Positions 1 through 64,000 of a stretch of 64,000 nucleotides of DNA are shown piece after piece (positions within the stretch are counted from its first letter, which is position 1; each line of letters opens with the position of its first letter). The notes beneath the pieces are model-generated. The model saw only the letters and a list, made by a program, of their open reading frames with translations, did no database searches and was not told the origin of the DNA. The stretch comes from Mustelus asterias (taxonomy: Eukaryota). Where the stretch lies: the NCBI RefSeq assembly GCF_964213995.1, contig NW_027590338.1, forward strand, positions 248,001 through 312,000, given 5' to 3'. The position numbers were made by a program, and so were the translations under genes.

Positions 1-12949: not shown

Positions 12950-14295
12950 TCACCATGTTTTTGAGGAAGAGAAGGTGTTACAAGCTAATAGGCAGGAGGA
13001 AGTAGATGTTCGGAGGGAGGATGTACTAGCAGTTTTGAATAGACTGAAGGTTGATAAGTCCCCTGGGCCTGATGAAATATATCCAAGGACTCTTTGGAGG
13101 CAAGGGTTGAGATTGCAGAGCCTTTGGCTATGATCTTTGGGTGCTCACTGTCCATGGCGATGGTGCCAGAGGACTGGAGAGTGGCGAATGTTGTTCCTCT
13201 GTTTAAGAAAGGGAATAGAAATGACCCTGGTAATTATAGGCTGGTTAATCTTACTTCGGTGGTTCCCATCCATAGGGATGGGATTTACGACCATTTAGAA
13301 AGATGCGGATTAATCCGGGCTAGTCAGCACGGATTTGTGAAGGGCAAATCGTGCCTCACAAATTTGACAGAATTTTTGAGGAGGTAACTCAGTGTGTTGA
13401 TGAAGGTAGGGCAGTTGATGTCATGTACATGGATTTTAGTACGGCGTTTGATAAGGTCCCCCATGGTCGGCTTATGATGAAAGTAAGAAGGTGTGGGATA
13501 GAGGGAAAGTTGGACGATTGGATAGGTAACTGTCTTCGATCAGATAGCCAGAGGGTGGTGGTGGATGGAAAATTTTCGGACTGGCGGCAGGTTGCTATCG
13601 GAGTGCCACAGGGATCAGTGCTTGGTCCTCCGCTATTTTGTGATTTTTATTAATGACATAGAGGAGGGGGCTGAAGGGTGGATCAGTAAATGTACTGATG
13701 TCACCAAGATTGGTGGAGTAGTGGATGAGGTGGAGGGCTGTTGTAGGCTGCAGAGAGACATTGATAGGATGCAGAGCTGGGCCGAAAAATGGCAGATGGA
13801 GTTTAACCCTGATAAATGTGAGGTGATTCATTTTGGTAGGACTAATTTAAATGTGGATTACAGGGTCAAAGGTAGGGTTCTGTGCAGGAACAGAGATCTT
13901 GGTGTCCATATCCACAGATCGCTGAAGGTTGCCACTCAAGTGGATAGAGCTGTGAAGAAGGCCTATAGTGTGTTAGCTTTTATTAACAGGGGGTTGGAGT
14001 TTAAGAGCCGTGGGGTTATGCTGCAACTATACAGGACCTTGGTGAGACCACATTTGGAATATTGTGTGCAGTTCTGGTCACCTCATTATAAGAAGGATGT
14101 GGAAGCGCTGGAAAGAGTGCAGAGGAGATTTACCAGGATGCTGCCTGGTTTGGAGGGTAGGTCTTTTGAGGAAAGGTTGAGGGAGCTCGGGCTGTTCTCT
14201 CTGGAGTGGAGGAGGTTGAGGGGAGACTTAATAGAGGTTTATAAAATGATGAAGGGGATAGATAGAGTGAACGTACAAAGACTATTTCCTCGGGT
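12950..14295 (+). mobile_element. CR1 RT fragment (same subfamily as copies at 29168 and 36101)
   Basis: KSPGPDEIYP, QHGF, PQGSVLGP, LVRPHLEYC, with frameshifts. Confidence 0.9.
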
Positions 14296-14879
14296 GTTGG
14301 GGGGGTGTGGGGGGTGTGTGGGGGGGGGGGGGGTGTGTGGGGGTGTGTGTGTGGGGGTGTGTGTGGGGGTGTGTGTGTGGGGGAGTGTGGGGGGGGGTGT
14401 GGGGGGGTGTGTGTGGTGGGGGGGTGTCGTCCTGTAATTGAAGTTGAATCTGGATGGTTTGGTGTCCAAGGAGGCTGTGGGATGTTTTTTTGAACCTGCT
14501 TTTACTATTTGGGTCGTTGCAGGCCGTTGGATGATGAGTAATATGACACTGTCCGAACGTGTTAATTTCTGTTCAACTTCATCTAATGCACAAATTCCTG
14601 ACTGATGCAGGGTGGTCCATTTTCCACCATCTGCCGTGACGGGATTCGAACCCGAGTGCCCAGAACATTAGCTGAGTTTCTGTATTAATAGTCCAATGAT
14701 AAAACCACCAGTCCATCGCATCCACACCCTGAGTGTACCCACCCTGAGTTCTGGTAACCTAGACACACCATATTATATACGTCTGCAGGGTTCCCGGATT
14801 GGGCAGCATTAACTGTCTCAATCAGGGAGCTCATATTCCAATAACTCCACCTGATGGGTATCGTTAAAATCATTAAGTA

Positions 14880-15570
14880 TGTCTCTCTCTCTCACCGTCT
14901 CTTTCTGTCTTTCTGAGCATCCCTCTCTGTATCTCTCTCTCTCTCTCTGTGTGTCTCTGTCTCTGCCTGTTTCTCTGTTTCTCTTACTGGCTCTCTGCAC
15001 CTCCCTCATTCACCTTCTCTCTACACTCTTCCTCTGTGTCTCCTCCCCCCTCTCAGTCTCACTCTCCTTCTCCCTCTCCTTCTCTGTCCCCCTTTTCTTA
15101 TTTCTCTGTCTTTCTCTCTCTCCACCTCGCTCTGTCTTTTGCTCTTGCTGTGTCCATTGTACTCATTCAGTCTCACTGTTTCAAATTCGCTGACGCTCTC
15201 TGTCTCTGTATCTGTTTCCCTCTGCCTCCCTTTCTGTCTCCCTTTCCATCTTAGTCTCCCTCTCTCATTAATTCCTCCCATCAGTCTCCCTCTGTCTCCC
15301 TTTCTCATTCCCTGTCCATCTCCCTCCCCATTTCCCCCAATCTCTATCCCTGCTTTTCTCGCTCTGTGAGACTCCCTATCTGTCTCTGTCCTTTCTCTCT
15401 GTCTCTCTCTCTCTCTCTTTGTCTCTTTCCCTGTATCTGTTAGAAACTCTTTCAAACTCTGTCACACTCCATGTATTTGTGCCCTTCCATCTCTCTGTCA
15501 ATCGCTGTCTCTCTATCACTCTCACTGTTGCTCTCACTGCGCTGTCTCTCTCTCTATCTGTCACTGTTTC
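14880..15570. repeat. CT-rich low-complexity tract
   Basis: Pyrimidine-rich (CT)n-like sequence. Confidence 0.85.
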
Positions 15571-15650
15571 TGACTCTGTGAGGCTGTTTGTTATTTACAG
15601 TTTGAATGTCCAATAGGAAGAGTCAGGGGTCTTGTGGTTGTAGTTTCCTC

Positions 15651-16552
15651 TCAGGGTCTAATGAGTTGAAGAATTGCAGTAAGGGGAGCTTTCAGCAGAT
15701 TTTTCAGCTGCTGTCTGAACTGAGTCTGTGTCACAGCATAAATGGCAGTGTTTGTACAGCAACTTGTGAGTTGGAGCATGAAACCCAATTCCATAACAAA
15801 ATAATGTAACCATACTGGGCTATAGCTCACATTTAACATCCGACTCCATATAGAATAAACCATGAATGTCGACCATAAGACGATGAAATTGGCTGAGATA
15901 ACAAACAGTAAAATGATGGATTTCCTTCGACTCTCCATCTCTGGGTCTCTGGGATTCTCTCCACTGCTGTGAGCCCGGAGTCTCCTGCGGGCTCTGCTGC
16001 TCATTAAAATGTGTCTGACGGTGAAAGCATTGAGCAGCAGAATCAGGACGAATGGGACACATGGGGTTAGAATGTAGTGGAGGAACTCGATTGTTCCCCA
16101 GACCGGAGAGTACATAACATGCCATGTGACCAAACAAAACCAGGGGTCGTTCTCCAGCCGATATCTATTTAATAACACAAAATACCAGAAAATGTTCTTT
16201 AAGCAGCTCAGCACCGTCACTGTTCCCAGAACCACAGCCGCCGATTTCTCGCTGCAATATTTACTTTTCAGCTTGGGGCAGCAAATGGCCACAAATCGAT
16301 CAAAGGTGAAAGTGACGGTGAACCAGACAGAACAGTCAGTGGCTGCATAAAGCAGGACGGCGTGGATGTTACACACGGGGACTGAGCTCAGGAAAGTAAA
16401 CAGTTCCTGATAAACAATAGGAATATGTCTCAATATCAGGTCGAGGATAACGACCAGCAGATCCCCCACTGACATGGCCACCAGGTAACGGGTGACACAG
16501 TTGGACAGACCACAGTTTCTGCTCATCAGTGTCACAATTGTGATTATGTTCA
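15651..16552 (-). CDS. GPR139/GPR142-like class A GPCR, gene 1, exon 2 (rest of TM1 through TM7 and C-tail)
   Basis: Acceptor cctgacAG|TG (phase 1). Motifs YLVAMSVGDLL, PVC, FTFDRFVAICC, PWFC, PCVPF, SCCTNTAIY; open to TAG. Spliced product 396 aa. Confidence 0.9.
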
Positions 16553-16689
16553 CTGTCAGGAAGGGAAATAAAGAATGAAATTAGATATGATTCAGGGAAA
16601 GAAGTTACCATTTGGACTGAGGATGGGTTGAAATAAAAAAGAATGTACACACATAAAATCACTTAAATCTTTTTTTTAAAATCCAGCAC

Positions 16690-16850
16690 GTCTTTTGCAG
16701 TGTGAGAGGAAAGTGGAGAACCGGAGGAAACCCACGCAGACACGGGGAGAAGGTCCAAACTCCACACAGACAGTGACCCAAGCCTGGAATTGAACCCATG
16801 TCCCTGACGCTGTGAGTGAGCAGTGCTAACCACTATGCCACCGTGCTGCA
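16690..16850 (-). mobile_element. tRNA-derived V-SINE (HE1-like), truncated
   Basis: A box TGGCATAGTGG, B box GGTTCAATTCC, V-domain CCCCGTGTCTGCGTGGGTTTCCTCC. Confidence 0.85.
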
Positions 16851-17489
16851 GTATGGTCGCGACACAGTTGTATACATTTGGGAAGAGATTTCCGCTGAGT
16901 ACACAACATTGACCCTCACTCAGCTACGGGTGAATAGCCCCTCTACCTTGTGGGGGATTTGGAGGGTAAGAAGGATGAGGGAGTAAACACTGACAGAAAA
17001 TCCAGACTGGAGTCCTGGAGCTGGTAATCTGTTGTCACTCAGACAGCTCACTGACAACCCCTGCAGCAGAGCTGGTAACAAACAGTGCTGGTTTCACCCT
17101 TTCCTCTGGACAATAGTAACAGTTGGAAGAGGGAGATCCCGATGCCTCAACAGTTCCGACTCTATTATACTTCCACAGGACTGGAGAGGAGACCACAGCA
17201 TTGTGACCACCGTTAGCACAACACAGGAAGAAACAGTAATCTCACACTCGATTGGCACAAAGCACAAGTACCAGGGTTTCCTTTCAACAGTGGGAGAAAG
17301 GTTCAGGGTTCAGTGAATAGCTACCGTCCTTAGTGCCCAGTGCGTTTGCTGCTCTCCCCCTATGGCCTGCTGGACCACTGAAGCTTAGTGAGTCCTCTCT
17401 CAGTAGAAAATTTGCTAATCTATGCACCAGGTAAGAAGAACTCAAACCAAGGCCGGTACCAAAGAAAGGCCAAGCAGGCTGACTTAATA

Positions 17490-19122
17490 ACTATTGTCCG
17501 GTGACTCTGACATTCAATATTATGAAATGCATCAAAAGGTTAGTCATGGCATGAATCAATTCCTGCCTCCCAGATTGCCTGGATACACTACAGTTCACCT
17601 ACTTCCGCAACAGGTCCACAGACGCCATCTCCCTGGCCCGACAGTCAACCCTGGAACACAGACTCGTGTTTATCGACTACAGCTCAGCGTTTAACACCAT
17701 TATTCTTACGAAACTCATGTCCAAAGTCTGTATCCTGGGGTTCGGCTCCTGCCTCTGCAATTGGATCCTGAACTTCCTGACGCGCAGACAGCAATAAATA
17801 AGGACAGTCAACAAAACCTCCTCCACAATCACCCTCAACAACAGTGCCCCACAAGGGTGTGTCCTCAGACCCTTACTATACTCCTTATATGCCAATGACT
17901 GAGTGGCCTAATTCCCGTCCAACTCTATTTCCCAGTTTCCTGATGACACCACGGAGTGGGTCGGATCTCAAACAACGATGACACCAAGAACAGGGAAGAG
18001 ACAGAGAATCTGGTGAAGTGGTGGGACCACAATTATCTCTTCCTCAATGTCAACAATGCAAAGGAGATCGTCATCGACTTCAGGAAGCAGAGTGGAGTAC
18101 ATGCCCTGTCTAAACAATGGGATGAAGTTGAAATGGTTGAGAGCATCAAGTTTGTATGGGTCCAGATCACCAGCAACCTGTCCTGGCCCCTCCACGACGA
18201 TCCCATAATTAAGAAAGCCGATCAACGCCCCTACCTTCTCAGAGGTCTAAGGACAATTGGCATGTCAGCTACGATTCTCTCCAACTTTTAGAGATGCACC
18301 ATAGAGAACTGTCTTTCTGGTTGTGTCACAGTTTGGTATGGCTCCTGCTCTGTCCAAAACTACACAAAACTTCAAAGCTTTATGAATGGAACTCAGTCCA
18401 TCACTCAAACCACCAATTGACACTGTCTCCACTTCCCGCTGCCTGGGAAAAGCAGCCAGGCTAATTAAGGACCCCGCTCACCATGGAGATAAACTCTTCC
18501 AACTTGTTCCGTCGGAAACTAAGATGAAAAAGTCTGAGGACATGTACCAACTGACTCATAGAATCATAGAAACATTATAGTGCAGAGGAAGGCCATTCGG
18601 CCCATTGAGTCTGCACCGACAACTATCCCACCTATGTCCTATCCCCTAAGTCCCATATGTACCCTGGTAATGTCTCTAACATACATATCCCGGGACCCTA
18701 ATGGGCAATTTTGCATGGCCCATCAACCTAAGCTGCATATCTTTGGACTGTGGGTGGAAACCAGAGCATCCGGAGGAAACCCACGCAGACCTATGAAGAA
18801 TGTACAAATTCCACACAGTGCTCCAAGCTGCGAATCGAACTCAGGTCCCTGTGAGACAGCAGTGCTAACCATTGTGCCATCATGCTGCCGACTCAAGAAC
18901 AGCTTCTTCTCTGCTGCCATCAGACATTTGAATGGACCACCATCGCATCATGATGATCTTTTTCTACACCTTAGCTATGATTGCAACATTACATTCTGCA
19001 CTCTCTCCTTCTCTATGTATGGTATGCTTTACCTGCATATCACTGAAGGAACAATACTTTTCACTGTATACTAATACATGTTACAGTAATCAATCAAATC
19101 AATTCAAATCAAATCAAATCAG
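17490..19122 (+). mobile_element. Degenerate non-CR1 LINE (Rex/Babar-like RT), interrupted by a SINE
   Basis: DYSSAFNTI, APQGCVL and xDDT remnants; 3' (AATCA)n tail. The same 3' end recurs at 56090-56362. Confidence 0.7.
18557..18888 (-). mobile_element. HE1-like V-SINE with CR1-derived tail
   Basis: A/B boxes, V-domain and CR1-type 3' tail; GACTCA duplicated at both junctions. Confidence 0.8.
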
Positions 19123-19129
19123 TCTTTCA

Positions 19130-19830
19130 CATCTCAAGCTGGAATAATGCACAATGAACAGCAGAGTGTGAGGAAGTGCAGAGGGCCAGAATGAATGTGG
19201 GGCGCATATATAAGGATCCCTGAAGGCAGTAAGACAGGTAGATCAGGTGGTTAAAACAACATATAGGATACTTGTCTTTAGCAGCTGCAGCATAGAATAT
19301 AAGAGGTGGGAGATTTTGATGGAAGTGTATAAAATGCTGGTTTGAGCAGAGCAAGAGAACTGTGTGCAGCGCTGGTCATCACACGACAGGAAGGATGTAA
19401 TTTTACCTTAGAGCAGAGACGGCTGGAGGGAGAGTGGGTGTAGTGGGTGGTGGTGGGGAACACTTTCAGGTCGGGAGACCTGAGTGATCTGTACAAAACT
19501 ATGTGGCACCAAGATAGGAAGAAAACTTCTCCTTTAGTAGAGGTGTCAATAACAAGTGGGGCGTGGATTTAAGGCAAAGGGCAGATTTTTGTGAGTATTT
19601 GAGGGAAAATGTTCCCATCCACAGGGTGCTGGGGTCTGCAGTTCACGGTCTGAAAGGATGGTAGAAGCGGGAACAACCACAAGAGGCATTTAGATCAGCA
19701 ACTCAAATGCCAGAGCATACAAGGCTGTGGATCGAGTGCTGGAAAATGGAATTCGATTGGATAGGTGTTTGATGACCAGTTCAGACATAATGGGCCGAAG
19801 GGCCTCATTTTGTGCGGTTAAAACTCTATG
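19130..19830 (+). mobile_element. Old CR1 3' fragment
   Basis: Degenerate CR1 C-terminus and ATGGGCCGAAGGGCCT tail motif. Confidence 0.65.
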
Positions 19831-20119
19831 GCTGTTAGACCACCCACAGCAGTGGCCACATCACTTGCAGCTCTTACAGCGCTGGCTGGGATACCGACCA
19901 CGTACCAAACTTCTGTGGTTGCAAATGCACAATTGCAGCCAGCAGTGAGCTGCCTGGTCTGAGAGAGAAATCTGTCAGCTCTCTGCTGCTGCAGCTCGCT
20001 TCAACACAGCAGCTACCCCCAGATAGTCCGGGGGTCCGCAGCACTTCGTGAGCAACCTCCGACCGGATATAGCCCCACCCCCACTACCTGGACCAATCAC
20101 CCACCTTCCTTCACACCAA

Positions 20120-20650
20120 TTGCATGCAGAGAGGCTGCGTGACCCCACTCCCTACCCCACTGTGCAGGCAGAGAGGCAGCGAGAGCCCCTCCCTCCCTCA
20201 CTGTGCACGCAGAGATACAGCGAGACCCCCTCCCTACCACAGTGTGCATGCAGAGAGGCAGCGACACACCCTCCCTAACCCACTGAGCATGCAGAGAGGC
20301 AGCGAGACCCCCTTCCTACCCCATTGTGCATGCAGAGAGGCAGCGAGACCCCCTCCCTAATCCACTGTCCAGGCAGAGAGGCAGCGAGACCCCCTTCCTA
20401 CCCCACTGTGCATGCAGAGAGGCAGCGAGACCCCCCTCCGTTCCCCAGTGTGCATGCAGAGAGGCAGTGAGACCCCCTCCCTACCCAACTGTGCACGCAG
20501 ACAGGCAGCGAGACCCCCTCCCTACCCGACTGTGCATGCAGAGAGGCAGCGAGACCCCATCCATAACCCACTGTGCGTGCAAAGAGGCAGCGAGACCCCT
20601 CTCCCTACCCCACTGTGCATGCAGAGAGGCAGCGAAACCCCCCTCCCTAC
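20120..20650. repeat. Minisatellite, ~41-42-bp unit (CCCCACTGTGCATGCAGAGAGGCAGCGAGACCCCCTCCCTAC), intronic in GPCR gene 1
   Basis: About 12-13 direct copies. Confidence 0.9.
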
Positions 20651-21469
20651 CGCACCAATCACTTGCAGAGTGTCAGTGGGACCCTCTGCCCTTCACTACG
20701 TTGAGAGTGGCAGCAAGACCAAACTACCTCAACAATCTCGAACAAAGTGGCAGCGGGGCCGCACTCCCTACTCCACCAATGACATGCAGCGTGGTATTGG
20801 GCCACCCTCCAAACCCGATCGGCCTGTTCCCCAAGTGCCAAGCTGCCTTCAGGCCCCGCCCCTGCAGGCCCCGCCCCTTCTGCTCCAGCCCCTGCAGGTC
20901 CCGCCCCTGCAGGCCCACTCCCTGGTACTGCCCGGTGAGCATTGCCCAAGGGGCACCTACCTTTGCCCTCGACCTTGCCCAGCGTCCTCAATGGTCTTTG
21001 GTTCTACTGGCGAAGTCATCATGACTGGTCCACGTACGTGGGGTCCAGCTGTTTTCCTCACGACACACAACCTCTCCCAGTGAGGCAAGCGTGCAAAAGC
21101 AAAGGCAAGCGTGCCGCACAATTCCATCCCAGGCTCGCTAATTTTATTTAAAATTGTTTTAAAATAAATTTAAATAATCTATTCAGCCTCTCGTCAGAAA
21201 TGGGCAGGAGGCTGAATCCGCTGCATATCCATTGCTGGTGAGGTTGCAAGAGGTGAGAAATCGGGCGTGGACCTGAGTTCTAGGCTGTTACAGAGTTTTA
21301 CTGCTCACCCTGTCATCAATAGACAGGAAGTAGCTGTAAACCCGCCCACCTCCCTTGTGTGTGTGTTTGTGTGTTTGTGTGTAAATCTGATTGCCTTTAT
21401 CAGCAAATGTGTGCATTTGTGTATGTGCGTCTAGGTGTGTCTGTGTTTGTGTTTCTGTGAATGTAGGAG

Positions 21470-21780
21470 GGTTTGTGGTGGTACAGCATTGTTGCCTCAC
21501 AGCACCAGGGGCCCTGGATCAATTCCAGGCTTGGCTACTGTCTGTACAGAGTTTGCACGGTCTCCCTGTGTCTGCGTGGTTCTCCTCTGTGTGCTCCGAT
21601 CTCCTCCCAAAATCTGAAAATTACTCTGTTTAGGTGCATTGGCCAAGATAAGTTCTCCCTCAGCGTACCCGAACAGGGGCTGAAATGTTCACAGTAACTT
21701 CAGGGGATTTTTACACTAACTTCACTCTAATGTTAATGTTTCCATACTTGTGACACTGATGAGTAATTTCAAACTTTAGA
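21470..21780 (+). mobile_element. V-SINE
   Basis: Degenerate tRNA head, V-domain and shared tail. Confidence 0.75.
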
Positions 21781-22281
21781 AAACATGTTCTCTCTCTGTG
21801 AGATCTTGCTGTGCACATATGACTAATAAAATGGATTCTGTGATCTGCTGACTGGGTGGGTGATTAGCAGTGAACTGGTGTTACGTGCAGAGGGTAAAAA
21901 TGATTCTGCCTCAATCTCTTATTCACGAACGAATAGTGTTTGAGATCACATGTCTATGGAAAGTCACAACACACAGAAGACATTTCAGCCCATAGGCCCT
22001 GAGCCAATTGTCAGTCGCTGAAAGAATTAATAACTGGATACAGAGATTCAACAGAAACAACAAGAGCAGCAAACCGTGTACAGTAAATTATAAGAAAATC
22101 AATACAGTTAAACAGCCTTTGTAGAATTAGGAACTGTACACAGGGGACAGGACCTTACAGCCTCACTCTTCCCCAAGCTGCCAAATCCCACCCGTGTTCA
22201 ACAGACCTTCCCATGCTCCGCCCCTCGTCTGCACCGATTCCCGTGGCGGTCGGGCCGGTACAATTCCAGCCAGGGACTTAC

Positions 22282-22570
22282 CCGGAACACCAACAATCGC
22301 TAGGAGGGGATAGTAAAAGTGTTGAATCGCCTTCAGCAGATATCGAATCCGATCAGCTGATGTTATCCACCAACCATCTGCAGTAAACCAAGAAATCCAA
22401 TGGAATAAACTTCTGTCCTTAACTGGAACATTCCAATCCATTGTTCCCAGATTCTGATCTATTGTTGAAACATTCCGGTTCATTGTTCCCAGATTCGGAT
22501 CCATTGTTGGAAGATTCCAATCCATTGTTCCCCGGATTCTGATCTCTCCTCTCCCTCCCTCTCTCTCCAT
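22282..22570 (-). CDS. GPR139-like GPCR gene 1, exon 1 (repeat-containing N-terminus plus start of TM1)
   Basis: ATG 22570 (several later in-frame Mets) ...FYYPLLAIVGVP G|GTAAGT. The phase-1 donor joins exon 2 in frame as GVP-V-NIIT; intron 16553-22281. Confidence 0.85.
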
Positions 22571-22859
22571 AGCCGCTGATCTCTGTTAGTGTCGGAGTTT
22601 CGGTCCCGCTGACTCAATGGGACAACACATTGAACGGAATCCCTTATTAATAGAAGAGGGAAATCCCTCCAGACACATTAATCGGATCCATGGAGACTCA
22701 CATCAATTCCAGTCACTAAACAAACAGCTTCACTTAACCCCCTTCAATCCGACACGTTTTATACCCAAAGTAGAACAGTTACAGCCTCGATGGGGTTTTG
22801 AGGGTCAGGGAGGTATGGAAAGTTGGAAATAATGGAGGATCAATATTAATTCGATACAG

Positions 22860-23660
22860 CAGAGATCACTCTGGTAGCGTTAATTTCGAGACAACGAGAA
22901 TGCAAAAGAAGGGGTGTACTGCTGAGGGTTTATAAGACACTGGTCTGACCGCATTCAGAATATTGTCAGCAATTTTGGTCCCCGTATCTAAGGAAGGATG
23001 TGCTGGCCTTGGAGAGGGTCCAGAGCAGGTTCACAAGAATGATCCGGGGAATGAAAGACTTGACGCAAGAGGAGCGTCTGAGGACTGTGGGTCCATACTC
23101 GATGCAGTTTGGAAGTATGCGAAAGGGGATCACATTGAAACTTACAGAATAATGAAAGGCCTGGATCGAGTGCACTTGGGGAAGATGTTTCCATTATTAG
23201 GGGAGACTTGGACCCGAGGGCACAGACTCAGAGGAAAGGGATGGCCCTTTAGAAATGTGATGTGGAGATGTCGGCGTTGGACTGGGGTGTGCGCAGTAGG
23301 AAGTCTCACAGCACCAGTTGCCCACTCACCTGATGAAGGAGCAGTGTTCCGAAAGCTGGTGATTCCAAATAAACCGGTGAGACTTCTTACTTTAGAACTG
23401 AGACGAGGAGGAATTTTTTCAGCTCGAGGGTGGTGAATCTGTGGAATTCATTGCCAGACAGGGCTGTGGAGGCCAGGTCATTGAATGTACTTAAGAAAGA
23501 GATAGATAGGTTCTTGACTGGTACAGCGATCAAAGGTTACAGGGAAAAAGCAGGAGAATGGGTTTGAGAAACTTATCAGCCAGAATTGAATGGTGCAGCC
23601 GGCTCGATGGGCCTAATGGCCAAATTCTGCTCCGATATCTTATTGTCTTATGGGTATCAT
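22860..23660 (+). mobile_element. CR1 3' fragment carrying a Penelope-type insert
   Basis: CR1 C-terminal coding remnants and tail; interrupted at 23255-23389. Confidence 0.8.
23255..23389 (+). mobile_element. 135-bp Penelope-type inverted element with hammerhead motif and 8-bp flanking duplication
   Basis: CTTTAGAA at 23247-23254 and 23390-23397. An inverted tail is followed by CAC-CTGATGA-A-GGAGC-AGT-GTTCC-GAAAGCT-G-GTGA (G at the cleavage position). Confidence 0.7.
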
Positions 23661-23829
23661 GGTTGTGGGTTTTGGATGAAGGTAACGTCAATCAGGGTTG
23701 CTATAGTCTGCTTAATCCAGGCTGTAGCAGATCGTATGTATAGCTCATGGACAGAACAACCTTAGTATGGGACTTCACACGGATCGATCTCTCAGCATTA
23801 CGTATAGTACAGTCTTAGCTCGGGTCACC

Positions 23830-24330
23830 AGAAAGAACTATCTCTCAGTGTTACGTACAGTGCAATCTGAGGCTTCAGATAGAACTATCTCTGTCCTATG
23901 TACAGTGCAATCTGAGGCTTAAAATAAAACTATCTCTCAGTGTTATGTCCAGTATAATCTTTGGCTTAGGATAGAACTATTTCTCAGTGTTATGTACAGT
24001 TCAATCTGAGGCATCAGATAGAATGATCTCTCAGTGTTATGTACAGTACAATCTGAGGCTACAGATAGAACTATCTCTCAGTGTAACGTCCAGTACAATT
24101 TGAGGCTTCAGATAGAACTATCTCTCAGTGTTACATACCGTACAATCTGAGGCTTCAGATAGAACTATCCCGCAGTGTTACGTGCAGTACAATCTGAGGC
24201 TTCAGATAGAACTATCTCTCAGTGTTACGTACAGTACAATCTGAGGCTTCAGTTAGAACTATCTCTCAGTGTTACGTACAGTACAAACTAAGGCTTCAGA
24301 TAGAACGATCTCTCAGTGTTATGTACAGAA
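23830..24330. repeat. Minisatellite, 47-bp unit (TAGAACTATCTCTCAGTGTTACGTACAGTACAATCTGAGGCTTCAGA)
   Basis: About 10 direct copies. Confidence 0.92.
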
Positions 24331-24399
24331 GAACCTGATCAAGAAGCTTCACATCAATCTTTCTCAGCATTTTCTATTGTGAGGTTGTAATGAGGCAAG

Positions 24400-25195
24400 G
24401 GTGACTTGAAGAGAGTGTGGGAGAAGGACACCGGGACACCTGAACAGAGTCAGCAGAACCTTGAGGAGAGTGTGAGAGGAGGACTCTGGGACACCAGGAC
24501 AGACAAGCAGTACCGCGAGGAGAGTGTGAGAGGGGTTACTGTGTCACCGGGACAGACAGTCAGCACCTTGAGGAGAGTGTGAGAGGGGACACTGGGTCAC
24601 CGGGACAGACAGTCAACACCTTGAGGAAAGTTTGAGAGGGGACACTGGGTTACCGGGACAGGCAAGCAGCACCTTGAGGTGAGTGTAAGAGGGGTACAGG
24701 GAGACACTGGGACAGACAGTCAGTACTTTGAGGAGAGTGTGAGAGGGGGACTCCAGAACAGACAAGCAGCACCTTGAAGAGAGTGTGAGAGGGGGACACT
24801 GAGACACCGGGACAGACAGTCAGCACCTTGAGGAGGGTGTGAGATGGGCACACTGGACAATGGGACAGACAAGCAGCACCTGGAGGAGAGTGTGAGAGGG
24901 GAGCACAGGGACAGACAGTCAGCACCGTGAGGAGAGTGTGAGCGGGGGACACTGGACAACAAGACAGACAAGCAGCACCTTGAGGAGAGTGGGAGAGGGG
25001 GACACCAGGACAGACAAGCAGCACCTCGAGGAGAGTGCGAGAGGGGGGCACTGGGACAGACAAGGAGCACCTTGAGGAGTGTGTGAGAGGGGGACACTGG
25101 GACACTGGGACAGACAAGCAGCACCTTGAAGAGACTGTGAGAGGGGGACACTGGGACAGACAGTCGACACCTAGAGGAGAGTGTGAGATGAGGAC
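24400..25195. repeat. Minisatellite, ~44-53-bp unit (GACAGACAAGCAGCACCTTGAGGAGAGTGTGAGAGGGGGACACTGG)
   Basis: About 16 direct copies of variable length. Confidence 0.9.
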
Positions 25196-25939
25196 ATAGA
25201 GGATTCAAGCTATTGGTAGAGTTGTGCAGCACTGGGACCGAGACCATTTGTTTATGGCCTGTGGTGCTGAGGATTCTCTTCAATATCGACTCCACAGTCA
25301 GGCGTCAGGGACACAACTCTTTGTTCCATCTGTTCACACAATGGTCCAAATATTGACTGCCCACTCTGGGAGAATCCCAACAACTCACCCCACACCTGAG
25401 ATCACATGGCCCGTTCACTTAAAGAATGCCCCAACATATATAACTCTCCTCCCGTGTAAATAATAACCCCCTCCTCACCATCCCCCCCGCCCCCCCACCC
25501 CCTGCCCCCCCACTCCCCCTTTACAGCAACAGCATTTGAAACCGTTTACGAACAATTGTACATTTTTCCCTTTTTACCTCATACAGGCTTGGTGCAGAAT
25601 CCACAGCATATTTACAATATAACACAACCCATAGTTCATCCCTCACCCTTACGTCCATCTCACATAGACCTGATCAGGGGGAAGACAATCTCTGGGGGTT
25701 GATGCCTGTGGACTGGAGCCAGTTTTAAGATCCTCTCTGCTGAGTATGGCCTTGATGAACCCACCAACGTTTGATCGTCTTCCCACCCGTCATCAGTAAC
25801 CAATGTCGAGTTCCCTGTCCCCTCCATGAGTGGAGGAGCTGTTGATTCCAGGCCTCCCTGGCCTCCCACATAATAGAACAGAGAGTATAGAAGGTGGCAA
25901 GAATCTAACCTCAGGCAGAGCAAAAAAGGTGACAAAAAT

Positions 25940-28340
25940 GGGAAGGGGGTGGTCAATGCAGGACTGCGGGTGTTGTACCTAAATGTGCACAGAATATGGA
26001 TCAAGGTAAATGAGCTTGTTGCGCACATTAAAATTGGCCGGTACGATGTTGTGGGCATCACAGAGACATGGCTGCAAGGGGATCAGGGCTGGGATCTAAA
26101 TATCCAAGGATAGGTGTCCTATTGGAAGAACAGGCAGATGGGCAAAGGAGGTGGGGTTGCATTGTTATTAAGGAATGGCGTTAAATCAATAGCAAGAAGC
26201 GACATAGGATCAGAAGGCATAGAATGTGGGTAGAGTTGAGGAAAAACAATGGTAAAAAATACCCTGATGGAAGTTATGTACAGGCCTCCAAGCAGTAGTC
26301 AGGATGAGGGGCAGAAAATAAATCTGGAGATAGAGAAGGCATATAAAAAGGCAATAGTTACAATAATTAATGGGGACTTCAATATCCAGGTGGTCTGGGA
26401 AAATCCGTTAGGTCGTGGATCCCAAGAAAAGGAATTTGTGGAATGTCTGAGAGATGGTTCTTTGGACCACCTTGTGACAGAGCCTACTGGGGAACTGGGA
26501 ATTCTGGATTTGGTGATGTGTAATGAGGCAGATTTGATTAGGGAACTTAAAGTGAAGTAACGCTGAGAGAGCAGTGACCACAATATGATAGAATTTACCC
26601 TGCAGTTTGAGAGGGAGAAGCTAGAATCAGATGCAAGGATATTACAATTAAATAGTGGTAACTACAAAGACATGAGGGAGGAGCTGGTTGGAGTTGATTG
26701 GAAAGGGAGCCTAGCAGGGGAGACAGTGGAACAGCAATGGCAGGAGTTTTGGGGGCTTATTCCCGAGGCACAACAGAAATTCATCCCAAGGAGGAGGAAA
26801 CCTGCCAAAGAGAGGATGAAGCGTCCATGGCTTACGAGGAAAGTCAAGGACAGCATAAAAGCAATATAATCAGTGGAGGCAGGGAGTGTCCCAGAGGACT
26901 GGAAAGTTGCTAATGTAACACCGCTGTTTAAGAAGGGAGGGAGGCAGCAGACGGGAAATTATAGGCCGGTTTGACTGACTTCGTTCATTGGCAACATTTT
27001 AGAGTCCATTATTAAATATGAGATTACGGAGTACTTGGAAGTGCATGATGAAATAGGACTGAGTCAGCACGGCATTGTCAAGGGGAGCTCATGTCTGACA
27101 AATCTGTGAGAGTTCTTTAGGAGGTAACAAGGAAGTTAGATAAAGGAGAACCAGTGGACCTGATTTATTTGGATTTCCAAAAGGCCTTTGACAAGGTGCC
27201 ACGTCGGAGCCTGTTAAAAAAATTAAGAGCCCATGGTGATAAGGGTAAGACCCTGGCATGGATAGAGGGTTGGTCGACTGGCAGAAGGCAGAGAGTGGGG
27301 ATAAATGGGTATTTTTTAGGATCGCAGCTGGTGACTAGTGGTGTGCCTTAGGGGTCGGTGCTGGGAACACAACTTTTCACAATACACATTAACGATTTGG
27401 AAGAACGAAATGAAGCCACTGTTGCCAATTTTGCAGATGATGGAAAGATATGTAGAGGGAGAGATAGTATTGAGGAAGCAGGGGGACTGCACAAGGACTT
27501 GGACAGGTTAGGAGAGTGGGCAAAGAAGTGGCAGATGGAATATAACGTGGAAAAGTGTGAGATTATGAACATTGGAAGGAGAAATGGAGGCATAGACTAT
27601 TTTCTAATTGGGGAAATGCTTAGGCAATCAGAAGCACAAACGGACTAGGGAGTCCTTGTTCAAGATTCTCTGAAGGTTAACGTGTAGGTTCAGTTCGCAG
27701 TCAGGAAGACAAATACAATGTTAGCATTCATGTCGAGAGGGCTGGAATACAAGAGCAGGGATGGACTTCTGAGGCTACATAAGGCTAGATTTGGAGCATT
27801 GTGAGCGGTTTTGGGCCCAGTCTCTGAGGAAGGATGTGCTGGCCTTGGAAAGGGTCCAGAGGAGTTTCACAAGAATGATCCCTGGAATGAAGAGCTTGTC
27901 GTATGAGGAACGGTTGAAGACTCTGGGTCTGTACTCGATGGAGTTTCGATGGATGAGGGTGATCTTATTGAAGCTTACAGGATACTGCGAGGCCTGGATA
28001 GAGTGGACGTGGAGAGGATGTTTCCACTAATAGGAAAAACTAGAACCAGAGGGCATAACCTCAGGCTAAAGGGACGGTCCTGCAAAACGGAGATAAGGAG
28101 GAATTTCTTCAGCCAGAGAGTGGTGAATCTGTAGAATTCGTTGCCACAGAGGGCTTTGGAGGCCAGGTCATTGAGCATCTTTAAGACAGAGATAGATGGG
28201 TTCTTGATCAATAAAGGAATCAAGGGTCATGGGGAGAAGGCAGGAGAATGGGGATGAGAATCATATCAGCCATGATTGAATGATGGAGCAGACTCGGTGG
28301 GCCGAATGGCCTAAATCTGTTCCTCTGTCTCAAGGTTTTA
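25940..28340 (+). mobile_element. CR1 LINE ORF2, degenerate with internal deletion
   Basis: VGITETWL, YRPP, GDFN, DFQKAFDKV, FADDGK; several stops. Confidence 0.9.
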
Positions 28341-28349
28341 TGACGAGAG

Positions 28350-28780
28350 ATTGTATCGGCTTGGGCAGTTTTCCTTGGAGCAGAGAAGACTGAGGGGCGA
28401 CCTGATCGAGGTGTACAAGATTATGAGGGACATGGACAGAGTGGATAAGGAGCAGTTGATTCCCTCAGTTGAAGGGTCAGTTAAGAGAGGACATAGGTTC
28501 AAGGTGAGGGTCAGGAGGTTTGGGGGGATGTGAGGAAAAGTCCTTTACCCAGAGGGTGGTGATGGTCTGGAATGCGCTGCCTGGGAGGGTGGTCGAGGCG
28601 GGATGCCTCACATCCTTCAAAAAGTGCCTGGCTGAGCACTTGGCACATCATAACACTCAGGGCTACGGACCAGGTGCTGGTAAATGGGATTACGTGGGCA
28701 GGTCAGGGCATTTCATGCGTCAGTGCAGACTCGATGGGCCGAAGGGCCTCTTCTGCGCCATGTGATTCTATGATTCTCTG
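28350..28780 (+). mobile_element. CR1 3' fragment
   Basis: FSLEQRRLRGDLIEVYK and tail TGATTCTATGATTC. Confidence 0.85.
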
Positions 28781-28876
28781 AGTGTTGCTGAGGTCATGGA
28801 GTAGCGGGGAAGTGATGGGTTCATGCTGGTTGGGTTGGTGGGGATCAGGTGGTGGGAGAGGCAGGTGTGAGTGGAA

Positions 28877-31777
28877 TGTTAGAATGGAATCAATGTAACA
28901 ACCAACAGAACCACATTGGATCTGATGTAGTGACCAATGGGAACAAGCCATAAGGGTCAGCTGACCTAGGAAACTATGTAACCAATGAGAAAATGACGTG
29001 GCGATCAGCTGACCAGCTGACTCAGTATAAGTAAGAAGCTGCTGTGGTTTGTGGGAGCTTGGAATGGCCCAGGGTGAGGTCTCGAGTGTTGGAATAATGA
29101 AGTTTCATTATTAAACCTTTCTGTTTGATTTACAAGTTGGAGTAAGTTTTGTTTCATTTTATTGCCAGGGGTTAGAAATAGGAAAGGAGCGGTGACGTTG
29201 TTAGGAGTTTACTATCGGCCCCCAAATAGTAATAGAGATGTAGAGGAAGAAATTGCCAAGCAGATTATGGATATGTGTGGGGGTCACAGGGTAGTTGTCA
29301 TGGGGGACTTTAACTTTCCAAATATTGATTGGAACCTTTATAGGTCGAATAGTTCGGATGGGGTAGTTTTTGTGCAGTGTGTGCAGGAGGGTTTCCTGAC
29401 ACAATATGTGGATAGGCCGACAGGAGGTGAGGCCACATTGGATTTGGTACTGGGAAATGAACCGGGCCAAGTGTTAGATTTGGTTGTGGGAGAGCACTTT
29501 GGAGATAGTGACCACAATTCGGTGTCTTTTGTTATTGCAATGGAGAGGGATAGGGCCATACGGCAGGGCATAGTTTACAATTGGGGGAGAGGTAATTATG
29601 ATGAAATCAGGCGGGAATTAGGAAGAATAAGTTGGGAACAGAAACTGTCAGGGAAAGGCACGATTGAAAAGTGGAACTTTTTCAAGGAACAAATACTGCG
29701 TGTCATTCATAGGTATGTCCCTGCCAGGCAGAGAGGAAATGGCTGGTGAGGGATCCATGGTTCACAAAACAGGTGGAATGTCTTATCAAGAGGAAGAAGG
29801 AAGCGTATGTTAGGTTGAGGAAACAAGGTTCAGTTGGCTCGATGGAAGGTTACAAGTTAGCAAGAAATGAGCTGAAAAGGGGGCTTAGGAGAGCTAGGAG
29901 GGGGCATGAGAAGTCATTGGTGGGTCGGATCAAGGAAAACCCCAAGGCTTTTTACTCTTATGTGAGGAGTAAAAGAATGACCAGGGTGTGGCTGGGGCCA
30001 GTCAAGGACGGCAGGGGGAATTTGTGCATGGAGTCAGAAGAGATAGGAGAGGTGATGAATGAATACTTTTCTTCGGTGTTCACCAAGGAGAGGGGCCATG
30101 TTTTTGAGGCAGAGAGGGTGTCACAGGCTGATAGGCTGGATGAAGTAGATGTTCGGAGGGAAGATGTACTATCAATTTTGAATAAACTGAAAGTTGATAA
30201 GTCCCCTGGGCCTGATGAAATATATCGTGGGATTCTTTGGGAGGCAAGGGATGAGATAGCAGAGCCTTTGGCTTTGATCTTTGCGTCCTCACTGTCCACG
30301 GGGGTGGTGCCAGAGGACTGGAGAGTGGCAAATGTTGTTCCTCTGTTTGAGAAAGGGAATAGAAATGACCCTGGTAATTATAGGCCGGTTAGTCTTACTT
30401 CGGTGATTGGTAAGTTGATGGAAAAGGTCCTTAGGAATGGGATTTAAGACGATTTGGAAATAAGCGGCTTAATCCGGGATAGTCAGCACGGATCTGTGAA
30501 GGGCAAGTCTTGCCTCACAAATTTGATAGAATTTTTTGAGGAGGTAACTATGTGTGTAGATGAAGATAGTGCAGTTGATGTCAGATACATGGATTTTAGT
30601 AAGGCGTTTGATAAAGACCCCATGGTCGGCTTATGAAGAAAGTAAGGATGTGTGGGATAGAGGGAAAGTTGGCCGATTGGATAGGTAACTGGCTATCTAA
30701 CAGAAGACAGAGGGTGGTGGTGGATGGAAAATGTTCGTACTGGAAACCGGTTACCAGCGGAGTGACACAGGGATCAGTGCTTGGTCCTCTGCTATTTGTA
30801 ATTTTTATAAATGACTTGGAGGAGGGAGCTGCAGGGTGGATCAGTAAATTTGCTGATGACACCAAGATTGGTGGAGTAGTGGATGAGGGGGAGGTCTGTT
30901 GTAGGCTGCCAAGAGACATAGATAGGATGCAAAGCTGGGCTGAAAAATGGCAAATGGAGTTTAACCCTGATGAATGTGAGGTGATTCATTTTGGTAGGAC
31001 TAATTTAAATGTGGATTACAGGGTCAAAGGTAGGGTTCTGAGGACTGTGGAGGAACAGAGAGATCTTGGGGTCCATATCCACAGATCCCTAAAGGTTGCC
31101 ACTCAAGTGGATAGAGCTGTGAAGAAGGCCTATAATGTGTTAGCTTTTATTAACAGGGGGTTGGAGTTTAAGAGCCGTGGGGTTATGCTGCAACTATACA
31201 GGACCTTGGTGAGACCACATTTGGAATATTGTGTGCAGTTCTGGTCAACTCACTATAAGAAGGATGTGGAAGCGCTGGAAAGAGTGCAGAGGAGATTTAC
31301 CAGGATGCTGCCTGGTTTGGAGGGTAGGTCTTGTGAGGAAAGGTTGAGGGAGCTAGGGTGTTCTCTCTGGAGCGGAGGAGGCTGAGGGGAGACTTAATAG
31401 AGGTTTATAAAATGATGAAGGGGATAGATAGAGTGAACGTTCAAAGACTATTTCCTCGGGTGGATGGAGCTATTACAAGGGGGCATAACTATAGGGTTCA
31501 TGTTGGGAGATATAGGAAGGATGTCAGAGGTAAATTCTTTACGCAGAGAGTGGTTGGGGTGTGGAATGGACTGCCTGCAGTGATAGTGGAGTCAGACACA
31601 TTAGGAACATTTAAGCGATTATTGGATCGGCACATGGAGCACACCAGGATGATAGGGAGTGGGATAGCTTGATCTTGGTTTCAGATAAAGCTCGGCACAA
31701 CATCGTGGGCTGAAGGGCCTGTTCTGTGCTGTACTGTTCTATGTTCTAACTGAAGAGTCCCTTCTGTTGGATGAACA
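28877..31777 (+). mobile_element. Solo LTR (~320 bp) split by a CR1 insertion
   Basis: TGTT start 28877 and AACA end 31777, with 5-bp TSD TGGAA (28872-76 / 31778-82). Internal CCAAT x2, TGACGT, TATAA 29026 and ATTAAA 29110. Confidence 0.65.
29168..31748 (+). mobile_element. 5'-truncated CR1 LINE ORF2 with a few disablements
   Basis: Endonuclease C-half and complete RT motifs across ORFs 29162-31672; tail TGTTCTATGTTCTA. Confidence 0.95.
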
Positions 31778-33009
31778 TGGAATACCGAGGGGGGTGGGGT
31801 GTTTATTTGGGGTGGGGGTGGGGTAGGGCATGAGGGGCTGTCCCATAAGGGACACCATCTGCACCTTTAAAATAAAATCCAAAGTTACAAGAGAGTTTCC
31901 CCCTCCTAATGTTTTCAGTGTGGCTATGATCTGATGTCAGTGATTGAAATCAGTTTGTCAGATGGTAGCAGGCACAGCACAACTCTCCAGTAGAATAGGC
32001 CCTATGGACAATCGTCGGGTAAACCCTTAACTATCTGAGGGGCAACAAGTACAATATTACCCAGCCCCCCTTCCCGTTATCAGACAGATCCCCCCCCCAC
32101 CCCCCCACCAACCAGCCCATGCTTCAACCCATTATTAATTAAAACTCTGTCTGTCTCCTCAAATTTGCCATGTACCAGTGAAGACGAGAATGGGTTAATG
32201 AACTTTGTAACACTTAAGCGTTGAGACCCGAACGCTGTAATAATTAAGAGATTTGTGAGAGGCAATGCAGAGCTCATTGTTTTCGTGTCCGTAAAGCTTG
32301 TTTTCATGTATCAAACCAGATAAGAGAGACAGCTGTCCTTGCTGCGGTTTTCAACCATATGATTTTCCCAGCTAATATAAGCTAAGCAGAGTCAGCGAAG
32401 GAGAATCCATTTTAACATGGTGGAACTTACATGTATACCTTCTGTGATTGTATAATCATAAATTCACATTTATTAATTATATACTATTCTTCCTCACCGA
32501 TATAAAGTGTTATATAGACCCCTGTACGTCAGTTAACCTGTGTGTACAAACTTATAATCTGAACAACCCACAGGAGTCCACACAGAGGCGACAAACAGGC
32601 AGCCTTGAGATGGCCACGATTACATGGACTACGTGAAGGATGGAATCACTGAGGCAGCAATAATCGTGGGAAGATACAGACGTGACCAGGGGCGAAAATA
32701 TAGGTATAAATGTTTGCTCATGATCTGTATTCGGTGAGAAGTCTGGAGACCGCGTTAGGGATCGGACTTCTCCCACAATTGTGAAAATAAACCACTGTAC
32801 TTTGACTCACGACTGGTCTCAGAGTTATTATTTTACCTACAACACCAGCATCCACGGCACTCCGAGGTAATGAATTCCACAGATTCACCACCCATTGAGA
32901 GAAGTAATTTCTCCTCATATCTGTTTTAAATCTGCTACCCTTTTCCCGTAAGATGCCCTACCTTGTCCTACACTGTGATTCCTGTTAGGCTGCTTTATAC
33001 CACTCCCAC

Positions 33010-33312
33010 TCCGGTGGCACAGTGATTAGCACTGCTGCCTCACAGCGACAGGGACCTGGGTTTGATTGCCGTCTTGCGTCACTGTCTGTACGCAGTCTGC
33101 ACATTCTCCTCATGTCTGAGTGGGTGTCCTCCGGGTGCTCCAGTTTCCTCCCACAGTGCAAAGACGTGCTGGTTACGGTGCATTGACCGTGCTAAATTCT
33201 CCCTCAGTGTAACCCGAACAGGCGCCGGAATGTGGCGACTCGGGGATTTTCACAGTAACGTCATTGCAGTGTTGATGTAAGCCTACTTGTGACACTCATC
33301 AATAAACTTTAT
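33010..33312 (+). mobile_element. V-SINE
   Basis: A box TGGCACAGTGA, B-box-like GGTTTGATTGC, V-domain, tail AATAAACTTTA. Confidence 0.85.
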
Positions 33313-33769
33313 ACTTATTCACTGGTGCTTGAGTGTTAAACATCCCGATACAATCAGCACTTCTTTCCAGAGCAAAAGCATTCACATTCCAAGAGATACA
33401 TGGGAGAGTGTACATTGGAGGGCCGACGTGCAGCACTTTTCTTTGTTCTTAAGGCATAAATATCTTTAAGCATGTTGATTTTGAAATAATTTTATCCAAA
33501 ATTTAACATAAATTTGCCTTCTTTATATCAGGCTATGGATCTGACTCTTATGGTAAGAACAACACCCTTCAGTTCAGTACCTGTTATTCAACTCCTCCAA
33601 GACAGTCACGGGGGCGATGGATTATTCACTCAAACATTTCCCTAAGATGCTTTTAGGATGATAAGCTTTGGAAATTTAAGCAGATAGTGAAAAATCATGA
33701 TGGTTCAAATAATCCGATCACATTGCAGAATACCAAGACAAATATAACCTGGTGCCTGGTTTATTGGTT

Positions 33770-34350
33770 TAGCTGTGTTACCTCACAGCACCAGGGAACT
33801 GGGTTTGATTCCAGGCTTGCGTCACTGTTTTTGTGGAGCCTGCATGTTCTCCCCGTATCTGCGTGGTTCTCCTCTGTGTGCTCCAGTTTCACCCCACAGT
33901 CCAAAGATGTGCAGATTAGGTGGATTGGCCATGCTAAATTGCCCCTTGTTGTCCAGAGATGACAAGATTAGGTGAATTAACCATGCAAAATTGCCCCTTT
34001 GTGTCCAATGATGTGCAGGTTAGGGGGATTGGCTGTACAGATTATCCTTTAGTGTCCAAAGATGTACTGGTTAGGGGGATTGGCCATGATAAATTACCCC
34101 TTATTGTCCAGAGATGACAAGGTTAGGTGAATTGACCATGCAAAATTGCTCCTTAATGTCCAATGATGGGCAAGTTAGGGGGATTGGCCATCCTTAATTG
34201 CTCCTGAGAGTCCAAATGTGCTCGTTAGGTGGATTGGCCATGCGAAATTCTCCCTCAGTGAACCTGAACAGGCACTGGAGTGTGGCGACTAGGGGATTTT
34301 CACAGTAACTTAATTGCAGTGTTAATGTAAACTGACCGATGACACTAAAA
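33770..34350 (+). mobile_element. V-SINE with internal ~51-bp tandem expansion
   Basis: About 7 copies of GTTAGGTGGATTGGCCATGCTAAATTGCCCCTT...GTCCAAAGATG at 33910-34250. Confidence 0.8.
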
Positions 34351-34707
34351 ATGACATTTTAAGAAAGCTAATTTTATTGTTACGGTTCATATGCAGATTT
34401 AAAACACACGTGATTATTGCCCTCTCTTTAACAAGGGCACACAGAGTTTATTCTTGTACAAAAGCAAGGTACTGCAGAAACTGGAATCGGAAAGAATTCT
34501 AACGAAGGATCATCCAGAGTTGAAACATTGGCTCTATTCTCTCTCCACAGATGCTGTCAGACCTGCTGATTTAACGGCATTTTCTGTATTTGTTTCTTCT
34601 GGTATACTTTACCACTCTTACTGGTGGATTCTTTCCCCAAGAACTCCTCATCTCCAGACATACAACTTCCACTTTCCAGCATCCTCAGCCCAATGAATCT
34701 CTAACAC

Positions 34708-35425
34708 GACACGGTGGCACAGTGGTTATCACTGCTGCCTCACAGCAGCATGGTGGCACAGTGGTTAGCACTGCTACCTCACAGCGACACGGTGGCACAG
34801 TGGTTAGCACTGCTGCCTCACAGCGACATGGTGGCACAGTGGTTATCACTGCTGCCTCGCAGCGACACGGTGGCACAGTGGTTCGCACTGCTGCCTCACA
34901 GCGACATGGTGGCACAGTGGTTATCACTGCTGCCTCGCAGCGACACGGTGGCACAGTGGTTAGCACTGCTGCCTCACAGCGACATGGTGGCACAGTGGTT
35001 AGCACTGCTGCCTCACAGCGACATGGTGGCACAGTGGTTATCACTGCTGCCTCACAGCGACACAGTGGCACAGTGGTTAACACTGCTGCCTCAGAGCAGC
35101 ACGGTTGCACAGTGGGTAGCACTGCTGCCTCACAGTGACACGGTGGCACAGGGGTTAGGCACTGCTGCCTCGCAGGAGCACGGTGGCACAGTGGTTAGCA
35201 CTGCTGCCTTTCAACGGCAGAGACCCGTGTTCAATTCCCAGCTTGGGTCATTGTCTGTGTTCAGTCTGCATGTTTCCCCGTGTCTGTGTGTGTATCGTCC
35301 GGGTGCTCCTGTTTCCACTCACAGTCTGAAAGACGTGCTGGTTAGGTGCATTGGCCATGCCAAATTCTCCCTCAGTGAACCCGAACAGGCGCCGGAGTGT
35401 GGCGACCAGGGGATTTTCACAGTAG
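34708..35425 (+). mobile_element. V-SINE whose 39-bp tRNA head (A box) is tandemly amplified 13 times
   Basis: Unit ACGGTGGCACAGTGGTTAGCACTGCTGCCTCACAGCGAC; a single B box (~35228) and body follow. Confidence 0.9.
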
Positions 35426-35529
35426 ATTCATAGAGGTTTACAACATGGAAACAGGCCCGTTGGCCCAACTTGTCCACACCTGCAGTTTTTACCAATAAGC
35501 GAGTTCAAATTGCCCACATTTGGCCCATA

Positions 35530-36100
35530 TTCAGGACAGGGAGGGAGGCAAGAGAAGGGGTGGAGTGGCACTGCTGATCAGGGATAGTGTCACAGCTGTA
35601 GAGAAGGTGTATGCTGTGGAGGCATTATCGACAGAGTCTCTCTGGGTGGAAGTTCGGAGTGGGAAGGGGTCGATCACTTTGCTGGGAGTTTTCGATAGGC
35701 CACCCAATAGTAAAAGGGAGGTGGAGGAGCAGATAGGGAAACAGATCCTGGAGAGTTGCAATAATAGCAGAGTTGTTGTGATGGGAGACTTTAATTTCCC
35801 AAACATAGAATGGAATATCCCGAGGGTAAGTGGCTTGGATGGGGAGGAGTTCGTTAGGTGTGTTCAGGAGCGTTTCCTGACACAGCATGTGGACAAGCCG
35901 ACAAGAGGAGAGGCTGTGCTTGAGCGGATACTGACCAATGACCCTGGACAGGTGTCAAATCTTTCAGTGGGAGAGCATCTTGAGGATAGCGATCATAACT
36001 TTATCTCCTTTATGCTTCCATTGGAAAAAGAGAGGATCAGGCAAGCAAGGAAAGCGTTTATATGGAGTAAGGGGAAATATGAAGACAAAAGGCAGCAAAT
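35530..36100 (+). mobile_element. CR1 endonuclease fragment
   Basis: GGVALLI, RPPNS, GDFNFP, SDHN. Confidence 0.88.
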
Positions 36101-39100
36101 AGAACATAGAACATAGAACAGTACAGCACAGAACAGGCCCTTCAGCCCACGATGTTGTGCCGAGCTTTATCTGAAACCACGATCAAGTTATCCCACTCCC
36201 TATCATCCTGGTGTGCTCCATGTGCCTATCCAATAATCGCTTAAATGTTCCTAAAGTGTCTGACTCCACTATCACTGCAGGCTGTCCATTCCACACCCCA
36301 ACGACTCTCTGCGTAAAGAACCTACCTCTGATATCCTTCCTATGTCTCCCACCATGCACCCTATAGTTATCCCCCCTTGCAATAGCTCCATCCACCCGAG
36401 GAAATAGTCTTTGAACGTTCACTCTATCTATCCCCTTCATCATTTTATAAACCTCTATTAAGTCTCCCCTCAGCCTCCTCCGCTCCAGAGTGAACAGCCC
36501 TAACTCCCTCAACCTTTCCACATAAGACCTACCCTCCAAACCAGGCAGCATCCTGGTAAATCTCCTCTGCACTCTTTCCAGCGCTTCCACATCCTTCTTA
36601 TAGTGAGTTGACCAGAACTGCACACAGTATTCCAAATGTGGTCTCACCAAGGTCCCGTATAGTTGCAGCATAACCCCACGGCTCTTAAACTCCAACCCCC
36701 TGTTAATAAAAGCTAACACACTATAGGCCTTCTTCACACCTCTATCCACTTGAGTGGCAACCTTTAGAGATCTGTGGATATGGACCCCAAGATCTCTCTG
36801 TTCCTCCACAGTCTTCAGAACCCTACCTTTGACCCTGTAATCCACATTTAAATTAGTCCTACCAAAATGAATCACCTCACATTTATCAGGGTTAAACTCC
36901 ATTTGCCATTTTTCAGCCCAGCTTTGCATCCTATCTATGTGTCTTTGCAGCCTACAACAGCCCTCCACCTCATCCACTACTCCACCAATCTTGGTGTCAT
37001 CAGCAAATTTACTGATCCACCCGTCAGCCCCCTCCTCTAAGTCATTAATAAAAATCACAAAGAGCAGAGGACCAAGCACTGATCCCTGTGGCACTCCGCT
37101 AGCAACCTGCCTCCAGTCCGAAAATTTTCCATCCACCACCACCCTCTGTCTTCGATCAGATAGCCAGTTACCTATCCAATCGGCCAACTTTCCCTCTATC
37201 CCACACCTCCTTACTTTCATCATAAGCCGACCATGGGGGACCATATCAAACACCTTACTAAAATCCATGTATATGACATCAACTGCCCGACCTTCATCAA
37301 CACACTTAGTTACCTCCTCAAAAAATTCAATCAAATTTGTGAGGCACGACTTGCCCTTCACGAATCCGTGCTGACTATCCCGGATTAATCCGCATCTTTC
37401 TAAATGGTCGTAAATCCCATCCCTAAGGACCTTTTCCATCAATTTACCAACCACTGAAGTAAGACTAACCGGTCTATAATTACCATGGTCATTTCTATTC
37501 CCTTTCTTAAACAGAGGAACAACATCCGCCACTTTCCAGTCCTCTGGCACCATCCCCGTGGACAGTGAGGACCCAAAGATCAAAGCCAAAGGCTCTGCAA
37601 TCTCATCCCTTGCCTCCCAAAGAATCCTAGGATACCTTTCATCAGGCCCAGGGGACTTATCGACCTTCAGTTTATTCCAAACTGCCAGGACATCCTCCCT
37701 CCGAACAACTATTTCCTCCAGCCTATTAGCCTGTAACATCTTCTCTTCCTCAAAAACATGGCCCCTCTCCTTGGTGAACACTGAAGAAAAGTATTCATTC
37801 ATCACCTCGCCTATCTCTACTGACTCCATACACAAGTTCCCACGACTGTCCTTGACCGGCCCGAACCTCACCCTGGTCATTCTGTTATTCCTCACATAAG
37901 AGTAAAAAGCCTTGGGGTTTTCCTTGATCCGACCCGCCAAGGACTTCTCATGTCCCCTCCTAGCTCTCCTAAGCCCCTTTTTCAACTCATTCCTTGCTAT
38001 CTTGTAACCCTCAATCGAGCCATCTGAACCTTGTTTCCTCATCCCTACATAAGCTTCCCTCTTCCTTTTCACAAGACATTCCACCTCTTTTGTGAACCAT
38101 GGTTCCCTCACTCGGCCATTTCCTCCCTGCCTGACAGGGACATGCCTATCAAGGACACCCAGTATTTGTTCCTTGAAAAAGTTCCACTTTTCATTAGTGC
38201 CTTTCCCTGACAGTTTCTGTTCCCATCTTATGCCCCCTAATTCTTGCCTAATCGCATCATAATTACCTCTCCCCCAATTGTAAACCTTGCCCTGCCGTAT
38301 GACCCTATCCCTCTCCATTGCAATAACAAAAGACACCGAATTGTGGTTACTATCTCCACAGTGCTCTCACACAACCAAATCTAACACTTGGCCCGGTTCA
38401 TTTCCCAGTACCAAATCCAATGTGGCCTCACCTCTTGTCGGCCTATCCACACATTGTGTCAGGAAACCCTCCTGCACACACTGCACAAAAACTGCCCCAT
38501 CCGAACTATTTGACCTATAAAGTTTCCAATCAATATTTGGAAAGTTAAAGTCCCCCATGGCAACTACCCTGTGACCCCCACACATATCCATAATCTGCTT
38601 AGCAATTTCTTCCTCCACATCTCCATTACTATTTGGTGACCTATACTAAACTCCTAACAACGTGACCGCCTCTTTCCTATTTCTAATTTCAGCCCATATT
38701 ACCTCCGTGTGCAGATCCCCCTCGAAGTGCCTTTCCGCAGCCGTTAGACTATCCTTGATTAACAATGCCACTGCTCCACCTCTTTTCCCAGCTTCCCTAC
38801 TCTTACTGAAACATCTATATCCCGGAACGTCCAACAACCATTCCTGTCCTTGTTCTACCCACGTCTCCGTAATGGCCACAACATCGTAGTCCCAAGTACC
38901 AATCCACGCCCCAAGTTCATCTACTTTGTTCCAGATGCTCCTTGCATTGAAGTAGGCACATTTCAACCCACCTTCCTGTCTACCAGTACCCACCCTTGAC
39001 CTTGATACCTTCCCCAGTACCCCACCACCCTCAACACTGACTTCTGGACTACAACTCCTTTTCCCACTCCCCTGACAAATTAGTTTAAACTCCCCTGAAG

Positions 39101-40030
39101 AGTCGTAGCAAATTTCCCTCCCAGGATATTGGTGCTCCTCTGGTTCAGGTGCACCCCATCCTGTTTGTACAGGTCCCACCTTCCCCAGAATGTGTTCCAA
39201 TTATCCATGTATCTGAAACCCTCCCTCCTACACCATCCCTGCAACCACATGTTTAACTGCACTCTCTCCCTGTTCCTCAACTCGCTATCACGTGGCACCG
39301 GTAACATACCAGAGATGACCACATGTTCTGTCTTGGCTCTCAGCTTCCAGCCCAGCTCCCGAAATTCCTGTTTTAAATCCCCGTCTCTTCTCTAACCTAT
39401 GTCGTTGCCACCAATGTGTTCCACGACTTGTGACTGTTTCCACTCCCCCTTAAGAATCCGGAAGACACGGTCCGAGACGTCACGGACCCTGGCATCCGGC
39501 AGGCAACATACCATCCTCGAGTCTCTTTTCCTGCCACAGAACCTCCTATCAATCCCTCTAACTAACGAGTCCCCAATAACTATTGCCCTTCCGCTCTCCC
39601 CCTTACCCTCCCGAGCCACAGAGACGGACACAGTGCTGGAGATCCTCTCACTGCGGCTCACCACTGGTCCGTCGTCCCCCTCAACCATACCCAAAGCGGA
39701 ATACTTGTTGCTAAGGGGAACGACCACAGGGGATCCCTGCACTGACTGCTTCCTCCCAGCCCCTCTCACCGTCACCCATCTATTTTCATTCCTCGGAGTA
39801 ACTGTATCCCTAAAGCTTCTGTCTATGGCCACCTCCGCATCCCTAATGATCCTAAGTTCATCCAACTCCAGCTCCAGTTCCCTAACACGGTTTTGGAGGA
39901 GCTGCAGATGAGTGCACTTCCCACAGGTGTAATCATCAGGGACACTGACGTCGTCCCTCACCTCAAACATAGTGCAAGAGGAACATAGCACTGCCTGCAC
40001 ACCCATCCCCTCTAGATACCTTGCCAGTAC
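36101..40030 (-). mobile_element. Near full-length CR1 LINE: ORF1 (Cys knuckle/coiled coil + SGNH esterase) and ORF2 (EN + RT)
   Basis: ORF1 has CSSC...CGKC, the coil LQNRVRELELELDEL, and GDS, GxND and DGVH esterase blocks. ORF2 has FNARS and TETW, and a 717-aa open RT segment at 36183-38336; a few disablements near 38350, 38645 and 39392. Confidence 0.95.
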
Positions 40031-40059
40031 CAGGTCGCGTGATGCTTGGGGATTAATCA

Positions 40060-41019
40060 TTATTTAGAGTGATCATTGGGATTGTGTCTTTTTACAGTGA
40101 TCTGTGGGCATTGTGTCATTATTGAGAGTGTTCCTTGGTGATTGCGATGTTATTCAGAGTGACACTTGGGGATGGTGTCACTATTGAGAGTGATCCTGGG
40201 GATTATGTGACTATTTCGTGTGAACCTTGGGGATTGTTTCACTATTTAGAGTGATACTTGGGGATTGTGTCACTGATTAGAGTGATCCTTGAGGATTGTG
40301 TCATTATTTAGAAAGCTCCTTGGGGTTCTGTCAGTATTTACAATGATCCATGGGAATTGAGTCATTAATAACAATAATCTATGGGGATTGTATCACGCTA
40401 CAGGGTGATCCTTGTGGATTGTGTCACTATTAAAAGTAATCCTTGAGGATTGTGTCGCTTTTCAGCGTGATCGTTGGGGAATGTGTCACTATTTAGAGTG
40501 TTCTTTGGGGTTCGTGTAACTATGTGCAATGATCCTTGGGCATTGTGTCTTTATTTAGAGTGATCCTTGGGGATTGTGTCTCTATTTAGAGTGATCCTTG
40601 TGGATTGTGTCACTATTTAGAGTGATCTTTTGGGATTGTGTCACTATTTAGAGTGATCTTTTGGGATTGTGTCACTATTTAGAGTGATTCTTGAGGATTG
40701 TATTACTATTTAGAGTGATCCTTGGGGATTGTGTCACTATCTAGAGTGATCCTTGAGGATTGTGTCACTATTTAGATTGATCCTTGGGGATTCTGTCACC
40801 AGTTATAGTGATCCTTGGGGACTGTGTCACTATTTAGAGTGATCCTTCGGGATTGTGTCAGTATTCGGAGTGATCCTTTGGGATTGTGACACTATTTACA
40901 GTGATCCTTGGGGAGTGTGGCGCTATTTACAATGATCCTTGGGTATTGTGTAACTATTTGGAGTGACTCTTGTGGATTGTGTCACTAATTAGTGCTTACC
41001 TTGCAGATTGTGTCACTAT
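40060..41019. repeat. Minisatellite, 31-bp unit (TTGGGGATTGTGTCACTATTTAGAGTGATCC)
   Basis: About 30 copies, more homogeneous toward 40550-40900. Confidence 0.93.
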
Positions 41020-43780
41020 AGAACATAGAAAACCTACAGCACAAACAGGTCCTTCGGTCGACAAGTTGCGCCGAACAATTTCCTTCCCTTCTCGGCGCAT
41101 CTATAACCCTCTATCTTACCAACCTCCATGAACCTATGCAAAAGTCTCTTAAAAGACTCTATCCAATCCGCTTCCACCACCACTACCAGCAGCCGATTCT
41201 ACGCACCCACCACCCTCTGAGTGAAAAAGTTACCCCTAACATCTCCTCTATACCTACTCCCCAGCAGCCTAAACCTGTGGCCTCTCGTGACAACCATTTC
41301 AGCCCTGGGTAAAAGCCTCTGAGAATCCACTCTATCAATACGTCTCAACATCTTATACACGTCTAACAGGTCACCTCTCATCCTTCACCTCTCCAAGGAG
41401 AATAGACCTAGCTCTCTCAACCTATCCTGATAAGGCATACCACTTCATCCTGGCAACATCCTCGTAATTCTCCTCTGCTCCCGTTCTATGGCTTCCACAT
41501 CCTTTCTGTAATGAGGCGACCAGAACTGGGCACAGTACTCCAGGTGAGGTCTGACCAGGGTCCTATACCGCTGCAGCATTATCTCCCGATTTCTAAACTC
41601 AATTCCTCTATTGATGAATGCCAGTATGTCATACCTTCTTAACCACAGCCTTTACCTGCTACGCCGCTTTGAGCGTCCTATGAACCCGGACCCCAAGATC
41701 CCTCTGTTCTTCCACACTGCCAAGCGTCTTACCCTTAATATCCTATTCTTCCATCCTAGTCGACCTGCCAAAATGAACCACCACACACTTATCTGTGTTG
41801 AAGTCCATCTGCCACTTCTCCGCCCAGTCATGCATCTTATCAATGTCTCATTGCAACTGCTGACATCCCTCTACACTATCCACAACACGTCCAACCTTTG
41901 TGTCATCAGCAAACTTGCCAACCCATCCTTCCACTTCCTCATCCCGGTCATTTATAAAAATCACAAAGAGCAAGGCTCCCACTGGTGACCGACCTCCACT
42001 CTGAAAAAGACCCATCTACAACCACTCTTTGCCTTCTGTGGGCAAGCCAGTTCTGAATCCACAAAGCAACGTCCCCTTGTATCCCATGCCCCTTCACTTT
42101 CTCCATAAGCCTTGCATGGGGCACCTTATCAAACACCTTACTGAAATCCATATAAACCACATCTACCGCTCTCCCCTCGTCTACGTGTCTAGTCACACCT
42201 TCAAAAAACTCAATCAGGCTCGTAAGGCATGATCTGCCTCGGACAAAGCCGTGCTGGCTACTTCTGATCATACTATTCCTTTCCAAATGTTCACAAATCC
42301 TGCCTCTCAGGATCTTCTCCATCAACTTACCTACCACTGAGGTTAGACTCACTGGTCTATAATTTCCTGGGCTATTCTTCTCCCTGTCTTGAATAAGGGA
42401 ACTACATCCGCCATCCTCCAATCCTCTGGAACCTCTCCCGTCTCCATTGACAACGCAAAGATTATCGCCAGAGGATCAGCAATCTCTTCCCTCGCCTCCC
42501 ACAGTAACCTGGGATACATCCCATCCGGTCCCGGCGATTTATCTAACGTGATGCTTTTCAACAGCTCCAACACATCCTCTTTCCTAATGCCCACATGCTC
42601 AATCTTCTCAGTCCACTGCAAGTCTGCACTGCAACGACCAAGATCCTTTTACACTGTGAATACTGAAGCAAAGTATTCATTGAGTACCTCTGCTATTTCT
42701 ACCGGTTCAATGCAGACTTTCCCACCGTCACATTAGATAGGTCCTACTCCTTCACATCTTATCCTCTTGCTGTTCACATACTTGTAGAATGCCTTGGGGT
42801 TTTCCTTTATCCTGTCTGCCAAGGCCTTCTCATGTCCCCTCCTGGCTCTTCTAATTTCCCTCTTTAGTTCCTTCTTATTAGTCGTATACTCTTCTAGATT
42901 TCTAACATTACCCAGCTCCCTCAACGTTTTGTCGGCTTTTCTTTTCTTCCTGACTAAATCCGTTACAGCTTTCGTGCACCACGGTTCCTGTAACCTACCA
43001 TAACTCCCCTGTTGCACCGGAACATTGCTGTGCAGAGCTCCAGACAAATTTTCCTTGAACATTTGCCACATTTCTTACGTACATTTCCCTGAGAAAACCT
43101 CCTTCCAATTTATGCCTCTAATTTCCCGCCTAATAGCATCATAGTTGTCCTTACTCCAGATAAACACTTTCCTAGCTCCGTTGATCCTATCGCTCTCCAA
43201 TGGTAGCGTAAAGGAGATAGAGTTTTGATCACTATCACCAAAATGCTCTCCCACTGATAGATCTGACAACTGCCCAGGTTCATTCCCTAATATCAAATCA
43301 AGCACAGCCTCTCCTCTTGTAGGCTTATCCACATATTGCGTCAGGAAGCTCTCCTGTGCACACTGAACAAACTCCTCTCCATCTAAACCCCTTACCCTAG
43401 GGATATTCCAATCGATATTTGGGAAATTAAAATCTCCCATCACGACCACTCTGTTATTATCACATCTCTCCAGAATCTGCTTCCCAATCTGCTCGTGCAC
43501 ATCTCTGCTACTATTGGGCGGCCTATAGAAAACACCCAGTAAAGTTACCGACCCCTTCCTGTTCCTAACCTCCACCCACAGAGATTCCGTAGACATTCCT
43601 TCCGTGGCATCCATCTTTTCTACAGCTGTGACACTATCCCTGATCAACAGTGCCACTCCCCCACCTCTTTTGCCTCCTTCTCTGTCCCTCCTGAAACATC
43701 TGAAACCCGGCACTTGAAGTACCCAGTCCTGACCCTGAGATAACCAAGTCTCTGTAATGGCCACCACATCACAGTTCCAA
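41018..43780 (-). mobile_element. CR1 LINE ORF2, frameshifted
   Basis: VVAITETWL, GDFNFP, KSPGPDG, QHGF and RT motifs; tail at 41018. Confidence 0.93.
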
Positions 43781-44102
43781 GAGTGCTGAGACAGGGAGGG
43801 AGGGAGAACCCAGCCCATCCTAGTGCTCTAACAGAGTCTGTCTCTCCTCCTCCGTTCACTTAATGATGCTCTGCGTGATGCGGCCAGGTGGCGCAGGAGG
43901 AAATGGAAAATACATCCGAAAACACTATCTCCTGTGAAAACCCAGTTACCTCAATCGGAACATGATGACAGCAGCGGAATTGCACTAGGCACGAGCTCTT
44001 CTCCTGCTGTAATCTCGATGTCAACCCGTTTCTCACTTTACTGCAACAGATGACAGCAGTAAATAGAACTGCTATTCCAGAGGTTTTGTTGGGAGAGTCA
44101 GA

Positions 44103-44520
44103 ATGGATCCCATGTCGTCCCGTCATCTCATTATATTGTGGTTTGTACTCGGTACGTATGGCCGTATGTACTTATGTCATACTTCCATCACAACCCAACG
44201 TTCATTTTTATTTCAGGGAGGATTCGCGCAGATTCGGTATCACAATCCAAGACAGAACTCTACGTGACTGAAGGAGACAGTGTGATTACAGATTGTACTT
44301 ATAAAACAAATCTCTTTAATCCTGATCTGTATTGGCACAGACAGCACACAAACTACTTTCTGAGTTTTAGTTTACTTCGGGATAACAGTCGAAGAACAAT
44401 CACAGTTTTTACCAAGGGATGATTCGAGGCTGGTCAGAGTAAGACAGAAAAGAGATTTCCCTTAAAGATCATTCGAACAGGAATCCAGAACACTGCCTTC
44501 TATTTCGATGGGTTGAAAAT
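44103..44520 (+). pseudogene. T-cell receptor alpha/delta-type V gene segment pseudogene (leader + V exon)
   Basis: Leader MDPMSSRHLIILWFVL G|GTACGT (44103-44151), 65-nt intron, then V exon from 44217: DSVSQSKTELYVTEGDSVITDCTY...LYWHRQ...KG*FEAG...FPLKI...NTAFYFDGLK. TGA at 44420 falls in the GRF motif, and the second Cys is lost (YFD). Confidence 0.85.
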
Positions 44521-44559
44521 CGCAGTGGTTTAAAACTTATCTGTCTCTGAACAAAAACC
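44521..44559 (+). promoter_or_regulatory. Recombination signal sequence, 23-bp spacer
   Basis: Heptamer CGCAGTG (one change from CACAGTG, in the critical CAC), exactly 23-nt spacer, perfect nonamer ACAAAAACC, directly abutting the V exon. Confidence 0.9.
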
Positions 44560-44846
44560 TCAGGGCCGACGAACAGGCGTTCTCTCAAGATCACAGGAAC
44601 CTTCGTTGCTCTGTAAGTGACTGTCCTGTTCAGAATCTGTTAGTCCTGCTTCTGAGTTACAAAGTTTTAGGGTCAAGGCTCACTCCTGAGACTTCAGCCT
44701 GTAATCCAGGCTGTTGCCGAGTGGCAGCATCGAGGGCGTGCCAGCAATGGTTGTCATATTTCGCATCAGACCTTAATCTTAGGGACACACACTTCATTTC
44801 TGTAAAATATCCCAGACTTCTTTTTCAGAAAATCATTGCAGATTTC

Positions 44847-45620
44847 ATAGAATCATAGGACCATACAGTGCAGGAGATGCCCTTCGGTCCATCGAGTCTG
44901 TACTGACACGCTAGAAACATTGACGTTCCACTTACCAGCAATTGGCCCATAGGCTTGAATGTTATGATGTGCCAAATGTTCATCCAGGTAATTTTTAAAG
45001 GATGTGAGGCAACTCGCCTCCACCACCCTCTCAGGCAAAGCATTCCAGACTGTCAACACCCTCCAGTTAAAAAAGAAATTCTCACATCCCTCCTAAACCT
45101 TAGCCCCCTCACCTTGAATCTGTGTTCCCTCGTGACTGATCCTTCAAATAAGAGGAACAGCTGCTCCCTATCCACTCTGTCCATGGCCCTTATAACCTTG
45201 TACACCTCGATCAGGTCGCCCCTCAGTCTTTTCTGCTCCAACGAGAACAACACAAGCCTATGGAAACTCTTCATAACTTAAATGTTCCATCCCAGGCAGC
45301 ATCCTGGTGAAACTCCTCTGCATCCCGTCCAGTGCAATCATATCCTTTCGATAATGTGTCACCCAGAACTGCACACAATACTCTAGCTTGGGCCCTTACC
45401 AACTCTACACAACTTTCACATGACCTCCCTCCTTTTTTAATCTATGCCCCGATTGATAAAGGCAATTGTCCCATTTGCCTTTTTCAGCACCCTACTAACA
45501 TGCCCTTTCGTCTTCAGAGATCTGTGCAGAACCACGCCAAGGTCCCTTTGTTCCACTGAACTTCCTGGTGTCATGCCATTAATTAAATATTTCCTTGTCA
45601 ACTTATTCCTTCCATCTGTC
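44847..45620 (-). mobile_element. CR1 3' fragment
   Basis: LFSLEQKRLRGDLIEVYK; tail at 44847. Confidence 0.85.
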
Positions 45621-46766
45621 CTGGGCCTGTCATTAGCTCTCAAGCAGCATCACTGAAAATATCAGATAGATTGTTGTTGTTGGAATTTGTTGTGCGAGTT
45701 GTGGCCAGAGAGGCGCCGACAACAATGATTTCAGCAACAATAGCGGCAATATTAGCTTCAACAGCAATTGTGACAACGAGAGTCAAGCATGCTGGAATTG
45801 ATGTTCAAGTTATAATGAAAAACAGATTCAATTCATAAAGTTGCTGCAAGCTGTGACCAGAGAGAACACTTACCGTTAAAATGATTTAGCTTAATTGACT
45901 TTCATCAAGCTTACTCCTCCAAATATGATTTACAAATCTTCACTATAACAAAACTTTAGATGACCGAGTTTTCTGTGGGAAAATCAAATAAATACAATGC
46001 ATGATGGCAATTATTTCACCCAAAACAATAAAACTAAAAGTCCACGATGAATTCTGTGCGTGAAAATTGTTTCGCTTGCTGTTTGTAGATGGGAAAATGG
46101 GTTCATTGTATCACTTGTTATAGCATATTAACCTCAGTTATCATTTGTCATTTCTGTGAAATCCATCCTGTGTTCGGTGAGTGTGAGAGCAAAACGGTCA
46201 TAGTGACTTCAGATATTTCAGATGTATATCTAGTAAAAAGAATTAGGGAGTAGGAAAGTATTTTGATGATCACTCATGATCAAAATGAAGGGCGAAGTAG
46301 ACTCAAAATGCTGAATGGCTTACTCATGCGTCTATTTTCTGTGTCCAAAACTCTCAGAAGGAAATAAGTGCCGAACTAATCTGATATCTGTGAGCAAGAA
46401 GTAATTGGGCACCTGGCAGAAATCGGAAGAGACGGTCTTTGAATTTGAGATTAGAGCCCAGATCAATATCTCCCCTCACCTGCTGTTCTTGATGTAGACA
46501 CAAAGGCATGGTTTGTGGGAGGTGGATGTAACCATGGAATGAGCAAGCAGAGTTTGGCTCAGTATATAATGGAATCATCCCCCTTGCCAATGGTGCAATG
46601 TGGAGGTACCCAACAGTGAGCGAATCTGTTTGTTCACCGGCCTGTAACTAAGGTGCAGGCTCTAACTTAATTATTCCTCTGGAGACGCTCACTCAGAATA
46701 AATGTGAGACGCTATGAAACCACCGCAGAGCTCAGGTTTAAGCTTCATTTCACTTTCTGGGAGAGG

Positions 46767-46836
46767 ATGCATGGACCAGCAAAAGGTCTCTTCTTCGCCA
46801 TTTTTTATCCCATTCTCGCTGCCATTGGTGTTCCTG
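46767..46836 (+). CDS. GPR139-like GPCR gene 2, exon 1
   Basis: MHGPAKGLFFAIFYPILAAIGVP G|GTAGGT, phase 1, the same junction as gene 1; in-frame upstream TAA at 46668. Not in the ORF track because it is too short. Confidence 0.82.
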
Positions 46837-48059
46837 GTAGGTGAAAGATCCCAAATAAGTCTCATGACTTGAAATGTATGGCGTTGCATAAACATTAGCC
46901 TTTTATTGTTGAAAATTCGGTTTTATTCGAATGTAGTAAAATGCGATCTAGTGTTTTCAGTGTTTTGCACGATAAAGTCTATAAAGTGACCTATATTTCA
47001 TCCACTGGTATGTACAGTCTCAGAAAATGAGCTATCGCAATCTAATAATTCAATTAGATGCATTGACATAGAACATTCATTCACTGCTTACATGAACCTA
47101 TGCTGTGACCTCCAGCAGTTAGTAATCGTTGATTTGTAGTGAGGCGGCACTGGGCTGCCCACATCGTTACTGAGGTTTTAAGGTTGAATTATTGAAACTT
47201 TTGAAAAAGGTGTGGGGGTTATGCATTATGCATTTTGTCTTGTGTTAGTAAGTCTGGTAAATTTCGGATAATTATATTTTTAATCACTAGCTGTATGCAT
47301 GCAGATATGGCAAGGCGAATATGACTTGTCCATATCTAGCTTTCATTTGAGAAGGCGATGTAGCGTTTGTTTCTTCAGACACTCGGATAACTAGAATGGG
47401 GATACTTCACAAGACTTTAACAAATCAACTTTATACTGACCGACAAAATGACTTAGAATTGTTCAACGAATTTATTTTCTAAGGATCGTCCTGAAGCACA
47501 AAGGGAAAGTTTAGTCTTTGAAAGAAGAAGTTCCAGAGGTTAGGGTCTCGGCACGTAAAGGCAAACTGAAAAGATCAAATCAGGGTCATGGAAGTCCACA
47601 CTCGGAGGTATGGTGTGATCTCAGATAGTTGTAGCATGTTATCAAAATCTGGAAAGGCGAGATTATGGAGGGATTTATAATTCGAAGGACGAGATTATAA
47701 AAAACAGAGACGCAGCCTGAATGGCAGCCGATAGGGCTGATGGGTGGATGGGATTGGTACGAATAAGAACAACGACAGCAAATTTTCTGAGAATCTGAAA
47801 TTTGATAGTTATCTGAGGGGATCAACTCAGTGACCAGAGGGCAGAGTTACAATTTGGACTGATTGCAATGTCTCCTGATTTAAAATAACTTGAATCCAGT
47901 TTTGAATGTCGGACCATTGCCAAAGACTTTGCAATCACTGGAGTCTGGAGTTGGCAAAGTGAAGGATGAGAATGTTTTCAGTAACTGATTGGATGGCGCA
48001 GCAGCTGGTGTTTCGAGCGCTCTCGGTAACACATCTCTCTGTCTCTTTCTATCTCACAG

Positions 48060-48949
48060 CCAACTTGGTGACGATCGTAATCTTATCCCGAGGACGGTGC
48101 GGACTGTCACGGTGCATCACCTACTACCTGATCGCGATAGCATTGACTGATTTCCTTGTCATCATCACCGCCATAATCCTCAACCGGATTGGCCGCATCT
48201 ACTTTCAGAACAGCGTCCTGTCTACCACCCCCGCATGCACACTCAGCGCTCTGCTGGTCTATTTTGCCCGGGATATGTCCGTCTGGTTGACAGTGGCTTT
48301 CACCATCGACCGTTTTGTGGCCATCTGCTGCCAGGGCCTGAAGGCCAGATACTGCACCGAGAAAGCAGCATTGCTGGTTATAGGAATAGTCTGTGCCTTG
48401 AGCTGTGTCAGGAATGTCCCTTTCTACTTCACTTACCAGCCCTTGTACACCCTGGACGGGGTGCCCTGGTTCTGTGCTGTTAAGTCCAGCTATTACACGG
48501 TGCCCGCCTGGCAGGCCTATGACTGGCTGGACCACATCTTAACTCCGTTTCTCCCGTTCCTGCTCATCCTGTTTCTTAACGCGCTGACCGTTAAACACAT
48601 CTTAGCGGCCAGCAGAGCCCGCAGGAGACTCCGGGGCACGGAGAGTCACGGGGACCCAGAGATGGCCAACCGCAAGAGGTCCATCATCCTGCTCTTCGCC
48701 ATCTCCCTCAGCTTCCTCCTCCTCTGGGTCACCTATGTCGTACATTTCCTCTATGTGCGGATTACAGGTGAGGGCTACCGCACCAGCCTGGATTTCAAAG
48801 ACCCACGGTACATCCTTCAGGAAGCAGCAAACATGCTCCAGCTAGTCAGTTCCTGCAACAACGTCTTCATTTACACAGTCGCCCAGACCAAGTTCCGAGA
48901 GGACCTGAAGAAGGTTCTGCTATGCCCCTTCACCACGCTCACTGGCTAA
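48060..48949 (+). CDS. GPR139-like GPCR gene 2, exon 2
   Basis: Acceptor tctttctatctcacAG|CC. Motifs ANLVTIVIL, YLIAIALTD, PAC, FTIDRFVAICC, PWFC, PFLPF, SSCNNVFIY; open to TAA. Spliced product 319 aa. Confidence 0.92.
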
Positions 48950-49144
48950 AATACACATCAGCACGTGCTTGGCTTTCATCTACTTAGATCAATGTGTACT
49001 CCGTCTCTCTGGAATCAGACACTATTGGGCTTCAGATACAGGACTTGAGAGATTTAACGCTCATAATACAGTGCCCACAGCCCCCGTTGTTGCTCTGAAT
49101 GAATGCTGAGTTATCACAGTTGCTAACTTCCTGGAGGAGATATG

Positions 49145-50900
49145 TAGTGATGGAGATTTCCAGCATGGAAAGAGGCCCTTCGGCTATAAAACACCTATAG
49201 AATCAAATCCCATTTTGCAACAGTTGGTTCGCTTCCTTGCATGCTATGACGTTTCAAATGTTCATCTAAATGCTTCTGAAATGTGAGGGTTCTTTCCCCT
49301 GCCATACTTTCAGGCAGTGAGTTCCCGATTCCCGCCACCCTCTGGCTAAAAAGTTTTTCTGCAGGTCCCCTTTCAATATCATGCTCCTTTCCTGAGGTCG
49401 ATGCCGCTGGTTATTGACACCTCTACTAAGGGGAATAGTTATTCTCATCTGGATTATCTATTTCCCTCATAGTTTGGTACAAATCAGTGAGGTTCCTCTC
49501 AGTCTTCTCCACTTTAAGGAAAATAATCCCAGCCTATCCAGCCTCTTTTCATCGCTGAAAACTTCAGCCCAGGCAGCATCCTGTTGAATCCCCTTAATAT
49601 CCTTTCTACTACAACCACATCTGTATGTGCAGCGAACCGAAATGCACATGGTACTCTAGCCGTGGCATAATGAGAGTTTTATTCAGCTCCAGCATAAACT
49701 CTGTGCTCTTTTCATCTATGCCTCTGCTAATAAAGGCAAGTACACCATGTGAACTCTTAACCACTTCATCTATCTGTCCTGCTGGCTTCACGAATCTTTG
49801 GATATGGACCACAAGGACTCTATGGTTTTTTTGTACATCCAAACGTCCTACCGTTCATTGTGCATTCCCATGACTTGTAAGCCCTCCCGAAATGTATGAC
49901 GTTACGCTTTTGAGAGTTCAATTCCAGTTGCCTCTTTTCTGCCCATCTGACCAGCCCATCCGTATCATCTGGTAATCTATGGCTTTCCTCCTTACCGTTT
50001 ACCACAACACTATTTTTGTTTCACCTGCAATCTTACTGATCATCCACCGCTGGCTCCCCTTCACATTCAACTCTAGATCACTAATGTACACGACAAACAG
50101 CAAGGGGCCCAGCATCGATCCCTGCAGTACACCACTGGACACAGGCTTCCAGTCACAGGAACAACCTTCGACCATCATCCTCTGCCTCCTGCCACTCAGC
50201 CAATTTTGGATCCAATTTGCCAAATTGCTCTGAATATCATGCGTTCTTACCTGCTTGATCACGCTCCCATTTGCGATCTTGTCAAAAGCCTGAAGTCCAT
50301 TTAGTCCACATTAACTGCACTTCTCTCATCTACAATTCTAGTCACCTCTTCGAAAGTTTCAGTCATATTTCTCCGGCACGATCTCCCCTGACAAAGCCAT
50401 GATGACTTCACTCGGTTAATCCTGCCTCACCAAGTGGTGATTAATTCTGTCCCTCAGAAATGTGTCCAATAGTTTCTCTTCCCCTGACATTAGACTCACA
50501 GGCCGGAAATGATCTGTTTTTATCCCCTGCACACTTTATTGAATAATGGTGCCGCATTAATTGTCCTCTTCCCCTCTGGCATCTCGGCTTTAGCCAGGGA
50601 AGTTATAAAAATTAGTGCCAGGTCCCTGTAATCTCCGCCCTTGCCTCACACAGCTGCCGAGGATTGGGCCTGGAGATTTATCCACTTTTAAACCCGTTAC
50701 AACGGCTAAGACCTCCTTCCTCTCAATATCAATCTGTTCAATTTCATCAGTCTTTTCCTTGCTTTATATACCTATATCCCGCTTCTCCATGGTGAACACA
50801 TGCAAAATATCCATTTAATATCTTACCTACAGCTTCAGTTTCACACACAGATTGCCACTTTGGCCCCAAATGCTCCCATTCTTTCTCTGGCTACCTTCCT
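49145..50900 (-). mobile_element. Old degenerate CR1
   Basis: GVLQGSMLGPLLF and PRLEY remnants. Confidence 0.8.
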
Positions 50901-51029
50901 GCCCTTAAAATACTTACAAAAAAACACTGTGTCTGCCGTCCCAGATGGAATACACAAGGTTACCCGGTCGCAATTAGCAAAAAGAACAGAAAGTGGCCTC
51001 TCCAGCTTCCAGGGGATACAATTATTCTT

Positions 51030-53418
51030 TATTTCACAACAGCTTGTGATGGAGCCCACGAGGGAACAGGCTATTCTGGACTTAGTGTTATGTAATGAGC
51101 CAGACGTGATAAAAGATCTTAAAGTAAGGGAACACTTAGGAAGCAGTGATCATAATATGGTAGAATTCAGTCTGCAATTTGAAAGAAGGAAGGCAGAATC
51201 AGATGTGAAGGTTCTACAGTTAAATAAAGGTAATTACAGGCGCATGAGGGAGGAACTGACAAAAATCGACTGGAAGCAGAGCCTAATGGGAAAGACAGTA
51301 GAACAGCAATGGCAGGAGTTTCTGGGAGTAATTGAGGACACAGTGCAGAGGTTCATCCCAAACAAAAGAAAGGTTATCAGAGGGGGGATTAGGCAGCCAT
51401 GGCTGACAAAGGAAGTCAGGGAATGCATCAAGGCAAAAGAGAGAGCCTATAATGTGGCAAAGAGTAGTGGGAAGTCAGAAGATTGGGAAGGCTATAAAAA
51501 CAAACAGAGGATAACAAAGAGAGAAATAAGGAAGGAGAGGATCAAATATGAAGGTAGGCTAGCCAGTAACATTAGGAATGATAGTAAAAGTTTCTTTAAA
51601 TACATTAAAAACAAACGGGAGGCAAAAGTAGACATTGGGCCGCTCCAAAATGACGCTGGTAATCTAGTGATGGGAGACAAGGAAATAGCTGAGGAACTTA
51701 ATAAGTACTTTGCGTCAGTCTTCACAGTAGAAGACATGAGTAATATCCCAACAATTCAGGAAAGTCAGGGGGCAGAGTTGAATATGGTTGCCATCACAAA
51801 GGAGAAAGTGCTAGAGAAACTAAAAGGTCTGAAAATTGATAAATCTCCGGGCCCAGATGGGCTACATCCTAGAGTTCTAAAGGAGATAGCTGAAGAAATA
51901 GTGGAGGCGTTAGTTATGATCTTTCAAAAGTCACTGGAGTCAGGGAAAGTCCCAGAGGATTGGAAAATCGCTGTTGTAACCCCACTGTTCAAGAAGGGAA
52001 CAAGAAAAAAGATGGAAAATTATAGGCCAATTAGCCTAACCTCAGTTGTTGGCAAAATTCTAGAATCCATCGTTAAGGATGAGATTTCTAAATTCTTGGA
52101 AGTGCAGGGTCGGATTAAGACAAGTCAGCATGGATTTAGTAAGGGGAGGTCGTGCCTGACAAACCTGTTAGAGTTCTTTGAAGAGATAACAAATAGGTTA
52201 GACCAAGGAGAGCCAATGGATGTTATCTATCTTGACTTCCAAAAGGCCTTTGACAAGGTGCCTCACGGGAGACTGCTGAGTAAAATAAGGGCCCATGGTA
52301 TTCGAGGCAAGGTACTAACATGGATTGACGATTGGCTGTCAGACAGAAGGCAGAGAGTTGGGATAAAAGGTTCTTTCTCAGAATGGCAACCGGTGACAAG
52401 TGGTGTCCCGCAGGGTTCAGTGTTGGGGCCACAGCTGTTCTCTTTATATATTAACGATCTAGATGATGGGACTGGGAGCATTCTGGCCAAGTTTGCCGAT
52501 GATACAAAGATAGGTGGAGGGGCAGGTAGTATTGAGGAGGTGGGGAGGCTGCAGAAAGATTTAGACAGTTTAGGAGAGTGGTCCAAGAAGTGGCTGATGA
52601 AATTCAACGTGGGCAAGTGCGAGGTCGTACACTTTGGAAAAAAGAATAGAGGCATGGACTATTTTCTAAACGGTGACAAAATTCATAATGCTAAAGTGCA
52701 AAGGGACTTGGGAGTCCTAGTCCAGGATTCTCTAAAGGTAAACTTGCAGGTTGAGTCCGTAATTAAGAAAGCAAATGTAATGTTGTCATTTATCTCAAGA
52801 GGCTTGGAATACAAAAGCAGGGATGTACTTCTGAGGCTTTATAAAGCACTGGTTAGGCCCCATTTGGAGTACTGTGAGCAATTTTGGGCCCCACACCTCA
52901 GGAAGGACATACTGGCACTGGAGCGGGTCCAGCGGAGATTCACACGGATGATCCCAGGAATGGTAGGCCTGACATACGATGAACGTCTGAGGATCGTGGG
53001 ATTATATTCATTGGAGTTTAGGAGGTTGAGGGGAGATCTGATAGAAACTTACAAGATAATGAACGGCTTAGATAGGATGGACGTAGGGAAGTTGTTTCCA
53101 TTAACAGGGGAGACTAGGACGCGGGGGCACAGCCTTAGAATAAAAGGGAGTCACTTTAGAACAGAGATGAGGAGAAATTTCTTCAGCCAGAGAGTGGTGG
53201 GTCTGTGGAATTCATTGCCACAGAGGGCTGTGGAGGCCGAGACGTTGAGCGTCTTCAAGACAGAAATTGATAAATTCTTGATTTCTCGAGGAATTAAGGG
53301 CTATGGGGAGAGAGCGGGTAAATGGAGTTGAAATCAACCATGATTGAATGGTGGAGTGGACTCGATGGGCCGAATGGCCTTACTTCCGCTCCTATGTCTT
53401 ATGGTCTTATGGTCTTAT
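51030..53418 (+). mobile_element. Young 5'-truncated CR1 LINE with uninterrupted RT-containing ORF
   Basis: Open from QQLVMEPTRE to stop 53331, with all RT motifs (PQGSVLGP, FADDTK); tail (TCTTATGG)n. Confidence 0.95.
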
Positions 53419-53894
53419 ATTGATACACTTATCTGTTCCATTTTCCTATTTTTAAAAAAAATAATGCTAAGTGCATATTTGCCGCTGCATTTCGTACATT
53501 GCAACATGAAAGTATTTAATTGGCTCCTGACAGCTTTCGGAGGTATGTTTCTGACGATGTTAATCAACCACCGCCCAATCATGGGTGCTGACATTTTTGA
53601 TAAAATTTCAAAGTAATGTTAAACATAGTGTACTCGCTCTTTCAATATCTCCCTTGTCTTCTCCATCCTCACCTCCAACAACAAGAGTGAGGAGCTCATG
53701 GAGCGTTCTTGTCACTAAGATTGAGACAACCTGATCAGTTGCCTCTGCTGCTTCCCTCCCTTCTACCAGCCCATCGAAGAAAATAACTTCGGACATTCGA
53801 AGCTATCACGGTAATAATAGGCTTTCTGTTCCTGTAACATTTGCGATTGAGCTTTTGTTTTCCTGTAGTTGTTGAGGTATGGCCGCAATCAAAA

Positions 53895-54230
53895 TGTGGA
53901 GGTGGTGGCCTGGAGGTATTGTCACTGGATTAATTATCCAGAAACCCACTGTAATGGTCTGGAGACACGTGCTCGAATCCTACGATGGCAGATGGTGACA
54001 ACTGAATTCAAAAATATGGAATTAAAGGTCTAATGATGACTATGAAACGATTGTCGTAAAACCCGGTCTGGTTCATTGATGTCCTTTAGGGAAGGTAATG
54101 TCCTTACCTCGTCTAGCCTACATGTGACTTCAGACCCACAACAATGCAGCTGATTCTGAAATACCCTCCGAAATGGAGGGCAGTTGTGAATAGGCCAGCG
54201 ATCCCCACATCCCCTGAACGCATTTTATAA
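53895..54230 (+). mobile_element. tRNA-derived SINE, second family
   Basis: Degenerate A box and B box (GCTCGAATCC), with a body unlike the V-SINEs. Confidence 0.55.
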
Positions 54231-55514
54231 AATCCCAATACCACAGGAATTTCTGTTTGGGCTATTTACACATTCATCCTCTCGATGTATCCATGGAAAG
54301 ATAGAACCATAGAAATGATACAGAACAGAAGTGGCATTTGGCCGATTCTTTCCATGCTGATCCAAGGACACCGGTTCTAATCCTATTTTCCTGCACACGG
54401 CTTATTGCCCTGCAAATTACAGCAGTTAAGGTGCAGATCCAAGGACTTTACAAACGAATTGAGTCAAGCATTCACCACAATGATTCAGTGCCAACATTTA
54501 AATGTTGCCCATTGTTGACCAACATTGCTCAAATGTTGCTACAAAGTAAGGAGCATTGAAACTTTCCATTTTCACTTAGACACTGAAGAATCTCCTCTCA
54601 AAATGAAACCGAAATCAATTCCTCTTTAACGATGTGCATTTATTGTTTTATCTGAAAAGCACATTCATATGATGCTGTTTACCTAATGTGAAAAAAATAT
54701 TTAGATTGGTAAAAATGGAGAACTGAGCTGCATTGACATAGTTGGAGGAACACACAAAAACATGTACACCGGAAGTGACCGAGGCCTGAGGAGAGACATG
54801 CATCCAGTACACAAGAAAGCCACTAACTTCGCTCAATTGTTCTTCAATCGTTCAGCTGTTCTTCAAACTATGATTTACAGCATCGTAGATGACTCTTCCC
54901 CGCTGATTGAACAGTTAACACTTGCCTTGGCTGTTGTTTTTACTGCAATGGTACATAAGCAAAGGAGAAGATATAGGGCATCTGAACTCCCGAGCCTTGG
55001 CCGATCCTCAGTAATATCGGCAGGATTGGAATATGTGTGGGCAGAACACCCTCACCCCCGAAGGATTTCTAATTCATCGCCGAAACCACCAGTCCTCAAA
55101 TACTCAAATACATGGTCATGCACGTGCTTTTCATATAATATCATCTTGGCTGCAGGAGAGCAGCTCGCTATTCCGCCCATCTTGTCCATGTCAGTTCACT
55201 GGAAGATCACTTTAACTGGTTCTACACACGCTCCCTTTTCCACATCAGTTCAAATTCGTGTTGTCTCTCCTTGTTCTCCACGGCAAATTAAAACATCGTA
55301 CAATCCACTTAAAATTATGCTGCTACTTATCCACTCCAATGGCTTGACTGAAAAGATTTAAAATCTAAACAAAATAAACTTTGGCAGGAGTGGGAGTCAA
55401 AAACATACGTCCATCAAGACTAGAGTCGTCATCGAGTGCATTAGACCCACTCACCCACGTCACCATGCAAACCACAAAAACAACGTTTGCCTTCAATTAC
55501 ATTGATATTGTTGC

Positions 55515-55795
55515 AGAATAAAGTTTATTTATTAGTCAAAAGTAAGGCTTACATTAACATTCAAATGAAGTTACTGAGAAAGCCCCTTAATCGCCACATT
55601 CCGGCGCTTGTTCGGGTCAATGCACCCTAACCAGCACGTCTTTCAAATTGTGGGTGGAAACCGGAGCACCGGGAGGAAACCCACGCAGACATGGGGAAAA
55701 CGTGCAAACTCCACACGGACGATGACTGAAGCCGGGAATCGAATCCAGGTCCGTGGTGCTGTGAGACAGCAGTGCTAACCACTGTGCCACCCATG
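55515..55795 (-). mobile_element. V-SINE
   Basis: A box TGGCACAGTGG, B box GATTCGATTCC, V-domain and tail. Confidence 0.88.
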
Positions 55796-56089
55796 TACAC
55801 GAATCCCACTTTCCAGCATTTGGCCCAGAGCTTTGAATGTTATGGTATTGCTGGTGTTCATACATTTTAATAGGTTGTGATGAATGCCTCATCTACTACC
55901 CACCAAGGCAGTGCATTTCGGTCTCCCACCAGCCTCTGGGTGAAAACATTTTCCTCAAAACCCCAGTAAACTTTCGGCACCTCACCGTAACATTATGCCC
56001 CCTCTTTATTGACCCTTCAAATCAGGGTAGCAGCTGCTTCCTATCCACCCTGTCCATGCTCCTCGTAACCTCATACACCTCAATCGTCC

Positions 56090-56362
56090 TTCGGGAAAAA
56101 GATACAAAAGTCTGACGTCACGTACCCACCGACTCAAGAACAGCTTCTTCCTTGCGGCTGTCAGACTTTTGAATGGAATTGACTTGCATTAAATTGATCT
56201 TTCTCTACACCCTAGCTATGACTGTAAGACTACATTCTGCACTCTCTCATTTCATTCTCTATGAACGGTATGTTTTGTCTGTATAGCGCGCAAGAAACAA
56301 TACTTTTCACTGTACGTTAATACATGTGACAACAATAAATCAAATCAAACCAAATCAAATCA
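56090..56362 (+). mobile_element. Rex/Babar-like LINE 3' end inserted in a CR1 fragment
   Basis: Homologous to 18890-19122; AATAAA followed by (ATCAA)n tail. Confidence 0.7.
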
Positions 56363-57157
56363 GGTCCCACCTCAGCCTTGTTGTGCCCCCAGAGAAGAGT
56401 GGAGAACTTAAGTGTGTATCTTTATGGGAGAATTGGATATTAAATTATTCGCATGAGTTCTGCTCCGGGCTCTGAGAATCATTCCCGTGGCTTGTGATTC
56501 CTGGTGTGTCAGCGTTCGGTTCGAATGTAGTGCCATGTCTGCCTTGGGGATATTTGATGGGACAATGCAGAATTAACCGCATGCTTCAATACAGTGCATT
56601 CAGTCAGGTCAGCATGCCCCTGCTCTGTCATGGAAACCGATATGTGAATGTGACAGGCTATTATGTGAAAAAGTCAGAAATGCTGACTGTGCCGTCAATC
56701 AGCTTCCGCCACTTTATAACAAAAGGCAGGTGTAGATGGAACACTGGGTGACACAGCGGCTCCTTCACTGAAGTGTAGTAGGTTCGATAAAAATCCAAAC
56801 AGGATTGAATAAAAAGCTGTGTGGGTTAAAAGCGGCGGCATGAGAGAAGGGGCGTTCGGTTTTGAAAATAGCGCAATTAGGATATGTCGTGCAGCTAGGC
56901 AGTTAACAACCTCGACATTACGTACTTTGTAATTCAAGATTTATTTACAATTTCATAGAGAACACTTTATGGAAACATATAATTTAAAGTTGACCCCAGG
57001 TGAATATACAAACTGAGCGTCACAATGAGAACAGAATATTGATCGTTTAAACAGCCAATTGTCTAAAACTATCTCAAACTGGAGAGAAAAAAACGGGGCC
57101 TCGACATAAAATGCAGTGAACAATGCTAATGAGAAATAACGACTAATTAACAATACG

Positions 57158-57364
57158 AAGTCTCACAACACCAGGTTAAAGCCCAAAATGTTTATTTGGT
57201 ATCATGAGCTTTTGGAGAGCTGCTCCTTCATCAGGTGACTCACTTGATGAAGGAGCAGCGCTCCGAAAGCTTGTGATATCAAATAAACCCGTTGCACTTT
57301 AACCTGGTTTTGTGAGACTTATTACTGTGCACACTCCAGTCCAATGCCGGCATTTTAACATCAT
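57158..57364. mobile_element. Penelope-type palindrome with two back-to-back hammerhead motifs
   Basis: Inverted arms 57158-57238 / 57241-57320, each containing YTGATGA-A-GGAGC...CTCC-RAAAGCT, plus the shared tail. Confidence 0.75.
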
Positions 57365-57618
57365 CATTAGTTTACAAATCAATTCAAACAATGGCGACAC
57401 TCAAAGATACAATCATACTATCGACATGATTATCTCATTCAATTAAAAAAAAGTAACAGAAATCCAGCTTATATTGCAACCTCGATTTTGGATTCGGATC
57501 TGTTCACTGGAGGCACTATAACTTTGAGGATCACGATGATAACGTACTTTAATTCCACAGCACCATTTTGTGAATAAACGGATGGGTAAATACCACACGA
57601 TTTCCGAAACTCAATCAA

Positions 57619-57627
57619 TTACTCCAC
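57619..57627 (-). pseudogene. IGHM: Probable IgM TM2 exon (VE* instead of VK*)
   Basis: ttttatttctctttggAG|GTG GAG TAA, ~140 nt after the TM1 phase-0 donor. Confidence 0.55.
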
Positions 57628-57768
57628 CTCCAAAGAGAAATAAAATGACTAAACAGCCGTTTTATGTCTTTGAGACATTTAACTGAAAGCTCTTATTAAT
57701 TGAGACTTCTGGACATTTTTCAATCTTCTCCTATCTGATTCAAATGTGAGTAGATTGAATCATCTCAC

Positions 57769-57896
57769 CTTCAACAGAGTGACTGCAGCGCTGTAGGACA
57801 TGCTTAGGAAGAACAGGACTATGAATGTAGAAGCGGTTGTCCAGATGTTGCTGTTATCATCCTCCTTGACTGCAATCCTGATGGACTCTGTGGAAT
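57769..57896 (-). pseudogene. IGHM: IgM transmembrane exon TM1 (open)
   Basis: AG|(D)STESIRIAVKEDDNSNIWTTASTFIVLFFLSMSYSAAVTLLK|GTGAGA. Carries the conserved antigen-receptor TM motif and is phase-compatible with the internal CH4 donor at 61935. Absent from the ORF track. Confidence 0.9.
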
Positions 57897-58939
57897 CTAC
57901 GGGATGATATAGGGGACACTTTTAGTTCTTCTGTTAACCTAGGTTATTATTTTGGTTGCTCGTCTTTTATTTCTTCAAGGTATTATGTTGTTTTCTGATA
58001 TAATTTTCAATCCTATCTGTTATTAACTTAATCGCATAATGCAATTTTCAATACATATATTATTAAGTTAACCTCTCTCAGCAAGATAAGGTGTTACAAT
58101 GTCCACAACCGTTCTTCTTTTATTTTCCTCATACAGCCCGTTTTCGCAAATACATGTTATTCCTCAATCTTAGGCGTCCATTTAGTCTGGTGTAATTTTC
58201 TGCCAACTGTCACTAAACAATACTCTGAAGACTAAACAGGTGAAGTTAACTAATATGGACTGAGTGACTTGGGTCTACATTCTCCCCAGCTTAGAACAAT
58301 GAGAGGAGATCACATGGAAACAAAATAATCCGAAAGGATTTGACAAGCTAGACACTGAAATGTCGTTTCCGCTGGTTCCAAAGGGCATATCCCTTGGATA
58401 ATTATGAGTTAACTTAGGTCTGAGATGACGAGGCATTCCTTTATTATGATTATGAATCTTTGGAGCCTCTTCCCCAGAGGATACTGGATCATCTCTACCA
58501 GCTCGACCTTTGCCTCTGGTTCCATTTGTGCATCGCCGGTGTCTGCCGTTGTGAGCGTATTCTCTCTACTTCAAATGAATTAGAGGAGATCGCATTGAAA
58601 CGAAATCATCCCAATGGGTTTGACATGACAGACACTGAGAGATTGTTTCCTCTGGTTCTGGAATCCACAATAATGGGGCATAGCCTTTGGATATGTGGGT
58701 TGTAGTTTAGGGCTGAGATAAGGAGTCACTCCCTTACTTAGGATTATGAATCTCGGACGTTATTTGCCCTAGAGGACTGTTGCCCACTGTGGAATATGTT
58801 TAGGGCTGAAGTAGACATACTTTTGGTTTTTCAGGTAAGCAAAGGACATGGGGAATGGGTGGGAAATTGGAGTAGGACGCAATATCAGGCATGATCGTAT
58901 TAAATATTAAAGTAACTCACATTTGGCCTCTTGTCTAGT

Positions 58940-59285
58940 CATATAATCCCTACTGTCCAGAAGAGGCCATTCGGCCATCAAGTCTGCACCAACTCTTGGC
59001 AAAGGTGCATTACCCAAGCTCTCTGCCGCCATATCCCCGTAACTCCTCATATTCCCCATGGCTAATCCATGTAACCTAAATATCTTGGGACACGACGTGC
59101 AAGTTAGCAACATCAATCCAGCTAACCTGCTCATCTTTGGATTGTGGGCAGAAACCAGAGTACTCAGAGGAAACCTATGCAGACACACAGGAAGAATGTG
59201 TAAACTCCACACAGACAGCCACCTAAGGCCCGAATTAAACCGGTGTCCCTGCATCTGTGAGGCAGCAGAGCTAACAACTGTGTCA
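58940..59285 (-). mobile_element. HE1-like V-SINE with CR1 tail
   Basis: Degenerate head, V-domain and CR1-type tail. Confidence 0.7.
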
Positions 59286-61837
59286 CTGATAGTATTTTCT
59301 ATTTACTCCTGATCTACCAAGAAGATTTTAGAGAAAAGTACAGATAGCCATTTATTGTGGTATTGTAAATGATAACAGGTAATAGATCGGAAGAATTACA
59401 TTTTTTGTTTGTGTAGGTTTGGCAAATAATTTATTCACGTCAGTTTCTAAAGGAGAACGTTTTCAGCCTTTGACAGGCCAATATGTATTGAAATCACGTT
59501 TTACAAAATGTGTCTCTTAGGAAACCGACTTCAATATTAATTGTCCCTATAGCCTTCCGTTTTGGTTTGTGTTTTAGTCTTTGTATATGTGTGTAGGAGG
59601 ATAATGCTGACCTGCTTTATTCTTTGATTGTGTGTCCCTGTGTGTGGGAAGGTGTTACGTGCGCGCATGTCCATATAAATATGTGAAAAAGAGACTTTTC
59701 GAAGCTTCCCATCTTGCAGTCAGAGGACAATTGTACGAAGATCAAATGTAAATGCAGCAATAATTTATACTTCATGACAAAAGAGTGCAGATTGGTTGGC
59801 AAGTAAACTGTGATTGGTAGAGGGGTTCCAGGGCGAATGTACCTGTGAATCGTTGGTTGACAGTTAACTGCCAAGCTTTGTTTAAATTCAGACAAGGCAC
59901 TTTAACCCTGATTGGTGAAGACATTGCTCTGAGGAATGAATCAGAGTGTTCTGTCGTCTACTTTGTTCAGATGGAACAGACACAATGTCTGTACAGTTAT
60001 TTCTGTCTGAAAAGCAGCTTTTAACACAGTTAGTTGCACAACACTCACCACTTTCTTCCGAAGAATTATAAATTGGTGTTTCTTTTATATTTATTATTCT
60101 TGTGAAGAGCCTGGTGAGTGCAATATGTACAGCTTCAACATGTCTCCTTTTCAGCGATACGCAACTTCTGTACTACCATATGAATATTTGATTGTTAATG
60201 TTTTCATATGAAAATGATGTGCATTATGTGTATTTATTAGTCCGCGTCAATGGGCATATTTTATGTTTGTCCATTCCTATGCATCAATGTATGTTTTAAT
60301 ATTTCTGCTTGTGTGTGTATTTGACTGTTAATGTTAGGCAGTGAGTGTTTATGTGCTGGAGTCCATATTTAGGTGTTATTGAGTGTGTTACTGTGGGCTC
60401 ATATGTTCATATGTTTATGACTCAGTTTGTGTGCCGGTGTGTTTATGAATATTGTAATGTTTTTGTCCTTGTGTGTACATTTGATATAGATTTCACTCAT
60501 GTGTATGTGCGCACATATGTGTTGAATCATTTGTATCTCTCGCTTTCTGCCAATGGGTCTGCTAATGGGTGTTTTTCACAGTCAGAGTATGCTCACTATT
60601 TTGGCTATGCTTGGGTCTGAGAATCTGTTGGCCTGTGTTTGTGAATGCCTGTTTGAGTTTTTTATTGCGAGTGTATGTGTGTCAATGTGTATGATCGTCT
60701 TAAACGAATGGTTTTTTTTTAATTTGCGAGAGGTAATGATTTATTGATGTTTACGTTTGTATTTGCTTCTCGGTCTGTGAGCGTGTTTGTGGTGATATAC
60801 ATGCCTGTGTTTATCTGTTTTCTGTGTGTCAGCAATTGAAAATGATCATTACTGCTCCAAGTTTCACCGAGTACAATGAACCGGAACTGGCCCTGCCAGA
60901 GTATATTAACAGAATAGTGGCCTCATTCTGAAGACATGTAGTGTAATGTGAGCTGCAATGTGACAACAAACTGAACGAAAGAACAATTCAAATTTAGAAC
61001 AGGAAAAATCGGGTGGGCTTCATTCACTGGTGAAGTTTTGGGTAGCTAGAATTTAATGCATCATACTTTTAACAGATTTGAACCAATAGCAGCTGAGTGT
61101 ACATAATAGGTTCCTTTCTAATTTCTCTGCTTGGCGGATCGGAGTATAATTGGTTTACAATTGCCCTTACCCCTGTCTCTGGTGCCAGAGTGAGTATAAT
61201 GGGCTAGCAAAAGCACTTCCTCCTCTCTCTCTGGTGCCAGAGTCAGTATAATGGGTTAACAATTGCCCTTTCTCCTGTCTCTCGTCATGACAGATTGAGA
61301 ATAATGGATTAACAATGGCCATTTTCTTTACAATCTCTGGTGGGTGAGTGGAGACGTGGGAAGACAGTGAGTTCATGATTTCCTTTTATCCCCTGTCTGT
61401 TTGGGAAGTGCGTATCTGTGGGTTAAGTAGACCAGTGTCCCAGCGACGGCGGGGGAGGATAGCTTCATTTCTTTTTCTTATGTTGCTTTGACTTCAGTTC
61501 CCACTGGGCGCCATGCGGCAACGTAGAAGTGATCAAAGCTTTGATGGAGTTGACAACACGAGAAACGAATCGTCTATATTTTAAAGTGACTGCACATCAC
61601 CAGTAACTGGATGAACGTTGCTGAAGTTACTCAGCGGGATCATGGAATTAATTATCATCAATTTGTCGTTATTTGGTGCTCCAACGCAATTTGGAGCGCA
61701 GGTTTTCTGAGCCTAAGGCAAGAGACTGGCAAGTAACTTCCGTCAGGGGAGCAGTTTTTATTCTCGTGGCTAACACTGGAAGCAAGATTAATGAGCAAGT
61801 TTTATGTTTATCTCACAGGTAGAAGGGGGAAAAAAAC

Positions 61838-61852
61838 TTTATTATTTTTATT
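61838..61852 (-). terminator. Secretory-form polyadenylation signals (two AATAAA)
   Basis: TTTATT on plus at 61838-43 and 61847-52, just past the secretory tail. Confidence 0.7.
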
Positions 61853-61879
61853 GCGTCTCGAAACACAACCGACAGATTT

Positions 61880-62265
61880 TTACTGACATTAATGAACGGT
61901 GTTCATCAGCGCAATCTTCACAAAACTGGGTTTACCGCTGGATTTCTTAGCCGTTCTGATGATGGTCTTCAAGGGGAAGGCTTCCTGTCCCACCACACAG
62001 GAGTAAGAAATGTCGCTGGCCCACTCTTCTGCTGCAATGGATAACAGGCTGGACATGAAGTAGGAGCTATTGCCGTTCTCCGCCACCACCTCGGTGTTCT
62101 TGTAGTTCCCAGGATTCACCAGCTTGCCATTGACGGTCCACTTGACGAAGATGTCTGGGGGGGAGAAACCTCTCACTAAGCAGCTGAGGTAAATGAATCT
62201 CTGAGTGAAGGCTTCTTCTGCCGAGGGCAGGGGGATAAAGATGGATGGTTCCCGCGGATTTGGAT
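61880..62265 (-). pseudogene. IGHM: IgM CH4 exon + secretory tailpiece (tail truncated)
   Basis: [17 protein letters not shown]...YSCVVG...KSS|GKPSFV matches shark C-mu4 as I recall it. The tail reads NTVH*CQ*, a premature TAA before the penultimate Cys. Confidence 0.9.
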
Positions 62266-63499
62266 CTGCAGACAATGTATAATAAATGTCAATTGTTAAG
62301 GACCTGATATGAAATTCCAAGGTATTTTATGAAGTTAGCCTCGACCCTAACTTTGACATCTGATTTGGCATTAGGGTGAGTATAAGGTGTTTCAATCCAG
62401 GTATGATTCAAGTGTCCCACTAGGAAGCTTTTGTCAAAACAAACATTATTTAACAACACAGTTCAAAAATAACCAAAAGAACTGGCATAAGTTTACCAAT
62501 TAAAGTACTTAAATACGGCATCATGTAATTCTTAACAGCTAGTTAACAGATGCTTAAATGGGCACTAGATTTCCAGCCTTTTGACACTTCTGAAGAGTGA
62601 TCCAGACAGACACCTGTCTGTTAATTCTCGTGCAGCAACTCCCAAACAGAAGAATCCCGGAGAAAAAGGCTTATTTCTTGGCGGATTTCAGTCTCCACTT
62701 CAGACAGAGCAAGAGTTGCAGAGGAAGCAACCTCGACCTAAAGATCCCAAAAGCAAACTGCCTTGAGTTCTCTGTGAAATCTAGCTTCACTCAATCATAA
62801 GATCTTACCTATCCATCAAGCTAATCAAGCCCCAGTTTGCAATATCCCAAGGGAAAACACAAAAGAACAGAATCTGCACTTGTTCAGACCAAAACAGACA
62901 TTGCAGCAATTAAGATCAATTAGGCTGCTGCGTACAGACAGAGCAGTTCCGATCATAGAAAAACAAACTGCTACAAGAGATCCTGCGCAATCTATTTCAT
63001 AAAGATACAGTATCGTAACACAATAAACTGGAAAATGCCGGATACAATGAAACCGCTGGTCAGATATGAGAGAAATGTGCTTTGTGTTGGATTTTAAAGG
63101 TTTCCATTTTTCATTTTGTGACCTGTCCAGTTTCCCAGCTCAGAACAGAGGTGAACAAAAATATTTTTCCTGAGCACTTAGCGGGTTGGTCTCGAAATAT
63201 TGATAAAGTTAACAATATCGATACAGGCCATTCAGTCCTGCTGGCCTGTGTTTGTGTTCAAGATTCACACTCGGTTCCTCCCACCTTATTCCATCTAAAA
63301 CCATCACCATGGCCGTCAATTCATTTTTCATTTTTCTATTTCTCATTCTCCCCTTAAAGTCTCCAGGCACAAAGTGCTTGGTTAGTGGAAATGCCAATCA
63401 GGATAAATCAGAAATACACTGAATAGTAAATATTGACCTTTGCATTTACACTCGAAATAGAAACAATGACTCACTAATCACTTCAACCTCTCCACCCAC

Positions 63500-63787
63500 C
63501 TGTTTTCTTGTGGATGGTATTTCTGAAAGGAGTCGGCAGATCCTGATGGCTCACCACGCAGTCAAACACAGCCCCACTCAGCCAGGCTTGTGTCGAGATG
63601 TTTAAGTTGCTGACCTCAGAATCTTCTCCAGACTGGTCGGCAATCTCTGATTTCAAATGCTTCTTCTCTTGGATCCAGGACACGTTGACTCCAGAAGGAG
63701 CATTAGAAATGACCCAGGCTAAGGTTGCGGTCGCCTTCAGTGGTGGTGGCAGTATCGTCACTGTGGATTCAAGGCACTGGGGAGGAT
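63500..63787 (-). pseudogene. IGHM: IgM CH3 exon (in frame but damaged)
   Basis: AG|(D)PPQC...VTILPPP^[15 protein letters not shown]...NVSW...[23 protein letters not shown]...HKKT G|GT. The first intradomain Cys is replaced by Trp, and there is an apparent short in-frame deletion after PPP. Confidence 0.88.
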
Positions 63788-63896
63788 CTGTGAATGAATA
63801 ATGAAAATCAACACAAGTTCCATCTTCAGCATCAGGACAGCAGTATTCAGCCTTCACTTTCTAAACAGAAATAAATCAACTTTAAGATATTAACCA

Positions 63897-63934
63897 ACGA
63901 TACTGCCACCACCACTGAAGGCGACCGCAACCTT
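63897..63934. repeat. Perfect 38-bp inverted copy of CH3 exon segment 63721-63758
   Basis: ACGATACTGCCACCACCACTGAAGGCGACCGCAACCTT is the exact reverse complement of 63721-63758. Confidence 0.95.
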
Positions 63935-64000
63935 TGATACACAATGGAAAACCTGCTTGGTCTGTGAAAACTATTCTCATTGTTAAAGTAGTTCGGCACC

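What the first reader, a model, noticed from the sequence alone, without database searches (positions are those of the whole stretch)
15651..48949. Two intact, divergent GPR139-like orphan GPCRs embedded among antigen-receptor pseudogenes
Seen: two head-to-head two-exon genes (396 and 319 aa) sharing a phase-1 intron after GVP in TM1, FDRF/IDRF-VAICC and ECL2 PWFC. Both lack the TM6 Pro and the TM7 NPxxY Pro (NTAIY, NVFIY), and their extracellular loops and N-termini differ strongly. They are the only undamaged genes in a window where the ZNF, TCR V and IgM are all decayed. Known: mammalian GPR139/142 are single-copy aromatic amino-acid sensors. Inference: these belong to a lineage-expanded, ligand-diversified receptor family (chemosensory or immune) linked to Ig/TCR clusters and functionally uncharacterised.
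Basis: partly seen in the sequence, partly recalled or inferred. Interest (0 to 1): 0.72.

Follow-up and report, generated by a model that had tools for sequence, protein, structure and literature searches.

The report
Giant shark orphan receptor gene repertoire
These two intact receptor genes belong to two branches of a shark family with at least 1,700 gene copies: one branch has multiplied to over 700 copies whose outer surfaces are diversifying fast, the other is conserved and sits among antibody genes, so sharks likely have a large overlooked set of chemical sensors whose tissue and ligands are untested.

Summary
Both genes are real as described (396 and 319 aa). They are not GPR139 or GPR142, which exist separately (28-29% identity). 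They belong to an elasmobranch-wide family with at least 1,692 motif copies in this genome. Its sister is a single-copy amphibian gene, probably the lineage named GPR210 in bony fish. Gene A's branch has at least 737 copies, often as ~100-kb inverted pairs around a satellite made of its own N-terminal repeat. Its extracellular loops are under positive selection (dN/dS 3.0) while the deep pocket is nearly invariant. Gene B's branch is under purifying selection (0.16-0.24) and lies among IgM clusters and TCR V segments (37 of 40 copies). Immune linkage therefore holds for B, not for the family. The head-to-head layout is a local inversion. GPR139's amino-acid-binding residues are lost. Expression and ligands are unresolved. 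Best reading: a chemosensory-type repertoire for peptide-sized cues (0.45); immune surveillance is the main rival. The scan noted this family before on other DNA. My ten paper searches found no description.

The parts
22282..22570 (-). Gene A exon 1: long N-terminus and first half of TM1
   Evidence: ATG to GT donor after GVP, phase 1; homologous exon found in 15 of 20 fetched paralogous loci
22421..22525 (-). 21/42-bp repeat coding 7/14-aa N-terminal units, one with an N-glycosylation sequon in gene A; same unit as the satellite at the centre of amplified gene pairs elsewhere
   Evidence: Sequence; repeat number varies between paralogues and sharks; satellite match
15651..16552 (-). Gene A exon 2: TM1-TM7 and helix 8; member of the 737-copy branch with positively selected extracellular loops
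   Evidence: 7tm_1; paralogues; selection tests
46767..46836 (+). Gene B exon 1: very short N-terminus and first half of TM1
   Evidence: same exon in catshark and basking shark proteins and 16 of 20 paralogous loci
48060..48949 (+). Gene B exon 2; member of the conserved branch that lies among IgM clusters and TCR V segments
   Evidence: 7tm_1; 86% identical to a catshark protein; dN/dS 0.16-0.24; linkage
44103..44559 (+). TCR alpha/delta-type V pseudogene: leader, intron, V exon with stop, 23-bp RSS with altered heptamer; co-duplicated with gene B
   Evidence: an intact paralogue's best single-domain matches are TCR delta V chains; beside 8 of the 8 closest B copies
61884..63780 (-). IgM constant-region pseudogene (CH3, CH4, secretory tail)
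   Evidence: C1-set hits; first CH3 Cys lost and stop before the tail Cys, against an intact copy on the same contig
1..1300 (+). C2H2 zinc-finger pseudogene
   Evidence: zf-C2H2; fingers spread over three frames
43807..49353 (.). V-pseudogene plus gene B block, inverted relative to the copy on contig C88; this produces the head-to-head layout
   Evidence: blastn against C88

Best explanation
The two genes are intact class A GPCRs from two branches of a very large shark and ray receptor family that likely works as a chemosensory-type repertoire for peptide-sized outside cues, not as a Trp/Phe sensor like GPR139. Shown: the family size, the amplification of gene A's branch (often as ~100-kb inverted pairs centred on a satellite derived from its N-terminal repeat), positive selection on its outer loops over a nearly fixed deep pocket, and purifying selection on gene B's branch, which sits in the Ig/TCR region. 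Inferred: each A-type copy would bind a common ligand core deep in the pocket and read variable ligand parts with its loops. B-type receptors would bind a conserved ligand. Signalling would go through Gq or Gi as in GPR139. Sensory cells would each express few copies. The Ig/TCR linkage of B is likely co-duplication within that region and need not mean an immune role.
For: Size: 1,692 exact motif matches, control 0; 737 with gene A's 59-nt TM3 motif. Intactness: 25 of 30 motif-picked A-like loci have an open exon 2 (23 by the strict test); 17 of 20 from other clusters. Selection in 43 A copies with loops defined from the predicted structure: dN/dS 3.0 in loops (LRT 43.6), 0.63 in the core, 0.53 inside. 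M2a beats M1a (LRT 688); 19 of 24 selected sites are on the outer face; 42 of 43 copies have distinct outer faces. Tree-free: loops N:S 63:11 against 57:36 elsewhere, p 0.0009; outer-face DNA differs by 9.4% against 2.4% in the intron in 11 copies. Eight of 11 deep-pocket positions are invariant in 43 of 43 A copies but pocket positions differ between subfamilies. Activation motifs DRF, W6.48, N7.49, Y7.53 are kept, and the TM3-ECL2 cysteine pair that GPR139 lacks is present. The model has an ECL2 hairpin and its nearest solved folds are mostly peptide receptors. Catshark has only 65 known chemoreceptor genes (PMC6368271, abstract and opening text) despite a large olfactory surface (PMC10116579, passages). 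That vertebrate GPCR families of this size are otherwise chemosensory is my own knowledge.
Against: No tissue or ligand evidence at all. No GPCR was among the top 50 genes of the catshark brain-and-olfactory library (PMC11979771, section 11); this is weak for a family of sparsely expressed copies. A class of sites at dN/dS 11 is as typical of host-pathogen conflict as of smell. Site incompatibility is high (0.32), so gene conversion or recurrent change probably inflates the tree-based values; the tree-free ratio using the loops' own synonymous sites is only 1.15 (all 43) to 1.64 (34 young copies). Fold-search scores are close among many class A receptors, so the peptide-ligand inference is soft. 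Copy counts may include haplotype duplicates (several contigs are 99.8% alike).
Confidence: 0.45

Rival explanations
1. A germline-encoded immune or barrier surveillance repertoire: A-type receptors on leukocytes or mucosal cells recognise fast-changing microbial or parasite peptides, and B-type receptors are part of the antigen receptor complex.
For: 8.8% of sites at dN/dS 11 with radical charge and size changes on the outer face. B-type genes interleave with IgM and TCR V: 37 of 40 on IgM contigs, 5 of 14 on C71 within 30 kb of an IgM CH4 against 1.35 expected, p 0.008. White shark B homologues have accessions 27-44 numbers from UrIg2, a marker of the antigen receptor complex, which hints at conserved linkage.
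Against: The branch under positive selection (A) is the one mostly not linked to Ig/TCR (6 of 131); the linked branch (B) is conserved. No family member was found among cell-type markers in a bamboo shark immune single-cell table (PMC11372145, file cut when stored).
Confidence: 0.27
2. A reproductive recognition family: ampliconic, inverted-repeat gene pairs expressed in sperm or the reproductive tract and driven by sexual selection.
For: Inverted ~100-kb gene pairs recall mammalian testis amplicons (my own knowledge); rapid surface divergence fits gamete recognition.
Against: No expression data. Many older clusters are plain tandem arrays on large chromosomes. The amplicon scaffolds follow C26 in the assembly order, and nothing tested ties them to a sex chromosome.
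Confidence: 0.1
3. Passive amplification: the genes are passengers in satellite-rich segmental duplications and look intact only because the copies are young.
For: A-type units share 96-99% identity over 9-13 kb blocks with LINEs and satellites; no run on record as RNA confirms a spliced transcript.
Against: Outer-face DNA diverges about four times faster than the intron and the rest of the exon slower. B-type dN/dS is 0.16-0.24. Both branches have intact relatives across sharks, and B-like genes in skates and rays.
Confidence: 0.05
4. Orthologues or simple duplicates of GPR139/GPR142 that sense aromatic amino acids.
For: Best solved-structure sequence match is human GPR139 (E 3.6e-9); same intron position; NCBI names them so.
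Against: True GPR139 and GPR142 are present as two separate hits and form their own clade (100% SH-aLRT). Identity is 28-29%. Pocket residues E3.32, W166 and R6.51 are absent.
Confidence: 0.03

Closest known systems
GPR139 and GPR142 (PDB 7vug, 9m42; PMC8807744, first third of the text read)
   Same: Class A fold, same phase-1 intron in TM1, W6.48, no Pro in the TM7 motif, H5.43 in A-type
   Different: 28-29% identity; separate clade; E3.32, W166, R6.51 lost; TM3-ECL2 cysteine pair present; DRF and CC after TM3; over a thousand copies instead of one each
GPR210A/B (Rinne et al. 2019, PMC6504862, passages read), GPR139/142-related orphans of coelacanth, gar and fishes
   Same: The shark family groups with amphibian, coelacanth and teleost genes to the exclusion of GPR139/142 (96-97% SH-aLRT, quick tree)
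   Different: That paper covers no cartilaginous fish and no expansion. I could not match its Ensembl ids to my proteins, so the name link is inferred. The closest sister is an amphibian and sturgeon gene
Vertebrate chemoreceptor repertoires (OR, TAAR, V1R/ORA, T2R)
   Same: Compact class A genes, clustered birth-and-death arrays, variable ligand surfaces
   Different: Descends from the GPR139-related lineage; Pfam best match is 7tm_1 only; olfactory expression not shown; N-terminal repeat stalk and inverted amplicon units in A-type
Elasmobranch antigen receptor complex, AgRC (Flajnik et al. 2025, PMC12227049, first two of eight parts, passages and table S1 read)
   Same: The window and C71 show its mix of IgM miniclusters and TCR alpha/delta V segments
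   Different: The paper's text and supplements have no hit for GPR or G-protein terms; the interleaved B-type receptors are not mentioned there
NCBI automatic models named 'probable G-protein coupled receptor 139' in sharks, skates and rays
   Same: These are the family members; one is nearly identical to gene B and is labelled Mustelus asterias
   Different: The name is a best-hit label; that model misses exon 1

Membership tests
Class A (rhodopsin-like) GPCR | 7tm_1 match and seven helices plus helix 8 | tested here: met
   Pfam above cut-off; model of an 85%-identical A-type protein, pLDDT 82
Class A (rhodopsin-like) GPCR | D/E-R-Y/F, W6.48, N7.49/Y7.53, TM3-ECL2 cysteines | tested here: met
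   Alignment table; P6.50 and P7.50 absent
Class A (rhodopsin-like) GPCR | G-protein signalling on ligand binding | not testable with these tools
   Needs cell assays
GPR139/GPR142 orthologue | Groups with GPR139 or GPR142; one copy per genome | tested here: not met
   Separate true orthologues; trees
GPR139/GPR142 orthologue | Agonist pocket E3.32, F3.33, W166, H5.43, W6.48, R6.51, N7.38 | tested here: not met
   A keeps H5.43 and W6.48, B keeps W6.48 and N7.38; both lose E3.32, W166, R6.51
GPR139/GPR142-related lineage | Shared TM1 intron and best sequence match | tested here: met
GPR210 (Rinne 2019) | Clade with the named coelacanth and gar genes | tested here: inconclusive
   Groups with a coelacanth and a teleost gene; ids not matched
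Chemoreceptor repertoire | Large clustered family with pseudogenes | tested here: met
Chemoreceptor repertoire | Diversified ligand-facing surface | tested here: met
   A branch and between subfamilies; not met within the B branch
Chemoreceptor repertoire | Sparse expression in sensory cells | not testable with these tools
   Runs are coded and held as contigs
Known olfactory/taste families (OR, TAAR, ORA, V2R, T1R, T2R) | Sequence kinship to those families | tested here: not met
   No such Pfam family hit; relatives are GPR139-like and invertebrate-type receptors
Gene of the antigen receptor complex (B branch, by position) | Interleaved with IgH clusters and TCR alpha/delta V | tested here: met
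   PSMB5 and UrIg2 were not searched in this genome
Immune receptor | Expression in leukocytes or barrier cells | tested here: inconclusive
   Not among markers in one cut table

The most novel reading that the evidence does not exclude
Sharks carry a germline-encoded, anticipatory GPCR recognition system of about a thousand intact genes: an amplicon-driven hypervariable branch locked in an arms race with foreign peptides, and a conserved branch that has lived inside the antigen receptor complex since early elasmobranchs. It would be a third arm of non-self recognition beside Ig and TCR, with a single-copy ancestor still present in frogs.
Probability: 0.22. Interest if true: 0.95.

Novelty: new variant of a known kind. 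Interest (0 to 1): 0.78.

Why it matters
Cartilaginous fish are described as poor in GPCRs (PMC8455134, passage) and as having about 65 chemoreceptor genes (PMC6368271). One orphan family here has at least 1,692 copies, most sampled ones intact. If it is sensory, it changes the account of how sharks smell or taste. If it is immune, it is a new kind of variable receptor. The question is directly testable: existing multi-tissue shark RNA sets (a 20-tissue nurse shark set is named in PMC12227049) can place expression. The single-copy Xenopus tropicalis relative offers a laboratory route to the ancestral ligand.

Tried and rejected
Expression: no RNA holder listed. Four guessed-RNA runs laid on gene A had contigs over exon 2, but none of the 15 listed joints was the exon 1-exon 2 splice (253 not shown), and one run also covered the intron, so DNA or pre-mRNA cannot be excluded. 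Four runs laid on gene B gave only short pieces of distant relatives. I draw no conclusion. Literature: ten searches found no description of the family; subscription papers are largely outside the library. Term look-ups gave no GPR139 hit in PMC8455134, PMC11979771, PMC12227049, PMC10620051 and PMC10116579 (text), PMC7677710 (passages, other terms), or in the readable supplements of PMC11372145, PMC12227049, PMC10529500 and PMC5278576. The catshark tissue tables (PMC11979771 supplement) could not be read and may hold the expression answer. Bidirectional promoter: rejected (24 kb, LINE-filled, inversion). Giant repeat N-terminus encoded by the satellite: rejected, frames are broken, longest 362-406 aa. 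IQ-TREE codon runs did not print dN/dS, so I wrote my own codon model. Region borders were set by eye after seeing the alignment and were replaced by model-based borders. Dropped from the A set before the codon tests: one copy with a stop, two duplicates, one with a deletion, and the 7 loci not flagged intact. Trees are quick IQ-TREE runs without bootstrap; the careful run did not finish. No complex prediction was run, as no partner is known. The ESM Atlas gave only the family itself and generic 7tm clusters.
Full report
Observation. Gene A has exons 22570-22282 and 16552-15651 (396 aa); gene B has exons 46767-46836 and 48060-48949 (319 aa). Each has one GT-AG phase-1 intron after GVP, and they are 47% identical. 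Both match Pfam 7tm_1, and human GPR139 is the best sequence match among solved structures. Gene B is nearly identical to an NCBI protein labelled Mustelus asterias, and the best 120 hits of each gene, where named, are sharks, skates and rays. The neighbours are decayed: a frameshifted zinc-finger gene, an IgM constant region that has lost a CH3 cysteine and the end of its tail, and a TCR alpha/delta-type V segment with a stop and an altered heptamer.

Not GPR139 or GPR142. A motif search for GPR139 gave two hits in the genome, on C23 and C12; they translate to typical GPR139 and GPR142. The window genes are 28-29% identical to them. In quick trees the shark family is sister to a gene found once per species in frogs, salamanders and a caecilian, with a sturgeon relative; next come a coelacanth and a teleost gene, then amphioxus, then GPR139/142. 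Rinne et al. named GPR139/142-related orphans of coelacanth, gar and fishes GPR210A/B (PMC6504862, passages); I infer but did not show that this is the same lineage. Of the GPR139 agonist contacts (PMC8807744), E3.32, W166 and R6.51 are lost in both genes. The missing TM7 proline is shared with GPR139, and the TM6 proline survives in some members.

Family size. The window is G000:C306. Protein searches found 5,954 and 5,754 first-look candidates; the 131 scored for gene A were all 86-100% identical and 129 had no stop. An exact degenerate motif matches 1,692 places with control 0, in clusters on C4, C5, C8 and elsewhere (only the first 100 places are listed). Gene A's 59-nt TM3 motif matches 737 places; 79 of the first 100 lie on small scaffolds C27-C67 and 12 on C71. 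Among 30 loci picked by that motif alone, 25 have an open exon 2; among 20 hand-picked from other clusters, 17 do. Some contigs are near-identical and may be haplotype duplicates, so these are copy counts in the assembly. Even so, 42 of 43 sampled A copies differ on their outer face.

Gene A's branch. Many copies lie as head-to-head pairs 84-129 kb apart (9 such pairs, against 6 tail-to-tail and 7 tandem among close neighbours). At the centre of 6 of 7 head-to-head pairs examined, and 0 of 2 tail-to-tail pairs, is an inverted array of a 42-bp repeat, 15-17 kb long in the two units read in full, that encodes the same unit as the receptor's N-terminal repeat but in broken frames. That N-terminal repeat is old and varies in number across sharks. 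The window copy lacks the array and belongs to a small sub-branch on Ig-bearing and related contigs. With loops defined from a predicted structure, dN/dS in 43 copies is 3.0 in the loops, 1.3 at helix tops, 0.63 in the core and 0.53 inside. A site model puts 8.8% of sites at 11; 19 of 24 such sites face outward. Homoplasy or gene conversion is heavy (incompatibility 0.32), which inflates such values. Tree-free counts keep the direction but are smaller: loop ratio 1.15-1.64 on the loops' own synonymous sites and 1.9-2.6 on whole-exon synonymous sites, against about 0.5 elsewhere. In 11 young copies the outer face differs by 9.4%, the intron by 2.4% and the rest of the exon by 1.8%. Eight of 11 deep-pocket positions are invariant.

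Gene B's branch. Twenty close paralogues are all intact (chosen from the best hits, so biased), with dN/dS 0.16-0.24 and no positively selected class. Of 40 copies at least 70% identical, 37 lie on contigs with an IgM CH4 hit and 16 within 30 kb of one; for gene A's branch the figures are 6 of 131 and 0. On C71 alone, 5 of 14 are within 30 kb against 1.35 expected (p 0.008). The V pseudogene travels with all 8 closest B copies. This matches the elasmobranch antigen receptor complex (PMC12227049), a paper that does not mention these receptors. White shark B homologues have accessions next to that of UrIg2; this is circumstantial evidence for conserved linkage.

The layout of the window. Positions 15.4-41 kb are 98-99% identical to C88, where A and B are in tandem; the V-B block is inverted here. 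Positions 42.7-64 kb are 99.8% identical to C127. The head-to-head pair is therefore a junction and inversion product, not a shared promoter.

How it likely works. Shown: intact activation motifs, a TM3-ECL2 cysteine pair and a modelled ECL2 hairpin, with mostly peptide receptors as nearest folds, and the selection pattern above. Inferred: A-type receptors hold a common ligand core in a fixed pocket and read variable parts with changing loops; B-type receptors bind a conserved ligand; both signal through Gq or Gi. From my own knowledge, vertebrate GPCR families this large are chemosensory, so I give that role 0.45. Immune or barrier surveillance gets 0.27, reproduction 0.10, passive amplification 0.05. 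Expression could not be settled.

Novelty. Ten paper searches found no account of the family; it appears only under automatic NCBI names. Supplements I could not read, above all the catshark tissue tables, may bear on expression. The scan's earlier notes describe the same family on other DNA, in at least 16 genomes. They agree with my reading but are not independent support. Verdict: a real, large, apparently undescribed receptor repertoire of unknown tissue and ligand; new variant of a known kind; interest 0.78.

Noticed in passing
G000:C51:185000-204000; G000:C299:365000-381000; also C27-C32, C42, C15: A 42-bp satellite coding the receptor's N-terminal repeat in broken frames, inverted about its centre, between head-to-head A-type genes; 1,759 exact matches to a 33-letter unit. 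It may be the fold-back site of the amplification or a donor for N-terminal repeat changes.
   Followed up: partly
window 50710-53328 (+): LINE with an open 873-aa reverse transcriptase frame; window 51040-53416 is absent from the 99.8%-identical copy on C127, so the insertion is recent or polymorphic.
   Followed up: partly
G000:C306:356500-371300: An apparently intact IgM minicluster (VH, CH2-CH4 seen, full tail) 45-60 kb beyond the window end.
   Followed up: partly
P0415 and relatives: A single-copy sister gene of the shark family in Xenopus tropicalis and other amphibians and in sturgeon, labelled GPR139 by NCBI but distinct from it; keeps P6.50 and, in the three salamander proteins aligned, has Lys at 6.51 and 6.55.
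   Followed up: partly
P0001 versus window 46767-46836: The NCBI model nearly identical to gene B reads into the intron instead of using exon 1, so its TM1 is wrong.
   Followed up: yes
G000:C13:60.06-61.33 Mb and C185: A dense cluster of Ig constant domains about 36-41% identical to IgM CH4, probably another Ig isotype or light-chain cluster.
   Followed up: no
window 20290-21020 and 24650-25300: Tandem repeats in and upstream of gene A; a 41-bp unit recurs in the introns of paralogues on C51.
   Followed up: no

Follow-up and report, generated by a model that had tools for sequence, protein, structure and literature searches.

In the antigen-receptor complex (AgRC) of elasmobranchs, IgH clusters have TCR alpha/delta V exons between them, according to the available sections of Flajnik et al. 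2025 (PMC12227049). For the great white shark, Table S1 of that article has entries named "IgM (missing V)" and "IgM pseudo?" interspersed with TCR Vs; catshark and stingray each have a single TCR delta constant model there, immediately upstream of TCR alpha. The same sections treat the chimera of an IgH V with TCR delta as established in sharks, and section 15 covers inverted V segments 3' of a TCR C region, as in human TRDV3 and TRBV30. Two articles (PMC6795676, PMC12227049) assign the TCR genes of sharks to the translocon type. Duplicated D-J-C-delta in frogs and birds and tandem TCR-mu clusters are covered by an excerpt of PMC3457774, and separated TRA and TRD in newts by an excerpt of PMC12698447.

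We analyzed a window of 64,000 nucleotides from the shark Mustelus asterias, i.e., the whole stretch of DNA under study, located at 248001-312000 of contig C306, together with related contigs of the same assembly. As in the AgRC of the available sections of PMC12227049, IgM miniclusters, V-less or pseudogene IgM, and TCR alpha/delta Vs in both orientations occur in one region with TCR J and C. We observe this linkage on contig C71, which combines 16 JH matches, TCR V arrays, C-delta, and J-alpha-C-alpha and holds a paralogue of the block in the window that comprises a TCR V, a G protein-coupled receptor (GPCR) gene, and an IgM TM exon; C306 itself is not placed on C71. An interleaved Ig/TCR locus, one reading in the original prediction, is therefore borne out, as an arrangement already published in PMC12227049, whose available sections do not mention GPCR passengers. 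The V and C-mu of the window are an ordinary relic of that arrangement and add little, and they are outweighed in importance by a side finding on TCR delta outside the window.

The TCR V segment and its family

On the plus strand of the window, a leader exon (L-part1, 44103..44151; ATG at 44103, GT donor at 44152, phase 1) is separated by a 65-nt intron from a TCR alpha/delta V exon (44217..44520), which is followed by a 23-RSS (44521..44559) made up of the heptamer CGCAGTG at 44521, a 23-nt spacer, and a perfect nonamer. The chance expectation in the window for sites this near the RSS consensus is approximately 0.0015. The split leader, V exon, and 3' 23-RSS of a TCR alpha/delta V segment are thus all found at 44103-44559, as originally predicted. 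The V exon itself is a pseudogene by its translation: an in-frame TGA lies in FR3, and YFD instead of YFC removes the second Cys. A functional V segment has an open frame, both Cys, and a CAC heptamer; here the frame is interrupted, one Cys is missing, and the heptamer is CGC. The CAC of the heptamer is required by RAG, and because it has been lost, we predict that the window V is not cut. Against Pfam V-set the V fragment scores 15.4 bits (cutoff, 26), since the scan covered only the 64 residues before the stop. Codon differences from an intact V (28 nonsynonymous and 12 synonymous) would be loosely compatible with neutral decay.

In a tree of 38 rows (IQ-TREE), the window V is nearest to an intact V on contig C315, with which it shares 85% nucleotide identity, and then to horn shark P0003. 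All three lie within a clade that also includes coelacanth P0002 (support, 99/99), outside of which fall IgM VH, the VH-like segments that precede D-delta, and NAR V, in agreement with the predicted TCR alpha/delta type. A DNA search in which the best 150 of 1404 candidates were scored, so that its counts are lower bounds, recovered at least eight copies at 95 to 100% identity, the window's own included. The CGC heptamer and the absence of the second Cys are common to 8/8 of these close copies, and the TGA occurs in 4/8. Together with CH1-CH4 being kept in the surroundings of only 3/8, this runs against the functional paralogous cluster that had been proposed.

Among the 30 best V-family loci examined, eight are open with a CAC heptamer. 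These are located on contigs of the antigen-receptor complex, several of which also carry IgM, and the five of the eight whose surroundings were inspected all lie in dense two-way TCR V arrays; for C315, 14 TCR Vs are listed, 6 on the plus and 8 on the minus strand. Such intact members would normally join TCR D-delta or J-alpha of the same complex. Because TCR Vs in the region face both ways, the convergent orientation of the window V and C-mu, originally taken as a pointer to inversional joining, is uninformative. For the intact family V, a look-up listed no RNA data set containing it, and three RNA runs compared with it displayed the intron and no joint; these results are uninformative on expression either way.

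The IgM constant region and the intervening GPCR gene

The IgM exons lie on the minus strand, converging with the V at an RSS-to-TM distance of 13.2 kb, in line with the roughly 13 kb given in the original prediction. TM1 (57769..57896) is open and has its splice sites. CH4 with the secretory tail (61889..62265) carries a 6-nt deletion and an early stop that takes away the tail Cys, and CH3 (63500..63787) has lost its first Cys and bears in-frame deletions of 15 and 6 nt; both pass the Pfam C1-set cutoff. Annotation of the flanks beyond the window adds a stop in CH2 and an insertion of approximately 950 bp that splits CH1. Similarity of this C-mu to the neighboring cluster ends approximately 300 bp into the J-C intron, and upstream of C-mu, 44 kb of C306, 41 kb of C127, and 34 kb of C1987 (to the contig start) yielded no VH, JH-like sequence, or RSS. 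A functional shark IgM minicluster has V-D-(D)-J upstream of CH1 and intact CH1-CH4 and TM; here the former is missing, and of the latter TM1 alone is open. The early notion that both units are disabled thus holds, the V through its TGA, CGC, and missing second Cys, and C-mu through damage to CH1-CH3 and a shortened tail. The D closest to the window V is part of another IgM cluster, on the plus strand, which has an open V and D-J; this cluster lies 65 kb from the window V and in the same orientation, i.e., ordinary and not inverted. A live ancestor of the window V would hence have had a 12-RSS D within reach.

Between the window V and the IgM TM exon sits an intact two-exon gene for a rhodopsin-family GPCR (46767..48949, plus strand; exons 46767-46836 and 48060-48949), encoding 319 amino acids (7tm_1, E value of 9.8e-22). 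It had escaped the original prediction. The gene has been duplicated together with the V, and it lies approximately 4 kb downstream of the V in 8/8 close copies. Farther along the plus strand, positions 51040..53417 hold a LINE-like insertion with an 873-codon open frame, which appears as a gap in the alignment with C127; judged by reverse-transcriptase motifs, it is a putative LINE.

The order V-GPCR-TM-CH4-CH3-CH2-CH1 is collinear on C306, C127, and C1987 at 99.8 to 99.9% identity, with the C127 copy being free of the 2.4-kb insertion. All contigs compared for the junction are from one assembly and so do not amount to independent read evidence. The V-GPCR-TM junction is also present on C71 (12.74 Mb) and C108 at 90 to 96%, where only the IgM TM exon remains and is followed by a TCR V array, and copies on C124, C900, and C88 are broken off right after the GPCR. 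The right-hand neighbor of the V-GPCR block is therefore a whole C-mu on three contigs, the TM exon only on two, and none on three; the underlying searches scored the best 40 of 107 CH4 candidates and the best 40 of 1456 GPCR candidates, which makes the counts lower bounds. Because the junction persists in copies that are 4 to 10% apart, the V-GPCR-TM adjacency is old and not a fresh accident.

Origin of the V and C-mu juxtaposition

The window very probably holds a dead TCR alpha/delta V beside a dead C-mu devoid of V, D, and J, the two having likely been juxtaposed by duplication and deletion and being unable to rearrange; most likely, the pair does nothing. The V would have left a TCR V array as part of a block that included the GPCR. 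Because all eight copies share both lesions, the loss of the heptamer and the second Cys would predate their multiplication, and after the death of the V the V-GPCR block may have been duplicated and then broken at different points. Segmental duplication and deletion within the shark antigen-receptor complex would bring V and C-mu together, leaving a C-mu with nothing to join to. The intact GPCR is likely the sole part still working. Counted against such a dead relic are the closest single-domain structure, TRDV3, being that of an inverted V located after its C region, the age of the V-GPCR-TM adjacency, and the D-J cluster 65 kb off in the orientation of the V.

The parallel with TRDV3 and TRBV30 that the original prediction drew stands in part. 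Like them, the window V is inverted 3' of a C region and faces back to it, and TRDV3 is the best single-domain PDB match of the V family. Unlike them, the C region is C-mu, no D or J lies upstream of it, and the RSS is defective. It is possible, yet rather doubtful, that the V is a displaced TRDV3-type inverted V-delta that owes its position to a duplicated C-delta unit, with C-mu arriving later. A coelacanth homologue (58% identical) is likewise TRDV3 by automatic naming, and family pseudogenes are found inverted approximately 60 kb 3' of C-delta at 11.04 and 12.27 Mb of C71 and on C111. However, orthology here is a matter of best-hit names, the tree having no TRDV3 sequence among its rows, the C71 and C111 copies belong to another subfamily and stand in V arrays that face both ways, and no match to C-delta exists on C306 or C127. 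An origin of this kind is compatible with the V and C-mu being a dead relic and would add to it only where the V came from.

Germline evidence on joining of TCR V to IgM

If true, an IgM heavy chain that carries a TCR V would be a receptor of a new type; no trace of one is seen in the germline. A single exact JH pattern, which can miss divergent JH and, being applied to the germline, is blind to somatic joins, matched 80 sites, against 0 in the control. We examined 1.5 to 2.3 kb upstream of each of 79 of these 80 JH, leaving out C2117 with its 42 upstream bases. An IgH-type V in sense orientation is located upstream of 79/79, germline-joined ones included, and a TCR V upstream of 0/79. By comparison, three of the five delta units inspected carry germline joins of TCR V to D-delta, and these RAG-type fossils therefore point TCR V to TCR delta, not to IgH. 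The proposed chimera of TCR V with IgH D-J-C-mu is not supported. Inversional joining at the window is also unsupported, because C-mu would have to be preceded by a D or J, and the three contigs yielded neither.

Such a chimera would rest on the close Ig/TCR linkage that also underlies the trans-rearrangement of IgH V to TCR delta, which in sharks is said to have been described by Criscitiello (2010) and Deiss (2019); unlike those joins, the proposed joining of a TCR V to C-mu has left no trace in this germline. We consider it very unlikely that intact TCR Vs among IgM clusters join IgH D-J-C-mu in lymphocytes, with the window pair as the relic. The 12/23 rule permits a TCR V with a 23-RSS to join an IgH D, and the eight open family loci, several on contigs shared with IgM, would offer suitable segments. 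The opposite joining, of IgH V to TCR delta, is also established in sharks (PMC12227049, available sections). Against it stand the absence of D and J at the window C-mu and the JH survey set beside the delta units, as well as the literature searched, which holds no report of a TCR V on C-mu, although several key shark TCR papers were not covered. Still less probable is a misassembled join of V and C-mu, an eventuality named in the original prediction: duplication in the region is extensive and a single assembly supplies the supporting contigs, but three of them are collinear, one differing by the 2.4-kb insertion, and the V-GPCR-TM junction is found again on two diverged contigs.

TCR delta units outside the window

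TCR C-alpha and C-delta exons were located through a J-motif pattern (197 matches versus 2 in the control) and typed by the signatures in the available part of PMC10322711, where CLXXXFXP is the trd constant signature. J-alpha arrays lie at 18.37 to 18.42 Mb of C71 and on C546. Small J groups are present at 7.12, 11.02, and 12.25 Mb of C71 and on many contigs besides; they are followed by a constant exon that bears CLXXXFXP and by a TM exon containing Arg and Lys. DNA and protein searches agree on 19 C-delta exons, all of them outside the window; the exon is open with splice sites in 19/19, the signature is found in 19/19, and a TM exon is seen in 14/19 within the approximately 5 kb fetched. 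There are two C-alpha exons, mutually 84% alike. At identity thresholds of 99.5%, 99%, and 98%, the C-delta copies fall into 16, 12, and 4 groups, respectively, which for one diploid animal would correspond to at least eight, six, or two loci, respectively. Signature, TM Arg and Lys, and upstream D and J, as expected of a TCR delta constant gene, are all found.

The canonical order of C-delta, J-alpha array, and C-alpha (PMC10322711, available part) is not seen. No C-delta was detected in C71 18.29 to 18.38 Mb, which takes in the 80 kb before the J-alpha array, or in C546 110 to 140 kb, and DNA and protein searches found none on C546 as a whole or past 12.27 Mb on C71. This is unlike the single, TCR alpha-linked models for catshark and stingray in Table S1 of PMC12227049, as far as that table is available: none of the 19 C-delta exons was found beside a J-alpha array. 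As in frogs, birds, and newts, C-delta exists in more than one copy, each equipped with its own D and J and lying apart from TCR alpha; unlike the about two TCR delta copies there, we count 12 to 16 distinct ones, those on C71 being among IgM clusters. A simple scan returned no connecting-peptide exon of C-delta, Pfam PF09291 matched neither the TCR constant regions nor the controls, and protein searches gave no named full-length shark TCR chain among their matches. In PDB and ESM Atlas, C-delta has only generic C1-set matches.

We lean toward a cluster-type organization of TCR delta, with at least six and possibly at least eight D-J-C-delta units, their constant exons intact in appearance, among IgM miniclusters and apart from J-alpha-C-alpha. 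With similarly modest confidence, we regard the dispersed units as probably real, working, and unreported; in the literature searched, which did not include key shark TCR papers, multicopy shark C-delta is unreported. If this is true, the TCR V islands between IgM clusters, the window V family included, would be a local V supply, and many "trans" joins of Ig with TCR delta would be short deletions in cis, a route testable by matching the V to the C-delta copy used. Cluster-type TCR delta would also blur the distinction between Ig and TCR and raise the question of allelic exclusion for gamma-delta T cells.

The three C-delta copies on C71 lie among IgM clusters, 44 to 106 kb from an IgM JH. All five delta units inspected have a D flanked by 12- and 23-RSS or a germline-joined V-D, three to five J with 12-RSS, and a TM exon (5/5). 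Upstream of them are IgH-type Vs, a NAR-TCR cassette, or an IgM cluster. At 7.10 and 12.24 Mb of C71, IgH-type Vs stand directly upstream of D-delta, and in one unit an IgM cluster ends, with its TM exon, 9 kb before the first J.

Dispersed TCR delta units among IgM clusters

J-pattern, DNA and protein searches of the Mustelus asterias assembly (GCF_964213995.1) recovered 19 open TCR C-delta exons, 12 to 16 of them distinct, spread across contig C71 and 16 other contigs. Each of the five C-delta units that we read carries a transmembrane (TM) exon and three to five J segments, together with either a D or a joined V-D. On C71, units at 7.10-7.15 Mb, 11.01-11.05 Mb and 12.22-12.28 Mb (L097-L107, L117-L122) are interspersed with IgM clusters and lie approximately 6 Mb or more from the J-alpha-C-alpha region. 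At C71:10998808-11047050 (L124, L125, L103-L106), an IgM cluster of the germline-joined type is arranged head to tail with relics of TCR V segments and with a J-C-delta unit, all on the same strand, and 9 kb separate the IgM TM exon from the first J-delta.

Germline-joined TCR V-D-delta segments were observed at three loci, in each case ahead of J-delta and with the 23-RSS of the D retained. The segment at C71:11023484-11023790 (L104) is a pseudogene, and those at C436:213426-213740 (L127) and C119:553379-553690 (L131) use a NAR-TCR supporting V. Behind another NAR-TCR supporting V, a perfect 23-RSS occurs three times in tandem at 61-bp spacing (C71:12229725-12229847; L117).

The IgM cluster neighboring the window has a single fused D at C306:357200-357240 (L015), with a 395-bp deletion and the outer RSSs kept, versus two D segments in the copy at C127:490857-491264 (L154). 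The two copies, otherwise nearly identical, differ here by a germline D-D join or by a deletion.

TCR C-alpha exons and other contents

C-alpha exons at C71:18419390 (L113) and C546:240148 (L151) each lie behind their own J-alpha array and are only 84% identical, possibly representing two TRA loci. Elsewhere on C71, a TCR V array (6522172-6561076; L234-L238) forms an inverted duplication of approximately 39 kb, each end bearing an intact, outward-directed member of the window V pseudogene's family.

Within the window, two 7tm_1 GPCR genes (46767-48949, plus strand; 15654-16580, minus strand) are related (46% identical) and belong to a hugely expanded family (1456 candidates in the assembly search); among the best 40 of these, which were scored, many matches fall on Ig/TCR contigs. 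At the left end, positions 137-1547 hold open frames that are putatively zinc-finger-like by their motifs.
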